This document shows positions 1 to 62,289 of a stretch of 62,289 nucleotides of DNA, one piece after another (position 1 is the stretch's first letter; the number at the start of each line of letters is the position of its first letter). Made by a program: the position numbers and the translations under genes. Source of the DNA: a virus. Lineage: Duplodnaviria; Caudoviricetes. The stretch spans positions 1 to 62,289 of the IMG/VR virus record IMGVR_UViG_3300046009_002641. The stretch is one strand, 5' to 3'. The notes below the pieces were generated by a model. That model did not search any database. It saw nothing but the letters and a program-made list of their open reading frames with translations, and was not told where the DNA came from.

Positions 1-127
1 TGGCTAAGACCCCAGCTTGGCAGCGCGCCGAAGGCAAGAATCCAAAAGGCGGGCTGAATGAGAAGGGGCGCGCGTCATTGCGGGCTGAGGGGCATGACAT
101 CAAGCGTCCCCAGCCGGAAGGTGGCTC
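1..127 (+). repeat. Terminal direct repeat, copy 1 (circular assembly overlap)
   Basis: 1-127 is identical to 62159-62285; the match breaks at base 128; unit genome about 62158 bp. Confidence 0.95.
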
Positions 128-3100
128 AAGGCGCGATAGCTTCTGCGCCCGCATGAAGGGCATGAAGAAAAAGCTGACGTTGTCTGAAACTGCCAATGAT
201 CCCGATAGCCGGATCAATAAGTCGCTTCGGGCTTGGAACTGCGCCGATGGTGGTGCGGTTGATTCGTATAATGCAGTTCAAAAAGCCGCTAGAACAGATC
301 CTAGTGCGCCCTATGGCGTTGTGGATATGGGAGATAAGATCATTGTCGGTTCTCCGCACGGAGAACAAATTCCCTTGTCTGATGATTTGAGGGCAAGGAT
401 ACAGGATGTCGCTGGCAAAAGTGGCGCTTGGTATGAGGGATCTGGTGGAGACATTGAAGGAAACAGGAAACTTATTCCTAGCTACAGAGGCTCTTGGGAC
501 GATCAGGTCGCCAGATCAATTGAGGGATATCCTGTCGAATACATGGTCCCCATGTTTAGCAACGTGGAGGTCAATAAGCCGCATGAGATATATGCCAGCC
601 CTGATCGGTCGATATTTGATAGCATCGTGGCTAATCAGGATAAGGCAAAGTATTTCAAGGATCGGCGGTTTGACGCTGATGCGTTGCGTGATTTCTTGAC
701 GCAAGGCAGTGAAAAAGACACTGATCTTGTAAAGATGTCCCAGCTTCCGGCGACGAAGGAAAACCTGAGCAAGTTCTTTTCCACAGGCGAACGTCTTATG
801 TGGCCTGATAACTGGCAGGAATATCCCAACCGTCTTGGTAAGATGGCCAAGCGGTTTGAAGAATCGCGGAACAAGTATCTGCTAAATGCTCCTCCGGGCG
901 TTTATGTCACTGGCGCAGGACACATCCCAGAACTTCGCGGGATGAATAAGGATCTTAAGGTTATTGGTGGCGAAAGAGCCAGTGAAGCGGACGGTGGCCC
1001 TGTTTTTCACAAAGGCCGTGATGAAGCTCATATTAATTTTCAAGTCGCTAAGCCGGGGCCGCATACGACTCAGCTAGGTATTGAGGAGCCATATTTCCGT
1101 CGCTGGCTGTCTGAGAATCAGATCCCGTTTGATCCGAATGAGGCTAAGCCCGACTACGACATGCGTGGCTATTATCGCGCCGCCATGGCTGGAGATCCGC
1201 GCACGGCGACTGAGATCAACGCCAACGATCATCAGCGACATTTCCCGGATGTGTGGAAAACCCCGTCGCATGAAACATTCTCCGCCCAGAGCCAATACGC
1301 CACACCGAATGCCCCCGATTGGAATGAGCAAGATCAGCTAGTCGATAAGGCTGGTCGCGTCTTATATGATGAGCGCATGGGTCGTGACGATGGTGGTGCG
1401 GTTGATTCGTATGCCGCTGTGCAAGAAGCGGCCAAAGGCGGTGAGGTTTGGGATAAGCCCCGCCCCAAGAAGCTGGGCAAGCCTGAGCCGCTGAGCAGCA
1501 AAGAAAAGGCCAGCGCCAAAGCTGCGGCCAAGGCTGCTGGTCGTCCGTATCCTAACCTAATCGACAATATGCGGGCTGCTAGGGCGGATGGTGGCGAGGC
1601 TGATCCGTATGAATCGGTTCAGCAGGCTGCCAATCCAGATTCTGGGATGGAAAGATTTTCCCAAGAGGACATTAACCGCGCGGCCCATGGCGCTACGCCT
1701 GCTGTTCCGCCTTTGACGGTTATTGAGAACGCCGCACCGGCTAGCCCTGTGTCTGATGCTATGCGTGGGGCGTATAATGCTGCGGTTCCTCCAACCGCCA
1801 GATTGTTTGCTGAAAGCGCAATGGGCGCTCATAGCCCGATCACTGAGCGTGATTTTTCCCCATCCGATATTCAAAACATGAAGGATCGACTGGCTGAACA
1901 ACAACAGTTTAATGCCAGAAGAGAAAAAAATCTTCAAACAATCCAAGATACGATGACGCCTGAAGCATACCGTCATTATCAGGCTATGACTGATCAGCCG
2001 ATTGGCAGTGATGAAGATTATCGACGGTATATGGCCCACAACGCTGAGGCCATTAAAACATTTCAGGATACCCGTGGTCAGACAGGCGTTCCATATGGGA
2101 CGACGTTTGGCAAAGAGGATCAGCCTAATCAGCCTCTTAGTGTTTATTCGCCTGAACAGGGCAACCTTCTGACGTCGTTGCAGAGATCATATACTGATCC
2201 GGGCTATCGCACGGGCATGACCCTTGGTCGGTTTAATGTTTATGACACTCCTCAAGGTCGCGTGGCAGTTGATAATTATGATTTTAGAGGTAGGAAACAG
2301 TCGTGGTCAGACGTTGTCAAAGGCTTTCAAGAGCAACCGTTTGTAACTGCTCTTCGTGGATCAATCCCGACGGTATTTCCTAATATTGATCGTCCAGTTG
2401 CGGTCAATTTGGATAAGCCCGGTAACTATACTTACACCGGAAAGGCTATCCTTACCCCCGGTTCTTACTTAGAACCTGAACAAACGCAAACGCCTAAGCG
2501 CGACGATATCGCTGACTACAGAACTAAAACGCCGGGATTCCATCAATTCAATCAGATTGCAATAAACAGCAGGACGCCTGATGTAACGGTTCCTCTTCCC
2601 CCGCGCCGTCCGACGTCCTTTGCCGATGGCGGTGAAGTTATCGGTGATAAAGTCGAAGGCGATGTCCAGTTCGCAGAGGATGATCCCTACGCCAAGGTTC
2701 AGGAAGCTGCCAAGCTTCCCATGATGGCGCAGAACGACTTTGCCATGCGTATGCCGCAGCCAGAAGTCCGCTATGACACTGGCCCGCAGCCGGGTGAGGC
2801 TACCCTTAAAGGGTATGAACCGACGATTCGTGAGCAAATCGCCCAGAAGCTAATGGGTGAGCAGTCCCCGTCTCCTGAACGTCGCCAATTTGTTGAGGGC
2901 CTTATGGGAACCTCCGGTATTGGTGAACGCAGCATGGGTGTTGCCGACTTTATTCCTTTGGCTGGACAGGCGTTGCAAGCTCAGGAGTCGTATCAATATC
3001 GTGATCCTAAAGGATTTTTGCTTGCTACTGTCCCTGTGCCGGGGGCCAATATTGAGGGCAAAATAGCTCAAGGCGCTGCCGCCGCTGCTGAACGTGCTAT

Positions 3101-6011
3101 GGTTGGACAGGCTGCTCAACAGATGACGAAATCACAGTCTCAGGCCGCCATGAAGCAGGCTTGGGAGACTGGGCAAGGTAACGCAGACAAGTATCGTAAT
3201 TGGCAGCACCAATGGAATGTTGAGCAGGGGCCGCAATATACGGTTGCCCAGCCTGCTCCGGCGGCGGTTCCAGCTATGGGGCACAATATGCCGCCTGAAA
3301 CAATCCCGGTTGACTACAATCGTATCGTCAATCCGGCTGGATTCTACAGCCTTGGCCATGAGGTTGCTTCAACGCAACTACCTGATACGGTTCGCACTTG
3401 GCAAGAGATGCAATCCCTTCTCAAAAAGGGCGGCGTCAAAGATGAGGAAATGCAGTTTGCTGGCCTCCTTGGAATGAACCCGGCGACAAAAATCAGCCGC
3501 GATGAAATAGCGCAGGCGTTTGAGCGTAATTTTCCGCAAGTCGAAACGGTGTGGAAACGCAGTTCAGCCCCCGTCCCGGCTGAGAGAATTAATCAGGCTG
3601 TCCAAAATCGGACGCAGGCTCAAAATGATTTGCGTGATGCGAATACTAACCTTTGGAACGCCGCAAATCCTACCCATCAAGAAGATCCGGTTTTGAATAT
3701 ACGCGGGGACGAAACTCCTTGGAGCCTCCCTGATTTAAGAACCGCTTTAATGAATGATCGTGTCAGGTTTGATGATCTTGACGAACATGTTAGAGGCCCT
3801 GCTATGGACTGGCAGGATGCTTGGCGTCGGTATCAAAATGCTGAATCTCAGGTTCGCAATATAGAAGCGCCTACTAGGCCGGAAATGGCTCCGAAATGGG
3901 AGAAATACACGCATTCGGGCGGAACTGATTACTCAGAATCAGTCTTGAGATTGCCGTATAACAACCCGGCTTCGTTTAGGCACATTGCCCCTGAGATTGA
4001 AGTCAAATACTCAGACCAACACGCTGCGTTGAAAGAAAAGCTTTTTAATCTCAAGGAGTCTTATCAAGCTCAAAGATTGAGCGATAATCAGCAGTTTAAT
4101 GCCGCAATGGATGCGTATAAACAACGGTTTTACGATAAATTAATGAATGAAGCGTTGGAATCTGGTTGGTCGCCAGAAGATGCAATGCGTCATGCTAAAA
4201 AGTTTGTCAACGATACCAGTTATAGTGGAATGGCTAATTATCTGGGTGAACCTTATCCACGGGATCTGGATTATATGAGTCCTAGATCTGAGCAGCTAAA
4301 CGAAGAATTATATAAAACCAGAGAAGAAATAGGCGTTCTTACTAATAAAATGCTGGATGAATCGCGCGCTTTGGCTGGGCATCCGTCATATACTGAACAG
4401 GTTTATCGCCACGAAAGCCACCTTGGTAATATAGACAACCCTCTGCTTCACCAGCGTTGGAAAGAGCGCGTTGGGCCGGAGGGCGAGCGCATCTTGTCCA
4501 ATGAGGAGTTCCAAAGCGACCTTGGCCAAGAAGGCGCTGAAAGAGGCTTTAAAGATCCGACTGCCGATAAACGGCGAGTGGAGCTTGAGCGCCAGCGGGA
4601 TGCTTTGCAGAAAGAATGGGATAATGAACAGCGCAAACTGTTGGAAGAAACTAACGCAAAGTCTGCTGCTGTTATGCGCCAAAAGCGCGATGAGATTAAA
4701 CAGGTTACAGATGCTTATAATCAAACAAATCAATTAAGAAGCGCCTTTGACGCATATAATGAACAACTTGCTGCGATTGACGACAAGTATGCGCCTTTGT
4801 TGCAGCCGTTTAAAGATCAGCACAACGCGGCCAGTCAGCAGCTTGCCGCCAAGTATAAGCCAGAGAGCAAACGTCTGAACGACGCGATTGCGGCCATTAA
4901 ACAGCAGGGCGATGTTCCGTTGTTCCCTCATGTCGGCAGCACCGATCAGTGGGTTGAGCTTGGCGCGAAACACGCCCTGCAACACGCCCTTGAGAGTGGT
5001 CACGACAAGATATTTATCATGGGCGGTCAAGAGCAGGCCCGTCGTTGGCAATCTGGGTTGAGGCAGGCAGTTGATAATATTCGATGGGAAGGAGAGGCTA
5101 AACCTTGGAAAGGGTTTGGAACCATCGAAGAACAGGACGCCGCTGAGGAAAGATTTAAAAAGGCTAAAGAAGCACTGTCTAGCACTCTCCACAATGATCG
5201 CAGCTATGATGAGATTGTTAGAGAATTTAATGATGCTCAGGCTGCCATGAGGGACACTGTTCCTGGCTGGGGTCGGAGTGCTTACGATAAGCCTGACCCT
5301 GAAAAAGAGGGATTTAGGACTGTTTACGCAAAACCCTCTAACTATAGCCGTGATGCAAAATTTGTCATTGATAGGAATGGCAATATTATTGACTCATCGC
5401 TATCCAATGTTAAAGGGAAAAAATTAAAAGATGCCGTTGGCGGAGATTTAGCCAAACGTATTATGAGTGAAGAATCCGGCAATATTCCCATGAAAAATTA
5501 TGTTATGGGCGCTGAAGGTTACACTCAACACTATGAGCGAAAAGTCCCGTCTATATACAAAGACATCATCAAAAAATATTTAAAAGTTAATCCCAAAGTT
5601 GAAGCTGGGGCGATTGTGGAGCGCGGAGTGGAGTCAAATGAGATTCCGCCATGGGGTCAGTTAGAACGCCTTGGTTACGGAAAATGGAAAATCAATTTCC
5701 CTGACGGATCATTCCGTGACGATCTATCACGCGAAAAGGCAAACCGGCTTATTGAGCGTGGTAAACAAAACTTTGAGGCCATGGGCCGCACTTGGGAATC
5801 TAAAAACGTCCCGCCGATTGAAGGCCCTCACGGCACCTACATCCACATCACGCCCGAAATGCGGGAAGCTTATCAGCGGATTAAAAAAGAACGCGGGTCC
5901 GTGTTCCCCGGATATGCTGAGGGTGGGGCGGTTGTAAACGGTAGTGATCCGTATGATAATATGCGGTCATTATCTAGGAATTTTCCCCGCGCGCGGCGGG
6001 TTTCTCATTAG
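1..6011 (+). CDS. Giant (~2000 aa) mosaic virion/internal protein; modules joined by ADGG-type linkers; true start at 62158 (MAKTPAWQRAEGKNPKGG...)
   Basis: Open frame from 62158 through the junction; basic N-terminal module ending WNC (DUF6321-like), TraB/TIKI-like module, DYDMRG...HFPD module, EVWDKPRP...NLIDNMRAAR module, large C-terminal EEFQSD-motif domain; lies directly after portal. Confidence 0.85.
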   Translation, partial: AKTPAWQRAEGKNPKGGLNEKGRASLRAEGHDIKRPQPEGGSRRDSFCARMKGMKKKLTLSETANDPDSRINKSLRAWNCADGGAVDSYNAVQKAARTDPSAPYGVVDMGDKIIVGSPHGEQIPLSDDLRARIQDVAGKSGAWYEGSGGDIEGNRKLIPSYRGSWDDQVARSIEGYPVEYMVPMFSNVEVNKPHEIYASPDRSIFDSIVANQDKAKYFKDRRFDADALRDFLTQGSEKDTDLVKMSQLPATKENLSKFFSTGERLMWPDNWQEYPNRLGKMAKRFEESRNKYLLNAPPGVYVTGAGHIPELRGMNKDLKVIGGERASEADGGPVFHKGRDEAHINFQVAKPGPHTTQLGIEEPYFRRWLSENQIPFDPNEAKPDYDMRGYYRAAMAGDPRTATEINANDHQRHFPDVWKTPSHETFSAQSQYATPNAPDWNEQDQLVDKAGRVLYDERMGRDDGGAVDSYAAVQEAAKGGEVWDKPRPKKLGKPEPLSSKEKASAKAAAKAAGRPYPNLIDNMRAARADGGEADPYESVQQAANPDSGMERFSQEDINRAAHGATPAVPPLTVIENAAPASPVSDAMRGAYNAAVPPTARLFAESAMGAHSPITERDFSPSDIQNMKDRLAEQQQFNARREKNLQTIQDTMTPEAYRHYQAMTDQPIGSDEDYRRYMAHNAEAIKTFQDTRGQTGVPYGTTFGKEDQPNQPLSVYSPEQGNLLTSLQRSYTDPGYRTGMTLGRFNVYDTPQGRVAVDNYDFRGRKQSWSDVVKGFQEQPFVTALRGSIPTVFPNIDRPVAVNLDKPGNYTYTGKAILTPGSYLEPEQTQTPKRDDIADYRTKTPGFHQFNQIAINSRTPDVTVPLPPRRPTSFADGGEVIGDKVEGDVQFAEDDPYAKVQEAAKLPMMAQNDFAMRMPQPEVRYDTGPQPGEATLKGYEPTIREQIAQKLMGEQSPSPERRQFVEGLMGTSGIGERSMGVADFIPLAGQALQAQESYQYRDPKGFLLATVPVPGANIEGKIAQGAAAAAERAMVGQAAQQMTKSQSQAAMKQAWETGQGNADKYRNWQHQWNVEQGPQYTVAQPAPAAVPAMGHNMPPETIPVDYNRIVNPAGFYSLGHEVASTQLPDTVRTWQEMQSLLKKGGVKDEEMQFAGLLGMNPATKISRDEIAQAFERNFPQVETVWKRSSAPVPAERINQAVQNRTQAQNDLRDANTNLWNAANPTHQEDPVLNIRGDETPWSLPDLRTALMNDRVRFDDLDEHVRGPAMDWQDAWRRYQNAESQVRNIEAPTRPEMAPKWEKYTHSGGTDYSESVLRLPYNNPASFRHIAPEIEVKYSDQHAALKEKLFNLKESYQAQRLSDNQQFNAAMDAYKQRFYDKLMNEALESGWSPEDAMRHAKKFVNDTSYSGMANYLGEPYPRDLDYMSPRSEQLNEELYKTREEIGVLTNKMLDESRALAGHPSYTEQVYRHESHLGNIDNPLLHQRWKERVGPEGERILSNEEFQSDLGQEGAERGFKDPTADKRRVELERQRDALQKEWDNEQRKLLEETNAKSAAVMRQKRDEIKQVTDAYNQTNQLRSAFDAYNEQLAAIDDKYAPLLQPFKDQHNAASQQLAAKYKPESKRLNDAIAAIKQQGDVPLFPHVGSTDQWVELGAKHALQHALESGHDKIFIMGGQEQARRWQSGLRQAVDNIRWEGEAKPWKGFGTIEEQDAAEERFKKAKEALSSTLHNDRSYDEIVREFNDAQAAMRDTVPGWGRSAYDKPDPEKEGFRTVYAKPSNYSRDAKFVIDRNGNIIDSSLSNVKGKKLKDAVGGDLAKRIMSEESGNIPMKNYVMGAEGYTQHYERKVPSIYKDIIKKYLKVNPKVEAGAIVERGVESNEIPPWGQLERLGYGKWKINFPDGSFRDDLSREKANRLIERGKQNFEAMGRTWESKNVPPIEGPHGTYIHITPEMREAYQRIKKERGSVFPGYAEGGAVVNGSDPYDNMRSLSRNFPRARRVSH

Positions 6012-6052
6012 ACGCGCTGTCTGTAAACTAAACACCTTGCAAGGGTATTAAA

Positions 6053-7051
6053 ATGGCACATCCCCACTCTAAAGAGGCCAAAGAAGGCCACGCCAAGAAA
6101 CTGGCTGGCTACGGCGGCAAATCCAAATCATTTGATGACAAGTCGTCTTGGGACGGCTTGAAGGGCCTGAACAATGATGAGCAGGCTGGCCTGAAGATCA
6201 TCGACAAAGAGCCGACGCTTTCTGAAGAAACTGCCCCCCGCATCATGCGTAAACGTGGCGGCGTGGTGAAGGGCAAGATGGCTGTGAAGCGTCTGGATAA
6301 GGCGTCTCGTGGCAAGAAGCGCGCTAATGGCGGTGAGCTTCCCCCTCCGGAAGAAGGCATGAAGGCTGCGGCCCGCGAAAGCGGCATGAGCTACGAAGAA
6401 GCCCCCAAGGAGGGCGGTATCACTGGCGCTGGTGAGGCTGCTGAGTCCTCTGGCCGTCAGGAAGATCGTCATGGTGGCCGCGTCCATAAGGCGGCTGGCG
6501 GCAAGATGTCTCACGAAGATGAGGCTGAGGATCGTTCGCTGATCAAGAAAATGGTCAAGGGTTCGTCGCTTACCGGAAAGAAAGCTGGCGGCGAAGTCAA
6601 GACCAAGAGCTATACGCCTGAGAACAACGTCACCAAGTCGGCTCGCGTTGGCCGCGCGTCAGGTGGCGCAGCTAAAGGCAAGACAACGGTGAACATCATC
6701 GTTGGTGGTGGCAAGGATCAGGCTCCGATGATGCCTCCGGCTCCGGGCGCTCCGGCTGCTCGCCAGCCGATGCAAGCCCCGCCGATGATGCCTCCGCAGG
6801 GTATGCCGATGGCTCCGGCTATGGCTGCTCCTCCGATGGCTGCTCCGCCGCCGGCCCCGCCGATGGGTGGCGCTCCGGGCATGGGTATGCCTCCGGGTGG
6901 TATGCCGCTGGGCCGCAAGCGTGGTGGTCGTATCCGTGATGCTTCGGACCTTACGGCTGGCGCTGGTTCGGGTGAAGGACGACTGGAAAAGATTGAACTT
7001 CAGGAAGCCAAAGGCTATCCGCCGAAAAGCGCCCGCAAGGGTTTCAAGTAG
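6053..7051 (+). CDS. Basic, Pro/Met/Gly-rich low-complexity virion-associated protein with 7 xxxGG motifs
   Basis: Operon position; RKRGG, RANGG, DRHGG, KAAGG, KKAGG, RASGG, RKRGG; long PM-rich tract. Confidence 0.8.
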   Translation: MAHPHSKEAKEGHAKKLAGYGGKSKSFDDKSSWDGLKGLNNDEQAGLKIIDKEPTLSEETAPRIMRKRGGVVKGKMAVKRLDKASRGKKRANGGELPPPEEGMKAAARESGMSYEEAPKEGGITGAGEAAESSGRQEDRHGGRVHKAAGGKMSHEDEAEDRSLIKKMVKGSSLTGKKAGGEVKTKSYTPENNVTKSARVGRASGGAAKGKTTVNIIVGGGKDQAPMMPPAPGAPAARQPMQAPPMMPPQGMPMAPAMAAPPMAAPPPAPPMGGAPGMGMPPGGMPLGRKRGGRIRDASDLTAGAGSGEGRLEKIELQEAKGYPPKSARKGFK

Positions 7052-7062
7052 GGGGATCGGCA

Positions 7063-7260
7063 ATGGGCGAACAGTTGCCGGAAAGATTGCCTATGGGTCA
7101 CATGGGCATGAATCCGGCGGCTGCACAGGCAACCATGAGAACGCCTTCGCCCGCTAGGCCCAATCCGCGAGATAGCCGCGCCATGGAGCAAGCTATTCTC
7201 AGCCAGCGAATGGGCATAGGTTCTGTTCCCCCGCGTCGTAATGGCGGAAGGACTAAATGA
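7063..7260 (+). CDS. Small protein ending RRNGGRTK
   Basis: GGGG RBS; stop overlaps next ATG; carries the GG motif. Confidence 0.65.
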   Translation: MGEQLPERLPMGHMGMNPAAAQATMRTPSPARPNPRDSRAMEQAILSQRMGIGSVPPRRNGGRTK

Positions 7261-7460
7261 ATTTAGACCTGAGATTGTATCAGGAACTGGAAAAAGTCTT
7301 GTCGGAGATGGCAGAGAAGCTAGGCGCTGAACTGATCACCGGCAAGGCACAGAGCTTTGACGATTATCGCTATCGCGTTGGTCGTTTGAAGGGCCTTCAA
7401 GACGCTCTTGAGGTCGCACAGGAAGTCCAGAAGCGCGTTCTGGGCGGTGAAAGGAAATAG
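7257..7460 (+). CDS. Small helical head-assembly region protein
   Basis: AAGGA RBS; DDYRYRVGRLKGL motif typical of the small gene preceding phage GroES. Confidence 0.75.
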   Translation: MNLDLRLYQELEKVLSEMAEKLGAELITGKAQSFDDYRYRVGRLKGLQDALEVAQEVQKRVLGGERK

Positions 7461-7465
7461 CTGAC

Positions 7466-7882
7466 ATGCCGTCAGTCGCAATGTTGCATGAGGTTGACCC
7501 GCGTGAGGCAATCCTTGCTAGAGTTGGCTCCCTTGATGGGATTGAAATGTTTGGTAGCGACCTTTTGATTGCTATCTACAAGCGTCCGACAAAGACAAAG
7601 TCGGGAATTATCCTCACTGACAAGCACTTAGAAGAGGATTTGCATCAGGGTAAGGTGGGTTTGGTCCTTAAAATGGGTCCGACAGCCTATCTTGATGATG
7701 AGGGCAAGTCGTTCCGCGACATTAAAGAGGGTGATTGGGTGGTTTTCCGCCCCTCTGATGGCTGGCGCGTCACGCTGAACACGCTTCGCGGCACTTATTC
7801 CAAGGATGATACGGTCGATTGTCGCATTGTTAGCGACATTTCTGTCCGTTCACGCCTGAACGACCCCGATTCCATCTACTAA
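7466..7882 (+). CDS. groES: Phage co-chaperonin GroES-like protein
   Basis: KTKSGIIL mobile loop, G.VLKMGP, IKEGDWVVF motifs. Confidence 0.85.
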   Translation: MPSVAMLHEVDPREAILARVGSLDGIEMFGSDLLIAIYKRPTKTKSGIILTDKHLEEDLHQGKVGLVLKMGPTAYLDDEGKSFRDIKEGDWVVFRPSDGWRVTLNTLRGTYSKDDTVDCRIVSDISVRSRLNDPDSIY

Positions 7883-7892
7883 GGGCTGAAAA

Positions 7893-8873
7893 ATGGACGA
7901 CATTGAAGAAAAACCCGGCGAATCCGTAGAGATTCCGGCGGAAGAGGCCCAGCAATCGGTCGAAGTCAACTTTGACGATGAGCCGAAGGCTGAAAAACGG
8001 TCTGAACGTCAGGCTGCGCCCGTTGAAACGACTGAAGATGTCGATGATCGTGAGCAGCAGCTTATTGAGATCAAGCGCCAGTATGAGGAGCAGAAGCGCC
8101 GGGCGGAAGCTGAGCGTAATGCCCGTCAGCAGGCAGAGGCATATGCCTATGAGCAGGCCCAAAAAGCGCAATACGCCCAGTATGACGCGGAAGGCAATCG
8201 CCTTCAGACGTATATCAATGCGATTGAAGCGACTGAGCAAGCCGCATCTAATGCAGAACGCGCGTATGCTGACGCCATGGCGTCTGGCGACTATGCTGCG
8301 GCTGGCCGGGCGCAACGGGCAATGGCTTCGGCTGAGGCCCACCTGCTCCGGCTTCAAAATGAAAAGTCTCAGGCAGAGCAGTATATTGAATCTCTGAGGA
8401 CTGAGGGCCGGGTTCAGGCTCCTCCGCGTCAGACTTTCGATCCTATGCCGCAGACCCAAGACCCTATTGAGCAGATGGCTGCCCGCCTGACGCCCAAAAG
8501 CGCAGCTTGGCTTCGCGCGCATCCGGAGGCGGCCAACAAGGTTGAAAAACTGACGGCTGCCCACGCATCGGCTGTTGAGCTTGAGGGCTTGACCCCTGAA
8601 ACGCCGGAATACTTCCGGTATGTTGAGGAGAAGCTTGGCATTTCTCAGCCTCAGAAAGCGCCGGCTAAGAAAATCATGGCTTCTGCTCCCGTCCAATCTT
8701 CATCCAGCATGTCGTCATCCCGTTCTGGCGGGAATGGCAGCACGATGGTCCTCTCTCCTGCTGAGGTCGAACAGGCCGTCTTGAATGAGCCTGAACTGCC
8801 CCGCGACAAGGCCCTTGAGGTCTACGCCCGCAACAAGGCGGCGCTTATCCGCGAAGGCAAGCTCTCAGCATAA
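7893..8873 (+). CDS. Capsid scaffolding protein (putative)
   Basis: Acidic N-terminus, long coiled coil, C-terminal helix (YARNKA); between GroES and capsid genes. Confidence 0.7.
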   Translation: MDDIEEKPGESVEIPAEEAQQSVEVNFDDEPKAEKRSERQAAPVETTEDVDDREQQLIEIKRQYEEQKRRAEAERNARQQAEAYAYEQAQKAQYAQYDAEGNRLQTYINAIEATEQAASNAERAYADAMASGDYAAAGRAQRAMASAEAHLLRLQNEKSQAEQYIESLRTEGRVQAPPRQTFDPMPQTQDPIEQMAARLTPKSAAWLRAHPEAANKVEKLTAAHASAVELEGLTPETPEYFRYVEEKLGISQPQKAPAKKIMASAPVQSSSSMSSSRSGGNGSTMVLSPAEVEQAVLNEPELPRDKALEVYARNKAALIREGKLSA

Positions 8874-8884
8874 GGAATTAAACA

Positions 8885-9424
8885 ATGTCAGACGTTGAAA
8901 CAAAGATTGATGGGCGCTCCAAAGAGGCCCGTATGGCTAAGGCTGGGGACGCTGTTGGCAAAGAATCAACTGCGGATTCCAAGGCCCGCGCCGAAGCCCG
9001 TATCCGCGCCATCCGCGAAAACATGCCCGACGGTGGCGCTGCGCGTGATAAGTTCTACGCTCCGCCCCCGCCCGACGGCTGGGACTACCAGTGGAAAATG
9101 CGGACAGTCATGGGCGAAGAGTTCCATTCCTATCAAGTGGAACTGATGCGTAATGGTTGGGAGCCGGTCCCGCTGAGCCGTCATCCTGAGCTTATGCCGA
9201 ATGGCTGGCAGGGCGAGACGATTGAGGTTGAGGGTCTGGTCCTTATGGAGCGTCCCAAGGTCTTTACAGATGAGGCCCGCGCCGAAGAAGCCCGTTCCGC
9301 CCGCGAGGCGGTCATGGTCAAGGAAGCCCAGCTTCGTGATGGCCGTGGTTCGGATCTTGGCAAGCGCGAGGTTCACCGTTTCAGCAAATCCCGTAGCCCG
9401 ATAGCGATACCGGGAGACGAATAG
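8885..9424 (+). CDS. Conserved head-region protein
   Basis: TAAGGA RBS; PPPDGWDYQW...GWEPV...GLVLMERP motifs; upstream of capsid genes. Confidence 0.75.
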   Translation: MSDVETKIDGRSKEARMAKAGDAVGKESTADSKARAEARIRAIRENMPDGGAARDKFYAPPPPDGWDYQWKMRTVMGEEFHSYQVELMRNGWEPVPLSRHPELMPNGWQGETIEVEGLVLMERPKVFTDEARAEEARSAREAVMVKEAQLRDGRGSDLGKREVHRFSKSRSPIAIPGDE

Positions 9425-9430
9425 GGTTTG

Positions 9431-9459
9431 TTGACAGAAATCCAAAGATTTCATAAAAT
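9431..9459 (+). promoter_or_regulatory. Sigma70-type promoter of the capsid operon, overlapped by an inverted repeat
   Basis: TTGACA(9431)-17 bp-TAAAAT(9454); AAATCCAAAG 9438-47 / CTTTGGATTT 9463-72. Confidence 0.7.
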
Positions 9460-9464
9460 TGACT

Positions 9465-9632
9465 TTGGATTTTACCCTTTCCCGTTTGAATAGCGGGAAA
9501 CGAATAGGAGCGGGCCGGTAAATCTGGCCCGTCGCCTTTATGAGCCGCCCCGCGCTGGGGTGGATTAACCATCCCGATCTAACGCTAAAAGCGCCTTTTA
9601 GCTAACGGTCACTCCAATAAAAGGAGAGAGCC
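9465..9632 (+). ncRNA. Structured 5' leader of capsid operon (putative cis-regulatory RNA)
   Basis: Consecutive hairpins 9478-9500, 9510-9532, ~9558-9575, 9584-9602. Confidence 0.45.
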
Positions 9633-10253
9633 GTGGCGAATACTTTTGCGCCCTTCGGCTTCCGTCCGATTTCGACCAGCAATGGTCCGATCAATTGGCG
9701 GATTTCTACGCGCCGTGTCGCTTCGTCGGCTGGCGCTATTTACCGTGGCGATGCTGTCGTCCCGGTCACTGGCACTGCTAATGGCTACATCATTCAGGCG
9801 ACCGCTGGTTCGGTTCCGCTGGCGGGTGTGTTCTGGGGTTGTCAGTATCTGTCCACCTCGCAGAAGCGCGTTATCTGGTCGCAGTATTGGCCGGGTTCCG
9901 ACGCGACGGGTGACGTCATCGCTTATGTGATTGACGATCCGAACGCTCGCTTCATCGTCCAGACGTCGGGCGCTTCGTTCCAGATTGGTGGCACGAATAC
10001 GACCTTCACGTCGTCTCCTGTTGGCCAGCTTGCTCAGCTTAACGTCGGCGCGGGTTCGACGACGACGCAGCAGAGCGGCATGTATCTGGACACTGTTGGC
10101 ACGACTGCCACCTATCCGTTCCAGATCGTCGATATGGTTATCGATCCCCCCGGTTCGAACGGTTCCGACGCTACGTCGAACTACAACTATGTCGTCGTTG
10201 GCTTCAACAACGAAATGCTGCGTTCTAACGGCGCAGTGACCGGCATCAGCTAA
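9633..10253 (+). CDS. Capsid decoration/cement protein (putative)
   Basis: AAAGGAG RBS; MAN..APFGFRP start, G.F.GC.Y and V.DDP motifs; immediately before MCP. Confidence 0.7.
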   Translation: MANTFAPFGFRPISTSNGPINWRISTRRVASSAGAIYRGDAVVPVTGTANGYIIQATAGSVPLAGVFWGCQYLSTSQKRVIWSQYWPGSDATGDVIAYVIDDPNARFIVQTSGASFQIGGTNTTFTSSPVGQLAQLNVGAGSTTTQQSGMYLDTVGTTATYPFQIVDMVIDPPGSNGSDATSNYNYVVVGFNNEMLRSNGAVTGIS

Positions 10254-10266
10254 GGAGTAGAGACCA

Positions 10267-11181
10267 ATGGCTGTTAATCTTAGCGCCATCCGCGATCTGC
10301 TCCTTCCGGGGCTTCGCGGCGTTGAGGGTAAATACCCTCAGATCCCGTCTCAGTGGGATAAAGTGTTCGAAAAAGCCAAGTCAAACATGGCTTTGGAACG
10401 CACTGCTGAAATGCGTTACCTTGGCCTTGCCGCTATCAAGACTGAAGGCGGCGCGGTCAGCTTCGATAACAACGCGAGTGAGCGTTACGTCTATAACCAA
10501 GAGCACTACGAAATTGGTTTGGGCTACGCGATCACCCGTAAGGCTATCGACGACAATCTGTATAAGACCCAGTTCACGCCCACGAACCTTGGCCTGATCG
10601 AATCTTTCGGTCAGACGAAGGAGATCTACGGCGCGAACATCCTGAACACTGCGACGACGTATAATGCGTCGGTTGGCGGTGACGGCGTTTCGCTGTGTTC
10701 GACGGCCCATCCGATTGATGGTGCGACGATTGCGAACCGTCCGACCGTCGATGCGGATCTGAACGAAGCTTCGCTGCTTAATGCAATGATCGCCATTCGT
10801 TCGAACTTCAAGGACATCGCTGGCCTGAAGATCTTCGCTCGCGGTCGCAAGCTGATTGTTCCGCCGCAGTTGGAGCCGGTTGCTATTCGTCTGACGAAGA
10901 CGGAACTGCGCCCCGGCACGGCGAACAACGACGTCAATGCCATCCTCACGACCGCTGGCGGTCTGCCGGAAGGCTACATGGTCAACGACTTCTTGACGTC
11001 GCAGTATGCTTGGTTCCTGCTCACCAACATCAAAGGTCTGGTGTATATGGAACGTGTTCCCTATGAAATGGACATGCAGGTCGATTTCACAACTGACAAT
11101 CTGTTGGTTAAGGGCTACGAGCGTTACAGCTTCGGCTACTACAACTGGCGTTCGATCTTCGGTTCGTTCCCGACGTCGTAA
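10267..11181 (+). CDS. Major capsid protein
   Basis: TAAGGAG RBS; LLLPGL, LGYAITRKAIDDNLY, LIVPPQL, ERYSFG..WR motifs; followed by terminator. Confidence 0.9.
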   Translation: MAVNLSAIRDLLLPGLRGVEGKYPQIPSQWDKVFEKAKSNMALERTAEMRYLGLAAIKTEGGAVSFDNNASERYVYNQEHYEIGLGYAITRKAIDDNLYKTQFTPTNLGLIESFGQTKEIYGANILNTATTYNASVGGDGVSLCSTAHPIDGATIANRPTVDADLNEASLLNAMIAIRSNFKDIAGLKIFARGRKLIVPPQLEPVAIRLTKTELRPGTANNDVNAILTTAGGLPEGYMVNDFLTSQYAWFLLTNIKGLVYMERVPYEMDMQVDFTTDNLLVKGYERYSFGYYNWRSIFGSFPTS

Positions 11182-11185
11182 TGAC

Positions 11186-11226
11186 AAAAGCGGGGAGTCA
11201 ACATGGCTCCCCGTTTTCTCTTTTTA
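11186..11226 (+). terminator. Intrinsic terminator after MCP
   Basis: GCGGGGAGTCA/TGGCTCCCCGT stem followed by T-rich tract. Confidence 0.75.
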
Positions 11227-11232
11227 TGAAGG

Positions 11233-12273
11233 ATGGCCGACATGGCTCTCACTAATTTTCCGAATGGCGTCACTTCCTTTGGCGTCCCGGTTATCGGCGG
11301 CATCAATGGCATTCCGCTGACTGGCACTTGGTATTTCGTTGACCCGGCGACGGGTTCGGATGGTAATGAAGGCACTTCGCCTGAATCACCGTTCGCTACG
11401 ATTTATCAGGCTTACAACAAGACTGTTGCTGGCAATAACGACGTTGTCGTTCTTATTGGTAATGGTTCGACAAGTGGCACTGCTCGCATGTCTACGGCTC
11501 TGGCTCAGTCGATTGTTTCGTCTGCCACGACCGGCACGATTACTTGGGCAAAGAATGCTACGCATCTGATCGGCGTCACGGCTCCGACTGGCGTTTCTAA
11601 CCGCGCCCGCTTTGCCCCGCCGACTGGCACCTATACGGCTGCTACGTTCGGCAATAACGGCAATATGTTCAATGTTACGGCTTCTGGCTGTATCTTCGCT
11701 AACTTTTCAGTGTTTAATGGTTTTTCGACCGGCAACGCTGCTCAGATTGCGTGGATTGATGCTGGCGGTCGCAACTACTATAGCGACGTTCAGTTCGGTG
11801 GTTTTGGCGACACGGCTTCGGCTCAGGGCGTCAATGCTCGCGCTCTGAAGGTCACAAGCGGAGAAAACACGTTTGTTAACTGCACGGTTGGCCTTGATAC
11901 GGTCACGCGCACGGTTGCGAACGCGAACCTTGAGCTTGCTTCGGCTGCTGCCCGTAACAAGTTCATCAATTGCGATTTCCCGATCATGACGTCGTCGGCC
12001 AATTCGGTCGCCATCGTCGGCACGGGCGCGGGCGCGATTGACCGCTGGACGAAGTTCCAGAACTGCATGTTCTACAATGCTGTTGATTCGACTTCGACGA
12101 CGATCAGCGCTGTTGCGAACCTCAATGCTGCCGCTGGCGGTAGCCTTGTGTTTAACAACTGCTCTGCCGTTGGCGCGACGAAGTGGGGCGATGCTGGCGC
12201 GCTGGCTAACTCCTATGTCGATAATGCTCCTCCGACTGCCGCGACTTCTGGTCTGGCTGTTAACCCGTCGTAA
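11233..12273 (+). CDS. Head fibre/spike with beta-helix-like domain
   Basis: LTNFPNGVTSFG N-terminus; YFVDP..GSDGNEG.SPESPFATI motif; repeated F.NC turns. Confidence 0.7.
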   Translation: MADMALTNFPNGVTSFGVPVIGGINGIPLTGTWYFVDPATGSDGNEGTSPESPFATIYQAYNKTVAGNNDVVVLIGNGSTSGTARMSTALAQSIVSSATTGTITWAKNATHLIGVTAPTGVSNRARFAPPTGTYTAATFGNNGNMFNVTASGCIFANFSVFNGFSTGNAAQIAWIDAGGRNYYSDVQFGGFGDTASAQGVNARALKVTSGENTFVNCTVGLDTVTRTVANANLELASAAARNKFINCDFPIMTSSANSVAIVGTGAGAIDRWTKFQNCMFYNAVDSTSTTISAVANLNAAAGGSLVFNNCSAVGATKWGDAGALANSYVDNAPPTAATSGLAVNPS

Positions 12274-12288
12274 TGAAAGGGCTTTGTT

Positions 12289-12582
12289 ATGAAAGCTGCT
12301 AAAAGCAAAGTTGAAAGCCCTAAGAAGGGCGTGGTTGTTGGCGATAAGACCCCAAGCATGACCTATGCCGGTGGCGATTCGAACGTCGTCAAAGAAGCCA
12401 AGGCTCGTAAGAGCGGTGGCATGTGCAAGAAAGAAGGCGGTAAGGCCATGGGTAAAGAGGCGATGAAGCGCCTTGATCGCCCGGCCCGCAAGGCTGGTGG
12501 CAAGGTTGGCGCGAATGAGCGTCCGCTTTCGACGGCTGCCCACACTTCGGATCGTCCCGGCGGCGACGTTCAGGAAGCGTAA
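12289..12582 (+). CDS. Small basic protein with 3 xxxGG motifs
   Basis: RKSGG, KKEGG, RKAGG; shares A.KRLD(R/K)..R segment with 6053..7051. Confidence 0.75.
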   Translation: MKAAKSKVESPKKGVVVGDKTPSMTYAGGDSNVVKEAKARKSGGMCKKEGGKAMGKEAMKRLDRPARKAGGKVGANERPLSTAAHTSDRPGGDVQEA

Positions 12583-12587
12583 GAACA

Positions 12588-12614
12588 GAGGGGCCGCCTA
12601 GTGCGGCCCTTTCT
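12588..12614 (+). terminator. Intrinsic terminator
   Basis: GGGCCGC/GCGGCCC stem then TTTCT. Confidence 0.6.
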
Positions 12615-12647
12615 CCATATGCGGTATTGATGCTTAAGGATTAAATC

Positions 12648-13304
12648 ATGCAGCCGATTTCGGTTACTGTTGGCCCGCTTGACGCGGCTGATGACAATGG
12701 CATTGCTCAGAGCCAGACGACTGCCGGTGCGGCTAACTTAACGCTGAATGGCGCTTTGGTTTCTGGTGGTGTCGCCACGTTTGATACGCCGCGTCAGGTG
12801 GTTATCACCAGCGGCGGCAATGACTCTGGAATTAACTTTACGGTTTACGGGACCACCTATGGCGGAGCTTCGGTCACGGAAGTTGTTGCCGGGACCAGTG
12901 GCAGCACATCGACCACAAAGACAGATTTTGCGACCGTTACTCGCATTGCTACTTCGGGAGCGACAAGCGCTTCCGGCGTTATTGCTGGGACGAACGGAGT
13001 TGCTGGATCGCGCTGGGTTCGGCTGGATAGCTGGGCTTTCCCGCGGACAGCCATTCAGGTGAATGCGACTGGCACGGTTAACTGGACGCTTCAGATCACG
13101 ATGGACGACCCGAACAGTCCCACAAACCCTGTCGCTATACCTAATGTCACTTGGCTGAACACCAATGATTCTGACGCCGTAACTGCGATTGGCGATGTGT
13201 TCACCAACTTTGATTGGACGCCGACTTGGTCGCGCATTCTTCTGAATAGCGGGACTGGCAGCGTTACGGCGACATATGCTCAGTTTAACGTGGTGTCGAA
13301 ATGA
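12648..13304 (+). CDS. Virion structural protein
   Basis: TAAGGA RBS; beta-rich, T/G/S-rich; structural operon. Confidence 0.7.
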   Translation: MQPISVTVGPLDAADDNGIAQSQTTAGAANLTLNGALVSGGVATFDTPRQVVITSGGNDSGINFTVYGTTYGGASVTEVVAGTSGSTSTTKTDFATVTRIATSGATSASGVIAGTNGVAGSRWVRLDSWAFPRTAIQVNATGTVNWTLQITMDDPNSPTNPVAIPNVTWLNTNDSDAVTAIGDVFTNFDWTPTWSRILLNSGTGSVTATYAQFNVVSK

Positions 13305-13615
13305 CCGGACCTGCATACGTTCCGGGGTCGTCAGTTGCAAGCACGACGCTCCCGCTTACAAACAAGACGGGAACGTATGTTATTGACAATACGGACTGCG
13401 TCATCAACTGCACGAGCAATACCTTCACGGTCACACTGCCGACTGCGGTTGGCCTTGAAGGAAAATATTTTATCATCAAGAACAGAGGATCTGGCGTCAT
13501 TACGGTTGACGCAGATGGGTCCGAAACAATTGATGGTTTGGCGAATAAGCTCTTAGCAATTCAAAATGAATCCATTACGGTTATATCGGATGGATCAAAC
13601 TGGATTATCGTCTGA
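13301..13615 (+). CDS. Small structural/fibre protein
   Basis: TVTLP...IKN...ETIDG...SDGSNW motif common in fibre modules. Confidence 0.7.
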   Translation: MTGPAYVPGSSVASTTLPLTNKTGTYVIDNTDCVINCTSNTFTVTLPTAVGLEGKYFIIKNRGSGVITVDADGSETIDGLANKLLAIQNESITVISDGSNWIIV

Positions 13616-14103
13616 TGTCTTATCACGTTGCTCCAGTTCCGTTTGCCACGTTTGCTTCGTCTCTGACGCAATCTGTGGCGTCAGCGCCTTCCGCTCAACC
13701 TATTACCTACAATCAAAATCTTGGTAGTAAGGGTATTTCTCTTATTTCTGGATCGCGCATACAGCTTCCTCAGCCGGGCAACTACTGTTTGACCTTTTCG
13801 GTAATTGGTCACAACAGCGGTTCTGCTTCGGCAAAATGGCTTAATATATTCCTTCGTAGGAACGGCAATATATTAGACAATTCCAGCACTATTGTTGCGA
13901 CGAAGAAAGATGAGCCCGTGACGGTTGTGGCGACGTTTAATGTCGAATGCACGACCTCCGGTGAGTATTATGAATTGATGCTTGCCGGTCAGGATACCGG
14001 ATCTCAGATTTTGGCTACTGCGGCTCAGGCTGCTGTTCCGGGCGTCTCTCCCGCTATGCCTGCTTGCCCGTCAGTTCTTGTTGCAGTTTGGCAGATCGAC
14101 TAA
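13615..14103 (+). CDS. C1q/BclA-like jelly-roll fibre head protein (putative)
   Basis: RIQLPQPGNY.LTFS...GEYYEL pattern. Confidence 0.55.
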   Translation: MSYHVAPVPFATFASSLTQSVASAPSAQPITYNQNLGSKGISLISGSRIQLPQPGNYCLTFSVIGHNSGSASAKWLNIFLRRNGNILDNSSTIVATKKDEPVTVVATFNVECTTSGEYYELMLAGQDTGSQILATAAQAAVPGVSPAMPACPSVLVAVWQID

Positions 14104-14112
14104 GGATAGCCG

Positions 14113-14790
14113 ATGTCTACCAGTGGGACTTATGCGTTCGCGCCTAATCTGGGCGACTTGGTCATCAATGCTTTTGCAAAATGCGGTGTTCGTCGCACTG
14201 ATTTGACTAATCAGCATATGTCTGACGCGCGTTTTGAAGCTAATCTGATGATGTCGGATTGGGCCGGAGACGGAATCAATCTTTGGCAAGTTCAAAGCGC
14301 AACTATCCCGTTGGCTCAAGGCATATCATCTTACCCAATTCCGTCCGACAGAGTGTTCATTCTTGACGTTTACATAACTCAAAATGGTTTTGATCGGCTG
14401 ATCTTCCCGATTTCGCGTTCTGATTATGCGTCTTTTGCTCAAAAAAACCTTCAGGGCTACCCGACAAGCTTTTGGTTTGACCGCCTAATTGACCCGAATC
14501 TATATGTTTGGCCGGTCCCGGATAGCAGCACAAGCTATATCTTGACGTATTACTACATGCGGCAGGCTATGGACTCAGAATTGACTAACGGAACGCAGCC
14601 TGAAGTGCCGTGGTATTACCTAAACGCCTTTGCGGATGGGTTGGCTGCGCGTCTGGCGTATATCTATGCTCCTGATAAGGTCGCTGTTCTTCAGCCAAAG
14701 GCCGATAAATCGTGGTTTAGAGCGCTTCAGGTTGGCACTGAAAACGTCCCGGTTACGATGAACGTCCAAATGAGGGGCTATTTTAGATGA
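14113..14790 (+). CDS. Head-tail adaptor (tail tubular A / P22 gp4-like)
   Basis: W...GINLW, ISRSDY..., G.P..FW.DR, VWPVPD motifs. Confidence 0.75.
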   Translation: MSTSGTYAFAPNLGDLVINAFAKCGVRRTDLTNQHMSDARFEANLMMSDWAGDGINLWQVQSATIPLAQGISSYPIPSDRVFILDVYITQNGFDRLIFPISRSDYASFAQKNLQGYPTSFWFDRLIDPNLYVWPVPDSSTSYILTYYYMRQAMDSELTNGTQPEVPWYYLNAFADGLAARLAYIYAPDKVAVLQPKADKSWFRALQVGTENVPVTMNVQMRGYFR

Positions 14791-15491
14791 GCCTGCCTCA
14801 CGGTCGCGCAAAAGTCAGTTCGACAAGCCCTAGAGCTTTTGCGATCTGCGACCGCTGTGGTTTTCTCTACAATCATCGTGATTTGCATTGGCAATATGAC
14901 TTTCGCGGTCGTTCTCTCGCCAATTTGCGTATCTTGGTGTGCGAAACGTGCGAAGATACGCCTCAGAATCAGCTTAAGCCGCGTATTATCCCGCCCGATC
15001 CTGTGCCGATTAGCAATGCTAGGCCGGAACGGTATCAGCAATACGAAACGGATGCCCGGACCACGCAGGGGAACGCGGTCGATTTTTGGACTGGGCTTCC
15101 TGTTGCGGGTGGCGATACCCGTGTCACGCAAACCAATAATACCAGAACCACACAAGCTACCGGTGAGCCGCCTTATGGGCTGGATAACACGCCGGGAACT
15201 AGCTTTCAGGTTCCGGGCAATGACGAATTGGGCGCTACTCAGGGCCTGCCCTACGGATACACGGAAATACCCCAGACTGGGCCGCTTACGCCTTACAGCG
15301 TTATGGGTATCTGGGGGACCATTGATGCCGGGCAGGCAAATTGGTCGAATGCAATTGGCGGGATCGTTAGCTGGACTGATAGAGCCGCTAACCCGATTAC
15401 GACAACTTGGGCAAACAACGCTAACGGCAATATTAATTGGGCAAATTCTGTTAATATGACCGTAAGCTGGAACAACGAAAACTGGGAATGA
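14787..15491 (+). CDS. Zn-ribbon-containing structural-region protein with Trp/Asn repeat tail
   Basis: CDRCG...VCETC...PQ...P.P...RP; C-terminal W-x-N repeats. Confidence 0.7.
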   Translation: MSLPHGRAKVSSTSPRAFAICDRCGFLYNHRDLHWQYDFRGRSLANLRILVCETCEDTPQNQLKPRIIPPDPVPISNARPERYQQYETDARTTQGNAVDFWTGLPVAGGDTRVTQTNNTRTTQATGEPPYGLDNTPGTSFQVPGNDELGATQGLPYGYTEIPQTGPLTPYSVMGIWGTIDAGQANWSNAIGGIVSWTDRAANPITTTWANNANGNINWANSVNMTVSWNNENWE

Positions 15492-15498
15492 GGCGACA

Positions 15499-16512
15499 AT
15501 GGCTGTCCCGTATATCTTCGCAAATGTTTTAGGCGGAACTGCTATCCCGCTTTCTCAGCTTGACGCCAATTTTGATGCGATCTTAAACAATGGCGCGTTT
15601 ACCGGAACGACGTCTTTTGTGAATATCACTGTTAGCGGGACGGCTGTTTTTGCGACCACTCTTTCGGTTGCTGGGCACGTTACGCTTGAGGGCGTGACAT
15701 CTTCTGGCGCTACGGGAACGGGCAATATCGTTTTTGCTACGGCTCCGACACTTTCGTCTCCGACGTTTACGACTCCTGTTCTTGGGACGCCTTCTAGCGG
15801 CACATTGACCAATTGCTCCGGATTGCCGCTTTCTTCCGGAATCTCCGGGTTTGGATCTAACGTCGCTACGGCTCTTGCGGTTGCCGTCGGCTCCGCTGGC
15901 GCTCCGGTTATCAATGGTGGAGTCCTTGGAACGCCTTCGTCTGGCGTTCTGACAAACTGCACTGGCCTACCGATTAGCTCTGGTGTAAGCGGTCTAGGAA
16001 CCGGAATTTCTACTTTCCTTTCCCTTCCCACATCAGCCAATCTTGCTTCCGCTGTTTCGGATGAGACTGGTAGCGGCGCGCTTGTTTTTGCCAATACGCC
16101 TACGCTGGTTACGCCTAACATTGGCGCAGCTACCGGAACAAGCCTTGCGGCTACCGGGCTTATTAGATCGTCAAGTTCTTCGGCTGGTATTGGCTATGCG
16201 ACTGGCGCTGGCAGCACGGTCACGCAGGGAACAAGCCGAACGACTGGCGTTACGATTGATGCTGTTAGCGGAGCGATTACTTTGTTTTCTGCCGCCGGTT
16301 CGGCAACTCCCGCCAGCTTCACTGTGACAAATAGCGCTGTCGCAGCCACTGACGTTATTATAGTTAACCAGAAGTCTGGCACAGACAAATATATAATTGC
16401 AGTTACGGCTGTTGCTGCTGGTAGCTTCCAGATTACTTCTTATACGACTGGCGGAACGACGACTGAGCAGCCTGTATTTAATTTCGCTGTCATTAAAGCC
16501 GTCGCTGCGTAA
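15499..16512 (+). CDS. Tail fibre protein
   Basis: [11 protein letters not shown]-terminus; LGTPSSG.LTNC.GLP repeats; [11 protein letters not shown]. Confidence 0.8.
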
Positions 16513-16523
16513 GGAAAAAGCCC

Positions 16524-19232
16524 GTGGCAAACTCCCAAATACCGAATTTAACTCCGGTAGTATCGCTCTCGCCTAATGCGGAGTTGGAGATTGTTCAGGA
16601 TGGCGTAACCTATCGCACGACTGCGGGCGCTATTGCGAATGTCTCTCCCGGTCCGACAGGTCCGACAGGCGCCGGTCCAACCGGTCCCACCGGCCCCACG
16701 GGAGCCACGGGACAGATCGGCCCCACGGGCGCAGCTTCAACTGTTCAAGGCCCCACGGGCGCGGCGGGGCCTCAGGGCGTCACGGGGCCCGCTGGGCCCA
16801 CCGGAAGCCAAGGAAATATTGGACCCACGGGAGCTTCTATTACAGGCCCCACGGGTCCGACAGGCGCAACTGGAGCAGCTTCAACTGTTCCGGGTCCGAC
16901 AGGACCGACGGGGTTAAGCATTACGGGCCCCACGGGCGCGACTGGCCCCGGTGGCGCGGTTGGGCCTCAAGGTTTGTCGATTACTGGCCCCACGGGTCCG
17001 ACTGGCCCTGCTGGCACGGCTTCTGCGGCTGGATCGGCCTATCAGGTTCAGTTTAACAATGGCGCTGGTCAGCTTGACGCTTCTGCTGGCATTCAGACTG
17101 ATGGCGCTAACCAAATTACGCTTGGCGTTCAACAGACGTCTGCTGGCGCTCTTAATATAGCAAACACTGCGGCGGGAGCTTATCAGTTAACGCTAGCCTC
17201 TTCGTCTAGCGCTACGCAGGGCTGGACACTTGTTTTCCCACCGACTGCCGGCACCAACAACTATTTGCTAACCACAAATGGCTCAGGTGTTACATCTTGG
17301 ACTAATCCCACAGCGTTGGGGATTGATCTTGATATTGGCGGAACGTCCATCACGGGCGGCACAACGACACGTATTTTGTATGACAATGCCGGTGTTTTGG
17401 GTGAATATGCCATAACTGGCACGGGCGACGTTGTGATGAACAACAGCCCGACGTTTGTTGATGACGCTACATTTGGCTCACAGCAGACGACTCAGGGCGC
17501 TCTTATTCTGGCGAATACGGCAGCGGGCGCATATTCGACTACTATCAAATCGTCGAATAGCGCATCTGCGGCTTGGACCCTGACTCTCCCGACGACTTCC
17601 GGCACCAGTAATTATGTCCTGACGACGGACGGATCTGGCGTTACAAGCTGGACAAGCGTTGGCAGCATTGGCGTTTCTTCGTTCAGCGGAAATACGACCG
17701 GACTTACCCCGTCAACCCCGACAGTGGGGGCAATTTCCCTTGGCGGGACACTGAACGTCGGCCATGGCGGCACAGGCCAGACGACGCTTACGGTTCATGG
17801 TCTTTTGATTGGCAATGCGACTAGCGGCATTAACGCTATGTCTGCGGGTTCCGCTGGACAGCTTGTGACTTCTGGTGGGGCGTCTGCTGATCCTGTTTGG
17901 ACGACGGCTACTTATCCTTCGACGGCTACTGGAACTGGCAAGCTTCTTCAGGCTAACGGCACTAACTGGGTTGCGACGACCGCCGCCTATCCCGGAACGG
18001 CGACAAGCTCCGGGACGCTTTTACAAGCCAATGGCACTGATTGGGTTGCGACGACGGCTACCTATCCGGGGACGGCCACAAGCTCAGGCACAATGCTTCG
18101 GGCTAATGGCACAAACTGGGTCGCTTCCACCAATACCTATGTCGATACGGCGGCGGCTGGCACGTTCTTGGTTGCGGCTACGTCTAATACGATTACGGCG
18201 TCTGCCACCCCGACGTTGGGTGTCCAGCAGACTACGCAGGGTAGCCTGACGCTGGCCAATACTGCGGCTGGCTCCTATGCGGTTACGCTGCAATCAAGCA
18301 ATAGTTCGACGGCGGCGGCTACCTATACCCTTCCGACGTCTGCCCCTGCTGGCAATGGCTACGTTTTAGCATCGTCTACCGCTGGCGTTATGTCTTGGAC
18401 GGACCCGGCGACGATTGGCGGCGTAACGTCATTTAGCGCTGGAACAACCGGCCTTACGCCTTCCAGCCCGACGACTGGGGCTATTACCCTTGGCGGCACT
18501 CTTGCCGTTGGGAATGGCGGCACAGGCCAAACTACGCTGACGATCCATGGCGTTCTTATTGGCAATTCAACCAGCGGAATCAACGCCACATCGGCTGGAA
18601 CGCAGTATCAGATCCTTCAGTCCGGCGGCGCTTCGGCTGATCCGACATGGTCTACGGCTACTTATCCGGCTACGGCGACTGGCACTGGGTCGATTCTTCG
18701 CGCTGATGGAACAAACTGGTCGGCTACAACGGCGACGTATCCCAATACGACGACCGCAAATCAGATCCTGTATTCCAGCGCCAATAATACGATTACCGGA
18801 CTCACATCCGGCAATGGTGGATTTTTAAACACCAACAGCAGCGGCGTTCCTTCAATAACGGCTACGCCTACGCTTGGCGTCCAGCAGACGACACAAGGCA
18901 CGTTGACGCTGGCGAATACGGCGGCGGGCGCGTTTCCGGTCACGGTTCAGTCGTCAAATAGCACTAGCGCGGCTTGGACGCTTACGTTGCCGACGACGGC
19001 TGGCACGGCCAACTACTTCCTTCAGACGAATGGCTCTGGCGTCACCACATGGGCGGCGGCTGGCGGGGCTACCGGCGGCGGTTCAGATCAGATATTCTAT
19101 CTCAATGGTCAGACCGTTACGACTAATTATACCATACCCGACAACAACAACGCTGGCACATTTGGACCGGTCACTATAAACAATAGCGTTACGGTCACGG
19201 TTGGCGACGGCGAAAGCTGGACTATAGTCTGA
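16524..19232 (+). CDS. Long tail fibre with collagen-like (G-X-Y) segment and internal repeats
   Basis: GPT/GAT triplets ~16650-17015; four QQT..G.L..ANTAAG repeats; ANGTNW repeats. Confidence 0.85.
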
Positions 19233-19735
19233 TGAGTAGCATTAGAATTATCCCGGAAAAAGAGCTTAAGCTTATCAGTGATTCTTGGGCATTATTTGGG
19301 GGTGAGATCTACTGGAAAACCGGAAGGTCAAGGGGAAAGATTGCATGCTCAACTAGTCGCAAGAGCGGCCATGAGAATGTTTATCTTACCGTTGATGGGA
19401 AGCTTCGCGGATATGTAAAGTCAAGAATAATTTGGTTTCTCCGGACAGGGGAGTATCCATATCTTTTGGTGGAGCATAAAGATTGCAACCCTAAAAACAA
19501 CTCAGTCGAAAATCTGAGGCTTGCGACACAATCTCAAAACATGGCGAATATCCAAGTTGGAAGGACCGGCAAGCACAAAAAGGGCGTTTACTTGGACAAA
19601 AGAGTCGGCAAGTATTATGCTCAGGTTCAGAAAGACGGCAGAGTTTTCTCAAAAACTGGGTTTGCCACATTCGATGAAGCATATGCTGTCAGGCAGCAAA
19701 TGGCTGATAAGCTGTTTGGCGAATTTGCAAGGTGA
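19232..19735 (+). mobile_element. HNH(-AP2-like) homing endonuclease gene
   Basis: EHKDCNPKNNSVENLRLATQSQNMAN plus KGVY...KYYAQV; AT-richer; interrupts the fibre cluster. Confidence 0.85.
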
Positions 19736-19738
19736 AAA

Positions 19739-20356
19739 ATGGGTGACTTAGTTCTCAAGGGCGCAACGTCCGGTCAAATTACTCTGACGCCGACTGCTAT
19801 TGCAGGGACGAACACGCTTACTGTTCCGGCTGAAACAGGCACTATTATTACGTCTGCGACGTCTACAAGGATCATTTCTGCCGCTGCGGTTCCGGCTGGA
19901 TCTGTGGTTCAAGTGGTCAATTATCAGACCGGCGCGGTTGCGACTGGCTCAACGACAATACCGTTTGACGATACAATACCTCAAAATACTGAGGGAAATG
20001 AATTTATGACTTTGGCTATTACGCCTAAGTCGGCAACAAACAAATTGAGAATTGACGCCATAGGATATTTTGCCGTTCCATCTGGCAGCTATTATTTCAC
20101 GATGGCTTTATTCCAAGATACGACAGCCAATGCTTTGGCTTCAGCAACATTTACTCCTGTTACAAACTTTGGCGGCCTGCCATTTGTTTTGCCATTAACT
20201 TATTATATGACCTCAGGGACTACATCATCTACTACATTTAAAATTAGAGCCGGTTCAAGTTTCTCTCAAACAACCACATTCAATGGCGCTGGCGGCAGTC
20301 GTTATTATGGAGGTTCTTTGTCATCTTGCATTACTATTACTGAGATAGCGGGGTAG
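19739..20356 (+). CDS. Tail fibre / receptor-binding module
   Basis: LKGATSGQITL..., GSVVQVV, ITPKSATNK, S.ITITEIAG. Confidence 0.75.
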   Translation: MGDLVLKGATSGQITLTPTAIAGTNTLTVPAETGTIITSATSTRIISAAAVPAGSVVQVVNYQTGAVATGSTTIPFDDTIPQNTEGNEFMTLAITPKSATNKLRIDAIGYFAVPSGSYYFTMALFQDTTANALASATFTPVTNFGGLPFVLPLTYYMTSGTTSSTTFKIRAGSSFSQTTTFNGAGGSRYYGGSLSSCITITEIAG

Positions 20357-20359
20357 CAA

Positions 20360-20680
20360 ATGCCCATAACTCTTAACGGTTCTACTGGCGAGATATTCCC
20401 TAGCTGGACCACGGCTGGACGCCCTGCGTCTCCTACGGCTGGACAGACAGGCTATAACTCCACCCTTGGCCAGCTTGAGACTTGGAATGGCACATACTGG
20501 ATACAGGGCGGAGGCGCTACCGGCGCTGGCTCTGATCAGGTGTTCTATCTGAATGGACAATCGGTTAATACGACATATTCTATCCCCTCAGGGAAAAGCG
20601 CAAGCAGCACAGGCCCTATTACTATCGCCAGTGGTGTTGTTGTGACTGTTCCTTCTGGTAGCCGCTGGGTGGTGCTGTAA
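20360..20680 (+). CDS. Tail fibre module paralogous to C-terminus of 16524..19232
   Basis: WTTAGRPASP..G..GYN; GGATG.GSDQ.FYLNGQ...GP.TI...VTV..W. Confidence 0.8.
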   Translation: MPITLNGSTGEIFPSWTTAGRPASPTAGQTGYNSTLGQLETWNGTYWIQGGGATGAGSDQVFYLNGQSVNTTYSIPSGKSASSTGPITIASGVVVTVPSGSRWVVL

Positions 20681-21075
20681 TGCCATACGGAACGATATTA
20701 ACGGATACGATACAGTCCAGCACGGCTGGAACGCCTCCGCAGTTCAACGACGGCAATAGCGTTCAAGTCGGGACGTTGTGCCGCGCTTGGGTTAATTTTA
20801 ATGGAACCGGGACGGTCGCTATACGCGGGTCATTTAATGTTTCAAGCATAACTGATAACGGGACCGGTGATTATACTGTGAATTTTACTAATTCTATTTC
20901 TGATTCTAACTATGCCCCTGTGGTTACATTGGGTGATTATTTTACTGTCGGAGAATCTGGCGGAGGATATTCAAACGCAACTAGACTTACGAGTAGTTTT
21001 AGAGTCAGAACTCTGAATGCCCCGCAGTCTGTAACACAGGATACCGACACTATTTACGTCGCCGTTTTCCGCTGA
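20680..21075 (+). CDS. Tail fibre tip module
   Basis: CRAWVNFNG...SFNVSSITDNGTGDYTVNF motif. Confidence 0.8.
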   Translation: MPYGTILTDTIQSSTAGTPPQFNDGNSVQVGTLCRAWVNFNGTGTVAIRGSFNVSSITDNGTGDYTVNFTNSISDSNYAPVVTLGDYFTVGESGGGYSNATRLTSSFRVRTLNAPQSVTQDTDTIYVAVFR

Positions 21076-21084
21076 GGACATGAC

Positions 21085-21510
21085 ATGGTAGCCACAATCA
21101 ACGCATCTGTATCCTCAGCAGGCATCGTAAGCACTGCCGATGCTTCAGGGATTATAAAAATCCAAAGCAATGGCGTGACGACGAATGCGCTGGCGTGGGT
21201 TAATTTTGTTGGCTCAACCGCTGTAATTAGTTCTAGCTACAATGTCAGCAGTATAACGCGCTTTACATCCGGCGGCTATACAATCAACTTCACTAATCCG
21301 CTAGCAAATACGGCATATTGCCCTGTTGCCTCTTGCTGCTCTTTTAGTGCGACGTATCTCTATGCGTTTATGACACCGTTCAGCAATTTTAGTGGGTATG
21401 CTGCGCCGTCAACGTCGGCATTTTCCATGATTGCGGTAGCATCTAACGGTGGCGCGTCTTGGACTGGCGGCGACCCGGCGGTAGTCAGTGTCGCTGTATT
21501 CGGAAACTAA
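21085..21510 (+). CDS. Tail fibre tip module (paralog of 20680..21075)
   Basis: AWVNF...SYNVSSIT...G.YTINF. Confidence 0.8.
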   Translation: MVATINASVSSAGIVSTADASGIIKIQSNGVTTNALAWVNFVGSTAVISSSYNVSSITRFTSGGYTINFTNPLANTAYCPVASCCSFSATYLYAFMTPFSNFSGYAAPSTSAFSMIAVASNGGASWTGGDPAVVSVAVFGN

Positions 21511-21519
21511 GGAACGTCT

Positions 21520-21930
21520 ATGTCACAGGTCATCATATTCACTAATGAACGCGGTGGAGTTTCGGTGTGTGTGCCTACCGGCGAGCTTTCTGTAGAAGCC
21601 GTCAAGGCCAAGGACTGCCCCGCCAATTCCTACATCGTTGATCAGGCCGATCTTCCCAATGAGGACGGCGACTTTTTCGACTCTTGGGAGCAGTCTGGCG
21701 GCGTCGTGACCGTCAACTTCGCCAAGGCTCAGGAGCAGACCAAGTCCCGCCTCCGGTCTGAACGCGCTCCGTTACTGGCCGCTCAGGACGTCGCTTTCCA
21801 GCGCGCTCAGGAAACTGGTGCTGATACGTCGGCTATTGTGGCTGAGAAACAGCGTCTGCGGGATGTCACCAAGCTTGTCGATAGCGCCACGACGCTGACT
21901 GAACTGCGCGCCCTCAAGGCGGAGGCTTAA
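21520..21930 (+). CDS. Tail fibre assembly-type protein
   Basis: R.ERAPLLA..DV.FQRA.E...KQRLRD. Confidence 0.7.
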   Translation: MSQVIIFTNERGGVSVCVPTGELSVEAVKAKDCPANSYIVDQADLPNEDGDFFDSWEQSGGVVTVNFAKAQEQTKSRLRSERAPLLAAQDVAFQRAQETGADTSAIVAEKQRLRDVTKLVDSATTLTELRALKAEA

Positions 21931-21933
21931 TCA

Positions 21934-22446
21934 ATGGCTGTCGTTCTTGATGGAAACAATCTGACGACCACGGGCGTCATAAATAGCGCGACTGCGAAAA
22001 ATTCTACATCGGGAACTTCTATTGATTTTACCGGAATACCGGTAGGCACTGAACGCATTACCGTCATTTTCAACGGTGTTTCGACAAGCGGAACATCCAA
22101 TCCTCAGGTCCAAATAGGGTCTGGCAGCGTGACTACATCTGGGTATGTTGCTGCAAGTAGGGAAACAACAGTAACAACGGCCAGTGTCGGAAGCTATACA
22201 AGCGGTTTTGCTATTGCGTCCGCGGCGGCAACAAATTTTCTTTATGGCACTCTTTCGCTAACATTATTATCGGCTAATACATGGGTATCATCTCATAGTA
22301 TTGGTATGATACAAGGGGCCACAGGATATGCGATTGTTGGTGGAGGCACAGTTACTTTATCGGGCGCATTAGATCGCGTTCGCATCACGACAGTTAACGG
22401 CACAGACACCTTTGACGCTGGCTCTATAAACATTCTCTACGAATAA
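21934..22446 (+). CDS. Tail fibre module
   Basis: STSGTSIDFTGIP...LDRVRITTVNGTDTFDAGSINILYE. Confidence 0.8.
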   Translation: MAVVLDGNNLTTTGVINSATAKNSTSGTSIDFTGIPVGTERITVIFNGVSTSGTSNPQVQIGSGSVTTSGYVAASRETTVTTASVGSYTSGFAIASAAATNFLYGTLSLTLLSANTWVSSHSIGMIQGATGYAIVGGGTVTLSGALDRVRITTVNGTDTFDAGSINILYE

Positions 22447-22456
22447 GGCATAACCG

Positions 22457-22891
22457 ATGGCCGCTACTCTTAAGGTCGATACTATCCAAAACGCTAGTAG
22501 CGCTTTGGCCAATCTGACTCTGAACACAGACGGAACGGTCTCCACGCGCGGCGTTGCGGTTACAGGCCCATCGTCTAATTCTATTTATGCTTTGGGCAAT
22601 CAGTCTGGCACAATTACTATGGATTTTAACAACAGCACCAATCAGTCGATGACTTTGGTTGGCAACTCTACGCTGGCGAATCCTTCTAATATCGTGGCTG
22701 GTATGAGCGGGACGCTGTTCATAACTCAGGATGCTACCGGCAGCCGAACGCTTGCTTATGGGACATACTGGGACTGGCCAAACTCCGGCGTCCCCAGCCT
22801 GACGACGACGGCTAGTGGTGTGGACGTTATTGTCTGGACAGCCCGTTCTACGACGTCGATTGTCGCCCAGATCATCCCCAACATCGGGTAA
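22457..22891 (+). CDS. Tail fibre module
   Basis: TLANPSN..AG.SG..FITQDATGSRTL. Confidence 0.75.
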   Translation: MAATLKVDTIQNASSALANLTLNTDGTVSTRGVAVTGPSSNSIYALGNQSGTITMDFNNSTNQSMTLVGNSTLANPSNIVAGMSGTLFITQDATGSRTLAYGTYWDWPNSGVPSLTTTASGVDVIVWTARSTTSIVAQIIPNIG

Positions 22892-22894
22892 AAT

Positions 22895-25318
22895 ATGTCG
22901 CTCCCTACAAACCCAAACCTCATTATGGGTGGAACATCGCCGTATTATTATGTGCAGAGAAGCTTGAGGTTTAGGGCGAGTGCAACTGCGTATCTTAGTA
23001 GAAATTTATCGTCTGCCAACACTACAAAATGGACGGTATCCTATTGGTTTAAGCCTTCTGCGACAGACGCTTTCTATACCTGTTTCCCCAGTTTTTCTGA
23101 GGCTGTCGAAACAACGGGAGCCGCAAGGCAGGTAGGTATCAGTGGATCTAATTCTGGCGGCAGCCAACTGGCAATATGGAAATACGCTCCTAGCACGTAT
23201 TCCTGCCGAAAAATAACGTCAATGGTTTTCCGTGATCCTTCAGCTTGGTATCATGCTGTTATTATATGGGACACGGCTCAATCTGTAGCTGAGGATAGGG
23301 TTAAGCTCTACATAAACGGAAGCAGAGTAACTAATTGGTCAACAAACACCAATCCCGCACAGAACGAAACATGGCTTTGGAGCATGTTTAGTAATGTTTA
23401 TATTGGTGTTCAGAATAGAAATGGTTCTGCTTTGGCCGGGACATTTTATGATGGCTATATGGCCGAAGTAAATTTTCTTGATGGTTACGCATATGATTCT
23501 TCATATTTCGGCTACAGCGACCCGACAACCGGTGTCTGGATGCCGAAGCGCTATACAGGCAGCTATGGAAATTCTGGTTTTTACCTGCCGTTTTCAAATA
23601 CAACAAATACGACAACTCTTGTCGCGGATCAGTCTGGAAATGGCAATAACTGGACGCCAAACAACATCAGCCTGACATCTGGCGTCACCTACGACTCCAT
23701 GATCGACAGCCCGACCAATTACGCAGATGGCGGTAATGGGCGGGGGAATTATTGCGTTGTCAGCCAAGTAGATAAAAACGCATCATTGTCCGTAACTAAC
23801 GGCAACCTTGCATTTTCATATGGATCTGCGGCGTGGATCGCGGCTAGAGGCACTATTGGTATAACGTCAGGAAAGTGGTATTGGGAATTTACGCCGACAT
23901 CAGCTTCTTCTCATTGCAATGGTATTTCGACAAAGGATAGTAATTTAGCTGATGTTTTGGGAAGCAATGCTAGTGGCTGGGGCTATTGGCAGGCAGGATA
24001 TAAATATAATAGTGGATCTCCTGTATTATATGGTGCTACCTATACAACTAATGATGTTATTGGCGTTGCATTTGATGCAGACGCAGGCACTTTAACATTT
24101 TACAAAAATGGCGTCAGTCAAGGAACGGCGTTTAGCGGATTAGCTGCCAATACATATTTCCCTGCTGTTAGTGTTAATGCCGGTTCGTGCGCAATAAATT
24201 TCGGTCAAAGACCATTCTCCTATACGCCCCCATCCGGCTTCGCCGCATTAAACACCCAAAATCTCAGCACGCCGACGATTCTGAACGGTGCGAATTATAT
24301 GGCGGCGACGACGTATACGGGTAATGGATCTACGCTTGCAGTAAGCAATCAAACCAGTAGCGGCAATAATCCGCTTCAGGTTCCGATGCAGCCGGATTTT
24401 GTTTGGATTAAATCAAGATCAAACGCATACAATCATCTTCTCTTTGATGTCGTCCGTGGTGTTGGTAAGGGATTAATATCAAATTCCACAAGCGGCGAAG
24501 GTGGAGACCCCGGAAATTGGCTTGGGTCATTTAATACAAACGGCTTTTCGGTAAATACTACTTTCGGCGGCGGCACAGACCCCAGCACTAATGGTAATGG
24601 AGCCACATTTGTCGGATGGCAATGGCAGGCCGGTAAGGGCTCATCCTCAATCCCGTCAGGCGGCACAATCACGCCGACAGGCGCGAGCATAAATACGACT
24701 GCTGGGTTTAGTGTTATTGCTTATCAAATGCCCACGACTGGCTCGTCTTTTACCATCCCGCATGGGCTAGGCGCTGTCCCTAGCATGATAATTCACAAGG
24801 CTCGCAGCACCACATCTAACTGGCAAGTTTACCATACGTCTCTTGGCGCGACTAATGGTGTATGGATCAACCTTACGAATGCCTCTGGCGCGCAAACTTG
24901 GTGGAATAACACATCTCCAACGTCTACTTTGTTTAGCGTTAATAATTCTCTACAGGGCGCTTCCGCCGTCGACATCGTTGCTTATCTCTGGACCGCCATT
25001 CCCGGTTTTTCGGCGTTTGGCAGTTTTACAGCCAACAATTCCACAGACGGGAATTTTATCTATCTTGGTTTTAGGCCGCGATGGATTATGACGAAACAAA
25101 CAAGCGGGTCTGGCGGTAACTGGTTTATATTAGATACATCAAGAAATACTTATAATGTCATGAATAATATTCTTGATGCCAATCTGGCTGATGCCGAAAG
25201 AACCGCAAATATATGGGACGTAACATCAAATGGCATGAAACTTAGAATAGCTTTGTCAGGTGATTTTGTGTATGCCGCTTTCGCGGAGAACCCATTCAAG
25301 GTAAGTAGGGCCAGATAA
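22895..25318 (+). CDS. Large tail protein with LamG/concanavalin-like and SPRY-like domains
   Basis: RSLRF, FRDPSAWYH, SGKWYWE, DVIGVAFD, NFGQRPF, PDFVWIK, YAAFAENPF. Confidence 0.85.
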   Translation: MSLPTNPNLIMGGTSPYYYVQRSLRFRASATAYLSRNLSSANTTKWTVSYWFKPSATDAFYTCFPSFSEAVETTGAARQVGISGSNSGGSQLAIWKYAPSTYSCRKITSMVFRDPSAWYHAVIIWDTAQSVAEDRVKLYINGSRVTNWSTNTNPAQNETWLWSMFSNVYIGVQNRNGSALAGTFYDGYMAEVNFLDGYAYDSSYFGYSDPTTGVWMPKRYTGSYGNSGFYLPFSNTTNTTTLVADQSGNGNNWTPNNISLTSGVTYDSMIDSPTNYADGGNGRGNYCVVSQVDKNASLSVTNGNLAFSYGSAAWIAARGTIGITSGKWYWEFTPTSASSHCNGISTKDSNLADVLGSNASGWGYWQAGYKYNSGSPVLYGATYTTNDVIGVAFDADAGTLTFYKNGVSQGTAFSGLAANTYFPAVSVNAGSCAINFGQRPFSYTPPSGFAALNTQNLSTPTILNGANYMAATTYTGNGSTLAVSNQTSSGNNPLQVPMQPDFVWIKSRSNAYNHLLFDVVRGVGKGLISNSTSGEGGDPGNWLGSFNTNGFSVNTTFGGGTDPSTNGNGATFVGWQWQAGKGSSSIPSGGTITPTGASINTTAGFSVIAYQMPTTGSSFTIPHGLGAVPSMIIHKARSTTSNWQVYHTSLGATNGVWINLTNASGAQTWWNNTSPTSTLFSVNNSLQGASAVDIVAYLWTAIPGFSAFGSFTANNSTDGNFIYLGFRPRWIMTKQTSGSGGNWFILDTSRNTYNVMNNILDANLADAERTANIWDVTSNGMKLRIALSGDFVYAAFAENPFKVSRAR

Positions 25319-25803
25319 TGTTTATCCTAGACGGAAAAGTCCTCCACATCGACGTTGCTTTTGAACATGATGGTGTTCAATATCCTGCCAACTGGCTGCG
25401 CCTTTCTACACAAGAAGAGAGGGACGCCATCGGCATCACTGAGGTTGTTGAGCAGCCTCGCCCGGATGATCGTTTTTACTGGGTTTCTGAAAATCCGGAT
25501 GGAACGTGGCAGGCAATTCCCAAAGATTTGGATAGCCTCAAAGCGGCATGGTCCGATCAGTTTAAGCAGACATCTTATTCTATGCTTCTGACTTCCGATT
25601 GGCTGGTTGTTCGCAAGGCTGAGATTGGAACTGACATTCCTTCTGACTGGTCCACATACCGCGAATCAGTCCGGACGACTTGCGCTCTGGCGATAACCGA
25701 TCTGGAGGCTACCACGGATATTGACGCATTTATTGCGTCTGTTACATCTGTGCAGTGGCCGGCATCACCCGGTCAGCAGCCCGGAGTTTCTAGTGGACAA
25801 TAA
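25318..25803 (+). CDS. Tail assembly chaperone-like protein
   Basis: QYPANWL, L..SDW.V.R..E, YRE.VR, WP. Confidence 0.75.
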   Translation: MFILDGKVLHIDVAFEHDGVQYPANWLRLSTQEERDAIGITEVVEQPRPDDRFYWVSENPDGTWQAIPKDLDSLKAAWSDQFKQTSYSMLLTSDWLVVRKAEIGTDIPSDWSTYRESVRTTCALAITDLEATTDIDAFIASVTSVQWPASPGQQPGVSSGQ

Positions 25804-25957
25804 GAACATCACCGTTACGCTGACGGTTGCTGAGTGGAATGTTATCCTAAATGCTTTAGGAAAGCAGCCCTACATCGATGTTGTTAATATCATTCAGGCC
25901 ATGAATGAGCAGGCCAAGGATCAGCTTAATCCTCCGAAAGAGCCTGAATCTGAATGA
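25793..25957 (+). CDS. Small hypothetical protein
   Basis: GGAG RBS before GTG 25793; E.N.IL.ALG..PY motif. Confidence 0.65.
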   Translation: MDNKNITVTLTVAEWNVILNALGKQPYIDVVNIIQAMNEQAKDQLNPPKEPESE

Positions 25958-27015
25958 AGATTTGCGTTTACGCGATAGCCAAGAATGAGGCGCAGTTTGT
26001 TCAGCGCTTTGTTGAAAGCGCTATTGACGCAGATTTGGTCCTGATTTGCGACACGGGTAGCACGGACGGAACCGCGCTCAAGGCTAGACTTCATGGCGCA
26101 ACTGTTCGTTCTATCTGTATCAGTCCTTGGCGTTTTGATCTTGCTCGCAACGCTGCTCTTGCTCTTGTTCCTTCAGATATTGATATCTGTGTCTCTCTTG
26201 ACTTGGATGAGGTTTTGGAGCCCGGATGGCGAGAGGAAATTGAGCGGGTCTGGTGTGAGGGCACTACACGCCTGCGCTATATGTTCGACTGGGGGATGGG
26301 CGTAAGGTTCCAGTATGAGAAGATCCATGCCCGGCATGGCTATCACTGGCACCATCCCTGTCATGAGTATCCAAGGCCCGATGGACGGATCACTGAACAA
26401 TACGCATATACAGACAAGCTTCTGGTGTCCCATCACCCGGACCCATCAAAAAGTCGTGGCCAGTATCTGGATTTACTCAAACTTTCGGTTGCCGAAGATC
26501 CTTTCTGTCCCCGGAATGCGTTCTACTATGCCCGTGAATTGTCATTTCATGGCCGGTGGGATGAGGCAATTAGTGAGTGTCAAAGGTATCTGGCCCTCCC
26601 CAATGCCAACTGGGCTAATGAGCGTTGCTATGCCTACCGTGTAATGGGCAAATGCCATGAGGAGCTTGGACAGCCGGTAGATGCTGAAAAAGTCTACCAC
26701 TTGGCCTGTGCTGAGGCTCCAAATACCCGTGAACCTTGGTGCGAGATAGCCCTTCTTATGTATCGGCAGTCCCGCTGGGCCGAATGTTTGGCCTACTCTT
26801 TAAGAGCGCTCCAGATTGTGGATCGGGAACTGGTCTATACCTGTGATCCGGCTGTCTGGGGTCATTGGGCTGATGACCTCGCTGCCGTTAGCGCTTGGCA
26901 ATTGGGTCTAAAGGAACTGGCCCTTAAGCATTCACAAGCCGCTGTGGAAAAGTCCCCGGATGACGCCCGACTTCAAAGAAATTTGAGGCTGATCCAAGGG
27001 TTGGAAAAAGACTGA
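25954..27015 (+). CDS. Family-2 glycosyltransferase with TPR repeats
   Basis: YAIAKNE, DTGSTDGT, F..ARN, DLDE (DxD), HE; C-terminal helical repeats. Confidence 0.9.
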   Translation: MKICVYAIAKNEAQFVQRFVESAIDADLVLICDTGSTDGTALKARLHGATVRSICISPWRFDLARNAALALVPSDIDICVSLDLDEVLEPGWREEIERVWCEGTTRLRYMFDWGMGVRFQYEKIHARHGYHWHHPCHEYPRPDGRITEQYAYTDKLLVSHHPDPSKSRGQYLDLLKLSVAEDPFCPRNAFYYARELSFHGRWDEAISECQRYLALPNANWANERCYAYRVMGKCHEELGQPVDAEKVYHLACAEAPNTREPWCEIALLMYRQSRWAECLAYSLRALQIVDRELVYTCDPAVWGHWADDLAAVSAWQLGLKELALKHSQAAVEKSPDDARLQRNLRLIQGLEKD

Positions 27016-27079
27016 TTTTATTGTAAAAATATAGGGGCCGATTTTATGCGCCTCTCCCAACTCGCGGAGCTTTTCCAAA

Positions 27080-27316
27080 ATGGATTCCCAGATGATGATT
27101 AACCTCGCAGCCGGGGCGGTTCTGGCGGGGTTAGGATGGTTTGCGCGCGTCCTATGGGAAGCCGTCAATAAGCTTCAGGAAGATCTACACCAATTAGAGG
27201 TTGAGCTTCCAAGCCATTATCTGCGCCGCGATGAGTTTCATGATACCATGAAAGAAATCAAAGAGATGCTTGGCAAAATCTTTGATCGTCTGGATACTAA
27301 AGCGGACAAGCAATAA
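27080..27316 (+). CDS. Small single-TM coiled-coil membrane protein
   Basis: N-terminal hydrophobic helix, then LP..Y..RDEF...IFDRLD.KADK. Confidence 0.7.
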   Translation: MDSQMMINLAAGAVLAGLGWFARVLWEAVNKLQEDLHQLEVELPSHYLRRDEFHDTMKEIKEMLGKIFDRLDTKADKQ

Positions 27317-28029
27317 TGGCGCTTGATTACACCACTTACGTCGCTCAGATCTCCAACATCATGTCGGTAGATCCTGCGACGACGCAGTTTCAGACGATGC
27401 TGCCCGGCATGATTGCCTACGCTGAGCAACGGATTTACCGTGAGCTTGACCTTTTGAACACTGTGGTTAGGAATGATACAGCCACTCTAATTGCTTTTAG
27501 CCGAAACTTCACCCTTCCGACGACGTCAAACGGCAATTTCATTACGCTTCAGGGCATTAATCTGGTCACTCCGGCGGGCGTTGCGACGATTGCCACTGGC
27601 GTTAGAAATCCTCTTCAGCCCGCTACCAGAGACTTTTTGGATTCGGTCTGGAATAGCGCCACGGGGGCGACACTCCCGAAGCTGTTTGCCATGATCGACC
27701 AGTTCAACATTATTGTTGGGCCTTGGCCAGACGCGGCTTATCAGGTTGAAGTGATCGGGACGATTCGCCCGAATCCGCTGACATCGACCAATAGCACGAC
27801 GTTCCTGACGGACTACCTACCGGATCTGTTTATTGCGGCCAGCATGATTTTTGCCTCTGGCTATCAGCGCGACTTTGGCTCTCAGGCTGACAACCCGGCG
27901 CAAGCGGTATCTTGGGAAAGCCAATATGAGAAGCTGTTTGCGTCTGCTAATGCGGAAGAAATGAGAAAGAAGTTTGCTGGCCCCGGCTGGACAAGCCTTT
28001 CTGCCATTGCCAATCCTCCGGTGAGATAA
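27316..28029 (+). CDS. Second head-tail adaptor-like protein
   Basis: I..AEQRIYREL, GP.PD..Y.VE, T.FL....PDL. Confidence 0.7.
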   Translation: MALDYTTYVAQISNIMSVDPATTQFQTMLPGMIAYAEQRIYRELDLLNTVVRNDTATLIAFSRNFTLPTTSNGNFITLQGINLVTPAGVATIATGVRNPLQPATRDFLDSVWNSATGATLPKLFAMIDQFNIIVGPWPDAAYQVEVIGTIRPNPLTSTNSTTFLTDYLPDLFIAASMIFASGYQRDFGSQADNPAQAVSWESQYEKLFASANAEEMRKKFAGPGWTSLSAIANPPVR

Positions 28030-28030
28030 A

Positions 28031-30070
28031 ATGCCATTTGAAACCCTGCGGATCATCCCCAGCGTTGACGTCGAAAAGACGCTGGCCGATAACGCGCAAG
28101 GCATTTCTGAATCTAATTATATCCGTTGGCGGGATAAGATCCCGGAAAAACGCGGTGGCTGCCAGCTATTCACCAATACCCAATTCAACGGATATATCAC
28201 CGATCTACATGCGTGGCAGGGGCTTGGAACTAAATATCTAGGAATTGGCACAACAACCAATCTATATTATTTCTCCAATAACAACGCCATCGACATTACG
28301 CCAAGATACAAAACAACCAATTTCCCGGTTGACGTATCTTGCACATCAGGGTCCAATCAGTTTGAGATTATTGATGCTGACTTTAGCCCTTCGACGTTTG
28401 ATACGGTTGTAATCAATACGCCCATATCAATCGGTGGCGTCATATTAAGTGGACCATACAAGGTCTATCAGCTTACTGGCGTAGATTCTTACATTATTCT
28501 TGCCGCTCAAAACGCAACGTCTACCGTTAATAATGGCGGTTCTGTCCCGCAATTTGTAACTTTTTTCAACAGTTCACTTGTGACGGTCAACCTGACAGAT
28601 CATCAGTATCTTGAGGGGCAGATCATATCATTTGTTGTCCCAACTACAGTTGGCGGCATAACGATTGAGGGAAACTACATCGTAGATGACGTAGTTCCGT
28701 TAACATCTTTTAAGATAAGGGCGGCAAATACTGCGTCTACGTCTGATACCGCTTTTATGAACGGCGGTATCGCCAATTACACCTATTGGCATACGCTTGC
28801 CCCGCTTCCGACAGGATCTGGATTTGGCCTTGGAGCCTATGGCTTAGGTGGCTACGGAACGGGTTCGGCCCCTCCGGCCCCTGACCTTGGCGACCAGTTA
28901 CAGGTTGTTGATTATTATTTGGATAACTGGGGCGAGACTCTAATTGTAAGCCCTGAATACTATCCAATATTTACATGGTCTCCGCTTCAGGGGTTCCAAA
29001 ACGCATCTGTTATCACGAACAGCCCCATGCAAAATCTTGGCGCATTTGTCGCCATGCCACAGCAGCAGATTATGGCTTGGGGTTCGACATATACTGGAAT
29101 CAGTGACCCGCTTCAGATCCGCTGGTCAGATGTTGGAAATTACAATGACTGGACGCCCTCTGTAACCAATCAGGCCGGCGGCTATCATATTCCGACAGGT
29201 TCGATCATTAGGCGCGGTATTCAGGGGCCGTCCCAGCAATATTGGTGGACAGATATTGATCTATATGTCGCCCAATATACTGGACCGCCTTTTGTTTATG
29301 GCTTTAGCAAAATTGGAACTGGTTGCGGTCTTGTTTCGTCAAAAGCAGTTGCCCAGTTGGGGTCAACTGTCTATTGGATGAGCCAAAAACAGTTCTTCAT
29401 GACTAGCGGGTCAAATGCTCCTCAGCCTATTCCGTGTTCGGTTTGGGACTTTGTTTTCCAGAATCTTGACTGGAATAATGTGGATAATGTTGAGGCCGCG
29501 CCCAACTCTCAGTTTAACGAAATTAGCTGGTTCTTCCCCTCTGTTAATTCACCAGACGGAGAGAATGACGCATATGTCTGCTACAACGTCCTGTATAATG
29601 AATGGGACTATGGTTATCTGTCTCGCACATCTTGGATCGATCAGTCTGTTCTGACGACGTCTGAGGGGCTTTACGGCCCTATTGGGGCTGGCAGCGATGG
29701 GTATATTTATATCCATGAAACTTCCAACGATAACGCTGGTACACCTATTAATGCTTCGTTCAAAACGGGTTATTTCTCACTGACAAATGGCAATGACCTT
29801 GTCTTTGTTGATTGGGTTCTGCCCGATATGAAGTGGGGCCAATATTCTCAGGCGCAGAATGCTGCGGTGAAAATAACATTCAACGTGACTGATTATGCGG
29901 GGCAAGAGCCTACAGCATATGGTCCGTTCACTTTCACCAAGAATACGCCATATATTGAGCCGCGTTTTCGTGGACGATTTGTTCAGATAGTCGTTGAAAG
30001 CACGGATGCGGGAAGCTTCTGGCGTCTTGGCTCCATCCGCTATCGCTATGCAACAAGTGGCCGCAGATAA
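28031..30070 (+). CDS. Tail nozzle / tail tubular protein B (P22 gp10-like stabilisation protein)
   Basis: EKRGG, DNWGE, IRWSD, N.AG, WTD..LY, CGL, YWM, EI.WFFPS, PRFRGR, WRLG..R, GRR end. Confidence 0.85.
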   Translation: MPFETLRIIPSVDVEKTLADNAQGISESNYIRWRDKIPEKRGGCQLFTNTQFNGYITDLHAWQGLGTKYLGIGTTTNLYYFSNNNAIDITPRYKTTNFPVDVSCTSGSNQFEIIDADFSPSTFDTVVINTPISIGGVILSGPYKVYQLTGVDSYIILAAQNATSTVNNGGSVPQFVTFFNSSLVTVNLTDHQYLEGQIISFVVPTTVGGITIEGNYIVDDVVPLTSFKIRAANTASTSDTAFMNGGIANYTYWHTLAPLPTGSGFGLGAYGLGGYGTGSAPPAPDLGDQLQVVDYYLDNWGETLIVSPEYYPIFTWSPLQGFQNASVITNSPMQNLGAFVAMPQQQIMAWGSTYTGISDPLQIRWSDVGNYNDWTPSVTNQAGGYHIPTGSIIRRGIQGPSQQYWWTDIDLYVAQYTGPPFVYGFSKIGTGCGLVSSKAVAQLGSTVYWMSQKQFFMTSGSNAPQPIPCSVWDFVFQNLDWNNVDNVEAAPNSQFNEISWFFPSVNSPDGENDAYVCYNVLYNEWDYGYLSRTSWIDQSVLTTSEGLYGPIGAGSDGYIYIHETSNDNAGTPINASFKTGYFSLTNGNDLVFVDWVLPDMKWGQYSQAQNAAVKITFNVTDYAGQEPTAYGPFTFTKNTPYIEPRFRGRFVQIVVESTDAGSFWRLGSIRYRYATSGRR

Positions 30071-30429
30071 TGACAGACAATGCTATTATCACAGCAGCGC
30101 AGAATATTGCTGTTGCGATTAACAATTTAGTTAAATCCACTGCTGCTTTAAACGGAACCGCTTCGTCATCTACTTATGCAGGCGCGACCACGATTCAGAT
30201 AACTTTGGGCTCTGGCAGGTTGAATAACGTGACGGTGACTGTGGCCGCTGCTGTAAACATCAGCATTTATAACTCTAAGTCCACTTCGTCCATATCCGCC
30301 GAAAACCTTCTTGCCGTCGTCGATGCAAGCAATGTTGGCACGACGCTCTTGAATAAAAACTACACTGACGGACTTGTTCTTGATGTAGGTGCCGCTGCTG
30401 AAGCGAATATAACTTATTCGCCAGCATAA
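30070..30429 (+). CDS. Small structural protein
   Basis: Translationally coupled; beta-rich. Confidence 0.65.
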   Translation: MTDNAIITAAQNIAVAINNLVKSTAALNGTASSSTYAGATTIQITLGSGRLNNVTVTVAAAVNISIYNSKSTSSISAENLLAVVDASNVGTTLLNKNYTDGLVLDVGAAAEANITYSPA

Positions 30430-30442
30430 ATGGAAAACTGCA

Positions 30443-30976
30443 ATGCCCCTGCTTAAAGGTAAAAGCCAAAAGACCATATCCTCCAATATATCGGAGTTGG
30501 TTCATTCTGGTCGCCCGCAAAAGCAGGCAATCGCTATTGCTCTTGACACAGCCCGTAGAGCTAGGGCGTCGGGCGGAGCGAATAGAAAGATCTTTCATGG
30601 CCCAATTGTTACGCCGATTCCGGGAAGAACTGACCGGCTCCCTATCCACGTTTATTCGGGAAGCTATGTCATTCCTGCGGATATTGTTTCCGGTTTAGGA
30701 GAGGGCAACACTCTTGCCGGTTATGAAGCTATCAAGCGCATGTTTGGACACCACCTTAAGGCTAAATACGGCCTTAGGGGATCTTTTCATGAGGACCGGG
30801 AAGTTGTTCCGGTCATCGTGGCGGGTGGTGAGTATATACTTACTCCCGATGAAGTTGAGGCTGCTGGCGATGGCGACTTGGATTCAGGCCATGCCGCTTT
30901 GGACGCTTTTGTTAAATCTCAGCGCCGTAAGTTGAGGCAAAAGCTGGCTAAGTTGCCGGGTCCGGCTCAAGACTGA
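30443..30976 (+). CDS. Basic N-terminal module + RASGG + tandemly duplicated G(E/S)Y(V/I) domain
   Basis: MPLLKGKSQKTISSNI...PQKQAIAIAL; LPIHVYSGSYVIPADIVSGLGEG vs VPVIVAGGEYILTPDEVEAAGDG. Confidence 0.8.
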   Translation: MPLLKGKSQKTISSNISELVHSGRPQKQAIAIALDTARRARASGGANRKIFHGPIVTPIPGRTDRLPIHVYSGSYVIPADIVSGLGEGNTLAGYEAIKRMFGHHLKAKYGLRGSFHEDREVVPVIVAGGEYILTPDEVEAAGDGDLDSGHAALDAFVKSQRRKLRQKLAKLPGPAQD

Positions 30977-30983
30977 GGTAACA

Positions 30984-31448
30984 ATGGAACTGCAAAATTG
31001 CCCTGACGTTCGTTTAGCTGAGCTAGACGATCTACCAGAGCTTATGCGTCTTACAAAAATAGCCTGTTCTGAGGACGCTCAGCACACTTACGATGCTGAA
31101 AAAGTCCTTGGCGTTCTTCGCCTTCATTTTGAAAAACGTGGCGGAGTTGTTGGTGTTGTTGGCGACAAAGGCAAAGAGCTAAAAGCCTACATCATCATGG
31201 TTATTAATGAGGTTTGGTATAGCCGCGATCATCATGTTCAGGAATTAAGCCTGTTTGTGGCCCCTGATCATCGCCGGTCTGACTACGCCAAGCAGCTTAT
31301 GCAGTTTAGTAAGCAGACGTCAGATGTTCTTAATTTAGATCTGACGATTGGCGTTTTGTCGAATGAGAGGACGGCCCCCAAGGTGCGCCTCTATCAGCGT
31401 CAGTTCCCGGCGGCGGGGGCTTTCTTTGTTTATCATCCTAAGAATTAA
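30984..31448 (+). CDS. GNAT-family acetyltransferase
   Basis: LFVAPDHRRSDYAKQL acetyl-CoA-binding motif; position before ejection proteins. Confidence 0.8.
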   Translation: MELQNCPDVRLAELDDLPELMRLTKIACSEDAQHTYDAEKVLGVLRLHFEKRGGVVGVVGDKGKELKAYIIMVINEVWYSRDHHVQELSLFVAPDHRRSDYAKQLMQFSKQTSDVLNLDLTIGVLSNERTAPKVRLYQRQFPAAGAFFVYHPKN

Positions 31449-31459
31449 GGGCTAATACT

Positions 31460-34400
31460 ATGGGCAGCAAAGGCAGCGGCGGCGGCTCCAATCAGATGGG
31501 CTTTCAGGCGACAACCTCAACGTATTCGCCTAACCCGGAAGCGATGGCGGCATACCGCAATGCTCTTGGCATGGCTGAGAACGTAGCGCAGATCCCGTAT
31601 GAGCAATATCAGGGTCAAATGACCGCTGGCTTTACGCCGGATCAGTTAGCTGCTTTTCAGGGAACGCGCGAGATGCAAGGCATGGCCCAGCCTTACATCA
31701 ATGCTGCGACATCCGCTGTAAATCAGTCTTTGCAGCTTGCCGATCCGCGTAACTTTACGCCTGCCGCGCTTGATCAGTATTACAACCCTTATCAGCAGAA
31801 CGTCATCAACTCTACTAGAGCAATGATGGCTCAGCAAAATGCCCAGCAGCAAAATGATCTTACTGCCCGCGCCATTCAGCAGGGCGCTTATGGCGGTGAT
31901 CGTTCTGGCGTTGCCCGTGCGGCTTTGATGGGACAGCAGTCTCTTGCCAATCAGCAAATTCTGTCCGGTCTCCAGCAACAGGGTTATCAGCAGGCTGTTG
32001 GCCAATTTAACCAGCAACAGCAGCAGGCGGTTAACGCCGCTCAGCAAGGGGCTTATAGCCTTGGCCAGCTTGGCCTTCAGGGCCAGCAGGCTGCGCTTCA
32101 GGGCATTCAGGCGCTTCTTGGCACAGGCGGTATGCAGCAGAACCTTGCTCAGCAGCAGCTTTCTGCGGCCTACAATCAGTGGCTTCAGGCCCGCGCCTAT
32201 CCTTACCAGCAAGCCAATTTCTATTCTGGCATTGTGTCTGGCATTGCTCCGAATATGGGCGGAACAACCAACACGATGGGCTTTGGCACGGGCCAAACGC
32301 AGCAGCAGCAGGCGTCTGGTGGCGGCGGTGGCGCTGGACTTCTGACGTCGGCTCTTTCGTTCTTGCCGATGCTCATGGGCGCTTCTGATAGAGACGACAA
32401 AACCGATATTCAGTATTTGGGCAAGGACGAATCGGGCGAGAAAATTTATTCATATCGCTACAAGGGCGATCCAAAGTCTTACCCCAAAGTTGTCGGCCCG
32501 ATGGCGCAGGACATTGAAAAGGAAGATCCTGATCGCGTTTATGAAGTTGGTGGCCATAAGATTGTTGAGGGCCTTGGACATCTTGCTCCTAGTCAGCGCG
32601 AAGGCCGCGCCGATGGCGGCGGTATGTATAGCTCCCCGACTGTAGATCCGTATGCTTATCAGCAGTCTCCTTATCAGGCCGATCAGCGTTTTGACCCCGG
32701 ATTTTCCAAGGGTCTTGAGGCGGTCATTGATCCGGCCATGGCTAATAAGATTGCCTCTAGTCGCTGGGTCTCTCAGCCCGCTGATCAGAGCCAAAGCCAG
32801 CAGACGCTTGATGAGCAGATGCAATACCGGAATCCGGAATTTAATCTGTTCCCGTATTTCCAAGACGGTCAACAGTCTCAAAGCCCGTTCGATGGTAATT
32901 CTGAAAAGCATGAAATGTATGCCGATGGCGGTGGCGTTGGCGGTTTAGGCGACTTAATGAAGGCTAAGACCCCGTTTGGCGCTGCTAACCCTTATGTTGA
33001 GGCCATGCCGATTACCCCCGGCAAAGCTCATATTCCTGAACCTCCGAAAATGAACTGGCTGCCCGGCCTTCCGGGCGGTGGCCCGTCCAGCGGAGGCGGT
33101 GGTGGTGGCGGCGGCGGTGGTGGAGGCATGCCAAAGCTTCCTAAGATGGGTGGATCTAAGGCTGCTTCGGCTGGCGCTGCGGCCCCGTCTGAAGCTGCGT
33201 CGGCTGAACACGCTGCGGCTCCTACGGCTGAGGCTTCGGCTCCCGCTCCGGTTGCCGACGCTGGCGCTGCGGCTGCTCCGGCCATGGATGCTGGTCTTGG
33301 TGGCATTGGCGGTGGTCTGGAAAATATCTTTTCCGGACTTGGCGGCATGTTGCCGATGTTCAATCACGGTGGCCGTGTGCATATGGCTGATGGTGGCGCT
33401 GGCGCTGCCGGCGGTATCGGCTCCAGTGGATTTGCTGGCGCTGAGGGCCTTGGCGCTGGCGCGGTGAAGGGAGTGATTGGCGAGTCTGGTTCTGGAACGC
33501 TTGGCTCTTTGGCTCCGGCCATCAAGCTTGCCCCGACTGAAGGCCCGTTTGGCAAAATGTCTTACGGCAACTGGCTTGATCGGGCTATGTCGCTTGATCC
33601 GGGCCGTCAGTTGACGCCGGAAGAACAGGGGCAGCCTTCGCTTCCCAAGCCGGGAACGCAGGGCAACCGTCCTTGGCTTCCGGGTGAGACGCAAAGTCAG
33701 GTCATCGGAAATCAGAATCCGGGCCTTGATCCGTTGATGATGATGATGGCTGGCGGCAAAGGCGCCACAAATCTTGCTCTTGGTGCGCTGATTGGCCAGC
33801 AGAACGCGGCTAATTCTGCCCGTGAACAACAGGCTGCGGCTCAGGCCAAGCGCGCTTCGATTATGTCCAGTCCGCAAACTCCGGCTGGCTATTCCCAGTC
33901 GCTGGCAAGCAATATCGTCAATCCGCGCACGGGCCTGTTCAACGTGAACTACGGCACCTACTACATGCCGCACTATGCGGAAGGTGGTCGCGTTGGAATG
34001 GCTGATGGTGGTGAGCCGTCCCGTTATAATCCGACTGCCCGTGATCTGGATTACTGGGCTAGAACCGTCGCCAAAGAAGCCGCAGATCAAGGTGACAAGG
34101 GCATGGCGGCTGTCGCTTATGCCATCAAGAACCGTCTTGAAAGCGGCAAATATGGCCGTTCAATTGCTGACGTTGTGACGGCCCCAAAGCAGTTTTCGCC
34201 TTGGAATCGTGAAATGCGCGGCACTGCTGCTGATCCGCGTCGTATGGACACCAATAGCCCTACTTATAAAAAGGCTATGGAGATTGTTCAGGGCGTTGCG
34301 TCTGGCAAGATTGCTAATCCGATTGGATCTGCAGTCAACTTTGCTAACCCGGCTCTTTCCAGTGCGCGTTCTTTACGGACTTGGATTAATCCCATGATCC

Positions 34401-36757
34401 GTAGCGGAAACGCTATTCGCATCGGCGAACATGTATTTGGGACGCCGGGCGGCGCTTCTACTGGCGCGCGTCGTTATGCGGTTGGGGCCCCCTACGGCTC
34501 GCCGTTTAGCACTCCGACGACGGTGGCAAAGGTCCATCCGGTGACGGGTGAGCATCCTGTTGTTGCGGCTGATCAGCGTCTGGCTTCGCAGCCTACGCCT
34601 GCCCCTGCTCAGGTAGTCCCGACGGGTAGCGTTTTAAATCGCATTAATCCGGCAGATCCTTCTGGTCCTCTTCTTGGGCAATTTCCGATCCCGCCTTCGG
34701 CTAAGATGCCACAGACCGCTCCGGCTCCGCAAAAACCCGGTTTTAGTCTTGCGAGCCTTAGCCCTGTTGGATCGGCACAAGCTGATGAAGCTGGACCGTC
34801 TATGCCAGAAGGTGTGATCCCGCGAATCCGTCCCGGTTTTGAGTCTATTCAGGGTCCAAGCCAGTTGGCTGGGTTGCAGGCGACGAAGCAGCTTAATCCT
34901 AGCTCCTTGAACGCCGCCATGGGAACGCCCAAGACTGGTATTTCAGGTCTTGATATGGAAAGCTTCACTCCTCCCGGAATGGCCGGTGATCGTGACCTTA
35001 TGGGCGCGCAGCCGCAGGGATTTGGCACATTTGCACCGTCTGATATGGGTCCGCAGGCGTCCCAACCCGACATGCCTTGGGATCGTCCAATTGTTGCTGA
35101 AAGTGAGCCTGAGCGCGCTGCTCCTTCCCCGGCTCCGAAACGTGCTGAGCCTGCCGCTCCGGCTGGTGAGAATGGCAAGTTCTTCGGTGACTACCGCGAC
35201 TATGAACCTTGGGCTAGTGACCCGATTGGCAAGGCTCTTGATGAAATCATGGGTGAGAAGCCCATGTCCTTGCACAAGGGCGCGTCTATGTGGGACGTCG
35301 GCGGCGGCGAAACATCCGGTGGCGGCTTCGACCTTGGCGATATTGGCGATCTGTTTAAGCAATATGGCGGTCGCGTCGGCATGGCTGACGGTGGAGATCC
35401 TCTTGCTAATCTTGATCCTGAAATGCTCAGCGATGAGCCGATGGATGAGGACCAAGCTGGGTTTACGTCAGAAGCCCTTGCCGCCGATGATCAGGTTGAC
35501 CCGAATGACCGTATTGTTGCGACAGACAGACCGGAGCAGCGCGAACAGCCGCAGCAGCCGGGTTTTGGAGGCCTGACTTCTCCGATCACCGGCAAGCCGA
35601 TGACTTGGGGTCCGGCCTCTCAGGCGCTTTTGGCGGCTGGACTTGGCATGATGGCCTCTGATCGTGTGAATCCGCTTCAGGCGATTGGCGAAGGTGGCTT
35701 GCGTGGTCTTGAGTATTATCAGAGCGCCTCTGCCCAAGAACGCGCACAGCAGGCTGCTGAGGCCCGCTTAGCCCGTGAAATGGAGCAGCGCCGCACAACT
35801 GAGCAGCATTGGCAAACCGAAATGCAGCACAAGCGCAATGTTCTTGAGGCTGCGGAACGCGCGCGTCGGACGGGTAAGATCGGCGTTATCGGGACTGATG
35901 AATTTGGCTATCCGATTCGCGGGTGGGTGTCTGGCGAAAACGTCGGCCAGCCGCTTGAGCCGTCGCGTGGATCTACGTCGCGCACGACTCAAACCGGCGC
36001 GGAAGGTCTGCATGGTGAGGAGTTCTTGAATACGCTTCCGGGCGATACTGCGCTTCAGGTTAAATCAATTGCTGAAGGCAGGCAGGCAATTCCTCCGGGC
36101 CGGTATTCTCAGCCCCTCCGTCGTGCTGTTACTCAGTATGATCCTGATTATTCTGAACAGCGTAAGAAGGTTCGTGACTCATTTAATGCGACTGAGCCTA
36201 CTAAGGCGGGCGGTCAAATCATTGCTGGCAACACGGCTATTGGTCATCTTGGCGAATTGTCAGATGCGGCTCATGCCCTTGGCAATACCGGCTTCAAAGC
36301 TTGGAATTGGGCTAAGCAGCACGGCAAGAGCATGACTGTCGGTAATCCAAAACTTGAGGCTTTTGAGGCGACCAAGGATCGTTTCATTGAAGAAGCTACG
36401 AAGTTCTATCGTGGAACTGGCGGAACTGAAGCCGACATTCAGCGCGCGATTGGTCGCATGAGTTCGGCTAATACTCCGCAGGAACTTGATGCGGTTATTG
36501 CTCAGGAAGCCAAATTGTTTGAGAGCAAGGTCAATGCTCTTGAGGATCAGTGGCGCAAGACGATGAAGTCTGACGCCATTGAAGTTGGCGACATCAACTA
36601 TGGTGTTGTCCGTGGTCACGCCAAGGATGCTCTGGAAAAAATTCGCTCTCGCGTCTCTGGTGAATCTGGAAGCATAGAGGCCATGGCCAAGAAATATGGC
36701 ATGACGCCTGAGCAGCTTCGTGCAAAATATGAAGAAATGAAAAAGGGACGGCAATAA
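31460..36757 (+). CDS. Giant ejection/DNA-transfer protein with S74-type autocleaving domain, SleB-like cell-wall hydrolase and 8 xxxGG motifs
   Basis: Gln-rich N-terminus (YNPYQQNV, GAYGG.R); SDRDDKTDI...G.MAQDIE; ART..KEA..QG..GM.AVA..I.NR...QFSPWN. Confidence 0.85.
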   Translation: MGSKGSGGGSNQMGFQATTSTYSPNPEAMAAYRNALGMAENVAQIPYEQYQGQMTAGFTPDQLAAFQGTREMQGMAQPYINAATSAVNQSLQLADPRNFTPAALDQYYNPYQQNVINSTRAMMAQQNAQQQNDLTARAIQQGAYGGDRSGVARAALMGQQSLANQQILSGLQQQGYQQAVGQFNQQQQQAVNAAQQGAYSLGQLGLQGQQAALQGIQALLGTGGMQQNLAQQQLSAAYNQWLQARAYPYQQANFYSGIVSGIAPNMGGTTNTMGFGTGQTQQQQASGGGGGAGLLTSALSFLPMLMGASDRDDKTDIQYLGKDESGEKIYSYRYKGDPKSYPKVVGPMAQDIEKEDPDRVYEVGGHKIVEGLGHLAPSQREGRADGGGMYSSPTVDPYAYQQSPYQADQRFDPGFSKGLEAVIDPAMANKIASSRWVSQPADQSQSQQTLDEQMQYRNPEFNLFPYFQDGQQSQSPFDGNSEKHEMYADGGGVGGLGDLMKAKTPFGAANPYVEAMPITPGKAHIPEPPKMNWLPGLPGGGPSSGGGGGGGGGGGGMPKLPKMGGSKAASAGAAAPSEAASAEHAAAPTAEASAPAPVADAGAAAAPAMDAGLGGIGGGLENIFSGLGGMLPMFNHGGRVHMADGGAGAAGGIGSSGFAGAEGLGAGAVKGVIGESGSGTLGSLAPAIKLAPTEGPFGKMSYGNWLDRAMSLDPGRQLTPEEQGQPSLPKPGTQGNRPWLPGETQSQVIGNQNPGLDPLMMMMAGGKGATNLALGALIGQQNAANSAREQQAAAQAKRASIMSSPQTPAGYSQSLASNIVNPRTGLFNVNYGTYYMPHYAEGGRVGMADGGEPSRYNPTARDLDYWARTVAKEAADQGDKGMAAVAYAIKNRLESGKYGRSIADVVTAPKQFSPWNREMRGTAADPRRMDTNSPTYKKAMEIVQGVASGKIANPIGSAVNFANPALSSARSLRTWINPMIRSGNAIRIGEHVFGTPGGASTGARRYAVGAPYGSPFSTPTTVAKVHPVTGEHPVVAADQRLASQPTPAPAQVVPTGSVLNRINPADPSGPLLGQFPIPPSAKMPQTAPAPQKPGFSLASLSPVGSAQADEAGPSMPEGVIPRIRPGFESIQGPSQLAGLQATKQLNPSSLNAAMGTPKTGISGLDMESFTPPGMAGDRDLMGAQPQGFGTFAPSDMGPQASQPDMPWDRPIVAESEPERAAPSPAPKRAEPAAPAGENGKFFGDYRDYEPWASDPIGKALDEIMGEKPMSLHKGASMWDVGGGETSGGGFDLGDIGDLFKQYGGRVGMADGGDPLANLDPEMLSDEPMDEDQAGFTSEALAADDQVDPNDRIVATDRPEQREQPQQPGFGGLTSPITGKPMTWGPASQALLAAGLGMMASDRVNPLQAIGEGGLRGLEYYQSASAQERAQQAAEARLAREMEQRRTTEQHWQTEMQHKRNVLEAAERARRTGKIGVIGTDEFGYPIRGWVSGENVGQPLEPSRGSTSRTTQTGAEGLHGEEFLNTLPGDTALQVKSIAEGRQAIPPGRYSQPLRRAVTQYDPDYSEQRKKVRDSFNATEPTKAGGQIIAGNTAIGHLGELSDAAHALGNTGFKAWNWAKQHGKSMTVGNPKLEAFEATKDRFIEEATKFYRGTGGTEADIQRAIGRMSSANTPQELDAVIAQEAKLFESKVNALEDQWRKTMKSDAIEVGDINYGVVRGHAKDALEKIRSRVSGESGSIEAMAKKYGMTPEQLRAKYEEMKKGRQ

Positions 36758-38541
36758 TGGCTGGCGAACCTACCTTTGAAGAACTTGACGCCCTTTTTGG
36801 TGGGGGCGCAGGTTCTGGCGCTGGCCCTTCTGAGCAAGCCCAGTCAGGGCCGTCTCAGGAAGAAATGCAGAGGCTTTTTGAAGAAGAAGCCATGCGCCAA
36901 AAGGCTCAGGAAAACGCCAGTTATCTACCGCAGGCTGGCGCTTTTGTAACCGGTGTAGGTTCCACCATTCCATTTGCTAAAGACGTTGCTGCTGGCCTTA
37001 AAACTGGGGCTTCATATCTTTGGGGCAATGAGCTTGAGGGAACTGCCGGAGAGCGGTTTGAGCAGGCTAAGCGTCGTCAGGAACAAGCTCAGCAGATATT
37101 AGGTGAGGAATATCCCCTCACCCAAACGGCGGGCATGGCGACGGGTATTGGCGCTCAGATCATGGCCCCCGGCACTAGGGCTTTGGCCGCTGGTGAGCGG
37201 GCTGCGGCTGAAATGGCTGGTGAAGCGGTTCCCAAGATGCTGGCTCCGGCTGCCCGTGGTGCGGTTCATGTCGGCGCAGGTGCTGGGGTTGGTGCGGCCT
37301 ATGGCGCTGGTGAAGGCGTTACACTTGAGGAACGCGCACAAAATGCGCTTATCGGCGCTGGGGTTGGCGCGGCTGGCGCTGCCGCTGCTCCCATCGTTGG
37401 GACCATAGCTAGGCCGATTGGTCAGAAACTTGGATTTATTAAGCCGACGCCCGGTGTAATGTCCAAAGATGAATTGTTCGATGCTGCCCGTGATGCTTAT
37501 AAAGCTTCAGAAAGCCAAGGCATTATGGTCCAGCCTAGTGAAATTAAGAACGCTTACGACCGAATCAGAAGCAACCTCACAGACCTTGGCTACCATCAAA
37601 AAAATCAGCCTGAGGTTCAAGTTGCTTTAGATGAGCTTTATAAGCTTAGTATGCCTACGATGCAGGGTCGCCCTAATTACACGACGCTAAAAGGCATTGA
37701 TATCATCAATCAAATAGCCCGTAACGCTTCTTCCAGTCCTAATGCTCAAACACGGCTTATGGGCAAAGCATTCCATGAAGGCATAGATGACCTTTTGGAT
37801 AGGTTAAGTCCTCAGAACGTGATTGGCGGCAACGCTCCTGAAGCTGTTAAGTCTTTGCAGGAAGCCCGAAACTATTGGAAGCTTGCGCGTAAGACCCAAA
37901 AAGTTGAGGATATTATTGATAACGCTATCCTTGAAACGGCATCTACTGGTTCTGGTGGCAACATCAATAATAAACTTAAGCAAGCCATCACTAAAATTAT
38001 AAAAGAAAATAAACGCAAGCCCGGCGGATGGACGCCCGATGAGCTTGCCGCAATGCGCGCTGTTGTTGAGCCGTCTGCTGGACGTGATCTCGCCCGTTTG
38101 TTTGGTAAGATTGCTCCGGGCGGCAACGGACTTCACGCGCTTCTTGAGCTTGGAGCGGTTGCACACAATCCGAAATTTGCTCCGTTGATTGCTGGTGGCC
38201 AGTTGTCGAAAGCATATGCTGATCGTGCAACTGCGGCGGCGGTTGATGATCTTCTTGAGCTTATCCGCGTTGGTGGACTGAGGAAGAACATGCCCAGAAA
38301 GAATCCTACATCCGCTGTTAAGGCAAAAAATGTCGGCATAGGCGCTACCCTTTCCGGTATGCAGCCTTGGGAGCGTGAAGAGCGCAAGTCTGGCGGTAAG
38401 GTTTACCCTGCCAAGCGCCTTACCCTTTTAGAAAGGGCTGCCCGCAAAGCTCATGCTGAATTGGCCGAAGGCTCAAAGCCTCTAATGAATATGTCGGATG
38501 AACATATCGCTGCTGGCCTGAATAACGCTAAAGAAGGATAA
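36757..38541 (+). CDS. Ejection / DNA-transfer protein
   Basis: Gly/Ala-rich membrane-like segment (GAGVGAAYGAGEG), helical body; RKSGG near C-terminus. Confidence 0.75.
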   Translation: MAGEPTFEELDALFGGGAGSGAGPSEQAQSGPSQEEMQRLFEEEAMRQKAQENASYLPQAGAFVTGVGSTIPFAKDVAAGLKTGASYLWGNELEGTAGERFEQAKRRQEQAQQILGEEYPLTQTAGMATGIGAQIMAPGTRALAAGERAAAEMAGEAVPKMLAPAARGAVHVGAGAGVGAAYGAGEGVTLEERAQNALIGAGVGAAGAAAAPIVGTIARPIGQKLGFIKPTPGVMSKDELFDAARDAYKASESQGIMVQPSEIKNAYDRIRSNLTDLGYHQKNQPEVQVALDELYKLSMPTMQGRPNYTTLKGIDIINQIARNASSSPNAQTRLMGKAFHEGIDDLLDRLSPQNVIGGNAPEAVKSLQEARNYWKLARKTQKVEDIIDNAILETASTGSGGNINNKLKQAITKIIKENKRKPGGWTPDELAAMRAVVEPSAGRDLARLFGKIAPGGNGLHALLELGAVAHNPKFAPLIAGGQLSKAYADRATAAAVDDLLELIRVGGLRKNMPRKNPTSAVKAKNVGIGATLSGMQPWEREERKSGGKVYPAKRLTLLERAARKAHAELAEGSKPLMNMSDEHIAAGLNNAKEG

Positions 38542-38546
38542 GAACG

Positions 38547-39167
38547 GTGCCTGATACATATACATCCGGTAAGCTTGGGCTTATCGAACCTTCTCGCGGC
38601 GCTTATGTCGATACATGGGATGAGCCGCTATACGCCAACTGGCAGACGCTTGAGGCGGCTATTTCGGGAACGACAACCCTGAGCTTGTCAAATTCCAACG
38701 TCATCCTTACTGTCCCGACTTTCCCTTCTTACACAGACCCGCCAACTGTTTCCACTTCGGCTCAGAACTTACGCTTATATCTAACTGGAACATTGCTGGC
38801 CAATCTCACGATCTTTATTCCGTCAACCATTGGCGGATTCTGGATTATTGATGACGCAACTTCCGGATCATTTACTGTAACAATTAAGACGACTGCTGTT
38901 GGCTCCGTTGGTGTCAATTCTGTTCAGGGTAAAACCCTCACAGTTTTTAGTAACGGAACAAACATCCGACTTGCCGATAGTGGTAATATTCCTGCCGTTG
39001 CCACAAATGCGGTCGCGGGTCTTGTCACTCAGGGTCTCTTGACTGGAAACTGCGTTAACTTGGATGCTAACGCCAAAATCCCCTATCAGGCAGACAAGTA
39101 TATTATTTCTTCTAGCGACCCTGATCCCGCTCAAGGTTCACAGAACTGGCTCTGGATGAAAGTCTAA
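38547..39167 (+). CDS. Tail protein
   Basis: TW...LYANW..LE.AISG; beta-rich. Confidence 0.65.
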   Translation: MPDTYTSGKLGLIEPSRGAYVDTWDEPLYANWQTLEAAISGTTTLSLSNSNVILTVPTFPSYTDPPTVSTSAQNLRLYLTGTLLANLTIFIPSTIGGFWIIDDATSGSFTVTIKTTAVGSVGVNSVQGKTLTVFSNGTNIRLADSGNIPAVATNAVAGLVTQGLLTGNCVNLDANAKIPYQADKYIISSSDPDPAQGSQNWLWMKV

Positions 39168-39170
39168 CCT

Positions 39171-39857
39171 ATGCCTTTATGGGTTAAAAACTCTGGGTCT
39201 TGGACTCAGCCTTCCGCCTTATATGTAAAAGATAGCGGATCGTGGAAAAGAGTGTTTGTCCTTTGGGTAAAAGATTCTGGGTCGTGGAAAAAGGTTTTCC
39301 CGGTTGCTGGGTCTATCACCTATACCGGTAGCAACACTTTTACCGTCCCGGCCTATGAGTATTTAACAGTTACCTGTTATGGCTCAGGCGGAGGCGGTGG
39401 TGGTGGCGGCTCTAACGACGGCTTTTCGTCTGGTGCTTATGGTGGCGACGGCGGCACGGGTGGCAGTGTATATTTTTCATCGTCTACTACTGTCATCGCA
39501 AACGGCGGCGGCGGTGGTTATGGTGGCGGCGACTTCTTTGCTGGGTTCCCTCGCAATCCCGGACAACCCGGATTTGCTGGCGGCGGATCAGGTGGAACTG
39601 TTGTTTCAGGTGGCGGCGTTGGCGGCGGTGGCGGCGGTGGCGGTAACGGTGGTTACAATGGCGGCTCCGGTGGCTCTGGTGGCCGCACTACCAAAACTTG
39701 GTATGTTTCAGATGCTGGCGCTCCCGCAATTGGCGGCTCCATCAGTGTAGTTGTTAATGGTGGTGGTGGTGGTGGTGCCGGCGGCAACGACGCAGGAACC
39801 AGAGGCGGCAACGGCGGAACAGGTTCGACCGGCTATGTAGTGGTCAACTGGACATGA
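39171..39857 (+). CDS. Glycine-rich tail fibre tip protein
   Basis: Three L(W/Y)VK(N/D)SGSW repeats, then polyglycine-rich domain. Confidence 0.75.
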   Translation: MPLWVKNSGSWTQPSALYVKDSGSWKRVFVLWVKDSGSWKKVFPVAGSITYTGSNTFTVPAYEYLTVTCYGSGGGGGGGGSNDGFSSGAYGGDGGTGGSVYFSSSTTVIANGGGGGYGGGDFFAGFPRNPGQPGFAGGGSGGTVVSGGGVGGGGGGGGNGGYNGGSGGSGGRTTKTWYVSDAGAPAIGGSISVVVNGGGGGGAGGNDAGTRGGNGGTGSTGYVVVNWT

Positions 39858-39979
39858 TGCACCCAGACCATTACGATTTTCTTATGCGCTTATGTAAGTG
39901 CGTGGCGGTCGTTTGGTTGTGCATACTTTGCTACAAGCTTGGACAGGGCATATACCACGAATTAAGGACCATACAATGA
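39854..39979 (+). CDS. 41-aa single-TM protein (absent from ORF track)
   Basis: MMHPDHYDFLMRLCKCVAVVWLCILCYKLGQGIYHELRTIQ; ATGA overlaps with both neighbours. Confidence 0.6.
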   Translation: MMHPDHYDFLMRLCKCVAVVWLCILCYKLGQGIYHELRTIQ

Positions 39980-40518
39980 ATATGGATTATTTCTTCGACC
40001 GCATCCGACGTGCTGTTTTTGGCGGTAAGCTTAACCAAAAGCAGGTTGACGGAATCAATCGCATCGTCGCTTATCGTGATGCAAACTGGCCAAAAATGTC
40101 TGATGCGGAATTGGCTTATCTTTTGGCCACGGTTACTCACGAAACTGCTTTTACGATGCAGCCGATCAAGGAGATGGGCTCTCCGGCTTATTTTAAAACA
40201 AAGCGCTATGCCCCTGACTGGATCGGGCGTGGATTGATTCAAATCACTTGGAAATATAATTACGTCAAATTCGGAATTGCAAACAATCCTGATTCGGCCC
40301 TTTCTTGGCCGGTGTCTTTGGATATTGCGTTCCGTGGCATGATCTTTGGTATGTTCACTGGCAAAAAGCTGGCTGATTATATCAAGCCGGGCAAGACGCC
40401 TGACTTTGTTGGCGCTCGCCGCATCATTAATGGGACAGATAGGGCAAAGCTGATTGCTGGCTATGCTCAGTCTTACCTTGACGCACTAACCCAAGCCAAA
40501 CAAGGACCGGGAAAATGA
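39976..40518 (+). CDS. Endolysin, glycoside hydrolase family 19-like
   Basis: AYLLAT..HET..MQPI.E, GRGLIQITW..NY, ARRIING.D; TAAGGA RBS before ATG 39976. Confidence 0.9.
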   Translation: MNMDYFFDRIRRAVFGGKLNQKQVDGINRIVAYRDANWPKMSDAELAYLLATVTHETAFTMQPIKEMGSPAYFKTKRYAPDWIGRGLIQITWKYNYVKFGIANNPDSALSWPVSLDIAFRGMIFGMFTGKKLADYIKPGKTPDFVGARRIINGTDRAKLIAGYAQSYLDALTQAKQGPGK

Positions 40519-40655
40519 AAGAAACTTTCGCATATCTGCTGATGGCAGCCATGTATTCTGTCATGTTATTGAGCGTAAGTATGTTGGCAGGTTGCGAAAG
40601 CGCCAAGTTCTATGAGTGTTTGGCTAGGGATCGAACATCAAACCCCTGCAATTAG
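40515..40655 (+). CDS. 46-aa lipoprotein (absent from ORF track)
   Basis: MKETFAYLLMAAMYSVMLLSVSMLAG|CESAKFYECLARDRTSNPCN; LAGC lipobox; ATGA-coupled to endolysin. Confidence 0.65.
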   Translation: MKETFAYLLMAAMYSVMLLSVSMLAGCESAKFYECLARDRTSNPCN

Positions 40656-40664
40656 GAGATTAAA

Positions 40665-40868
40665 ATGAACAAGCTTTTAGTGAACTGGAAAACGACGGTT
40701 TCTGGCCTCATCCCGTTAGCTGCGTATGCTCTCAACTACGCTGGCCTGTGGCCGTCTGTGATTCCGCTTCCGCCGTTTGATCAGGTTTGGCCTTTCGTTA
40801 TGGCGATTGTCGGCGTTGGTGGCGCTGCTAAAGATAGCAACGTCACGGGCGGATCGGTTCAGCAGTGA
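40665..40868 (+). CDS. Holin (putative)
   Basis: NWKTT.SG...two hydrophobic segments...AKDSNVTGG; AGGAG RBS. Confidence 0.7.
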   Translation: MNKLLVNWKTTVSGLIPLAAYALNYAGLWPSVIPLPPFDQVWPFVMAIVGVGGAAKDSNVTGGSVQQ

Positions 40869-41080
40869 GTATCCTCATCTCCGTCCTCATTGGCGTTCTG
40901 ATATTGGTTTATCTGCTTGTGCGGGTAGCCATGGCTGTATCTGAGGAAATGGGGAAGCTTGAGGAGCAGAAGGACCGTCTAAAAAAAGACAAGGAGCTAG
41001 CCGACAAACGCGCTGCGGAAATGCTCAAGGAGAAAACCCGTGGCGAGGTTGTTGACGATCTTCGTAATGGCAAGTTCTAG
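40865..41080 (+). CDS. Inner-membrane spanin (Rz-like)
   Basis: N-terminal TM followed by charged coiled coil. Confidence 0.65.
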   Translation: MSILISVLIGVLILVYLLVRVAMAVSEEMGKLEEQKDRLKKDKELADKRAAEMLKEKTRGEVVDDLRNGKF

Positions 41081-41261
41081 CTTGGCCGGTTGTTCTACGC
41101 AGCTTAACACGGGGAGCGGCTGCCCCCCGTTAGTTCAATATAGCGCCCAGACACAGCGCCGGGCCGCTGATGAGCTTGAACGGCTTCCTAAAGATTCCGC
41201 TGTTGCTCAGATGATAGTGGACTACAAAAAGACCCGTGACGCCTGCCGCATTACGATGTGA
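41040..41261 (+). CDS. Outer-membrane spanin lipoprotein (Rz1-like)
   Basis: LAGC lipobox, CPPL..Y, DY...RD..R; overlaps the preceding gene. Confidence 0.7.
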   Translation: MARLLTIFVMASSSLAGCSTQLNTGSGCPPLVQYSAQTQRRAADELERLPKDSAVAQMIVDYKKTRDACRITM

Positions 41262-41880
41262 GAGCGTTAACAGTAGAAACCACAGCATCCATGCGGGCAG
41301 TCTGAATCAAAGGCTTTCCGTAAGGGTCTTTAGGGTCTTGGGCCAACCATTGAACCGCTACAGGCCCAACCCCTTCAGCCATCCAATAACGCGCCCCAGC
41401 GCCCGGCTTGCCATCCCATGATTGGAGATAGGTAAACTGTATCACATTCTGATACATCTCCCCTGTTTGAACGCGGAACTTGCTAAGCAAGTTTTCCATA
41501 TGGACGATCTGGATACCCTTAGCCAAGGCTGGGGGCCAAGACTGAAACGGGTCCATTTTGGGGTAGGTCACTAAATCCTGCCCTATGTCGTAGTATTCGC
41601 CCCATGCAATCGGCGGCTTCATCACGACCTTTTTGCCCGGATAATCATCCCGCCATTCGTTGATTCCGCTACCGACGTTGTAGCGGTAATACCAAGTGTC
41701 TTTCCATGTCAGGTGAGCGTCATAGTCGATATAGAGCATCGAATCAGTGCCCTTGTCGTATGAAAAGACAGCGGTGATCGGAGGCATACTGTCATCGACT
41801 GCCGTATAATCAAACCGGCGAAGCTCTGCTGTTTTGAACAAAGGCCAATAGGCTGGCATGAATATCTTGGACATGGTCAT
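41251..41880 (-). CDS. Hypothetical protein (aromatic-rich beta protein)
   Basis: 209-aa ORF; ARYWMAEGVGPV motif; last gene of the leftward early unit. Confidence 0.7.
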   Translation of the reverse strand: MTMSKIFMPAYWPLFKTAELRRFDYTAVDDSMPPITAVFSYDKGTDSMLYIDYDAHLTWKDTWYYRYNVGSGINEWRDDYPGKKVVMKPPIAWGEYYDIGQDLVTYPKMDPFQSWPPALAKGIQIVHMENLLSKFRVQTGEMYQNVIQFTYLQSWDGKPGAGARYWMAEGVGPVAVQWLAQDPKDPYGKPLIQTARMDAVVSTVNALTS

Positions 41881-41931
41881 TTCCCCATAATTGTTGTCCT
41901 ATCAAATACCCTTTCAAAATGCGCCATTTCA

Positions 41932-42606
41932 TCATCTCCATTCTTTCTCTGTGTTATAATCTTCTTCCCGCTCAAGATCCTTTCGGCACGGCGGAATCCA
42001 GACAAATTTAGTGCGTGTGCCAATATTCCCATCGGCTTTTGATCCCCAAACAAGCCAGCAATAAGCCGTTGCTGTTGAGGCATTTTTGTCAACGCGCGCT
42101 TTGACCATGGGAACGCGCTCACTAAACTGTCCAATGATGTCCGGGGGGCTGACACCATAGAGTTGATTAAAGCGTCGAACTCCTTCCAAGAAGCTGGTTC
42201 GAACAAGAACTGCAACAGACTTTCTGGTTCTGCGGCTGTGGTTAATAAAATCATGCGCTCTTTTGAATGGTGGGTTTGTAATGACCCATTCAATATTAGC
42301 TGGCTCAAACTTTCCGGATGTATAATCGCAAGATCCGTGTTGTCCGTTCCAACCATAATCTGCGATGTCTGTTGACAGAACGGATTTGAAATATTCACTA
42401 AGTGGACGGGACATAAATCCTCTGCCACATGCTGGTTCCCATACACTAGAGCGCTGGATTCCATGGCCAAACTCACTTGGTTTAATGACATGCTCCATCA
42501 GAGCGCGCGTGGCCCATGGAGGGGTTGGGAAATCATCTAAGCTGTTTTGAGGCTCATGCCGTCTGGCGACGACCGCGTGAGACATGCCGGGCCCTAAATC
42601 AACCAT
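41932..42606 (-). CDS. DNA adenine methyltransferase (SAM-dependent, NPPF)
   Basis: DDFPTPPWATRAL, WEPACGRG (motif I), ITNPPF (motif IV). Confidence 0.85.
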   Translation of the reverse strand: MVDLGPGMSHAVVARRHEPQNSLDDFPTPPWATRALMEHVIKPSEFGHGIQRSSVWEPACGRGFMSRPLSEYFKSVLSTDIADYGWNGQHGSCDYTSGKFEPANIEWVITNPPFKRAHDFINHSRRTRKSVAVLVRTSFLEGVRRFNQLYGVSPPDIIGQFSERVPMVKARVDKNASTATAYCWLVWGSKADGNIGTRTKFVWIPPCRKDLEREEDYNTEKEWR

Positions 42607-42805
42607 TGCCGGCGACCTCCGGGCCATCAGGGATAACGACGTTTTCAACGTCCAGCTTTTCCCATTCGTCCGTTCCGCGCTGAACCTGAAGCTCCCAGCC
42701 GGCAAGCACATAACTGTCCATGCCGTTCTGATCCGGCTGAATCTTCCATTGCTGAAGAACGCGAATGTCCGTTAGTGCCGGAATTTTGGTTTTACGGGTT
42801 GCCAT
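42599..42805 (-). CDS. Hypothetical protein
   Basis: AGGAG RBS; overlaps neighbours. Confidence 0.6.
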   Translation of the reverse strand: MATRKTKIPALTDIRVLQQWKIQPDQNGMDSYVLAGWELQVQRGTDEWEKLDVENVVIPDGPEVAGNG

Positions 42806-43286
42806 AGAACTTGCTCCTGATTGATGCGATCAAAGATGAGATTGGATTATTGACTGCAAGCGGATGGCTTACAGGTTTGGTTTTGACAACCCGGTAGCCG
42901 TCGCAGGGCTTGATCCCCAGACTAACAAGGTCGGAATAATGCAGGGTGGTTCTTGCATTATAGGTAGTCTGGATATTGGGCTCCAGACGCTGACGGACTT
43001 TGTCAGGCAGGCTATTCATCATAACGGCTGTGATGTCGGGTCTACGGACGCCGGTATCCGCCTCATAAGCTTGATGGGCTTTGACCACGGCATTGGGGCC
43101 AACGCAGACGTTGGGAACCGACAGGGCCAGAACACAAGCTGACCGGCAGGAGCCAAGGATCTTAACCTTGCGGCCCTCTAGCCGATATTGCATGGCCATC
43201 TGCTGGTATTTAGTTACCAGACCGCCGCCATCCTCATAGATGGCTACCGGGGCATTGTTTGGTGGGGGTGTAGTAAAATCGCCCAT
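42792..43286 (-). CDS. ClpP/crotonase-fold protein (putative serine protease)
   Basis: D.GG.V..Y, ILGSCRSAC, downstream H (KAHQA); GAATGGAGG RBS. Confidence 0.65.
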   Translation of the reverse strand: MGDFTTPPPNNAPVAIYEDGGGLVTKYQQMAMQYRLEGRKVKILGSCRSACVLALSVPNVCVGPNAVVKAHQAYEADTGVRRPDITAVMMNSLPDKVRQRLEPNIQTTYNARTTLHYSDLVSLGIKPCDGYRVVKTKPVSHPLAVNNPISSLIASIRSKFYGNP

Positions 43287-43317
43287 GATGTCCTCCATTC
43301 CCCACCAATGTAATCTT

Positions 43318-43336
43318 ATCTGACAAAATGTCAAAT
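43318..43336. promoter_or_regulatory. 19-bp palindromic operator copy
   Basis: ATCTGACA-AAA-TGTCAAAT; overlaps a leftward TTGACA. Confidence 0.7.
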
Positions 43337-43689
43337 TACTTCTTAGGGCTAGCCCCGCTGGGTTGCGTGGCGGCGACGGTTGTGGCGATTTCGGCCTCCA
43401 GACCCTTTTCCAGAATGTCGTTGATCCGTGACATTGTGGGATTGTGGGGCTGGGTGGCTGACACTAAAGGGGCGTGGTCTCCTCCTTCAGAGTAGTCATT
43501 AACCGCCAAGGCAAGCGCCTTTTCAATGATCCGCTCACGGCGCACCTCATCATCCGTATAGGGCGCATCAGCGCGACCATGGGCCTCACGAGAAGCCTGA
43601 ACCGCATTGCGGGCGATCGACCGGCAACGGGTTTCAAGATCAACGCTAGACCCCGTCACAACGGACAAGCGCGCAACATCAAGACTCAT
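43336..43689 (-). CDS. Hypothetical protein
   Basis: AAAGGAG RBS. Confidence 0.65.
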   Translation of the reverse strand: MSLDVARLSVVTGSSVDLETRCRSIARNAVQASREAHGRADAPYTDDEVRRERIIEKALALAVNDYSEGGDHAPLVSATQPHNPTMSRINDILEKGLEAEIATTVAATQPSGASPKK

Positions 43690-43852
43690 TTTCGTTCTCC
43701 TTTTGCACTTGGATAATAGTGTTTACTTTTGGACCAGTGCGCTGCCCAAAAGGATTTCTACGGATTCTCTGTCTAAGAACGCTAAATACGCCGGACGCAG
43801 ACAAAGCCATGAATAGGCCGGTGAGACCCATCCCAATGTAGACCAAACTCAT
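43679..43852 (-). CDS. 57-aa N-terminal TM protein (absent from ORF track)
   Basis: MSLVYIGMGLTGLFMALSASGVFSVLRQR...; ATGA-coupled to the upstream gene. Confidence 0.55.
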   Translation of the reverse strand: MSLVYIGMGLTGLFMALSASGVFSVLRQRIRRNPFGQRTGPKVNTIIQVQKENENES

Positions 43853-44163
43853 TCGTAGGCTTCCAGCCCATAACCCAGATCATCGCTGGAGCTAAGGTAA
43901 GGATCGGCCTCATCAAACGGGCCGCCATAGACGCGGGGGGCATCTACAGAAAATTCATTCAACCCGCTGTAGGGGCTGAAACGGTTTCCATAGGGTCCAA
44001 AGCGGTTGCAGGGGCTGTCCGGGTAAAAGCAATTGTTCCACTTTGACCACGGGTTACGAACGCCGTCCGGGGCAAACTGGTTGCGAGATAAGCTTCCAAT
44101 GTAATCGTCGGCCATGGCGGTAGTAGACGCCAATAAGGTGACGGCCAGAATCAATTTACGCAT
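43849..44163 (-). CDS. Secreted protein with N..GPYG..FSPYS repeats
   Basis: Signal peptide MRKLILAVTLLASTTAMA; GAATGGAGG RBS. Confidence 0.7.
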   Translation of the reverse strand: MRKLILAVTLLASTTAMADDYIGSLSRNQFAPDGVRNPWSKWNNCFYPDSPCNRFGPYGNRFSPYSGLNEFSVDAPRVYGGPFDEADPYLSSSDDLGYGLEAYE

Positions 44164-44202
44164 GTCATCCTCCATTCTGCTAGTGTTTGCTAGCATACTC
44201 AT

Positions 44203-44221
44203 ATCTTACAGGATGTCAATT
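44203..44221. promoter_or_regulatory. 19-bp palindromic operator copy
   Basis: ATCTTACA-GGA-TGTCAATT; overlaps a leftward TTGACA. Confidence 0.7.
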
Positions 44222-44576
44222 ATTCAAATATCCCACGCCGGGGAGGCAAGGGAATTTTCTCTTTTTTTTCCCGTTTTGGGAAACCACGCGACTGAATCTT
44301 TTGCTTAGGGATTTTGGCCCCAAGGTGCTTGGCTTCCACCCGCTTGGCTTTTGCTATACGGGCGACATCATCTTTGGTTTTTTCCGCGTGACACGGAACG
44401 CAAAGCAACCGGCTATTTTCAAACGTAGGTTCACCCAAAAGACCATCGGGGCGGATATGGTCAATCTCAAACTTGACGCATAACGCCCCGCAGCTTTCGC
44501 AAAACACCTGACCGTTTACTGTCGCAGCTTTGATGCGCTGCACCATAACGGCTTTGGTAAAATTGCGCCTAGCCAT
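44220..44576 (-). CDS. HNH endonuclease
   Basis: CESCG...EIDH...ENSRLLCVPCHAEKT. Confidence 0.85.
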   Translation of the reverse strand: MARRNFTKAVMVQRIKAATVNGQVFCESCGALCVKFEIDHIRPDGLLGEPTFENSRLLCVPCHAEKTKDDVARIAKAKRVEAKHLGAKIPKQKIQSRGFPKREKKEKIPLPPRRGIFE

Positions 44577-44772
44577 TGTTCATTTCCAAAGTCTGGCAAA
44601 TCGCATGTTCGACCAGCCAAGACTGTGACCGGCCAGTTTTACGGGAAAGTTGGCGCAGACGCTTAAGCAGTGAGGCAGTGATCCGCACGTTGAGTTGAGC
44701 CTTTACAACTTGCGTTCTGCTCTCTCTGTTGCCTCGCGGCTTTGCTGTTCGCTGAACCTCATCTTTATCCAT
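44569..44772 (-). CDS. Ribbon-helix-helix DNA-binding protein (start uncertain)
   Basis: QLNVRIT..LLKRL..LS.KTGRSQS.LVE.AI. Confidence 0.7.
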   Translation of the reverse strand: MDKDEVQRTAKPRGNRESRTQVVKAQLNVRITASLLKRLRQLSRKTGRSQSWLVEHAICQTLEMNNG

Positions 44773-45014
44773 TCCATTTCCACTTTCTTGAGGTTAGCAG
44801 ATGTCCTAGCGTCCACCATGCTCTTTACAAATTTGTGCCAATCGTCAGAGGCTTTAACCTGCAACTCAGCACGGCTAACCGGCATATCGCCAAGAACGGC
44901 CATCATCTGGGACAGAACGGCTGACTTTGTTTCCTCCATCAGCCGCGCTGCATGATCCAGTTCGACCCATTCCTTAGCTACTAGCCTGTAGCGTTCGGAT
45001 ATGGGAGTAGACAT
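44703..45014 (-). CDS. Helical protein of the recombination module
   Basis: Coupled to SSB; all-helical. Confidence 0.7.
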   Translation of the reverse strand: MSTPISERYRLVAKEWVELDHAARLMEETKSAVLSQMMAVLGDMPVSRAELQVKASDDWHKFVKSMVDARTSANLKKVEMEWIKMRFSEQQSREATERAERKL

Positions 45015-45238
45015 TAAAAATCATCACCTGAGTTGGATTTAGACTTATTGTAAGGTTCTTGGAGCGTCAGGCTAATGGAAGCGACTTTCCCGTCATCGCC
45101 CATGTTTACCCAACCGGAAATCTGAATCTCCTCACCCTTCCATTTAGCAGAACCGCCAAAATTAGGGTGTTTATCAGACTTGCGCTCCAGATTTTTAAAA
45201 ATACGTCCTTTGCCTTCAGCGTGTTCATATTTAGCCAT
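45014..45238 (-). CDS. Small ssDNA-binding protein (DUF736-like)
   Basis: G.IFKN..KSDKHP.F.G...ISGW...acidic tail DDF. Confidence 0.7.
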   Translation of the reverse strand: MAKYEHAEGKGRIFKNLERKSDKHPNFGGSAKWKGEEIQISGWVNMGDDGKVASISLTLQEPYNKSKSNSGDDF

Positions 45239-45857
45239 TATCTTCTCCTGTAGCGACATCGTTAATATATTTCTCAACCGCCTTATATTCACGGACAATC
45301 ACAGCCTGATCAGACAGTGTAAGCTTATTTTTATTAGGCTTATTGGACACAGTCCATATGGTCAGATCATCGGATGATTTACATTTACGCAAATCTTCCA
45401 TCATAACCGCAAGCAATTTGGTAGATTCAACATCATCTTTGCCCGTAGATATAATGGTTGCTTTGTTGGCTGTGTTCCCATCATCATCTTCGCCAGCAAT
45501 ACCAACCGCCGCAAACAAAGCTCCGCGACGGGCGTAGGTAAGAGCGGCAAGTCCATCCTGCGGTTTATACGGGACCGCAATGACCGGGTAATGGCTAGCT
45601 AACCATTCTCCACTGGCATGGCCAAGGACGGTTTCCATCATCAACAAGGTATCGGTGAGATATGTGCGCTGAAACACGCATATACCGACAGCCGACAAAG
45701 CCTCACGAACGACGTTTAAACCTTCGTCCAGCGTCGTGTATGTGTTTTTAAAGTGTGAGTTTTTAGCGTTCTTGGTAGGATTTTGGATCGTCTTTTGGGC
45801 TTCGGCAAGAGCGCCAAAGACCGCACCAACTGTCTCACTCTGAAAGGGACTAGACAT
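45231..45857 (-). CDS. ERF-family ssDNA-annealing recombinase
   Basis: K.AKN.HFK..Y..L, H.SGEW, ALTYARRGAL...GIAGEDDDGN. Confidence 0.9.
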   Translation of the reverse strand: MSSPFQSETVGAVFGALAEAQKTIQNPTKNAKNSHFKNTYTTLDEGLNVVREALSAVGICVFQRTYLTDTLLMMETVLGHASGEWLASHYPVIAVPYKPQDGLAALTYARRGALFAAVGIAGEDDDGNTANKATIISTGKDDVESTKLLAVMMEDLRKCKSSDDLTIWTVSNKPNKNKLTLSDQAVIVREYKAVEKYINDVATGEDNG

Positions 45858-46500
45858 TCTGCTTCTCCTTTATCTTAGCTTTAATTTGATGAACGTCGTC
45901 ATTCAGTTCTTTGATAAACGTCTGAATCATCTCCCTCATGGTTGATATGAACATTTCATCCCGCTCTACGCGCTGGACGTAAAGCTGTGCGCCTTCAGGC
46001 ATACGGGGGTCATAACAGACAAAATCACACCATTTACGGCCAGTGCAGTCAAGTTGCATCTGGATCTGTGTTTGCCACTTTTGAGGAATAATATCGCTCA
46101 AAAGAATCTCAAGGTATGTTGCGGTATTGGGGCACTTAATTTCAATAATCCCGTCATCTCCAACAAGACCGTCAGGAGAGCAACCAGCGCCCAGAATGTC
46201 AGGATGGTCAACAAAGCCGACTTCAGTGACTGTATCGAAGATCGTTGCCGCATATGCTGCACGGGCGTTAGGCTCCTGTTCCGTTCCCCATTTCATTGCC
46301 TCTGAAACAAACCCAACAGCAGTTGTCCCGGTGAGGATTTCAAGCACCAGTTCAGCCTTGTAATTTGTCCGGCTAGCGGCAAAACCTGATTTAGTCCTAG
46401 CCATCAAATCCGCAACGCGGGAGGCAGTAACTTTGCCCCTCCGCGCCGCAAACCATTCTGGCGTTCCCTGAACAATGACGTTCGGGTTATTCATGTTCAT
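45850..46500 (-). CDS. YqaJ/lambda-type exonuclease
   Basis: QGTPEWF..R.G..TAS, M.WG..QEP.AR, CSPDGL, EIKCP, Q.Q.Q. Confidence 0.9.
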   Translation of the reverse strand: MNMNNPNVIVQGTPEWFAARRGKVTASRVADLMARTKSGFAASRTNYKAELVLEILTGTTAVGFVSEAMKWGTEQEPNARAAYAATIFDTVTEVGFVDHPDILGAGCSPDGLVGDDGIIEIKCPNTATYLEILLSDIIPQKWQTQIQMQLDCTGRKWCDFVCYDPRMPEGAQLYVQRVERDEMFISTMREMIQTFIKELNDDVHQIKAKIKEKQNV

Positions 46501-46729
46501 TTTCCTTATTGATTTCAGATTCGACGGTTTTCCAAGCTTCGTTAAACGCAAGCACGGCTATAGACAGATGCTTGGCGTATTTAGGATCGACAAATATACC
46601 CACCTTATCGGTAGCCAAAGTGTCGGTATTGTTATCGCCAATTTCCAAAGCCAGATGCTTGCCGTTTTTATACACGAAAGCTTTAAGCGGGCCATTTGCA
46701 AAATATGACACGTTTCTAGACGTCCTCAT
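46487..46729 (-). CDS. Hypothetical early protein
   Basis: GAATGGAG RBS. Confidence 0.6.
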   Translation of the reverse strand: MRTSRNVSYFANGPLKAFVYKNGKHLALEIGDNNTDTLATDKVGIFVDPKYAKHLSIAVLAFNEAWKTVESEINKENEHE

Positions 46730-46742
46730 GTTAGTTCTCCAT

Positions 46743-46949
46743 TCAAGCTGCAAGACGGATGATATCCCGGCTCACTTTAGTTTTTTGTAACCGGATTGCC
46801 TCCCGACCTCTGGCTGCTTCCCAAGCGCGTGAAATGCACTTGCCCCAAGTCCAGCCAAGGCCAAGCCTCTGAGATTGCCGCCACTGACGATGAGCATCGC
46901 GCATGACGGCTTTCCTGTCATATTTGGGTTTAGTCGTAATCTTCTTCAT
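46743..46949 (-). CDS. Hypothetical early protein
   Basis: GGATAGGGA RBS; YDRKAVMRDAH...C...AW..A motif. Confidence 0.65.
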   Translation of the reverse strand: MKKITTKPKYDRKAVMRDAHRQWRQSQRLGLGWTWGKCISRAWEAARGREAIRLQKTKVSRDIIRLAA

Positions 46950-47244
46950 AGTCCCTATCCTGAGCTTTGTAGTTTACGGAATCGTTAACAGCATCGTAAA
47001 TTTTTACGTTGTCTGCCAACGACTGGAACAGTTTTCCGGTAACAACAAAATCCGGCCCTAAGTCACCTTCACGATCTTCATGCAGGGTAATGGCCTCTAT
47101 GTCCCATTCAGGCCCCCAACCGGGATCGCCACCGTAATTGTAGTCAATCAGAGCGGGAGCGCCCCAATCGGATACGGTGTATTCAATCATGGCCACAAAA
47201 TCGCGGCCCATGAAATTAAGGTAGGTTTCGGTTTCGTATGTCAT
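46930..47244 (-). CDS. Acidic hypothetical early protein
   Basis: GGAATGGAG RBS; first gene after the divergent promoter. Confidence 0.65.
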   Translation of the reverse strand: MTYETETYLNFMGRDFVAMIEYTVSDWGAPALIDYNYGGDPGWGPEWDIEAITLHEDREGDLGPDFVVTGKLFQSLADNVKIYDAVNDSVNYKAQDRDYEEDYD

Positions 47245-47269
47245 AGCGGATCTCCATTCCGACAATACC

Positions 47270-47336
47270 AATACGCTAGCATTTTATAGCATGTCAAGGG
47301 TGGAGTTGACAAATTGTAAGATTGTTCTGTAGGAAT
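47270..47336. promoter_or_regulatory. Divergent early promoters with operator (47304-47322)
   Basis: Back-to-back TTGACA on both strands; AGTTGACA-AAT-TGTAAGAT. Confidence 0.7.
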
Positions 47337-47342
47337 GTGTGT

Positions 47343-47531
47343 ATGACTAAAAAAGCCTTACCCAACCCCAAAACTACCCCCGCAATTGAACAGGTCGCCA
47401 AAGACCTTGGCGCAACTATAGGGGCGATATACCAATGGCGCAGACGCGGTGTTTCCGCTGCGTGGCGTATTAAGATTGTTCAGGCGTCCAACAATAAGAT
47501 AAAATTGACGGATTTCCCGGAGGCCATATGA
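47343..47531 (+). CDS. Cro-like HTH regulator
   Basis: VAKDLGATIGAIYQWRRRGVS...I. Confidence 0.75.
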   Translation: MTKKALPNPKTTPAIEQVAKDLGATIGAIYQWRRRGVSAAWRIKIVQASNNKIKLTDFPEAI

Positions 47532-47761
47532 CCGACGACCTCACAGACCATGCGTCGAACTATAGCAGCCTTTCCTATTCAAAGGCTGACTGGCGCACCA
47601 AAATGCTCCGGTGTTTGCCAGAAGATATACCAATGTATCAGGTCAAAAGGTTCGAATGCTACAAGGAAGCTGGTATTCCTGAACAGGTTTATACCGATCT
47701 GGATGCTCAGGTTCTTCACCTTGCGCTTCGCGCCCGCTTTCCGGGGTTTAATCAGTGGTAA
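47528..47761 (+). CDS. Hypothetical protein
   Basis: GGAGG RBS; coupled to neighbours. Confidence 0.6.
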   Translation: MTDDLTDHASNYSSLSYSKADWRTKMLRCLPEDIPMYQVKRFECYKEAGIPEQVYTDLDAQVLHLALRARFPGFNQW

Positions 47762-48153
47762 TCAAGCGCAGGCAGATAGAATCCGGTATTCAGCGCGGGA
47801 TCGTGCAATACATCCGTTCAGTCCTTCCAAGGGCTGTATTGATGGCGATTCCCAACGGTTCGCAGCGCACTGCATCTGGTCGCCCTGCCAACGCTGTGCC
47901 GGGTTTCCTGCCGGGCGCTCCTGATTTGATTCTTGCTTTGCCTAACCGTGAAGTGATTTGGATAGAGGTTAAGTCACCTATTGGCCGGTTGAGCGACAAC
48001 CAAAAACACGTTCACGCCATGCTTGATACGATAGGCCACAAGATTATTCTGGCGCGTTCGATTGACGATATTCGTGAAGCTTTTGCGTATTACGGCATAA
48101 AAACTAAGGATACATGGAATGGAGAACCTAGAGATGGCGAAGGAAGCAATTAA
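47755..48153 (+). CDS. VRR-NUC nuclease
   Basis: E..IQ, IPNG, G.PDL, IEVK...GRLS..Q. Confidence 0.85.
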   Translation: MVIKRRQIESGIQRGIVQYIRSVLPRAVLMAIPNGSQRTASGRPANAVPGFLPGAPDLILALPNREVIWIEVKSPIGRLSDNQKHVHAMLDTIGHKIILARSIDDIREAFAYYGIKTKDTWNGEPRDGEGSN

Positions 48154-48727
48154 GTGGCAACATGAGTGGGTTGAGCACGCGAAAAAGATATTGGCTGCTG
48201 GCGGATCTATGGGCGAGGCAGCTAATGGCGTAAACCACAAATTTGGTGTTCGCGTAACCCGAAACTCCATGATTGGGAAAATCCATCGTTTAAAGGCTGA
48301 TGGCGATTTTAATTTGCCCGAACCTGAGCAATGGAAAAATAAATCCATGGAGACCTTTGTTAGCTATTGGCATAGCGGAATCTCCAGCACTGACATTGGG
48401 CATTACTTTGGGGTTGAGAGCAGCACAATCCGCGACAAAGCGTATAAATATGGATTGACCCCTAGAGGGACTGAAACTGGTTGGCGGGCGCTTAAAAAGC
48501 CTGTTCCTAAAACGGTGAAAGTCGCATCTGACGGTATTAGTAAGCGCACGACGTTTCCTAATCCTAAAGCCAAAGCTGTGCTGTTTGAAAATTTAACTAG
48601 CCGGATGTGCCGCTTCGTTATAGGGGATAAGCCTTTCTACTTTTGCGGCGCTGATGTCGAACTTGGTTCGCCTGTCCCTTACTGCACACATTGCAGGAAG
48701 GTGATGTATACGCCCTCTAATCGCTAG
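48119..48727 (+). CDS. gcrA: GcrA-like cell-cycle regulator (start may be 48134)
   Basis: TRNSMIGKIHRL HTH; C-terminal L....CRF.IGD...FCG.....YC..C; extra internal HTH. Confidence 0.8.
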   Translation: MENLEMAKEAIKWQHEWVEHAKKILAAGGSMGEAANGVNHKFGVRVTRNSMIGKIHRLKADGDFNLPEPEQWKNKSMETFVSYWHSGISSTDIGHYFGVESSTIRDKAYKYGLTPRGTETGWRALKKPVPKTVKVASDGISKRTTFPNPKAKAVLFENLTSRMCRFVIGDKPFYFCGADVELGSPVPYCTHCRKVMYTPSNR

Positions 48728-48737
48728 GGAGGAAAAA

Positions 48738-49292
48738 GTGGCGACAGATAAAAATTTTGTAGACTCTAACGATATTGTTCACTTGTTAGAGAAACAATAC
48801 GAAACCACAGGTTTGAAGGTTTTGCGTATTGCCGCTTCTGAGTTGCGCCGGTTGTATAAACTTCTTGATCAGGAAGTTTTGAAAATTGAAAATGGAGAAC
48901 CTGAAAACCTTACGATTCGTATGAGCGTTGTTCTTAAAATGGCGCATCGGTATTTTGGCATGTCTATTGATGACATTATATCGCACAAGCGTTCGCTGAA
49001 ATACATGGCTCCCCGTCAGGTGACGATATATGTCGCCCGCAAACTTACGGACCTTTCAACGCCGCAAGTTGGAAAATGGTTTGGCGGTCGTGATCACACC
49101 ACCGTTATCCATGCCTGCAAAAAGGTCGATGAAGAAATAAAAAAGAACAATAAGCAATGGATCAAATACGTCGATGAACTTTCTGCGCTGTGCAAGAAAG
49201 AAGCTGCTATTGAGCATGAGAGAATAGAGGAAGCTAAAAGATGTCAGAGGATACAGAATCTTTCGCTGAGACGTCCCGCGTTGACGCCGTGA
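48738..49292 (+). CDS. DnaA C-terminal (domain IV) DNA-binding domain protein
   Basis: R......PRQV..Y.AR.LT.LS.PQVG.WFGGRDHTTVIHA..KV; no AAA+ domain. Confidence 0.85.
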   Translation: MATDKNFVDSNDIVHLLEKQYETTGLKVLRIAASELRRLYKLLDQEVLKIENGEPENLTIRMSVVLKMAHRYFGMSIDDIISHKRSLKYMAPRQVTIYVARKLTDLSTPQVGKWFGGRDHTTVIHACKKVDEEIKKNNKQWIKYVDELSALCKKEAAIEHERIEEAKRCQRIQNLSLRRPALTP

Positions 49293-49561
49293 CACTTGAG
49301 GTCGTGGATACTTGCATGAGCGTCGTTGATGAGTATTGCAAAGCCAATAACTTCGATGCGACAGCAATGATCTTCATGTCTGTTCATGTCGCGGCTCATC
49401 TGATGGCGCGCGGCTTGTTCTTTGCCGATGGGCCGGAAGGTCGTGACCGTCTGCGGAATAAGATGATGGACAATGCTGCGGAGATACTTGATTCGGCCCG
49501 TCAGCATATTGACCAGTCTGAACGTGAGCTTAACCAGAGCAAGATAATTAGGCCGAATTAA
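49241..49561 (+). CDS. Hypothetical protein
   Basis: GAGGA RBS; helical. Confidence 0.6.
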   Translation: MSEDTESFAETSRVDAVTLEVVDTCMSVVDEYCKANNFDATAMIFMSVHVAAHLMARGLFFADGPEGRDRLRNKMMDNAAEILDSARQHIDQSERELNQSKIIRPN

Positions 49562-49576
49562 TAGGCCCGGAATGAC

Positions 49577-49613
49577 GACGGCGGCTTGACTTGGAGCCAG
49601 CCGCCGTCATACT
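49577..49613 (+). promoter_or_regulatory. Hairpin overlapping a putative promoter
   Basis: GACGGCGGCT/AGCCGCCGTC stem overlapping TTGACT-16-CATACT. Confidence 0.45.
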
Positions 49614-49678
49614 CTGGGAATGGTTCGGGGCTGCAACCCCTGACCGGATGACACTGGAGACAACCGGAGTAAACGGCT

Positions 49679-49939
49679 ATGCCATCGGCTAGCAAGATAA
49701 ATACGCCCAAGCTTACCCAAAATCAACCCGGACAATCGCATACAAAGGCGAACAGTCAAAAGATGACTGACGCCATGGAGCTTTATGCTCTTTTGGGGCA
49801 GCTTGCTGATTTGGCCGATCATGCCCGCCGGGGGATCGACCTTGCCGGAATCACCATCGCGGAAAGCACAGTTCAAGAAATGCTTGGCTATGCCCGTGAG
49901 GTTTCCCGTTTAATGAAAAAAATAGGGGAGCATAAATAG
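49679..49939 (+). CDS. Hypothetical protein
   Basis: GGAG RBS; C-terminal helical part. Confidence 0.55.
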   Translation: MPSASKINTPKLTQNQPGQSHTKANSQKMTDAMELYALLGQLADLADHARRGIDLAGITIAESTVQEMLGYAREVSRLMKKIGEHK

Positions 49940-50300
49940 CCTTTGGCTTAGCTTCCCTAATCAGCCGCCAGCTTAGGCGAGCCGCCCGGATCTTGGCATC
50001 CGATTGAGCGGGGACAAAATCGGGAAATACCAGAAAATGGGGGCTGTCCCGGCCCGGTGGGAAATCTTGCGGAAAGATCCACCATACCTGACGATGCAGA
50101 CGATACCACAAGTCCTCATGGAGAGGCCGGAGCGGCAAGGGGATGCCGTTAGGGTGAACAGCCCATCCTAGTCAGGGAATACCAGAACCGCTGTCTAACC
50201 CGTCCGTATGGTCCCCAATGGCACAGCTTAAGCCGCCGGGGGCGTCCATCCCAGCCAATAGGCTCCAAGGGGTGGTATCGGAGCATACGGGAGAGGGAGC
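49940..50300 (+). ncRNA. Highly structured non-coding region (ncRNA or replication origin)
   Basis: Nested stems and a 13-14-nt direct repeat; no convincing ORF. Confidence 0.45.
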
Positions 50301-50309
50301 TATGCCTAA

Positions 50310-50879
50310 ATGGCAGGGAATGTAGACATGGATGACTATGACTGGGGATTACCGGAGCCGAAAAAAACCAAGTCGATTGCTGACGTCCTGAAGGATAGCA
50401 GCAAGAGAGACTATCTGAACGATGAGTTCAAAAGACGGGCTGAGAGAGGTAGGCAGGCTGAGGAGGCTGTCGCCCGTTACCTTGAACGCTGCGGTTTTGA
50501 GGTTCGATTGCCTGAGAAGATAATACGGGAAAACATAGAAGATCGTAAGAAATTTAGCGATAACGGAGACCTATTCTATAAAAAAGACGACGTCTGGTAT
50601 GAGGTTGATGTTAAAAGCCACGACTACAAAACCAAACCATTTATCAGCGTTGAGGAATTCCCCTACCCAAATGTTTTGTTAGCCCGCGAGCATAGGATGA
50701 ACTTTCGCAGAACCTATAAATGGGTTACTGTATCAAGTGATTTCAGATATGGTATCGTTACGCCGTTGGAGAGCGTGATATACTGGTTCAAAGAAACAAG
50801 AACTAAGAAAAATTATGGAACGGTAGAGACTGATTGGTATGTGCCTAAGGAGCATGCCAAAGTTGTAAAACTGGTTTGA
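50310..50879 (+). CDS. PD-(D/E)XK nuclease-like protein
   Basis: G..AE..V..YL, D.GDL, EVDVKS. Confidence 0.6.
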   Translation: MAGNVDMDDYDWGLPEPKKTKSIADVLKDSSKRDYLNDEFKRRAERGRQAEEAVARYLERCGFEVRLPEKIIRENIEDRKKFSDNGDLFYKKDDVWYEVDVKSHDYKTKPFISVEEFPYPNVLLAREHRMNFRRTYKWVTVSSDFRYGIVTPLESVIYWFKETRTKKNYGTVETDWYVPKEHAKVVKLV

Positions 50880-50891
50880 TAGGGGAATAGA

Positions 50892-52391
50892 ATGGAGCTT
50901 CGTGACTATCAGCAAACAGCCATAGATTCCGTCCGGACGGAGATAATTTCTGGTCATAAACCAGTTTTGTCTGCGCCGACTGGATCTGGAAAGACTCTGA
51001 TCGCATCTGAGATATTTGCGCTTGCCCGTGAGAAAAACAAGCGCGTTGTGTTTGTTGTTCCATTTCTAAGTTTAATTAATCAAACTTGGCGGGCATTTGA
51101 ACGCGCTGGCATGGACGCCAGAGATATGAGCATCATACAAGGTGATCACCAACTTACCAACTACTCCAAGCCAATACAGATTGCATCGGCGCAAACTTTG
51201 GAGCGTCGTCCTAAGCTACCAGAAGCTGATATGGTTATTTTTGATGAGTGCCATATTAATCGTAAGATATATCAGCGTTGGATGAATGAAGCGCCGCACA
51301 TAACATTCATAGGTCTGTCAGCCACGCCTTGGGCCAATGGCATGGGAGACCTTTGGTCCAAGATGATTGTAGTTTCTACGCTTGCGGAGTTGATTGAACA
51401 AAAGCATCTGTCGCCTTTTAAATATTACGCCCCCGCACAGCCTGATCTTTCCAAGGCTAGGGTTAGAATGGGCGACTACGTCGAATCAGATTTAGAAAAG
51501 ATCATGGTCGATGCAACTCTTATAGCTGACATTGTGAATACATGGCGTGAAAAAGCTAATGGGCGTCCGACGTTTTGTTTCTGTGTAAACCGCAAACATG
51601 CTCAAGAGGTTCAGGCTCAATTTTTACGGGCTGGCATACCGGCTGGATATGTTGATGCTTACACAAAAGTTGAGGAACGTGAAAATCTTGTGGCTCAGTT
51701 AAAAACTGGGCATTTAAGCGTCATATGCAACATTGGCACCATGACAACTGGCGTTGATGCGCCGTTTGTATCTTGCATCATCATGGCCCGTCCTACCAAA
51801 TCTGAGATGTTGTTCATTCAGATTGTCGGTCGTGGGCTTCGCCAAGATCCTGAGAGTGGCAAGACTGATTGCCTCATACTGGATCATAGCAATACAGCGC
51901 TCAACCTTGGCCGACCTGATGAAATCCACTACGATGGTTTTGCATCAGCCAAGGCTGCCACGGCTGCGGAAAAGCGCAAGCAAGAAAAGAATAAAAAGAA
52001 ACCGCGACTTTGCCCGTGCTGTCAATTTGTTCTTTTGCCAAAAGAATCTGATTGCCCTTCATGCGGATATCAGTTTCCGCCTCCTGTCAGTAACGTCGCT
52101 GTTCATGAGGGAGCGCTTGCTGAGTTGGGGCGCAAGGGTAAAGTCGGCAAATATGAGCGCGACGACAAGCAGGCTTGGTATTCTGGGCTTCTTTGGATTG
52201 CCAAAGATCGGGGATATAACAAAGGCTGGGTGGCTCACAAATACAAAGAGGCTTTTGGAGTCTGGCCAAAGGGTTTAGACGAAAGGCCGGAGTTCCCGGA
52301 CGCCACTATTTTTAATTGGGTCAAATCCAGAAATATAGCTTGGGCAAAAGTTCAGAATAAAATCCGTCAATCTGGAGGTCTTAATGGCTAG
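50892..52391 (+). CDS. Superfamily-2 (DExH) helicase with C-terminal Zn finger
   Basis: LRDYQ, APTGSGKT, DECH, SAT, TTGVD, Q.VGRGLR, CPCC..CPSC. Confidence 0.92.
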   Translation: MELRDYQQTAIDSVRTEIISGHKPVLSAPTGSGKTLIASEIFALAREKNKRVVFVVPFLSLINQTWRAFERAGMDARDMSIIQGDHQLTNYSKPIQIASAQTLERRPKLPEADMVIFDECHINRKIYQRWMNEAPHITFIGLSATPWANGMGDLWSKMIVVSTLAELIEQKHLSPFKYYAPAQPDLSKARVRMGDYVESDLEKIMVDATLIADIVNTWREKANGRPTFCFCVNRKHAQEVQAQFLRAGIPAGYVDAYTKVEERENLVAQLKTGHLSVICNIGTMTTGVDAPFVSCIIMARPTKSEMLFIQIVGRGLRQDPESGKTDCLILDHSNTALNLGRPDEIHYDGFASAKAATAAEKRKQEKNKKKPRLCPCCQFVLLPKESDCPSCGYQFPPPVSNVAVHEGALAELGRKGKVGKYERDDKQAWYSGLLWIAKDRGYNKGWVAHKYKEAFGVWPKGLDERPEFPDATIFNWVKSRNIAWAKVQNKIRQSGGLNG

Positions 52392-52914
52392 GGCTGGTCG
52401 CAAGCGCAAAGAAGGTGATCGTTACCCTGCTGGCCAGATCCGTCCGGCTGAGGAAGGACCGTCTCCGGCTGCCATAAAACGTCTCCGCAGTGCGGCTATA
52501 CTTGGCATGGCTGATCCCCAATGGGGCAGCGTGGCCGGGCTTTGTTATCTCCAGAAGATGATCGACGATATTGAGTATGAAGCCGCCAAGCGGTTTGGGG
52601 ATCTCCACGCTCAGTATATCGGGGTGATTGGTGGTCCCCGTGCCCCAAAGACATCCACCGGAGAGCGCCCAACAAGGGCTGCTGAAATTGATGTAGATAC
52701 TGAGCAGGGTGATCGTGAGGCTAAGCGGCACATCACTGTCATGACACGCTACAATGACGCCCACACGGCTTTGCTGATGGTAAGCCCGGCGACTGAGGCC
52801 GATCTGATTCGGTTTTGCGCTATGCCGGGAGAATCGCCCACCGGGTATGAGGGAATGGTCCGTGTTCGCTCTGGGCTTCGGACGCTGGCTGCCCTGTGGA
52901 AAATATCGAAATAA
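52384..52914 (+). CDS. Hypothetical protein (possible late transcription regulator)
   Basis: GGAGG RBS; basic N-terminus, GL..LA C-terminal helix; last gene of the rightward unit. Confidence 0.65.
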   Translation: MARAGRKRKEGDRYPAGQIRPAEEGPSPAAIKRLRSAAILGMADPQWGSVAGLCYLQKMIDDIEYEAAKRFGDLHAQYIGVIGGPRAPKTSTGERPTRAAEIDVDTEQGDREAKRHITVMTRYNDAHTALLMVSPATEADLIRFCAMPGESPTGYEGMVRVRSGLRTLAALWKISK

Positions 52915-52937
52915 AAAAAGCCCCGCCGAAACGGGGC
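52913..52937 (-). terminator. Intrinsic terminator (leftward)
   Basis: Minus strand GCCCCG-TTTCGG-CGGGGC-TTTTTTT. Confidence 0.75.
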
Positions 52938-52988
52938 AAATACCAAGGGAGGAAAACTCATCTTCTCATGGTATTTACGCTCAGTCAA

Positions 52989-53007
52989 ATTTGACTAGCT
53001 GTCAGAT
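52989..53007. promoter_or_regulatory. Operator copy overlapping back-to-back TTGACT -35 boxes
   Basis: ATTTGACT-AGC-TGTCAGAT; palindrome AGTCAAATTTGACT 52983-52996. Confidence 0.65.
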
Positions 53008-53021
53008 AGAATATAAATAAA

Positions 53022-53123
53022 AAACAGAACCATCTGGTTCTCCTTTCTAACTTATTCGCCGGTCCCTATCCCGGTGATATGCCCCGCCAGCGTCATCTCC
53101 ATTCCGCTGGTGGGGCTTTTTTT
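53022..53123 (+). ncRNA. Putative three-hairpin anti-Shine-Dalgarno sRNA
   Basis: TTGACT-17-TAAATA upstream; three hairpins; last is a terminator with T7 tail; C/U-rich segments complementary to phage RBSs. Confidence 0.6.
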
Positions 53124-53325
53124 ATTTACGATACTTTTCGTATGTGGCTTTGGCCTTGGCAAAGTGACCGTTGGTTTCTGATTCAATTTCAGCTTCCGCA
53201 AACGGCTTGATTGCCTCCATAAGCTCATCGACCTTTAACTCTAACTTAGCCATTTCCCAGCGAAGTTGGGCTTCGCCAGATTTATGGGTTCGGATCGTGG
53301 TGACGTCAAAGATCGTGCGTTTCAT
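53122..53325 (-). CDS. Hypothetical protein
   Basis: Overlapping leftward operon. Confidence 0.6.
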   Translation of the reverse strand: MKRTIFDVTTIRTHKSGEAQLRWEMAKLELKVDELMEAIKPFAEAEIESETNGHFAKAKATYEKYRK

Positions 53326-53539
53326 ATTTCGATAATCTTCTGGCTAGTTCTTCGTTCTTCTGTTTCGCCCGATCAAGTTTACGATCCAGAGTTCCAATTT
53401 TATCGTATTGCTGCTGGAGGCCCATTGCGGCCCCCAACATGATTGCCTGCGCCAATTCCAGCTTTTGCTCCTGATCTACCCGGAACGTCTCAAGCTGCTT
53501 GATCAGGGGCAGGATTTCAATTTTCGGTTTGTTTGTCAT
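53306..53539 (-). CDS. Coiled-coil hypothetical protein
   Basis: Overlapping leftward operon. Confidence 0.6.
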   Translation of the reverse strand: MTNKPKIEILPLIKQLETFRVDQEQKLELAQAIMLGAAMGLQQQYDKIGTLDRKLDRAKQKNEELARRLSKYETHDL

Positions 53540-53735
53540 TTTTAGAAGCTTTAATTTTATCGCAATGTTCTTCAAATGACGCCATCAACCGTTCAGTATA
53601 TTCATCATCTGTCTCAAAACCGTTAGCTTGAGCATATAAGTTGCGTAAGCCAGTAAGTTCGTCGCGGACAAACATAAGTTCTTCAGCCATTTCACGAAAA
53701 ACGGCCAACAGGGCCTCAAACTGTGCGTCATTCAT
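53517..53735 (-). CDS. Hypothetical protein (MNDAQFEALL...)
   Basis: GAATGGAG RBS before ATG 53735. Confidence 0.65.
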   Translation of the reverse strand: MNDAQFEALLAVFREMAEELMFVRDELTGLRNLYAQANGFETDDEYTERLMASFEEHCDKIKASKNDKQTEN

Positions 53736-53850
53736 TTTCTGTCTCCATTCTTCCAGTCTCCCCGGCGCTACGCTACCCGCGCTGTCGGCATTCCGGCTGT
53801 TGGCCCGCGCGAACCGTGACCTTCTCAGGGAGTGAGCGACAATCACTTTT

Positions 53851-53905
53851 TTCTGAAATTTTGTCAAATTACCTGTTGCATCTTATCTGACAATATGTAA
53901 GATAA
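53851..53905. promoter_or_regulatory. Divergent promoter region with operator(s)
   Basis: ATCTGACA-ATA-TGTAAGAT 53885-53903 (best palindrome); weaker TTCTGAAA-TTT-TGTCAAAT 53851-53869. Confidence 0.7.
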
Positions 53906-53929
53906 CTGTATCAGCAATGGAGAACTAAA

Positions 53930-54271
53930 ATGGCTAACGTCAAGAACGCCCCTGAAGGTATCTATTTTACGGAGCATGGATATAGCGAATGCTATCCGTG
54001 GATTGTTAAAAAGGTCAGCCCGTCAGGCAAGACAATTACGCTGGCGCGGGTTGAGACAAAAAATGACCCGGAGTGGAAGCCGAATTTTATCTCCGGCGGT
54101 TTCTGCGCTCATTGCGATAACCAGCATCAGCAGACATGGCTTTTCGATAGCATCTGTCCGATGAGAACAAGGACGATCCGTCTGAATAAAAAAGGCCAGT
54201 GGGTCCACAAAGATGTCATTTTTACAGAAGCGCCAAAAGGCCCATATTACTTCTACGATTACAATTTTTAG
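53930..54271 (+). CDS. Hypothetical early protein
   Basis: AATGGAG RBS; GGFCAHC.NQ..Q.W ... YYFYDYNF motif. Confidence 0.75.
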   Translation: MANVKNAPEGIYFTEHGYSECYPWIVKKVSPSGKTITLARVETKNDPEWKPNFISGGFCAHCDNQHQQTWLFDSICPMRTRTIRLNKKGQWVHKDVIFTEAPKGPYYFYDYNF

Positions 54272-54277
54272 GAATTA

Positions 54278-54297
54278 GGGGCTTCGGCCCATTTTTC
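54278..54297 (+). terminator. Intrinsic terminator (UUCG loop)
   Basis: GGGC-TTCG-GCCC-ATTTTT. Confidence 0.55.
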
Positions 54298-54301
54298 TCG
54301 C

Positions 54302-54329
54302 TTGACTGTTATCTTACAATCTGTATAAT
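54302..54329 (+). promoter_or_regulatory. Promoter with operator (54311-54329)
   Basis: TTGACT-16-TATAAT; ATCTTACA-ATC-TGTATAAT. Confidence 0.75.
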
Positions 54330-54358
54330 CAAATCATCAAAGTGAATGGAGAATCACG

Positions 54359-54625
54359 ATGAAATCTGAACTTGCTGATCGTTACGCCGCCCTGAAGATC
54401 GAACTGGAAGCCGCTCAGGCTGCTCTGGATGCGGTTAAAGCGGAGATCCTTGCCACCGGATGCGATATTCTGGAAGGCGATGATTTCCGGGTTAACGTGG
54501 GCCTTCAGGAGCGCACGACCATTTCCGCCAAGGAAGCTGAGAAGGTTTTGCCCCCGGATCTGTATGGCGTTCTGGCCAAGACCACCATGTTCCCGGCTGT
54601 CCGTTACAAAGCCATCCGGGCCTAA
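54359..54625 (+). CDS. Hypothetical early protein
   Basis: GAATGGAG RBS. Confidence 0.7.
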   Translation: MKSELADRYAALKIELEAAQAALDAVKAEILATGCDILEGDDFRVNVGLQERTTISAKEAEKVLPPDLYGVLAKTTMFPAVRYKAIRA

Positions 54626-54626
54626 T

Positions 54627-54815
54627 ATGCAGACACAGCGGCGCAGAAAAGAGCCGTGTCATTCAGACCGTCATTCCCGACTGACAAAAGCTGAGGCGGA
54701 TACGTTTCAGTTGATGCAAAAGGGGATGGCGGTCGATGACATTTGCAAGACCCTTAACATAACCCCCGGAACAGCGCGCATCCGGATCAGGGTTATCAAG
54801 GAGAAAACGCAGTGA
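54627..54815 (+). CDS. LuxR-type HTH protein
   Basis: LTKAE..TF.LM..G....DI...LNITPGTA. Confidence 0.6.
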   Translation: MQTQRRRKEPCHSDRHSRLTKAEADTFQLMQKGMAVDDICKTLNITPGTARIRIRVIKEKTQ

Positions 54816-55111
54816 GGTCATCGTCCATCCCGTTTGCCATGCTTGGTTTTGGCATTATCATAGGCGCTGGCCTGATGCTTGCGGCAACCCCAACCCCTGT
54901 ATGGAATGTAAAGTGCCAAACATACGGTGTCTCACATAAAGTGGCCACGTCATATGTCCTCAGGTCTCCGCCGGCTGAGGTCGTCTACAAGGCTTGCCCG
55001 CAAGTAACAGAAAAGGCCGAACCTGTTAGTGAGCCGGAAATAGCTAAGGTGGATGAGATCAAGCCGCGTCACCATCGGCGCCACCATAGAGTGCGGAGGT
55101 ATTGGCGATGA
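54812..55111 (+). CDS. Membrane-anchored protein with His/Arg-rich tail
   Basis: N-terminal TM; RHHRRHHRVRR. Confidence 0.65.
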   Translation: MRSSSIPFAMLGFGIIIGAGLMLAATPTPVWNVKCQTYGVSHKVATSYVLRSPPAEVVYKACPQVTEKAEPVSEPEIAKVDEIKPRHHRRHHRVRRYWR

Positions 55112-55368
55112 CTGACTACACCGACCTAATCGCACGGCTGCGTGCTCGCGTCCCGTCCATCTATGACTGCAAAGACGCCGCCGATGCCCTTGCGGCGCAA
55201 GCCGCCCGCATCGCGGAACTTGAAGCGGCGCTGTGTCCGTTTGCTGACGTAGACGTTTCTGACTGCGCTGATGGCCACGTTTGCTATTTCTGGGGATTTG
55301 GCGAGAACGCTGGAAAGGTTAGCGCAGCCGAAGTCCGCGCCGCCCGCGCCGCTTTGGAGAAGAAGTGA
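55108..55368 (+). CDS. Small cassette protein (MTDYT...ARIAELEAAL...RAARAALEKK)
   Basis: ATGA-coupled; shared motifs with following ORFs. Confidence 0.65.
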   Translation: MTDYTDLIARLRARVPSIYDCKDAADALAAQAARIAELEAALCPFADVDVSDCADGHVCYFWGFGENAGKVSAAEVRAARAALEKK

Positions 55369-55703
55369 TGACTGACTACACCAACACCTACCCCGACCTT
55401 GTGAACGTCGAAGATTGGCTGAACGCCAAGGGCTACACGGGCGAGGCTGGCGCTTGTCATCAGGCTATGAGCCTGATCCGCAAGCAAGAGACGCGGATTG
55501 CGGAGTTGGAAAAAATGCTCGCCGTGCATCGTCTGGCGGTTGACGTTGACGCCTTAAAAGCCCGCATCGCGGAACTTACTGCGGCGCTGCGAGAGTTCAA
55601 CTTCTATCTGATTTTGGATAGCGACAAGGACACTGACACTTTGCCTGTGTTGATTGGACATATCCGCGCCGCGCGCGCCTCTTATCTGGGAGAGAAGGAA
55701 TGA
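55365..55703 (+). CDS. Small cassette protein (MTDYT...RIAEL...RAARA)
   Basis: Paralogous ends. Confidence 0.65.
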   Translation: MMTDYTNTYPDLVNVEDWLNAKGYTGEAGACHQAMSLIRKQETRIAELEKMLAVHRLAVDVDALKARIAELTAALREFNFYLILDSDKDTDTLPVLIGHIRAARASYLGEKE

Positions 55704-55867
55704 CTGACGAACAATTCAACGCGCTTATGGCGCTTATTGACGCGATGATTGATGACAAAATCATCGGAGACAATCACACCTCTTACCGCAAGATGCTTTT
55801 GGAAAAAGACGCAAGGGCGTTGTTCGTTGAAGCCGCCCGCGCCGCTTTGGAGGATAAGAATGACTGA
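55700..55867 (+). CDS. 55-aa cassette protein (absent from ORF track)
   Basis: MTDEQFNALMALIDAMI...EAARAALEDKND; ATGA-coupled. Confidence 0.6.
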   Translation: MTDEQFNALMALIDAMIDDKIIGDNHTSYRKMLLEKDARALFVEAARAALEDKND

Positions 55868-56075
55868 ATCGTCTGATAAGCGTAAGCTAAGGCATGAAAA
55901 GTGGAAGGCCAAAAAGGCATCTGATCCTGAATTTGCCGCCAAGCAAAGGGAGTTGAGCCGTGCCGCCAAGAAGCGCTATGAGGCAAAGAAGAAACTAACC
56001 CGGCAATCATCTGGTCCTGTAGGTTCTGGAAAGCCGGGTAGGATTGTCGCCCTGTGTGGGTGGAGTGGCTGGTGA
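55860..56075 (+). CDS. Small basic protein
   Basis: GGAGG RBS before ATG 55860. Confidence 0.6.
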   Translation: MTESSDKRKLRHEKWKAKKASDPEFAAKQRELSRAAKKRYEAKKKLTRQSSGPVGSGKPGRIVALCGWSGW

Positions 56076-56602
56076 TGTTGATCGCTGAAAGTAAATTCTC
56101 CCCGTCACCGGAGCAGGAAGGATTCTTTGATCTTGTCCGGGGAGATAGCTTTCCTTGGTATTCTCTTCGAACATTAGACGATAATCATTCCCCATATCAA
56201 TTTTGTCATGCTTTGATGAAACGCTCCTTGTCAGGTGAGCCGGAAGAAGGTATAGTCAATTCAGGATATTACGAATATTCCAAGAACCTTTTTCTGGATG
56301 TTTGCGCTTCCGTTGGCATGGAAGTCAGCGACATTTATCGAATAGCTTTTAACAATACCTCCTATTCACCCCAGAAATGGGTAGATCCCCATAAGGATCA
56401 TGAGTTCGATCACAAGGTATTGATTTTGTATATAAACGACTTTGACAAGGGCCAGACATTCTTAATGGATGAGGACAAGAACGTGGTCCATATCATAGAG
56501 CCTGAGAAGTATAAGGTGGTTGTTTTCGACAACTGTTATCACACGCATACCTTCTGTTTGCCTGATCAGCTTCGTATTGTTCTGGTAGCCACGTTTAACT
56601 AG
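56075..56602 (+). CDS. 2OG-Fe(II) oxygenase
   Basis: PHKDH (HxD), ILYIN...G.T, V.FD..YH, RIVL..TF; AT-richer. Confidence 0.8.
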   Translation: MLIAESKFSPSPEQEGFFDLVRGDSFPWYSLRTLDDNHSPYQFCHALMKRSLSGEPEEGIVNSGYYEYSKNLFLDVCASVGMEVSDIYRIAFNNTSYSPQKWVDPHKDHEFDHKVLILYINDFDKGQTFLMDEDKNVVHIIEPEKYKVVVFDNCYHTHTFCLPDQLRIVLVATFN

Positions 56603-56619
56603 AACTTAGGGATAGGGAA

Positions 56620-56883
56620 ATGTCCGACATCAAGAGCATTCTGATTGAGCGGGGAAAGACCCACGGCGACTACGCCCGCCATGCTGGAACAACCCAGTGC
56701 CTGAAATCTGTCATGCGCCACACCCAAAACTGGGGTGAGCTTGGCCCATCCCAAACGGAAGCCCTTGAGATGATCGCCCACAAGATTGGTCGCATCTTGA
56801 ATGGTGATCCCGATCATGAGGATCACTGGGACGATATAGCCGGATACGCCACACTGGTCGCTGATCAGCTTAGGAAGCGGTAA
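56620..56883 (+). CDS. DUF6378-like protein
   Basis: ERG.THGDY...KIGRILNGDP.H.DHWDDIAGYA.LV. Confidence 0.75.
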   Translation: MSDIKSILIERGKTHGDYARHAGTTQCLKSVMRHTQNWGELGPSQTEALEMIAHKIGRILNGDPDHEDHWDDIAGYATLVADQLRKR

Positions 56884-56945
56884 CTGAATAGCTAAAGCTT
56901 AACCGCAATCGTTGACAAAAGATCAAAATGGTATTTGGATACCTC

Positions 56946-57320
56946 ATGCCTAAAGGTAAGACCAACAATCCAAAGGGCCGAACAGTCGGCATTCCAAATC
57001 CTACAACCCGTGTTGGGTATGTGGGTGTCATGGATGTCCGCATGCTTGCTAAGGCATGGACAACTGATTCCATTGAGACCCTAGCTGAGATAATGAAGGA
57101 CAAGGCCGCTCCCCCGGCTAGTCGGGTTGCTGCTTCCGTGGCGCTTCTTGATCGTGGCTGGGGCAAGCCTGCCCAGACTGTCGATACGACCGTCCATAAC
57201 AAGTTTGATGATAGGTCGGACGATGAACTTAGACGCCTTATCACGGGAACAGTTATTAGCACTGGCCCCAATCGCGGCAGAATTGAACTTGAGGGAGAGT
57301 CGGAGGAATTGTCAGAGTGA
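56946..57320 (+). CDS. terS: Terminase small subunit
   Basis: MPKG...NPKGR; R.AA...LLDRGWGKP.Q; directly upstream of TerL. Confidence 0.75.
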   Translation: MPKGKTNNPKGRTVGIPNPTTRVGYVGVMDVRMLAKAWTTDSIETLAEIMKDKAAPPASRVAASVALLDRGWGKPAQTVDTTVHNKFDDRSDDELRRLITGTVISTGPNRGRIELEGESEELSE

Positions 57321-58932
57321 TCTGGCTACCTTCGTCCATGAAGCTTGGAAAGTCGTAGAGCCGGGAAACCCCCTGATCTGGGGATGGCACATGCAGGCCA
57401 TCTGCGATCATTTGGAGGCTGTGGCCAATGGGGAGATCAACCGGCTCCTGATTAACGTCCCGCCGGGCTTTTCCAAGTCGCTCCTGACGTCTGTGTTCTT
57501 TCCTAGCTTCGTTTGGGCCAATGATCCGCATATGCGGTTCCTGTGCGCCTCGCATAGCCAGAACCTTGCTATACGCGATTCGACCAAGATGCGCCGGCTG
57601 ATCCAGTCTGAATGGTATCAGACCCGATGGGGCAAAGAGGTCGTCCTGACGGGGGACCAGAACGCCAAGACCAAGTTCGAAAACACAAAGGCAGGGTTTC
57701 GTGAGGCAGTTGCCGCTGGAAGCATTACGGGTAGCCGTGGCGATATTGTCATTATCGACGATCCTCACTCTGTTGAGTCTGCGTCGTCTGAGGCGATGCG
57801 GGCGACGACTTCGGAATGGTTCCTTGAGGCGGTTCCTACCCGTCTGAACAACCCCGCCGAATCAGCCATCATCGTGATTATGCAGAGGCTGCATGAGGAG
57901 GATGTCTCCGGGATCATCCTAGACAAGCAGCTTGGCTATGAGCATCTGATGCTGCCCATGCGGTTTGAGCCTGACCGCAAGTGCTACACGTCTATCGGGT
58001 TCGAAGATCCCCGTGAGGAGGAGGGTGAGCTTCTGTTCCCTGAGCGCTTCCCGGCTGAGGTCGTAGAGCGTGATGAGCGGGTCATGGGGCCGTATGCGAC
58101 GGCTGGCCAGTTCCAGCAGCGACCGACTGTCAGGGGCGGCGCTATCATCCGCAGGCAGGACTGGATGCTCTGGGATGAGGCTGAGGCAAAGGCCCATGGC
58201 ATCAAGGACGGATCGTCCTACCCGCCGATGGACACGATCATCGCCAGCTTGGATACGGCCTACACTGAGAAGCAAGAGAACGACGCCAGCTATCTGACGA
58301 TCTGGGGCGTCTGGCAGCGCTCAGCCGCCGTTGCTCTGGCCCACACAAGCCGGGAAGGCAGTCGCCTTGAGCATCTTGAAGAACGTGACACGATCCCCGC
58401 CGTCATGCTCATGTATGCCAAGGAGATGCGCCTTGCGATTCATGGCGAAGATCTTGAGCGTGAGCCGGGTGAGACAGACAGCGCCTTCCTGATTCGCCAG
58501 CGTAACGCATGGGGCCTGTGCGAGTGGGTGACTCACCATTGCAACCAGTTCAAGGTCGATAAGCTTCTGATCGAAGCTAAGGCAAACGGCATCACAGTGG
58601 GGCAGGAACTGAAGCGCCTGAACCGGGTGAACCGCTGGAGCGTGGAACTGGTCAATCCGGGAGCGCTGGACAAGGTCGCCCGCGCCTATGGCGTCCAATC
58701 GACATTCACCAACGGTCAGGTGTATGCTCCGGATCGGGATTGGGCGGAGAAAGTGATTGCCCAAGCGGAGGCGTTTCCGAAGGGCAAGCATGACGATGCG
58801 GTCGATTCCACGACACAAGCGTTACGCTATTTACGCGAGCGTGGCCTGCTTGATCGTCAGGAAGATATTGCTGCCCGCGCTGCTTGGGAGGCGGGGCAAC
58901 CGATCAAGAAGAAGATAATCTATGACGTCTGA
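57223..58932 (+). CDS. terL: Terminase large subunit
   Basis: INVPPGFSKS (Walker A), IIDDPH (Walker B), IMQRLHEED, GQFQQRP, LDTA, IEAKANG, FPKGKHDDAVDS. Confidence 0.95.
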   Translation: MNLDALSREQLLALAPIAAELNLRESRRNCQSDLATFVHEAWKVVEPGNPLIWGWHMQAICDHLEAVANGEINRLLINVPPGFSKSLLTSVFFPSFVWANDPHMRFLCASHSQNLAIRDSTKMRRLIQSEWYQTRWGKEVVLTGDQNAKTKFENTKAGFREAVAAGSITGSRGDIVIIDDPHSVESASSEAMRATTSEWFLEAVPTRLNNPAESAIIVIMQRLHEEDVSGIILDKQLGYEHLMLPMRFEPDRKCYTSIGFEDPREEEGELLFPERFPAEVVERDERVMGPYATAGQFQQRPTVRGGAIIRRQDWMLWDEAEAKAHGIKDGSSYPPMDTIIASLDTAYTEKQENDASYLTIWGVWQRSAAVALAHTSREGSRLEHLEERDTIPAVMLMYAKEMRLAIHGEDLEREPGETDSAFLIRQRNAWGLCEWVTHHCNQFKVDKLLIEAKANGITVGQELKRLNRVNRWSVELVNPGALDKVARAYGVQSTFTNGQVYAPDRDWAEKVIAQAEAFPKGKHDDAVDSTTQALRYLRERGLLDRQEDIAARAAWEAGQPIKKKIIYDV

Positions 58933-59167
58933 GACTGGAGTTCCCGACTTCCCCGCCCTTGTCGAACTGGCCAGCAGGCTGAAAGGCAAGGATCGCAAGA
59001 CATGCGAACTGGCGCTCTACACGTTGAAGAAGCAGGATAAGCGGCTGGCTAAGCGTGACGCCCGGATTGCTGAGCTTGAGGCTTTCCGCCGGGATGCCTT
59101 CAAGGAAGTGGCCGAACTGGCCAGAGAATGTGGTGGGCTCAGGGCGCAATTGCCCCACCCGAAATGA
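58922..59167 (+). CDS. Coiled-coil hypothetical protein
   Basis: Contains ARIAELEA like the 55-kb cassettes. Confidence 0.55.
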   Translation: MTSETGVPDFPALVELASRLKGKDRKTCELALYTLKKQDKRLAKRDARIAELEAFRRDAFKEVAELARECGGLRAQLPHPK

Positions 59168-59192
59168 CCCAAACGGATAGGGAAAGTATGGG

Positions 59193-59429
59193 ATGAAGAA
59201 GCGCGGCGGGATCTATCACTACGTCAATGACGTAGACGCGGCCCAGTGGGAGGCCCATGGCTGGGTTCGTGCTGAGGACTTCCTTATGCCGAAGCGGGCG
59301 GATCATGCGGTCTATCGCTGGGCTGGCCCCGGACCTGTGTCGATCCCTTATCTGGACGCTGAGCGAAATAAGCAGCTTGAGAATCTGGATTGCATCTGGC
59401 CTGATCCGGTTGGCGGCGACGGCGAATAG
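59193..59429 (+). CDS. Hypothetical protein
   Basis: GGATAGGGA upstream; YHYV....W...GW motif. Confidence 0.55.
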   Translation: MKKRGGIYHYVNDVDAAQWEAHGWVRAEDFLMPKRADHAVYRWAGPGPVSIPYLDAERNKQLENLDCIWPDPVGGDGE

Positions 59430-59508
59430 ATTGCTAATTTCCCAGAAATCAATTAAAAAAATATACATCCCATACTTTGTCCGCGCCCCGGAGGCTGCCT
59501 TGTTTACA

Positions 59509-59718
59509 ATGGCTGAAGCTGAAGCCAAGCATGAGCAGTTGAAGCAGGAGATGCGCCGCATCCGCAGGGCCATCCGGACGAATGAGGATATTGAGGGGCT
59601 GGAAGAAGCTTTGAGAACTGTCAGGGCTCAGGCGACTGCCTTGGCCAAGGCTCTTGAACGCCAGCGGGAACTAACGGCTTACCTGATGATGTGCGATTGC
59701 TTCGGTGGCCCGCAATGA
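59509..59718 (+). CDS. Coiled-coil hypothetical protein
   Basis: GGAGG upstream; ATGA-coupled to next gene. Confidence 0.55.
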   Translation: MAEAEAKHEQLKQEMRRIRRAIRTNEDIEGLEEALRTVRAQATALAKALERQRELTAYLMMCDCFGGPQ

Positions 59719-59918
59719 GCAGACCGACGCCTCTCAACCCGATGACTCCTCCGCCCGCAGAGGGACAGGTTATCTGGCTGACTGTCCGACTTAGTCCCGG
59801 CCCCATAAATCTTTATCGCGTTCAGTCGATCTATCAGGATGGCAGTTATTACGCTGTTCAGGATATGAGCGCTGGACCTATCCCCGGCGCATATGTCGGC
59901 TGGCTGCCTAGCACTTAG
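59715..59918 (+). CDS. Hypothetical protein
   Basis: Coupled; precedes portal. Confidence 0.55.
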   Translation: MSRPTPLNPMTPPPAEGQVIWLTVRLSPGPINLYRVQSIYQDGSYYAVQDMSAGPIPGAYVGWLPST

Positions 59919-59926
59919 GATTCTCC

Positions 59927-62152
59927 ATGGAACATTATAATCTTCGTCAGTCCGGTCCCGGCCAAGCGTCGTTGCCGGATGAGGAAACCGTTAACCTTGG
60001 CGGTCTTGAGGAAGCGGTCAAAGACGCCAGCATTCTTCAGGTTGAACTGTCTGACGGTTCGGTGAGCATTAACTTTGCGCCTCATGTCAAAGCTGGTGCG
60101 GGCGACGATACGGACCATGATGAGAACCTTGCCCTGCATGTCGATAGCGGCGAGCTTGCTAATGTGGCCGACAATCTGCTGCGCCATATCCGCGAGGACA
60201 TCACCCGACAGGAACAGCGCCTTCAGGACGTTGTGAAGGGCATAGATCTACTGGGCATTAAGCTGGAGGAACCGCGTGGCGAACCGAACGATGAGGGCAT
60301 ATCGGTTGTGCGTCATCCCTTACTCCTTGAAGCCGTCCTGCGGTTCCAAGCGAACGCGCGTGGTGAAATGCTTCCGGCTGACGGACCTGTCAAAGTTGCG
60401 AATGATGGGGATCAGACGGTTGAGCTAGACGCCGTCGCCAATGCTCTTGAGCAGGACATGAACCACTATCTGACGGTGGGCGCTCCTGAGTATTACCCTG
60501 ACACGGATCGTATGTTCTTCACGCTTGGCCATGGCGGCGAGGCGTATAAGAAGGTTTATTTCCATCCGATCAAGCGTCGTCCTGTCTCTGAGACGGTGGA
60601 CCGCAAGGATCTGATTCTTTCCGATGGCGCGGTGAGCCTTGAGGCTTGTAGCCGTGTCACGCATCGCTCCAAAATGCGCCCGTCAGAGATCAAGCGTATG
60701 CAGCTTGCTGGCGTCTGGCGTGAAGCCCCGCTTGGACCACCGGCCATGTCTACGATGGCGACCAACACGGTTGATGTGGCGCTTCAGAATATCTCTGGCT
60801 TTGATCCCAAATCGACGGTTGAGCCCGAAGAAGTCGATAGAGAGATTTACGAATGTTATTGCGAGATTGACCTACGCGGTTATGAGCACAGTGAGGACGG
60901 CGAGGCTACTGGTCTTGCGTTGCCCTACCGTGTGACGATTGACAAGGATTCTAAGCAGATCCTTGAGATCCGCCGCTGGTGGGAGGAAGGCGATGATACC
61001 TACACCCGCAAAGAAGTTTTCGTGGAATACGTTTTTGTCCCAGCATTTCCCGGTGTTAACTTGGGTCTGCTGCATATCTTGGGAAATGCCACTCGCGCTC
61101 TTACTGCTGCTTGGCGTATTGCTCTGGACAATGGAATGCTGGCTAACTTCCCCGGCGGCATCATGGCGCGCAGCACCGGTAAGCAGCAGACGACGTCCAT
61201 CCGGGTTGGACCCGGACAGGTAGCGCCGATGGATGCTGATGGCGTTCCGCTCAAGGAAGCCTTCATGCCGCTGCCTTACCGCGATGTGACAGGCGGCTTT
61301 GTCCAGATCATCCAGAACGTAGAGCAGACATCTCAGAGGCTGGGCGGCACTGCTGAAACGGCTGTTGGCGAAGGCCGTAGCGATGCTCCGGTTGGCACCA
61401 CGATTGCCCTGATTGATCAAGCGACGAAGGTTCTGAGCGCGGTCCATAAGCGGATGCACACTGCCCAGCAGAAAGAGTTCGCTCTGCTGAAGGATCTGTT
61501 CAAGAAAGACCCGGAAGCTTTGTGGCGTTCAAACCGAAACCCGGCTTTTGAGCGTGATGTTGCCCGTCTTGAGGAAGCTCTGGCGAACAAGGACATTGTC
61601 CCCAAGGCCGATCCGAACACGGCTAGCCAGACGCTGCGTATCCAGAAGGCCATCGCCATTTACCAGATGGCTAAAGAAAATCCGGCGATGTTTAACCAGA
61701 AAGAGGTTTACACCCGGATCATGGGCATGGTCGGCATTGAAGATGCTGAGAGCCTGTTCAACAACTCTCCCGGCGGCCCGCCGCCGATTGACCCGATCAA
61801 GCAGATGGAAGCCAACGCCAAGCTTGCCGGTGTGCAGGCCAAGGTCGCTGAGATGTCCAGCCGCCAGCAGATCGCCGCTAGCCAAGAGCAGACCAAGATC
61901 GCCATGGCCCAAGCCAAGATGGCTGAGACGAAGGTGCGTGAAAAGGAGGTCGCTATCGATGCGGCTAATCACGCTGCGGATCGTCGGTCGAAGGAAGCTC
62001 TGGCTCAAGCAGATTTGCAGCAGTCCATGCTGGTTCACTCCGACAAGCTTCTGAAGGATCGTGCATCCATGCAGGCTGATGATGAGTATCGTCGTCAAGA
62101 AGCTGAGTTCAAGCGCCAACAGGCGATGCAGAAACCCCCGTTTGAGAGCTAA
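59927..62152 (+). CDS. Portal protein
   Basis: HPLLLEAVLRFQA.A..E..PA.GPVK, KKVY, PY.VTID, DNG.LAN.PGG, PVGTTIAL, SAVHKRMH; coiled-coil tail. Confidence 0.92.
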   Translation: MEHYNLRQSGPGQASLPDEETVNLGGLEEAVKDASILQVELSDGSVSINFAPHVKAGAGDDTDHDENLALHVDSGELANVADNLLRHIREDITRQEQRLQDVVKGIDLLGIKLEEPRGEPNDEGISVVRHPLLLEAVLRFQANARGEMLPADGPVKVANDGDQTVELDAVANALEQDMNHYLTVGAPEYYPDTDRMFFTLGHGGEAYKKVYFHPIKRRPVSETVDRKDLILSDGAVSLEACSRVTHRSKMRPSEIKRMQLAGVWREAPLGPPAMSTMATNTVDVALQNISGFDPKSTVEPEEVDREIYECYCEIDLRGYEHSEDGEATGLALPYRVTIDKDSKQILEIRRWWEEGDDTYTRKEVFVEYVFVPAFPGVNLGLLHILGNATRALTAAWRIALDNGMLANFPGGIMARSTGKQQTTSIRVGPGQVAPMDADGVPLKEAFMPLPYRDVTGGFVQIIQNVEQTSQRLGGTAETAVGEGRSDAPVGTTIALIDQATKVLSAVHKRMHTAQQKEFALLKDLFKKDPEALWRSNRNPAFERDVARLEEALANKDIVPKADPNTASQTLRIQKAIAIYQMAKENPAMFNQKEVYTRIMGMVGIEDAESLFNNSPGGPPPIDPIKQMEANAKLAGVQAKVAEMSSRQQIAASQEQTKIAMAQAKMAETKVREKEVAIDAANHAADRRSKEALAQADLQQSMLVHSDKLLKDRASMQADDEYRRQEAEFKRQQAMQKPPFES

Positions 62153-62158
62153 GACAAA

Positions 62159-62285
62159 TGGCTAAGACCCCAGCTTGGCAGCGCGCCGAAGGCAAGAATC
62201 CAAAAGGCGGGCTGAATGAGAAGGGGCGCGCGTCATTGCGGGCTGAGGGGCATGACATCAAGCGTCCCCAGCCGGAAGGTGGCTC
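62159..62285 (+). repeat. Terminal direct repeat, copy 2 (carries the 5' end of the giant ORF, ATG at 62158)
   Basis: Identical to 1-127; ATG 62158-62160 is in frame with ORF 78..6011 across the junction. Confidence 0.95.
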
Positions 62286-62289
62286 TCTC

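Follow-up and report, generated by a model that had tools for sequence, protein, structure and literature searches.

Phage-type polyvalent proteins, in which 2–15 unrelated domains share one polypeptide, were described by Iyer, Burroughs, Anand, de Souza and Aravind in 2017, who proposed embedded zincin peptidases as their processors (PMC5512222). Since the word "linker" occurs 0 times in the main text of that article, no description of a conserved junction peptide was found there. T4 internal proteins carry a capsid-targeting sequence that is cut by the prohead protease gp21 (PMC3012670), and the tape-measure protein pb2 of T5 is cut after R1127 (Linares et al. 2023, PMC10038345). Post-portal head proteins of the MuF/SPP1 gp7 type and the MuF polymorphic toxins were treated by Jamet et al. 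2017 (PMC5576092). The crAss001 cargo proteins C1 and C2 are kept inside the capsid, in part attached to the portal, and are ejected ahead of the DNA (Bayfield et al. 2023, PMC10172136); cleavage, linker and Gly-Gly have 0 occurrences each in the main text of that report. Of all parts of the phage particle, polyvalent and ejection proteins are understood least, and how such cargo is loaded, ordered and released is a question especially for phages with no known head protease.

The window analysed here (the whole stretch of DNA, 62,289 nt) is the complete circular genome of an uncultured freshwater (lake) podophage-like phage, in which the gene directly behind the portal gene encodes a polyprotein with modules joined by a repeated Gly-Gly peptide, here termed the seam. 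While polyvalent proteins themselves are known, no published description of the seam was found. We favour the reading, at a probability of about one half, that the polyprotein is a phage-type polyvalent, capsid-carried cargo protein, with the seams as exchange points and probable processing or docking signals.

Like the polyvalent proteins, it is a giant, highly mosaic multi-module protein encoded among the portal and terminase late genes and presumed to be packaged and injected, and relatives at the same locus have matches to signature domains of the class (PBECR5 and, below the cut-off in L007 and P0120, ART-PolyVal) as well as lysozymes, GNAT and methyltransferase domains. In contrast to them, the window protein contains neither a Pfam-detectable polyvalent signature domain nor a zincin peptidase. 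With the T4 internal proteins it would share small basic proteins or enzymes that are carried in the head, injected and marked by a short conserved peptide, whereas its seam is internal and repeated, consists of Gly-Gly plus a helix, and chains modules in one polypeptide; the polyprotein starts with MAKTPAWQR and has no MKTY-type tag of the T4 capsid-targeting kind. The cut in T5 pb2 lies between FVPR and AEGG, the tetrapeptide of our fifth seam and the only [AD][DE]GG in the 1,220 aa of pb2, and it splits an enzyme domain off the ejected protein. However, pb2 is an unrelated siphophage tail protein with a single site, for which the catalyst is not known, as is likewise the case for the cleavage site of lambda gpH (PMC12617516).

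The MuF genes also lie directly behind the portal gene and have a conserved part bearing variable effector domains, but they end in one C-terminal toxin, whereas many modules and a repeated junction peptide are present here, and Phage_Mu_F had no match in the whole polyprotein (Pfam, E<=1). The crAss001 proteins are large and virion-borne, as the polyprotein is predicted to be; a phmmer search of the polyprotein against all PDB chain sequences returned 0 matches at E<=1, C1/C2 (gp45/gp46) included. In polymorphic toxins, demarcation motifs such as VENN (CdiA) and PxxxxDPxGL (Rhs) mark the point at which variable modules are exchanged, and in double-glycine leader peptides a helix precedes Gly-Gly at the C39 peptidase cut. 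The seam resembles these as a short conserved peptide at module exchange, or as a helix and Gly-Gly at a possible cut, but they occur once per protein and are parts of secretion systems, and no C39 peptidase was found in the window genome (E<=1).

Gene frame and modules of the post-portal polyprotein

Circular permutation of the record explains why the ORF is open at the first position of the window: positions 62159–62285 are identical (100%) to 1–127, forming a circular overlap, which places the true gene start at ATG 62158, 5 nt past the portal stop (62150–62152). From this ATG to the ORF end at 6011 the polyprotein comprises 2,003 aa (2,002 codons plus stop for the ORF 1..6011 within the window), in keeping with the initial annotation, which had read a fused ORF of ~2000 aa right after the portal gene. 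Terminase (57127–58932), portal (59927–62152) and polyprotein (from 62158) follow one another, and the post-portal position is the same in the relatives L006–L009 and L016 (L and P numbers denote relatives throughout). The features of the locus are:

59927..62152, + strand, portal gene, 741 aa, directly upstream of the polyprotein (PHROG 1216, E 4.5e-23; Pfam SU10_portal, E 1.7e-10)
62158..62289, + strand, true start of the polyprotein gene (62159–62285 duplicates 1–127)
1..6011, + strand, polyprotein ORF as in the window (junctions bridged by contigs of other runs)
3..242, + strand, M1, DUF6321, small basic module (Pfam PF19846, 58.1 bits)
243..290, + strand, seam 1, ADGG plus helix AVDSYNAVQKAA (breakpoint versus L006, L007, L016, P0003 and P0009)
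291..986, + strand, M2a, 232-aa globular module (stand-alone and reordered in relatives)
987..998, + strand, seam 1b, ADGG without helix (junction in P0002)
999..1385, + strand, M2b, 129-aa module (cluster homologues)
1386..1433, + strand, seam 2, DDGG plus helix AVDSYAAVQEAA (25 nt identical to seam 1)
1434..1583, + strand, M3, 50-aa Lys/Ala-rich basic module, KGGEVWDKPRP...NLIDNMRAAR (PHROG 34011)
1584..1631, + strand, seam 3, ADGG plus helix EADPYESVQQAA (breakpoints of relatives)
1632..2621, + strand, M4, 330-aa module (in 6/120 relatives)
2622..2711, + strand, seam 4, ADGG plus 26-aa extended helix unit ending DDPYAKVQEAA (breakpoints of relatives)
2712..5915, + strand, M5, 1,068-aa conserved body with a long coiled coil (in 14–18/120 relatives)
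5916..6011, + strand, seam 5 (AEGG), 27-aa C-terminal tail (AVVNGSDPYDNMRSLSRNFPRARRVSH) and stop codon (homology resumes)
6053..7051, + strand, next gene, 332-aa protein rich in Pro and Met, repeated basic-x-Gly-Gly motifs (conserved next to the polyprotein in all relatives)
31460..36757, + strand, second seam-bearing giant, 1,765 aa, SleB-type cell-wall hydrolase plus S74 self-cleaving chaperone domain (Pfam)

For the genes that separate the polyprotein from the MCP gene, the only family match was Cpn10. The relatives' version of the 332-aa neighbour contains an additional segment with KKGG at its end.

In principle, such a long ORF could arise if the assembly had joined several small genes into a chimera: M1, M2a, M2b and M3 are found elsewhere as separate small genes, and DUF6321 is common to many co-occurring phages and was seen as loose contig ends at 140–187. 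Contigs of four other lake-water runs (X5–X8) nevertheless bridge all six junctions and match at every letter (0 differences) over 175–367, 809–1038, 826–1139, 1243–1477, 1523–1768, 2454–2782 and 5559–6011, and the same fused frames occur in the independent records L005–L007, L016, P0002, P0003 and P0009. The frame is thus not the artefact of one assembly, a concern raised with the first reading of the sequence, and we consider a chimera highly improbable.

Homology breakpoints delimit at least six modules, four of which (M1, M2a, M2b, M3) are also stand-alone genes. DUF6321 (aa 11–78, E 1.4e-15) was the only Pfam match of the whole polyprotein. M1 alone forms an 81–91-aa gene in Pag-Yong1, HTVC033P and S-CREM1 and is the C-terminal part in several PHROG families. 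M2a, alone in L012–L015, gave an AF2 model with pLDDT 85.4, no fold match in PDB and one stand-alone homologue in BFVD (E 2.7e-21). For M2b, 818 representative clusters were found at E<=0.001, either stand-alone (97–220 aa) or within larger proteins, the longest having 4,492 aa, and the module forms the C-terminus of Tunturi_3 gp25. M3 is matched at aa 480–527 by the 55-position profile of PHROG 34011 and occurs in 3,751 stand-alone clusters of 31–100 aa and in 271 longer proteins; in P0108 it is fused to an SU10-type adaptor. The suggestion in the initial annotation that the DUF6321-like first module and the EVWDKPRP...NLIDNMRAAR module exist as separate genes thus agrees with the M1 and M3 genes found. 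M4 is missing from L006/P0009. M5 begins with a strongly conserved stretch (PMMAQ...RYDTGP...SPERRxFVEG), and its AF2 model (pLDDT 72.7) had no fold match in PDB.

A repeated Gly-Gly seam at the module junctions

The seam is one peptide element, x-[AD]-[DE]-G-G plus a 12-residue amphipathic helix, at every junction; the helix here reads AVD(S/P)YxxVQxAA and, in sister lineages, xVxDALRLAK, frequently with a second GG at its end. Five linkers had been noted before, and their positions were confirmed as nt 243 (ADGGAVDSYNAVQKAA), 1386 (DDGGAVDSYAAVQEAA), 1584 (ADGGEADPYESVQQAA), 2622 ((F)ADGG...DDPYAKVQEAA) and 5916 ((Y)AEGG...SDPYDNMRS). A sixth ADGG at nt 987 (SEADGGPVFHKG), absent from that list, is likewise a module junction according to the comparison with P0002: there it runs straight into the seam-2 helix, so that M2b is missing in P0002. 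Arg immediately precedes [AD]DGG at two window seams, and seams also precede C-terminal tails.

The six [AD][DE]GG copies in the polyprotein compare with a mean of 0.26 and a maximum of 4 in 20,000 residue shuffles, and the extended motif ([AD][DE]GG followed by D-x-Y-x-x-[VM]-[QR]), present in five copies, appeared at least once in only 7/20,000 shuffles. Genome-wide (84 ORFs, 20,020 aa), 12 of the 13 [AD][DE]GG motifs fall within two giant proteins, six of them in the 1,765-aa protein.

At the DNA level, the exact identity of 25 nt between seams 1 and 2 (245–269 = 1388–1412) reported initially was reproduced, and the two are 84% identical over 45 nt, while the remaining linker pairs have just 6–12 nt in common. 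Across 27 seams, codon usage varied for Ala (GCC 8, GCT 10, GCG 4), the first Gly (GGT 13, GGC 13, GGA 1) and the second Gly (GGT 8, GGC 12, GGG 5, GGA 2). Since third codon positions vary freely, selection acts on the peptide and not on the DNA.

A Gly-Gly is also found ahead of M3 where this module stands alone. Among 120 proteins examined, GG was located one residue before the core in 119/119 cores, behind a conserved leader of ~36 aa (YAKGG in 70, YAEGG in 21 and YKKGG in 14), and 109/110 proteins end within 6 aa past the module.

Gly-Gly is a classic flexible element, and the seam might be a mere hinge between independently folding domains that must unfold for passage through the portal and tail channel, its apparent conservation stemming from the spread of seam-plus-module cassettes by duplication and recombination and selection keeping only in-frame, non-disruptive junctions. 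The shared DNA of seams 1 and 2 is what a recent cassette insertion would leave, the chain is nearly free of Cys (2 in 2,002, both within M1), and crAss001 cargo is thought to partly unfold on ejection (PMC10172136). A hinge would, however, have no need to preserve Ala-Asp/Glu-Gly-Gly and one particular helix against drifting third codon positions, to precede every stand-alone M3 core examined or C-terminal tails, or to be concentrated in two proteins of the genome, and we regard this explanation as improbable.

Module exchange among relatives

The portal is 96–97% identical at the amino acid level to those of L006, L007 and L016, the MCP likewise shows 96–97% identity to relatives, and the module sets nonetheless differ; the gene between portal and MCP has a product of 2,003 aa in the window, compared to 1,630 aa for L007 and 975 aa for L016. 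DNA breakpoints were located at window positions 291/1389, 1599/2625, 2632/2618 and 5913. DNA identity to L007 was 90% in the portal gene, 73% in M1, 97% in M3, 76% in M4, 94% at the M5 start and 90% in the MCP gene, with no match in the rest of M5; neighbouring modules are sharply unequal in divergence. The first 124 nt of M5 are 83–94% identical across four relatives, the remainder being replaced in L007, and at seam 5 homology to L007 and L016 picks up again at 5913–5915. At seam 4, an ART-PolyVal-like module is inserted in L007 and P0004.

Module order differs as well: L009–L011 read M3-M2a-M1, M3 lies ahead of M1 in 8 of the 83 proteins holding both, and the M1-to-M3 gap is just 3–4 aa in 19 proteins. 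Further domains in the relatives are tail lysozyme, SleB and GH19. PBECR5 was detected in P0011, at the same locus, with 73.7 bits, and ART-PolyVal in L007 (28.5 bits) and P0120 (27.2 bits), both below the cut-off of 31.2; PF18760 is precomputed for several others.

Among 11 close proteins, 42/146 breakpoint clusters lay within 3 aa of a GG, compared to 7% of random positions, and all 20 clusters with at least five supporting pairs were within 17 aa of a GG (16/20 within 3 aa). The effect was weak family-wide (74 proteins, 1,394 clusters), with 16% within 5 aa of a GG versus 14% of random positions. For M2b in its wider family, GG was present at 21/117 upstream and 11/99 downstream boundaries against a background of 7.3%; as most of these boundaries are without GG, the seam is specific to the lineage and not a property of the module.

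Altogether, these comparisons indicate that gain, loss, replacement and reordering of modules among related phages very probably take place at the seams. The swappable modules proposed in the initial annotation were indeed recovered separately and in differing sets and orders. Its expectation that gain and loss would fall exactly at the linkers holds for gains, losses and replacements seen there, while M5 also has recurrent breakpoints away from any GG seam. Likewise, its view of the linker as a recombination handle is only partly sustained: the junctions are exchange points, but they are kept as a peptide and not as a DNA site, and only seams 1 and 2, which flank M2, have a stretch of DNA in common (25 nt) that would suffice for homologous recombination.

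Possible roles of the seam in cargo processing or docking

Judged from sequence, the polyprotein is likely to be carried in the capsid, and the seam peptide probably indicates the sites of cutting or docking of the chain within the virus head. The chain would be loaded into the procapsid, with M2a, M2b and M4 as globular cargo domains, M5 as conserved body, and the small basic peptides M1 and M3 travelling in the capsid with the DNA. The seams may serve as processing signals at which the chain is cut next to Gly-Gly, as T5 pb2 is between R and AEGG, and the seam helix may act as a docking tag ahead of the cut. Cutting would release small DNA-associated peptides together with enzymes that leave with the DNA. 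That the seams are actually cut is a tentative proposal, somewhat short of even odds. The signs pointing to processing or targeting, as suggested in the initial annotation, are circumstantial: the leader with Gly-Gly ahead of stand-alone M3, the T5 pb2 cut before AEGG, and T4-type tags and L-x-E sites ahead of DUF6321 in T4-like cyanophages. For packaging and delivery the hints are likewise indirect, namely the T4-type tag on a cyanophage DUF6321 gene and the M3-adaptor fusion of P0108.

A six-frame search of the whole genome gave no match to Peptidase_S78, S77, S49 or C39 at E<=1 (the Peptidase_C39 search control was positive in 7/14 genomes), hence neither to a gp21-like (S77) nor to an HK97/lambda-type (S78 or S49) prohead protease, and the polyprotein contains no HExxH; a phage-encoded cutter was therefore not assigned. 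The absence of head protease families from this search fits an uncut seam, which would be a docking or packaging tag whose glycine-freed amphipathic helix binds a procapsid partner (scaffold, portal or coat), multiple copies adding avidity and the whole chain being packed and ejected intact. Indeed, the helix is conserved in its own right and also occurs without a preceding GG at the extreme N-termini of relatives (MSDxVxKALRLAK...), which is more in line with a tag than with a site of cutting, and at C-termini (...DALRIAKRAK*) with no module beyond. In addition, the helix type switches between sub-lineages (DPYxxVQxAA versus DALRLA) with GG constant, and N4 vRNAP and ArdC are transferred unprocessed (PMC5512222). 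On the other hand, the ADGG at nt 987 is a junction without helix, the 3–4-aa gap between M1 and M3 in 19 proteins accommodates GG and not the helix, and stand-alone M3 genes have a propeptide-like leader ending in GG, so that we rate a tag that is never cut as rather unlikely.

The junction peptide is a concrete handle, conserved as a peptide at every exchange point and ahead of small stand-alone genes in their thousands. From it, the ends of mature chains can be predicted for mass spectrometry and cargo genes can be annotated in metagenomic data, and it would account for the way in which a phage takes up new anti-host enzymes while its assembly stays undisturbed. More speculatively, and on balance unlikely, x-A-[DE]-G-G with or without the helix could be a general, undescribed address-and-cut code of tail-exiting phage proteins. 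Such a code would mark the T5 tape-measure cut, separate polyvalent cargo modules, and set free small histone-like peptides of a very large family that pack with the DNA, namely DUF6321 and M3, the latter with its 3,751 stand-alone clusters, all having a leader that ends in YAKGG. If it were read by a host or unrecognised phage protease, one peptide would let phages plug any enzyme into their cargo. A true link to the T5 pb2 cut would also be relevant to how tape-measure proteins come to be cleaved and by what, a question that is decades old.

T4 gp21 cleaves according to the rule L/I-x-E. In cyanophage ACG-2014f gp122, L-x-E stands directly before both W-Q-R-K starts, and the DUF6321 gene of the T4-like cyanophage S-CREM1 starts with MKTYNDFITE, a T4-type tag matching MKTYQEFIAE of T4 ipII/ipIII at 7/10 residues.

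Junctions and reading frame of the polyprotein

The tetrapeptide [AD][DE]GG occurs in the polyprotein at residues 81, 329, 462, 528, 874 and 1972 (nt 243, 987, 1386, 1584, 2622 and 5916; seams 1, 1b, 2, 3, 4 and 5), and in five of six cases it is followed by D-x-Y-x-x-[VM]-[QR], which is absent after the copy at nt 987. All five linkers reported in the initial annotation are present, and a sixth, at nt 987, had been missed. Among 20,000 shuffles of the protein, the tetrapeptide reached a mean of 0.26 and a maximum of 4 copies, compared to 6 observed, and the extended motif appeared at least once in only 7 shuffles, compared to 5 observed copies. The claimed 25-nt identity between 245-269 and 1388-1412 is exact; seams 1 and 2 are 84% identical over 45 nt, and the other seam pairs have only 6–12 nt in common. 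When the frame across the junctions was checked, contigs from four additional runs, which belong to different coded studies, bridged all six, with no differing letters in the pieces listed. The fused frame is not a quirk of one assembly.

The window represents the whole virus record (62,289 bp, CheckV completeness 100). Because 62159-62285 repeats 1-127 at 100% identity (a 127-nt terminal overlap), the record is a closed circle cut inside the start codon, although the source classed its ends as linear. The polyprotein ORF, listed as 5'-open (3..6011, 2,002 aa), truly starts at ATG 62158, 5 nt past the stop (62150-62152) of a 741-aa ORF encoding the portal (PHROG 1216, E 4.5e-23; Pfam SU10_portal, E 1.7e-10). 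Downstream follow, in this order, a 332-aa Pro/Met-rich protein, a GroES-like protein, a 326-aa coiled-coil protein taken as a candidate scaffold, two genes without assignment and a Mu gpT-like major capsid protein (MCP):

57127-58932, large terminase
6053-7051 (+), 332-aa protein, Pro/Met-rich in one stretch and with some ten basic-x-Gly-Gly motifs
7466-7882 (+), GroES/Cpn10-like gene (138 aa) in the head module, between the polyprotein and the candidate scaffold
10267-11181, Mu gpT-like MCP

The 332-aa protein matched no family in Pfam, PHROGs or NCBIfam; it adjoins the polyprotein in all relatives, and its versions in the related loci L005 and L007 have an additional EWEHSKKD... segment ending in KKGG. 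Three genes elsewhere in the window are likely fibre or tail accessory genes:

16524-19232 (+), 902-aa protein with collagen repeats
22895-25318 (+), 807-aa protein with SPRY and DUF7483 domains
25954-27015 (+), 353-aa protein with glycosyltransferase-2 and TPR domains

The phage is a freshwater one, and the public runs containing the locus (24 listed) are labelled lake-water, freshwater, aquatic or riverine metagenomes. A megablast of the locus against cultured phages gave no matches; relatives of the first module, M1, are mostly cyanophages and pelagiphages.

Modules as separate genes and their exchange among relatives

That M1 and M3 exist as separate small genes elsewhere, as the initial annotation had claimed, was borne out by sequence searches, and the same was found for M2a and M2b. 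Pfam recognized only DUF6321 (M1, aa 11-78) in the polyprotein. This region matches eight PHROG families, in six of them at the C-terminal end of the profile; in phrog_727 it ends 15 positions before the profile end, and it covers nearly all of the 99-position phrog_4689. DUF6321 is the only part shared with cultured phages (491 matching records, with all 40 listed covering aa 1-80), and tblastn of aa 97-2002 (1,906 residues) returned only two weak records at E≤1. As a gene of 81–91 aa, M1 stands alone in Planktothrix phage Pag-Yong1, Pelagibacter phage HTVC033P and Synechococcus phage S-CREM1. The basic module M3 forms 3,751 stand-alone clusters of 31–100 aa and lies within 271 longer proteins (145–1,917 aa); a 55-position PHROG family matches polyprotein residues 480-527. 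M2a stands alone in four IMG/VR loci (L012-L015) in stop-to-stop frames of 241–260 aa, ending ...IGGERAND exactly where the window proceeds with ADGG. For M2b, 818 representative clusters were found at E≤0.001, and among the best 150 of these, 65 were at most 220 aa and 22 more than 1,000 aa long, with a variable position of the module within the protein. M4 and M5 are rarer (6 and 14–18, respectively, of 120 stored M3-containing proteins). M2b also forms the C-terminal ~115 residues of the 1,070-aa gp25 of the soil Tunturiibacter phage Tunturi_3 (L022, 1151-4363), whose gene lies between a lytic tail-fibre gene and an endolysin and which has no Gly-Gly seam ahead of M2b. Only 2 of 2,002 polyprotein residues are cysteines, both being the conserved ones of DUF6321.

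Family and structure searches gave little for the remaining modules. Nothing above noise was obtained with PHROG and Pfam for M2a, M2b, M4 and M5, NCBIfam matched neither the polyprotein nor three neighbouring genes, and PDB chain sequences gave no polyprotein match at E≤1. The M2a model (pLDDT 85.4, pTM 0.81; 7-row alignment) had no PDB match in Foldseek at E≤0.001 (best 0.33) and no usable match in the ESM Atlas; BFVD held one uncharacterised stand-alone phage homologue (E 2.7e-21). A TraB/TIKI-like protease fold for M2a (motifs GSxHG, YEG and GAGH) was rejected, with no PDB match and TraB names in BFVD only at E 0.31 and 2.2. For M5, modelling of the C-terminal half was moderate (pLDDT 72.7, pTM 0.39), with no PDB match at E≤0.001. 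Complex prediction for the portal (741 aa; alignment of 6 rows) and the conserved M5 start (193 aa; 15 rows) spoke neither for nor against binding.

Twelve related IMG/VR loci were found. Protein identity to the window was 96–97% for the portal and 91–92% for the terminase in L006, L007 and L016, and 97% (L007) and 96% (L005) for the MCP. Despite near-identical portals, the gene that separates the portal from the 332-aa gene differs in content among relatives.

Table. Module order in the window and in related loci (L) or stored M3-containing proteins (P); s, seam.
Window (2,003 aa): M1-s-M2a-s-M2b-s-M3-s-M4-s-M5-s-tail
P0003: M1-s-M3-s-M4-s-M5
L006 / P0009: M1-s-M3-s-M5
P0002: M1-s-M2a-s-M3-s-M4-s-M5'
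L007 / P0004: M1-s-M3-s-M4-s-X-s-M5' (X, ART-PolyVal-like)
P0015: M1, a new ~320-aa module, M3, then X and M5' as in P0004
P0007: GNAT module added ahead of the tail
P0006: module with HEVGH
L009-L011 / P0017: M3-s-M2a-s-M1 (order reversed)
L008: set divided between two ORFs

DNA homology blocks end at window positions 291|1389, 1599|2625, 2632|2618 and 5913, and where a relative is shorter, its one seam aligns to both of the window seams flanking the missing part. Compared to L007, DNA identity is 90% for both portal and MCP genes, and 73% for M1, 97% for M3, 76% for M4 and 79% for the C-terminal tail, while in M5 the first 124 nt are 94% identical and the remainder has no match. Because adjacent modules diverge so differently from L007, these patterns indicate repeated exchange and not simple deletion. 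Of 146 breakpoint clusters in the 11 closest proteins, 42 are no more than 3 aa away from a GG, compared to 7% for random positions; the 20 clusters backed by at least five protein pairs all lie within 17 aa, 16 being no more than 3 aa away and four located at the distal end of the helix. Three results run counter to this. When 74 diverse family members were tested crudely, clusters were scarcely enriched near a GG (16% at a distance of up to 5 aa versus 14% at random), probably since local alignments fragment inside repeats. Although modules occur separately and in other orders, with changes at seams, M5 also has recurrent internal breakpoints without GG. In the wide M2b family, only 21 of 117 upstream boundaries and 11 of 99 downstream ones have a GG (background, 7.3%), and the seam is hence a trait of certain phage lineages and not of the modules.

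The seam as a peptide element and its possible cutting

At 27 seams from the window and its relatives, Ala is encoded by GCC (8), GCT (10) or GCG (4), the first Gly by GGT (13), GGC (13) or GGA (1), and the second by GGT (8), GGC (12), GGG (5) or GGA (2). Third codon positions vary freely; what is conserved in the seam is the peptide and not the DNA. The proposal that the linker serves as a recombination handle holds insofar as junctions are exchange points, but seams 1 and 2, on either side of M2, are the only pair with enough shared sequence for homologous recombination; this stretch is consistent with a recent cassette insertion or with a deletion yet to come.

In sister lineages the seam reads [hydrophobic]-x-[KRAD]-[DNSG]-G-G, then x-[VI]-x-[DNK]-A-L-[RH]-[LI]-A-[KR], frequently with another GG at its end. 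It is present between all modules, and also at the very start of proteins, where the leading GG is lacking, and at their very end. The end of M3 (NLIDNMRAAR-ADGG) and the C-terminal tail of the window (DPYDNMRSLSR) are variants of the same helix. A mere hinge that tolerates recombination is a quite unlikely reading. The strongest sign that the seam exceeds a spacer is the leader and GG of stand-alone M3. In 120 such proteins (of 3,751 clusters), GG stands exactly one residue before the core in 119 of 119 cores, within the pentamers YAKGG (70), YAEGG (21) or YKKGG (14) and behind a conserved ~36-residue leader, and 109 of 110 proteins end within 6 residues past the module. The same GG is found at 101 of 115 cores in longer M3 proteins, where the module is followed by GG within 6 residues (58), by the protein end (42) or by neither (1). 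These stand-alone proteins (P0123-P0242, 60–96 aa, from other metagenomes) combine a leader ..SRGMG.I.PSKMP...RRD.TDFTQY-AKGG with the Lys/Ala-rich M3 peptide. They resemble precursors of small head peptides that associate with DNA.

Genome-wide (84 ORFs, 20,020 aa), 12 of 13 [AD][DE]GG motifs fall in two proteins, the polyprotein and the following one:

31460-36757 (+), 1,765-aa protein, Gln-rich in its N-terminal part, with a self-cleaving chaperone domain of type Peptidase_S74 at aa 309-360 and a cell-wall hydrolase of SleB type at aa 877-993

It carries six ADGG/AEGG motifs, three of them as GG-RV-x-M-ADGG, and is probably a second ejected, seam-bearing protein.

A parallel for cutting is pb2, the tape-measure protein of phage T5, which is cut after R1127 (PMC10038345); the title of an older work cited there reports that the host is involved. 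In the T5 record this site reads FVPR|AEGG, the sole [AD][DE]GG of the 1,220 residues, which hold five GG in all; likewise, Arg directly precedes [AD]DGG at two window seams, and seam 5 is AEGG. Lambda gpH has FHFATGG and RGYATGG near the expected cut region, which prove nothing because cut site and catalyst are not established (PMC12617516). Six-frame family searches of the genome revealed no S78, S77, S49 or C39 peptidase at E≤1, and the polyprotein lacks HExxH, which speaks against a cutter encoded by the phage. We tentatively read the seams as processing signals, which would be cut by an enzyme of the host or one not yet recognised, and the helix may dock the chain first. The odds of such cutting are somewhat short of even; that the seam acts as a docking tag which stays uncut is rather doubtful.

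The class of protein is a known one, but the papers searched did not describe the junction peptide. Searches for double-glycine with ejection, cargo or polyprotein, and for polyvalent proteins with conserved linkers, module boundaries or Gly-Gly, returned no relevant paper among those listed, and none naming DUF6321 was found. 'Linker' is absent from the main text of PMC5512222, whose supplementary architectures may cover the family; the crAss001 atlas lacks 'cleav', 'linker' and 'Gly-Gly', and the ejection-protein review PMC8954989 lacks 'linker' and 'glycine'.

The polyprotein as probable capsid-borne cargo

We consider the polyprotein to be capsid-borne cargo, a phage-type polyvalent protein, with a probability of roughly 0.7. 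Same-locus proteins in relatives contain PBECR5 (73.7 bits), GNAT, methyltransferase, phage tail lysozyme, SleB and GH19 domains; ART-PolyVal was below the cut-off here and is precomputed for several others. Enzyme domains of this set characterise phage-type polyvalent proteins (PMC5512222). In addition, P0108 fuses the leader and M3 to an SU10-type head-to-tail adaptor (28.4 bits, cut-off 27).

The DUF6321 gene of the T4-like cyanophage S-CREM1 (gp179; L018, 2965-3240) starts with MKTYNDFITE, matching MKTYQEFIAE of T4 ipII/ipIII at 7 of 10 positions, and the MKTY-type start is a capsid-targeting sequence described for T4 (PMC3012670). In ACG-2014f gp122 (L017, 412-3243), L-x-E precedes each of two W-Q-R-K starts. 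L-x-E is the rule of the T4 prohead protease. From these starts, DUF6321 appears to be a head-internal peptide in T4-like phages; Pfam gives no function for the family. In T4-like phages a T4-type tag or L-x-E lies ahead of DUF6321; in the window its junctions carry the Gly-Gly seam.

What the first reader, a model, noticed from the sequence alone, without database searches (positions are those of the whole stretch)
243..38397. Genome-wide xxxGG motif at domain boundaries of virion-internal proteins: candidate polyprotein-processing or capsid-loading system
Seen: about 28 copies of a 5-residue motif ending in GG in seven proteins. Position -5 is usually R/K/Y/F/M, and the motif is often followed by x-V. 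Giant ORF1 has ADGG 243, ADGG 987, DDGG 1386, AKGG 1431, ADGG 1584, ADGG 2622, AEGG 5916. 6053..7051 has 7 copies (e.g. RKRGG 6248, RANGG 6320). 7063..7260 has RRNGG at its end, 12289..12582 has 3, 30443..30976 has RASGG 30563, 31460..36757 has 8, and 36757..38541 has RKSGG 38383. In the two giant proteins the motif falls between otherwise distinct modules. Established: di-glycine cleavage matures virion proteins in African swine fever virus (Gly-Gly-X, pS273R) and adenovirus ((M/I/L)xGG-x). Inference: this phage either cuts its internal cargo after GG, giving ubiquitin-like C-termini, or uses the motif to load cargo into the prohead. No canonical prohead protease gene was recognised.
Basis: partly seen in the sequence, partly recalled or inferred. 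Interest (0 to 1): 0.92.

Follow-up and report, generated by a model that had tools for sequence, protein, structure and literature searches.

The report
Glycine-glycine junction tag on phage cargo proteins
A short peptide motif built around two glycines really does mark the end of every module in this phage's giant capsid-carried proteins and in those of its many uncultured relatives. No enzyme that could cut at it was found, so it looks more like a portable docking tag than a proven cleavage site.

Summary
All 28 listed motifs are present at the stated coordinates. In the seven proteins GG-x-[V/I] occurs 19 times against 3.8 in composition-matched shuffles (0 of 2000 reach it). The other 72 proteins are not enriched.

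The pattern recurs in the syntenic proteins of a distant complete relative, and in 16 of 18 further related loci.

The motif is longer than reported:
- Giant proteins: R-x-G-[YF]-A-[DE]-G-G-x-[VI], then a short helix-like stretch.
- Basic proteins: R-x-x-[RFY]-K-x-G-G-[KR]-[VI].

In ORF1 it starts where stand-alone homologues of each module stop. It opens low-confidence linkers, and it is the point where modules are swapped between related phages. It also closes the C-terminus of 10 of 17 related giant proteins.

Syntenic relatives carry ART-PolyVal, PBECR5 and InPase domains, so these are polyvalent cargo proteins.

Best reading (about 0.4): a portable C-terminal cargo tag kept at each junction after gene fusion. 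Di-glycine cleavage (about 0.25) remains open.

The parts
3..6011 (+). ORF1, a giant post-portal protein of 2003 aa. The true start is ATG 62158 in the terminal repeat copy. Module order: A (DUF6321) - B - B' - C - D - E... - C-terminal tail.
   Evidence: Terminal repeat and start codon. DUF6321 aa 11-78. phrog_34011 aa 480-527. Module boundaries. Syntenic relatives carry ART-PolyVal, PBECR5 and InPase.
243..260 (+). Junction J1 (C|ADGG-AV), directly after DUF6321.
   Evidence: 53 of 79 DUF6321 segments in relatives stop right after the Cys. All 26 extended ones continue with [AK][DET]G[GC]x[VI], two of them after one extra His.
987..1004 (+). Junction J2 (E|ADGG-PV), after module B.
   Evidence: In an alignment of 20 of the 31 stand-alone homologues (216-254 aa), 19 stop at or up to 4 residues before this ADGG; one is shorter.
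1386..1403 (+). Junction J3 (R|DDGG-AV), before module C. It is also the right-hand end of a deletion seen in relatives.
   Evidence: L090, L092 and L094 join J1 directly to this point.
1431..1448 (+). AKGG-EV at the start of module C.
   Evidence: Conserved as [AK]-[KRE]-GG-x-V-W inside the stand-alone module-C proteins of 16 of 17 loci.
1584..1601 (+). Junction J5 (R|ADGG-EA), after module C.
   Evidence: In 15 of 17 loci, module-C homologues stop within two residues of the residue before ADGG. Three different modules follow this junction in relatives.
2622..2639 (+). Junction J6 (F|ADGG-EV).
   Evidence: Homology blocks of L092 and L094 begin at aa 874-876.
5916..6008 (+). C-terminal tail element (YAEGG-AVVN..DPYDN..PRARR..).
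   Evidence: Conserved in L090, L091 and L094. In a profile search, 10 of 10 hits have the tail at or within one residue of their C-terminus, and five of them carry 2-5 matching stretches in all.
245..289 (+). 45-nt linker repeat, copy 1. The other copies lie at 1388-1432 (84% identical) and 1586-1630 (71%).
6053..7051 (+). g6053, a basic (net +21) Gly/Pro/Met-rich protein with 7 listed motifs and one double motif (GGRVHKAAGG, 6473-6502).
   Evidence: The GG pairs are invariant in three homologues while the residue before them varies. A family of the same kind sits upstream of GroES in relatives.
7063..7260 (+). g7063, 65 aa, ending RRNGG-RTK-stop.
12289..12582 (+). g12289, 97 aa, basic, with RKSGG, KKEGG and RKAGG-KV.
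30443..30976 (+). g30443, 177 aa. An N-terminal module (phrog_2423) is followed by RASGG and then a second domain.
   Evidence: 48% identical homologue in MW202675. No protease signature.
31460..36757 (+). g31460, a 1765-aa ejection-type protein with 8 listed motifs. Three are double motifs (GGRV[GH]MADGG) at 33368-33397, 33983-34012 and 35366-35395.
   Evidence: phrog_4287 'DNA ejection protein' matches aa 15-364. MW202675 annotates the syntenic gene as internal virion protein D.
32384..32539 (+). Peptidase_S74-like segment (self-cleaving chaperone of tailspikes) inside g31460, aa 309-360.
   Evidence: Pfam E = 9.9e-5, 23.0 bits against a cut-off of 22. 58-60% identity to tailspike or fibre genes of phages phiM5 and vB_OspP_OH.
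34088..34438 (+). Hydrolase_2 (SleB/SpoIID-like cell-wall hydrolase) domain of g31460, flanked by double motifs.
   Evidence: Pfam E = 2.1e-15.
36757..38541 (+). g36757, 594 aa, with RKSGG-KV at 38383 followed by a helix-like stretch near the C-terminus.
   Evidence: MW202675 carries the same kind of motif in its syntenic 620-aa protein.
7466..7882 (+). GroES-like (Cpn10) gene, a conserved member of the head module.
   Evidence: Pfam E = 3.7e-8; phrog_3188. Found at the same position in MW202675, Caulobacter phage RW and Pelagibacter phage HTVC023P.
7893..8873 (+). Probable scaffolding protein (acidic, Q/A/E-rich).
   Evidence: Sequence and synteny. Inference; no family hit.
10267..11181 (+). 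Major capsid protein, Mu gpT-like, 304 aa.
   Evidence: At least 7658 database clusters match; the top 120 are 83-95% identical.
59927..62152 (+). Portal protein (SU10_portal).
30984..31448 (+). GNAT acetyltransferase between g30443 and g31460. MW202675 has one at the same position.

Best explanation
The motif is the core of a portable element of about 15-45 residues that follows each cargo module. Its form is a basic/aromatic lead-in, then A-[DE]-G-G-x-[VI], then a short helix-like stretch (D-P-Y-x-x-V-Q-x-A-A in ORF1-type proteins, D-x-A-L-x-L in others).

I read it as a C-terminal cargo tag. On this reading it is a docking peptide through which proteins encoded between the portal and scaffold genes, and in the ejection-protein cluster, are recruited to a common partner during procapsid assembly. 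The partner is not identified; the scaffold, the inner face of the capsid protein and the portal are the obvious candidates.

The giant proteins would then be concatenations of [module + tag] units. When formerly separate cargo genes fused, each junction kept the tag of the upstream module. The di-glycine also gives a flexible hinge, and the repeated tag-coding DNA serves as the joint where modules are gained, lost or swapped.

Shown:
- The motif, its enrichment and its clade-wide recurrence.
- Its exact coincidence with module ends and swap points.
- Its strictly C-terminal copy.
- Homology between the internal and the terminal copies.
- The absence of a recognisable protease.

Inferred: that these proteins are inside the capsid, that the element binds something, and what it binds. 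Whether the tag is later cut after GG ('tag and cut') is open.
For: 1. Enrichment and replication.
- Window: GG.[VI] 19 vs 3.78 expected, 0 of 2000 shuffles.
- Complete relative MW202675 (MCP 80% identical, portal 43%), syntenic seven proteins: 22 vs 4.58, 0 of 2000. Its other 74 proteins: 8 vs 10.7.
- Of 80 MCP loci, 23 held a GroES hit and at least 1.5 kb of sequence upstream of GroES.
- In the 18 of those with MCP >= 74% identical, the post-portal ORFs hold 93 motifs vs 18.0 expected. 16 of the 18 loci are reached by <= 9 of 500 shuffles.
- ORFs downstream of the MCP in the same 18 loci: 29 vs 22.7.

2. Specific flanks. This argues for recognition rather than a plain hinge. Among 56 instances in 17 polyvalent-type ORFs: R at -6 15 (3.5 expected), G at -4 19 (5.2), Y/F at -3 27 (3.7), A at -2 32 (5.9), D at -1 21 (3.7).

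3. Position at module ends.
- DUF6321 stops right before the motif in 53 of 79 relatives, and all 26 extended forms continue with it.
- 19 of the 20 aligned module-B homologues, and module-C homologues in 15 of 17 loci, stop at or just before the junction.
- Six ORF1 boundaries lie within 1-3 residues of a GG. Random placement achieves this in 0 of 100,000 trials.

4. C-terminal copies.
- 10 of 17 polyvalent-type ORFs carry GG.[VI] in their last 50 residues, against a density of 0.154 per 50 aa.
- A profile of the last 45 residues of ORF1 variants finds 10 cluster representatives of 82-1550 aa. All 10 have it at or within one residue of the C-terminus. Five have 2-5 matching stretches in all, so internal linkers resemble the tail.

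5. A parallel in other aquatic phages. 92 distinct small proteins share a tail that begins K-K-G-G-x-V; in 64 of the 92 the matched pattern ends exactly 3 residues from the stop. It sits on unrelated N-terminal parts, several proteins per phage in the loci inspected.

6. Flexibility. In the AlphaFold2 model of ORF1 1-620, the stretches after the motifs score below pLDDT 50 (85-96, 331-362, 397-479, 481-490, 529-552), while module B scores 80-98.

7. No protease.
- Pfam and PHROGs scans of the head module and the motif-bearing proteins find none.
- Pfam on 50 further window proteins finds 16 families and no peptidase.
- 26 post-portal ORFs of relatives show only cell-wall M15 peptidases and no MPTase.

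8. Capsid location is plausible.
- 'DNA ejection protein' and 'internal virion protein D' labels.
- Polyvalent-protein domains in syntenic ORFs.
- In phage phi24B a 2811-aa polyvalent protein was found in virions by mass spectrometry (preprint 10.64898/2026.04.10.717836, passages read).
Against: - No binding partner is known or shown.
- Stand-alone DUF6321, module-B and module-C proteins of other phages mostly lack the element, so it is not needed for the modules themselves. DUF6321 also occurs in T4-like cyanophages with unrelated capsids.
- Relatives with the same head module but distant capsid proteins (34-43% identity) are not clearly enriched. This holds for Caulobacter phage RW and Pelagibacter phage HTVC023P and for five loci with 5 motifs vs 2.1 expected. 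A receptor in the shared head proteins is therefore not obvious.
- One tag per polypeptide would be enough for loading, so the internal copies need the 'fusion relic' assumption.
- g6053-type proteins carry 3-7 copies, some doubled, which a simple tag does not explain.
- 7 of the 17 polyvalent-type ORFs lack the motif in their last 50 residues.
- That these proteins are in the virion rests on annotation labels and analogy. No proteome exists for this clade.
Confidence: 0.4

Rival explanations
1. Polyprotein processing. A protease, phage-encoded but unrecognised or supplied by the host, cuts after (or next to) the di-glycine. This would release the modules of the giant proteins and trim short C-terminal tails, in the capsid or after ejection. 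It is the reader's first reading.
For: - The junctions coincide exactly with the ends of stand-alone homologues.
- The same junction joins different module pairs in relatives.
- The modules are unrelated enzymes that may need different targets: ART-PolyVal, PBECR5, InPase, cell-wall hydrolases. Iyer et al. 2017 (PMC5512222, passages read) argue that polyvalent proteins need processing and assign it to an MPTase domain, which is absent here.
- Several proteins end 2-5 residues after GG, as ubiquitin-like precursors do (that comparison is recalled): RTK-stop in g7063, VAK-stop and RWVLQ-stop in MW202675.
- One relative (L003) encodes a papain-family peptidase in the same gene block: Pfam C1 E = 1.5e-14, plus a sub-threshold C39-like hit at 8.7e-4.
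- g31460 contains a Peptidase_S74-like self-cleaving segment, so some proteolysis of that protein is plausible.
- Precedent in adenovirus and African swine fever virus (recalled knowledge).
Against: - No protease is found in the window.
- None of the three candidates is supported.
- The L003 papain-like gene has no homologue in the window or in the 13 relative loci searched, which include MW202675.
- There are no cysteines in the motif-bearing proteins outside DUF6321.
- The head module has a separate scaffold and a 304-aa capsid protein with no N-terminal extension. As I recall, this is the arrangement of protease-less podoviruses such as T7 and P22.
- The +2 V/I and the following helix are conserved, which is more typical of a binding motif than of a cleavage site.
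- Cutting g6053 at every site would leave peptides of 8-50 residues.
- The rest of the proteome shows no depletion of the motif (1 vs 1.6 expected, low power).
Confidence: 0.25
2. A passive hinge and recombination joint. The element is only a flexible, helix-capped linker whose conserved coding sequence lets modules recombine in frame. It has no partner and is not cut.
For: - Three 45-nt linker copies in ORF1 are 84% and 71% identical to the first; the first two share about 24 identical bases.
- L090, L092 and L094 differ from the window by deletions or replacements whose ends lie in these linkers. P0154 lacks module B' in the same way.
- The linkers have low predicted confidence.
Against: - A hinge does not need R(-6), Y/F(-3), A(-2), D(-1) and V/I(+2).
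- Synonymous codons vary freely among copies, so selection acts on the peptide.
- The element also ends proteins, where there is nothing to link.
- It occurs in small basic proteins that are not modular.
Confidence: 0.2
3. A host-directed or nucleic-acid-binding motif. The basic versions (K-K-G-G-K-V, with G-K-T-K-G-K tails in other phages) would bind DNA or RNA, or mimic the GroES mobile loop to engage host GroEL after ejection.
For: - g6053 has a net charge of +21.
- The tails are rich in Lys, Arg and Gly.
- The phage GroES homologues of RW and HTVC023P have loops K-T-K-G-G-[IV]-I-L that resemble the basic motif.
- A GroES-like gene sits in the same module.
Against: - The giant-protein version is acidic (A-D-G-G, often followed by D or E).
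- Only one hydrophobic residue follows GG, whereas the GroEL-binding loop has three (recalled).
- The window's own GroES-like loop has a single Gly.
- No test of binding was possible.
Confidence: 0.07
4. Chance or a compositional artefact of glycine-rich proteins.
For: The seven proteins are richer in Gly (10.9% vs 8.3%), and plain GG is only mildly raised (62 vs 48.8).
Against: Per-protein shuffles keep composition and never reach the observed counts (0 of 2000). The pattern replicates in 16 of 18 further related loci, and the boundaries coincide with the motif.
Confidence: 0.01

Closest known systems
Polyvalent proteins of phages and conjugative elements (Iyer, Burroughs, Anand, de Souza, Aravind 2017, PMC5512222)
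   Same: - Giant multi-module proteins encoded next to the portal, presumed to be delivered with the DNA.
- Syntenic relatives carry the family's signature domains: ART-PolyVal in 6 of 26 ORFs, PBECR5 in 2, InPase in 1.
- g31460 carries PF07486, which that paper lists among polyvalent-protein domains.
   Different: - No MPTase domain, the peptidase that paper proposes for processing.
- ORF1 itself shows only DUF6321 in Pfam.
- A conserved junction and C-terminal element is present. 'linker' and 'glycine' occur 0 times in that paper's main text; its supplementary files were not seen.
Di-glycine maturation sites of adenovirus (adenain) and African swine fever virus (pS273R)
   Same: A G-G pair with a preferred residue a few positions upstream, found in several internal virion proteins including basic ones (recalled knowledge).
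   Different: - Those systems are defined by a virus-encoded clan CE cysteine protease and by demonstrated cleavage.
- Here no such protease is found, the substrates contain no cysteine-protease module, and cleavage is untested.
- The conserved +2 V/I and the following helix have no counterpart there.
Capsid targeting sequence of phage T4 internal proteins
   Same: A short portable peptide that brings unrelated proteins into the prohead (reviews listed; only the search listing was seen; details recalled).
   Different: The T4 signal is N-terminal and is removed by the gp21 prohead protease at L/I-x-E. Here the element is C-terminal or junctional, and no gp21-like protease is present.
Cargo-loading (targeting) peptides of encapsulins
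   Same: Short, mostly C-terminal peptides with small residues followed by alternating hydrophobic and basic residues. They dock cargo on the inner face of an HK97-fold shell (recalled knowledge).
   Different: Sequence likeness is loose and was not tested. No binding to this phage's capsid protein has been shown. Encapsulin peptides are not repeated at internal junctions.
Phage phi24B gp47 (preprint 10.64898/2026.04.10.717836)
   Same: A podovirus carries a giant polyvalent protein (given as 2811 aa in the results, '>3,000' in the discussion). It was detected in virions by mass spectrometry and is proposed to be an ejection protein. How it is organised in the capsid is listed there as an open question (passages read).
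   Different: gp47 has LPD domains and a MuF-C metallopeptidase. No junction motif is described in the passages read.

Membership tests
Polyvalent proteins (Iyer et al. 2017) | Many unrelated, conflict-related domains in one polypeptide | tested here: met
   ORF1 is built of at least five blocks that are separate genes or are swapped in relatives. Syntenic ORFs carry ART-PolyVal (6 of 26), PBECR5 (2) and InPase (1). ORF1 itself matches only DUF6321.
Polyvalent proteins (Iyer et al. 2017) | Late-gene context next to virion structural genes | tested here: met
   ORF1 follows the portal directly and precedes the GroES, scaffold and capsid genes.
Polyvalent proteins (Iyer et al. 2017) | MPTase (zincin-like) processing domain. 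It is frequent in the family but not universal. | tested here: not met
   No such Pfam hit in ORF1 or in 26 related post-portal ORFs.
Adenain / pS273R-type di-glycine maturation | Virus-encoded clan CE cysteine protease | tested here: not met
   No peptidase family appears in the Pfam or PHROGs scans that cover 76 of the 79 window proteins. The motif-bearing proteins have no Cys outside DUF6321. Very divergent proteases could still escape these scans.
Adenain / pS273R-type di-glycine maturation | Demonstrated cleavage after G-G in virion proteins | not testable with these tools
   Needs virion mass spectrometry. No cultured member of the motif-bearing clade was found.
T4-type prohead protease with capsid targeting sequence | gp21-like (S77) or other prohead protease next to the scaffold and capsid genes | tested here: not met
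   The genes between portal and MCP match only GroES-like and unnamed families.
Encapsulin-type cargo-loading peptide | Short peptide at the C-terminus of unrelated cargo proteins | tested here: met
   10 of 17 polyvalent-type ORFs. 10 of 10 profile hits are C-terminal.
Encapsulin-type cargo-loading peptide | Binds the inner face of the HK97-fold shell protein | not tested
   No informative test was obtained. See Tried and rejected for the one complex job.
Double-glycine leader / C39 peptidase systems | N-terminal leader ending in GG plus a C39 peptidase | tested here: not met
   The motif is junctional or C-terminal. No C39 domain is in the window. Only L003 has a papain-family gene with a sub-threshold C39_2 hit (20.3 bits against a cut-off of 24), and it is absent from the window.
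Peptidase_S74 intramolecular chaperone (within g31460 only) | S74 domain with the conserved Ser-Asp start, at the C-terminus of a fibre or spike | tested here: inconclusive
   Pfam gives 23.0 bits against a cut-off of 22, covering aa 309-360 and profile positions 1-57 of 58. The segment begins S-D-R-D-D-K. It is internal, not C-terminal, and self-cleavage is untested.

The most novel reading that the evidence does not exclude
Tailed phages of a very large uncultured clade load their capsids with giant polyvalent effector proteins by means of a repeated di-glycine docking peptide. This would be an encapsulin-like cargo-loading signal working in a true virus. It might be coupled to cutting after G-G by a protease of no known family or by a host enzyme ('tag and cut'). 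One short peptide would then explain how modules are recruited, released and shuffled.
Probability: 0.25. Interest if true: 0.85.

Novelty: new variant of a known kind. Interest (0 to 1): 0.62.

Why it matters
How very large cargo or ejection proteins get into phage capsids, and whether polyvalent proteins are cut into working units, are open questions. The phi24B preprint lists the first as unresolved. Iyer et al. 2017 answer the second only for proteins that carry an MPTase domain.

This work defines a short, testable peptide present at every module end in a clade whose capsid protein has at least 7658 database clusters. If it is a loading tag, it gives a handle for packaging foreign proteins into phage heads and links phage cargo loading to encapsulins. 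If it is a cleavage site, it points to an unknown protease specificity in phage maturation. Either way it explains how these effector arrays are rebuilt by module swapping.

Tried and rejected
- Shine-Dalgarno or gene-junction DNA signal hidden in the ADGG codons. Rejected: codons vary and none reads GGAGG.
- Module B as a Tiki/TraB/ChaN-like metalloprotease (my guess from the conserved G-x-x-H, E and G-H). Rejected: the model is confident (pLDDT 87.1), but of 98 PDB matches none reaches E <= 0.001, the best E is 1.4 and TM scores are at most 0.20. Pfam finds nothing.
- g30443 as a protease. No family hit. The Atlas gives only viral hypothetical clusters; the nearest named one, a crAss cargo protein, scores 0.76, which is chance level.
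- g42792 as a protease. The Atlas gives a ClpP lead at 0.82, on 12% of that cluster's members. There is no PDB sequence match and no homologue in MW202675 or any fetched locus.
- The L003 papain-family peptidase as the conserved partner. It is absent from the window and from the 13 relative loci searched, which include MW202675.
- Complex prediction with MCP (alignment A6) and g6053 residues 52-104 (alignment A7). The result was 'no answer', score 0.00. This is not evidence either way.
- PDB sequence searches with the MCP and the portal: no match.
- tblastn of a tail-bearing small protein against the phage collection: no match.
- Literature. 'DUF6321' returns 0 papers. No phage di-glycine maturation system appears among the 15 listed of 38 papers, nor or 100 (listings and abstracts only, apart from the passages cited).
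- Supplementary files of papers were closed and were not seen. Those of PMC5512222 and of the phi24B preprint could bear on linker motifs and on protein processing.
- One of my notebook entries says 15 of 18 loci. The count is 16 of 18.

Full report
**What the window is.** The 62,289-bp window is a whole virus record with a 127-bp terminal direct repeat (1-127 = 62159-62285). ORF1 is therefore not open at its 5' end. It starts at ATG 62158, right after the portal gene, and encodes 2003 aa.

The gene order is as follows:
- large terminase, 57127-58932
- portal, 59927-62152 (SU10_portal)
- ORF1
- a basic Gly/Pro/Met-rich protein, g6053
- two small genes
- a GroES-like gene, 7466-7882
- a probable scaffold, 7893-8873
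- two conserved genes
- a Mu gpT-like capsid protein, 10267-11181
- adaptor and fibre genes
- g30443, a GNAT acetyltransferase, the 1765-aa g31460 (its N-terminal part matches 'DNA ejection protein', followed by Peptidase_S74-like and Hydrolase_2 segments) and g36757

Pfam on 50 further proteins gives replication and recombination families plus GcrA, which as I recall is an alphaproteobacterial regulator. It gives no peptidase.

**The observation.** All 28 listed motifs are at the stated coordinates.

Shuffling each protein separately preserves its glycine content. Results for the seven proteins:

| Pattern | Observed | Expected | Shuffles reaching it |
|---|---|---|---|
| GG.[VI] | 19 | 3.78 | 0 of 2000 |
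| A[DE]GG | 11 | 0.83 | 0 of 2000 |
| [RKYFMH]..GG.[VI] | 11 | 0.73 | 0 of 2000 |

The remaining 72 proteins show GG.[VI] 15 vs 11.4 (343 of 2000). ADGG occurs ten times in the proteome, nine of them in ORF1 and g31460. Synonymous codons differ between copies, so the signal lies in the peptide.

**Replication in other genomes.** The seven proteins were picked for having the motif, so I tested other genomes.
- MW202675 is a complete 61-kb relative (capsid protein 80% identical, portal 43%, other proteins 33-52%). It has three post-portal proteins, a basic protein, a g30443 homologue, an 'internal virion protein D' and a 620-aa protein in synteny. These seven hold 22 GG.[VI] vs 4.58 expected (0 of 2000). 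Its other 74 proteins hold 8 vs 10.7.
- Of 80 loci fetched with the capsid protein, 23 had a GroES hit and at least 1.5 kb of sequence upstream of GroES.
- In the 18 of those whose capsid protein is >= 74% identical, post-portal ORFs hold 93 motifs vs 18.0 expected. 16 of the 18 loci are reached by <= 9 of 500 shuffles; L112 and L131 are not. ORFs downstream of the capsid gene in the same loci hold 29 vs 22.7.
- The five loci with 42-43% identical capsid proteins hold 5 vs 2.1.
- The cultured relatives Caulobacter phage RW and Pelagibacter phage HTVC023P show no clear enrichment.

The motif is thus a feature of one large clade, not of the whole head-module family.

**The motif is longer than reported**.
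- Among 56 instances in 17 polyvalent-type ORFs: R at -6 (15 vs 3.5 expected), G at -4 (19 vs 5.2), Y/F at -3 (27 vs 3.7), A at -2 (32 vs 5.9), D at -1 (21 vs 3.7), then G-G-x-[VI], often followed by D or E.
- Among 45 instances in 11 g6053-type basic proteins: R at -6, R/F/Y at -3, K at -2 (29 vs 4.7), K/R at +1 (35 of 45), and often a second G-G seven residues on. That is the double motif seen three times in g31460 and once in g6053.

**Position in ORF1.**
- The DUF6321 domain ends right before the first ADGG. In 53 of 79 relatives the gene stops exactly there. The other 26 all continue with [AK][DET]G[GC]x[VI], two of them after one extra His.
- Module B (aa 100-333) has 31 stand-alone homologues of 216-254 aa. 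Of the 20 I aligned, 19 end at or up to four residues before the second ADGG.
- Module C homologues in 15 of 17 loci end within two residues of the residue before the next ADGG. In 16 of 17 loci they contain the [AK]-[KRE]-GG-x-V-W motif internally.
- Natural variants of ORF1 differ by whole modules, and the breakpoints lie in the motif. L090, L092 and L094 join DUF6321 directly to module C. After module C, three different modules follow in different phages. Homology blocks restart at aa 874-876 and 1972.
- Six such boundaries lie 1-3 residues from a G-G. Random placement achieves that in 0 of 100,000 trials.
- The linker DNA is itself repeated: 45 nt, three copies, 84% and 71% identical.
- In an AlphaFold2 model of residues 1-620, module B is confident (pLDDT 80-98), while the stretches that begin at the motifs fall below 50.

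**Position in g31460.**
- The stand-alone 'DNA ejection protein' family ends a few residues before RADGG.
- MW202675's homologue loses similarity at its own KADGG.
- Double motifs flank the hydrolase domain on both sides.

**The element also ends proteins.** Ten of 17 polyvalent-type ORFs carry GG.[VI] within their last 50 residues, against an overall density of 0.154 per 50 residues. It is usually followed by a helix-like D-x-A-L-x-L or D-P-Y-x-x-V-Q-x-A-A stretch.

A profile of the last 45 residues of four ORF1 variants finds ten cluster representatives (82-1550 aa) among 1.84 billion proteins. In all ten the match is at or within one residue of the C-terminus. Five of them have two to five matching stretches in all, so the internal linkers are copies of the tail.

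A related pattern exists in other aquatic phages. 92 distinct small proteins share a tail beginning K-K-G-G-x-V. In 64 of the 92 the matched pattern ends exactly three residues from the stop. The tail sits on unrelated N-terminal parts, and the loci inspected carry several such proteins each. Some DUF6321 genes carry the same tail. Neither Pfam nor PHROGs describes it.

**What the proteins are.** Pfam on 26 post-portal ORFs of relatives finds the following:
- ART-PolyVal (6)
- GP88 (4)
- PBECR5 (2)
- DUF6321 (2)
- InPase (1)
- two cell-wall M15 peptidase families, Hydrolase_2 and GNAT (1 ORF each)

These are the polyvalent proteins of Iyer et al. 2017. The MPTase peptidase that paper proposes for their processing is absent here. 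That such proteins ride in capsids is supported by annotation labels. It is also supported by phi24B, where a 2811-aa polyvalent protein was found in virions. For this clade it remains an inference.

**Is there a protease?** None was found, and the details for each candidate are under Tried and rejected.
- One relative (L003) has a papain-family gene in the block, but it is not conserved.
- The motif-bearing proteins contain no cysteine beyond the two in DUF6321.
- The only self-cleaving candidate is the borderline S74-like segment inside g31460.

**Weighing the readings.**
- Chance is excluded.
- A plain hinge does not explain the conserved flanks or the terminal copies.
- Cleavage explains the junction logic and the need to free enzymes, but it has no enzyme, and the conserved +2 residue and helix look like a binding motif.
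- A portable C-terminal tag, kept at junctions after fusion, explains the terminal copies, the homology between tail and linkers, the restriction to one set of genes and the lack of a protease.
- The tag reading has no shown partner and needs a separate account for the multi-copy basic proteins.

I put the tag reading at about 0.4, cleavage at 0.25, hinge plus recombination joint at 0.2, and other binding roles at 0.07. The first two may both be true ('tag and cut').

**Novelty.** The protein class is known. The conserved junction and terminal element and its clade-wide use are not in the literature I could search. I rate it a new variant of a known kind.

Noticed in passing
window 1-127 and 62159-62285: A 127-bp terminal direct repeat. 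The record is a complete, circularly closed or terminally redundant genome, and ORF1 starts at 62158 inside the repeat copy.
   Followed up: yes
window ORF1, g6053, g30443, g31460, g36757: About 4,870 residues of presumed internal proteins hold only two cysteines, both in DUF6321. g28031, by contrast, has five.
   Followed up: partly
window 32384-32539: A Peptidase_S74-like segment (the self-cleaving chaperone of tailspikes) sits in the middle of the ejection-type protein g31460. It is 58-60% identical to tailspike or fibre genes of rhizobial and Ochrobactrum phages.
   Followed up: partly
window 3-245; 519 phage records: DUF6321 is 68-79% identical (in the 60 records listed) across unrelated phages: T4-like cyanophages, pelagiphages and Planktothrix phages. 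In Prochlorococcus phage P-HM1 it is the C-terminal domain of a 233-aa protein between the small and large terminase genes. Its function is unknown, and no paper mentions the name.
   Followed up: partly
L003-L084 (e.g. L009 10555-11695, L046 10498-12283): Clusters of small basic proteins downstream of the capsid gene share a C-terminal tail of about 25 residues, beginning K-K-G-G-x-V and ending in a G-K-T-K-G-K-like run, often with a final Cys. There are 92 distinct proteins, and no Pfam or PHROG family covers the tail.
   Followed up: partly
window 10267-11181: The capsid protein has at least 7658 database clusters, and the best 120 are 83-95% identical. Neighbouring genes of the same relative (MW202675) are only 33-52% identical. 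This indicates either unusual constraint or exchange of the capsid gene.
   Followed up: no
window 7466-7882: A GroES-like gene keeps a fixed place between portal and scaffold in MW202675, Caulobacter phage RW and Pelagibacter phage HTVC023P, and has a hit upstream of the capsid gene in 23 further relatives. The loops of the RW and HTVC023P homologues read K-T-K-G-G-[IV]-I-L.
   Followed up: partly
window 297-998: Module B of ORF1 belongs to a family of stand-alone viral proteins of about 245 aa with invariant His, Glu, Trp-Asp, Asn and Arg residues. The predicted fold is confident but has no significant PDB match.
   Followed up: yes
L003 16408-20507: A relative with a 67% identical portal carries a VanY-like peptidase, a phage lysozyme, a DUF7178 protein and a papain-family (C1) peptidase between its polyvalent proteins and its g6053 homologue.
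   Followed up: partly
window 19232-19735, 25954-27015, 39171-39857: Three features of the late region: an HNH endonuclease directly after the tail-fibre gene, a beta-1,4-glycosyltransferase-like gene, and a 228-aa protein that is 33% glycine with a thrice-repeated V-K-D-S-G-S-W-K start.
   Followed up: no
window 30984-31448: A GNAT acetyltransferase lies between g30443 and the ejection-type giant protein, here and in MW202675. Another GNAT hit occurs in one post-portal ORF of a relative.
   Followed up: no

Follow-up and report, generated by a model that had tools for sequence, protein, structure and literature searches.

What is the function of a 177-residue protein, built from two related halves behind a Gly-Gly motif, that is encoded just ahead of the ejection protein genes of a phage? 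The question was raised by an open reading frame in a complete virus record of 62,289 bases, which was analysed as a whole and is referred to here as the window. An initial annotation had described a stand-alone pseudo-dimeric domain with active Asp and Glu residues that recognises Gly-Gly signals in cis and in trans, and had named it as a candidate reader or protease. The gene, its parts and its neighbours are listed in Table 1.

Table 1. Coordinates of the 177-aa protein gene, its modules and neighbouring genes in the window.
Feature	Position	Strand	Details
Nozzle-type virion protein, 679 aa	28031..30070	+	phrog_3287, E 4.7e-58; upstream neighbour
Chassis gene, cargo-free	30443..30976	+	177 aa plus stop; ORF list
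N-module, aa 1-45	30443..30577	+	Basic two-helix hairpin; invariant MPL start; RASGG end
RASGG, aa 41-45	30563..30577	+	xAxGG-type junction; site of cargo slot A in relatives
Unit R1, aa 53-101	30599..30745	+	Beta-hairpin plus two helices; GRTD, PAD, GEGN
Linker, aa 102-119	30746..30799	+	Low-confidence; cargo slot B in 15-17 clusters
Unit R2, aa 120-157	30800..30913	+	Beta-hairpin plus two helices; AGGEY, G.GD..GH..LD
C-terminal basic helix and LPGPxxD tail, aa 158-177	30914..30973	+	Ct HMM, 147/150 representatives
GNAT acetyltransferase, 154 aa	30984..31448	+	PF13508 and PF00583; downstream neighbour
Internal virion/ejection protein IVP1765, 1765 aa	31460..36757	+	phrog_4287 'DNA ejection protein', Hydrolase_2, Peptidase_S74; xA(D/E)GG-rich

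The anatomy given in the initial annotation, namely a basic N-terminal module, RASGG and two half-repeats, was confirmed. R1 comprises IPGRTD, a hairpin carrying SGSYVIPAD and then GEGN. R2 comprises a hairpin carrying AGGEYIL followed by GDGD..GH..LD, and the protein ends in LPGPAQD. The net charge is +6 for the N-module, -10 for R2 and +6 for the C-terminal tail. R1 and R2 are related units: they were aligned by BLASTP with 10/32 identities (E 6e-6), and the HMM of either unit matched the other in most of 150 representatives. The G(E/S)Y(V/I) motif pair occurs once among the six-frame ORFs of the window.

Homologues counted by length numbered 2052 at 97-310 aa (near-length), 485 at 311-2000 aa and 306 at 30-96 aa. 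A profile search of 1.84 billion cluster representatives gave 6999 matches at an E value of up to 1e-3, with 639 clusters reaching E<=1e-30. No functional name was attached to any of the homologues by any source. Module HMMs run on the best 150 representatives detected both R units in every one, against 144 for the N-module and 147 for the C-terminal tail. The order N-R1-R2-Ct was fixed in these proteins, which ranged from 149 to 1462 aa; this constant framework is termed the chassis. No domain was found in the 177-aa protein with Pfam (E<=5) or NCBIfam, and the Pfam and PHROG families of the T7 gp13-16 and P22 gp7/16/20-type ejection proteins gave no match. Of the PHROG profiles, phrog_2423 matched aa 1-48 (profile length 52 positions; E 7.7e-18), and weak matches on R2 were obtained for phrog_11341 and for phrog_934 (tape measure; E 0.073). 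The literature searched contained no account of the chassis, of the R unit or of DUF6496.

Conservation was counted in 260 members, with GR[TSA]D and [AST]GGE as anchors. GR[TSA]D preceded R1 in 260/260 members and [AST]GGE lay within R2 in 254/260, so the earlier observation that only the first unit has the upstream TD and only the second the GE holds for the family as well as for the window. The most conserved positions were G53 (98%), T63 (95%), D80 (95%), N89 (97%) and G93 (98%) in R1; P135 (98%), H150 (93%) and D154 (95%) in R2; and R161, L171 and P174 (95% each) in the C-terminal part. The glycines of RASGG, G44 and G45, were at least 90% conserved. Conserved polar residues comprised R62, T63, D64, D80, S83 and N89 on the R1 side and E130, D145, H150, D154 and R161 on the R2 side. 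The unequal retention of acidic residues noted at the outset was borne out, D64 being present in R1 only and E130 and D154, together with H150, in R2 only.

AlphaFold2 models were made with 58-62 aligned sequences as input. The whole protein was modelled with a pLDDT of 86.7 and a pTM of 0.64, and aa 50-177 (R1 and R2) with a pLDDT of 87.9 and a pTM of 0.79. The higher pTM of the R part suggests, as judged from these scores rather than from coordinates, a compact R1-R2 domain to which the N-terminal hairpin is loosely tethered. Helices were predicted at residues 9-21 and 26-44 of the N-module. In R1, strands were predicted at 66-71 and 75-77 and helices at 79-85 and 90-101; in R2, strands at 121-126 and 131-133 and helices from 135 and from 146. 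The pLDDT fell to 62 at the RASGG block and to 59-60 in the linker, so that the motif regions behave as linkers. As originally proposed, R1 and R2 are predicted to form one compact pseudo-dimeric domain. This domain is without a detectable relative among solved structures: no solved fold was matched, and PDB sequence searches gave chance hits only. A BFVD fold search returned uncharacterised phage proteins only, and the ESM Atlas returned unnamed viral clusters and one named lead at chance level.

The extra length of the longer relatives is confined to two slots of the chassis. Inserts of at least 60 aa were present in 94 of 144 anchored clusters (77 between the N-module and R1, 15 between R1 and R2, 2 in both places) and absent from 50. 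The description of the domain as stand-alone is thus correct for the window genome and incorrect for most of its relatives. Among 29 long forms, a domain was named by Pfam in 9 and no match was obtained in 20. ART-PolyVal was present in five (three above the Pfam cut-off, two below), and the other cargo domains were ADPrib_exo_Tox, InPase (pyrophosphatase), NUDIX, and NUDIX with DUF6098. A related-locus search with the NUDIX-bearing protein P0201 returned no locus.

Some IMG/VR contigs carry their adaptor and nozzle genes at identical coordinates. In these near-isogenic contigs the chassis protein measured 190 aa when empty and 237 aa with a 47-aa mini-module, 337 aa with an insert of unknown kind, 417 aa with ART-PolyVal and 391 aa with InPase; each junction had (R/K)AxGG. 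The ART or InPase inserts sit between two xAxGG motifs at slot A. The 47-aa mini-module (phrog_16028; beginning GGLYANIHAK) was likewise located in slot A (L091 6001-6714; P0127 aa 241-283), where it behaves as an independent cassette that may or may not follow an enzyme domain. On a FastTree tree made from the R columns, at least 36 changes of cargo state were counted, compared with 49-57 in ten listed shuffles of 200; the count of 36 is rough because the tree was built from 107 columns.

The window protein is therefore the cargo-free form of a fixed chassis of N-module, R1, R2 and C-terminal tail. Since 50 of the 144 clusters are without cargo, some role in the ejection apparatus must belong to the chassis itself. 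The insertion of cargo at Gly-Gly junctions, the strongest of the new observations, speaks for carrying or docking and not for an enzyme.

The genomic neighbourhood was examined in the window and in related loci. The window genome has SU10-type portal, adaptor and nozzle genes, and the gene order is adaptor, nozzle, p119 (a 119-aa ORF), chassis, GNAT and internal virion protein. Among 80 related loci, the nozzle gene lay upstream of the chassis in 78, the remaining 2 being without upstream DNA. A GNAT gene lay directly downstream in 74, and the remaining 6 contigs end within 250 bases. In 56 further loci, 12 matches were split and insert-bearing; the GNAT gene occupied the same slot in all 10 of these with DNA past the gene. 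Pfam and PHROGs recognised no tape measure in those window proteins that were scanned. The GNAT gene lies within the ejection-protein cluster in all chassis loci. It is placed likewise in the more distant Roseobacter phage CRP-901 and Octadecabacter virus DB2 (L143 23000-23434 and L144 12224-12580), in neither of which an R unit was seen.

Phages are known or predicted to inject enzymes along with their DNA. How such proteins are loaded and carried is, to our knowledge, not understood for most short-tailed phages. The 177-aa protein is taken here, with moderate confidence, to be a minimal, cargo-free, virion-internal carrier or docking protein that belongs with the ejection proteins of short-tailed phages. 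A location in the virion is most likely, judging by gene order and by the kind of cargo. The R1-R2 domain and the C-terminal LPGP tail would anchor the protein to the portal/nozzle axis or to other ejection proteins, by analogy with the C-terminal tape-measure fragment docked at a tail tip. The basic N-module may contact DNA or the capsid interior. At infection the protein would exit through the nozzle together with any inserted enzyme, and the xAxGG linkers would either act as hinges or be cut to release the modules. So read, the family is a concrete, widespread and unnamed carrier with constant ends, two insertion slots and a short junction motif, ranging from empty forms to 1462 aa. It makes three matters testable: which part is responsible for loading, whether xAxGG works as a hinge or is cut, and whether foreign cargo can be delivered by way of the slots. 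The conserved polar residues are more numerous than a plain docking domain usually needs, and are compatible with an enzyme or a metal site.

The junction motif was counted in its own right. Every aligned junction carries (R/K/F/Y)AxGG. [AS]xGG ends 3-24 residues upstream of the R2 AGGE anchor in 219/247 members and 10-39 residues before the R1 GRTD anchor in 172/260, which supports a tight link between R unit and motif. The second xAxGG, before R2, has been lost in the window protein and its clade and is kept by most relatives, as FADGG in the MW202675 homologue for example; xxGG is present in the linker of other clades (alignments A1 and A2). Strict xAxGG was then compared with shuffled sequences. 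The counts, observed and in shuffles, were 4 and 0.30 for the giant ORF behind the portal gene, 3 and 0.24 for the 332-aa protein p332, 6 and 0.79 for IVP1765 and 1 and 0.07 for the chassis protein; the other 24 window proteins tested held 1 in total. In the plus-strand ORFs of the 80 related loci, 226 motifs were counted downstream of the chassis against 52.8 expected (approximately fourfold), and 25 against 34 in the upstream tail genes. This pattern of enrichment shows that the Gly-Gly signal is real and specific to the presumed internal proteins, and the initial annotation was right to place the gene directly before Gly-Gly-rich ejection proteins. The check that it suggested, for co-occurrence of the domain with Gly-Gly motif density across phage genomes, is covered by these counts for the present lineage; a cross-phage comparison of 7 loci ran in the expected direction, but is far too small and is confounded by base composition.

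Several of the motif-bearing proteins have features of their own. The giant ORF (3-6011) has Pfam DUF6321 at its N-terminus, no other named domain, and five to six copies of a unit consisting of xADGG and (A/E)(V/A)D(S/P)Y..VQ.AA. It may be a polyvalent-type head protein at the position of MuF in Mu-like phages. p332 (6053-7051) lies between the giant ORF and the capsid genes and gave no family match; it could be a scaffold, or one more of the internal proteins. IVP1765 carries Peptidase_S74, a self-cleaving intramolecular chaperone, at aa 309-360, in the N-terminal third and not at the C-terminus, with SleB/Hydrolase_2 at aa 877-993 and long poly-Gly runs; its motifs YAEGG and MADGG lie within aa 826-875.

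The spacing of motif and unit also bears on an enzymatic reading, in which R1 and R2 form a pseudo-dimeric reader or enzyme with a composite site (D64 with E130/H150/D154) that cuts xAxGG in cis and/or in trans, frees cargo and matures the internal proteins. Single R units would, on the same reading, explain the cut in lambda gpH. The closeness of [AS]xGG to both anchors is as such an enzyme would have it, and the motifs lie in low-pLDDT linkers that flank the cargo domains. Conserved polar residues are distributed unequally over the two units, and single units keep both (S/T)D and GE. A dedicated head protease was not recognised in the window proteins that were scanned, all of them from plus-strand ORFs outside the early region. 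Set against this, no peptidase was matched by the 177-aa protein in Pfam (E<=5), PHROG or NCBIfam, and no solved relative was found by sequence. R2 of the window protein has lost its own upstream motif, and many xAxGG motifs lie far from any R unit. The unit of phage DSL-LC04 is without the His and the LD, so that no catalytic set is common to all units. The catalytic or peptide-reading activity put forward at the outset is thus left without support from peptidase families (Pfam, NCBIfam) or solved folds, and the enzymatic reading is considered unlikely. Two specific resemblances were discarded. A likeness to the GDSM..GD.V motif of LexA and signal peptidases had no support from any tool, and R62 stands at the position of the Ser. 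An HxxxD reading of H150-D154, as in LAS or M23-like enzymes, was accompanied by no second His motif and no fold match.

Maturation at Gly-Gly sites has a precedent in the core proteins of adenovirus, African swine fever virus and poxviruses, which are processed by packaged clan-CE cysteine proteases. Short xxGG motifs recur along the internal virion proteins of these viruses, as they do in the window. They differ in the enzyme, as no clan-CE protease was recognised among the window proteins scanned.

R units were also found outside the chassis. A segment of the form (F/Y)AxGG...SD.IPA.LS.GEFV had been named in the initial annotation as present in many phage tape-measure and internal proteins, and this link was recovered in the records of DSL-LC04, GB2A, Pag-Yong1 and lambda gpH. 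A single R unit lies at the C-terminus of post-nozzle proteins, where it is preceded by xAxGG and often by GPG..(S/T)D.I. In Planktothrix phage Pag-Yong1 it ends a protein of 295 aa. In Caulobacter phage GB2A the protein (gp065c) is annotated tape measure, and in phage DSL-LC04 'tail tape measure protein'. A tandem R pair without the N-module ends a 640-aa protein of MW202545. The DSL-LC04 protein (L141 16132-18411) carries five tandem copies of the 17-aa unit YAGMDLSSAQGTLGGPS before its C-terminal R unit.

In lambda gpH, FATGG, a GEFVF hairpin and YATGG follow one another at approximately aa 733-790. When the family profile (A3) was compared with gpH by hhalign, 42 columns were aligned to 729-772 with an E value of 0.003 and a probability of only 10%. 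The gpH segment matched 1002 phage records, and most of the 30 listed are annotated tape measure. The element at approximately 729-790, inside gpHC, resembles the R unit in having (F/Y)AxGG, a short spacer, a GE(F/Y)V hairpin, a helix and a G.G loop, with flanking xAxGG. According to passages of the 2025 Ur-lambda paper (PMC12617516), gpH is cut in a Gly-rich stretch close to its C-terminus into gpH* and gpHC, and neither the site nor the catalyst of the cut is known some 50 years after its finding. The same passages place residues 818-849 of gpHC at the tail tip, where they remain bound in the particle, and report residues 690-817, which hold the R-type element, as unresolved in structures; a structural comparison with the R units is consequently impossible. 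The element stands at the exit-end terminus of a protein that, going by these passages, leaves the virion before the DNA, and the cut falls in a Gly-rich stretch just upstream of it, which is the point at which lambda lends weight to the enzymatic reading. The window protein differs in having two copies in a soluble chain of 177 aa, which comes from a short-tailed phage and lacks a ruler region; its R1 has lost the Glu and its R2 the (S/T)D, and the profile match is weak. With 177 aa and an SU10-type genome, it is not part of the tail-length ruler of a long-tailed phage. Likeness in sequence nevertheless suggests kinship of the R unit with tape-measure C-termini, including that of lambda gpH, for which the profile match is weak.

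It is quite unlikely that the R unit is by itself a Gly-Gly-directed element, that is, a very small autoproteolytic or protease-recruiting fold that brings about cutting at the xAxGG upstream of it. If it were, the R unit would free the injected enzymes in the chassis and cause the conversion of gpH to gpH* and gpHC in tape measures, and the 177-aa protein, with one composite site (D64; E130/H150/D154), would be the simplest test object. Since the site and catalyst of the lambda cut are unexplained and the window protein consists of two R units, it offers a small soluble handle on an old question.

The N-module has a separate distribution. Its relatives occur as stand-alone proteins of 42-70 aa with poly-Lys tails, and PF20106 (DUF6496) matched 6 of 7 short relatives scanned; on the window protein PF20106 gave no match at E<=5. 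These small basic phrog_2423/DUF6496 proteins resemble aa 1-48 of the window protein, and differ from it in their size, their poly-Lys tails and their lack of R units. In 98 stand-alone N-module proteins the median length was 54 aa and the median net charge +12, with poly-Lys/Arg tails. The Gly-Gly end expected of a cut product was present in 0/98. The N-module is fused to Pfam DUF2213 in Acinetobacter phage AB1 gp17, annotated 'head maturation protease' (L002 3001-4374), and approximately 75 Acinetobacter phage records share the N-module match. It also heads a Nudix-annotated gene of Burkholderia phage BCSR129.

These basic relatives lead to a second alternative, that of a DNA-escort (pilot) protein whose N-module and C-terminal helix bind phage DNA, for example at the leading end, so that the protein and any cargo would be packaged and injected on the genome and not docked on portal or core proteins. 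The charge of +6 at either end of the window protein, the stronger charge of the 98 stand-alone proteins and the position of the N-module at the head of unrelated proteins (AB1 DUF2213, BCSR129 Nudix-annotated) are all consistent with it; a rather improbable role, in our judgement. The loops between the two helices of each unit, finally, are rich in Gly, Asp and Asn (GEGN in R1, G.GD.D.GH in R2). They might bind Ca2+/Mg2+ or a component of the host envelope, and in this way set off the opening of the exit channel or stabilise it. Both glycine-rich loops contain conserved D, N, E and H, and one record labels a single-unit protein 'calcium-binding protein', a depositor's label. No metal-binding family of Pfam was matched, the loop fits no named motif, and this role is very improbable.

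Comparable systems were considered for the preferred reading, a carrier or docking protein. Polyvalent proteins with ART-PolyVal, InPase and NUDIX domains, which occur in phages and in conjugative elements, are predicted, in passages of Iyer et al. (2017, PMC5512222), to be packaged in the virion and injected. Chassis relatives resemble them in carrying ART-PolyVal, InPase and NUDIX in one polypeptide among virion genes, and the late/virion gene neighbourhood is shared by the window and by 74-78 of the 80 loci. The window protein differs in having no effector domain; a polyvalent protein has at least two effector or enzyme domains, which relatives have and the window protein does not. The passages of Iyer et al. 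describe no chassis, R unit or xAxGG junctions. They propose zincin-like peptidases for the processing of polyvalent proteins (PMC5512222), and no such peptidase is present in the window protein. A docking domain within an ejected cargo protein is exemplified by C1 (gp45) of crAss001. Passages of PMC10172136 describe a domain of approximately 128 aa (aa 425-552), 12 copies of which are docked on the portal within the capsid, other parts of the same chain being threaded toward the exit. The likeness would lie in the compact docking domain. With crAss_CARG1 (PF25725) the window protein gave no Pfam match at E<=5; the Atlas feature score for the pair was 0.85, on 114 features in common, a level that the tool rates as often due to chance.

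In T4, a capsid-targeting sequence loads the internal proteins and Alt, enzymes including an ADP-ribosyltransferase, into the head for injection. This leader is approximately 10 aa long and is cut by the gp21 protease after Glu. A short N-terminal tag with cut or junction sites thus serves to load enzymes for injection, as it would in the chassis. The chassis differs in the size of its constant parts (approximately 170 aa), in its xAxGG junction and in having no known protease.

Some further features of the window genome were recorded. The last approximately 130 bases of the record repeat the first ones (62150-62289 and 1-140), either because the ends overlap or because the assembly is circularly permuted. 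Owing to this repeat, the 5'-open giant ORF starts at an ATG just past the portal stop and is approximately 2003 aa long. Two separate SU10_adaptor genes are present (14113-14790 and 27316-28029). A Cpn10/GroES-like gene (7466-7882) lies between the portal and major capsid genes, as it does in CRP-901. Genes for a GcrA-like protein and a DnaA C-terminal domain are adjacent (48119-49292), which gives a hint of a host of alphaproteobacterial type and of interference with its control of the cell cycle or of replication.
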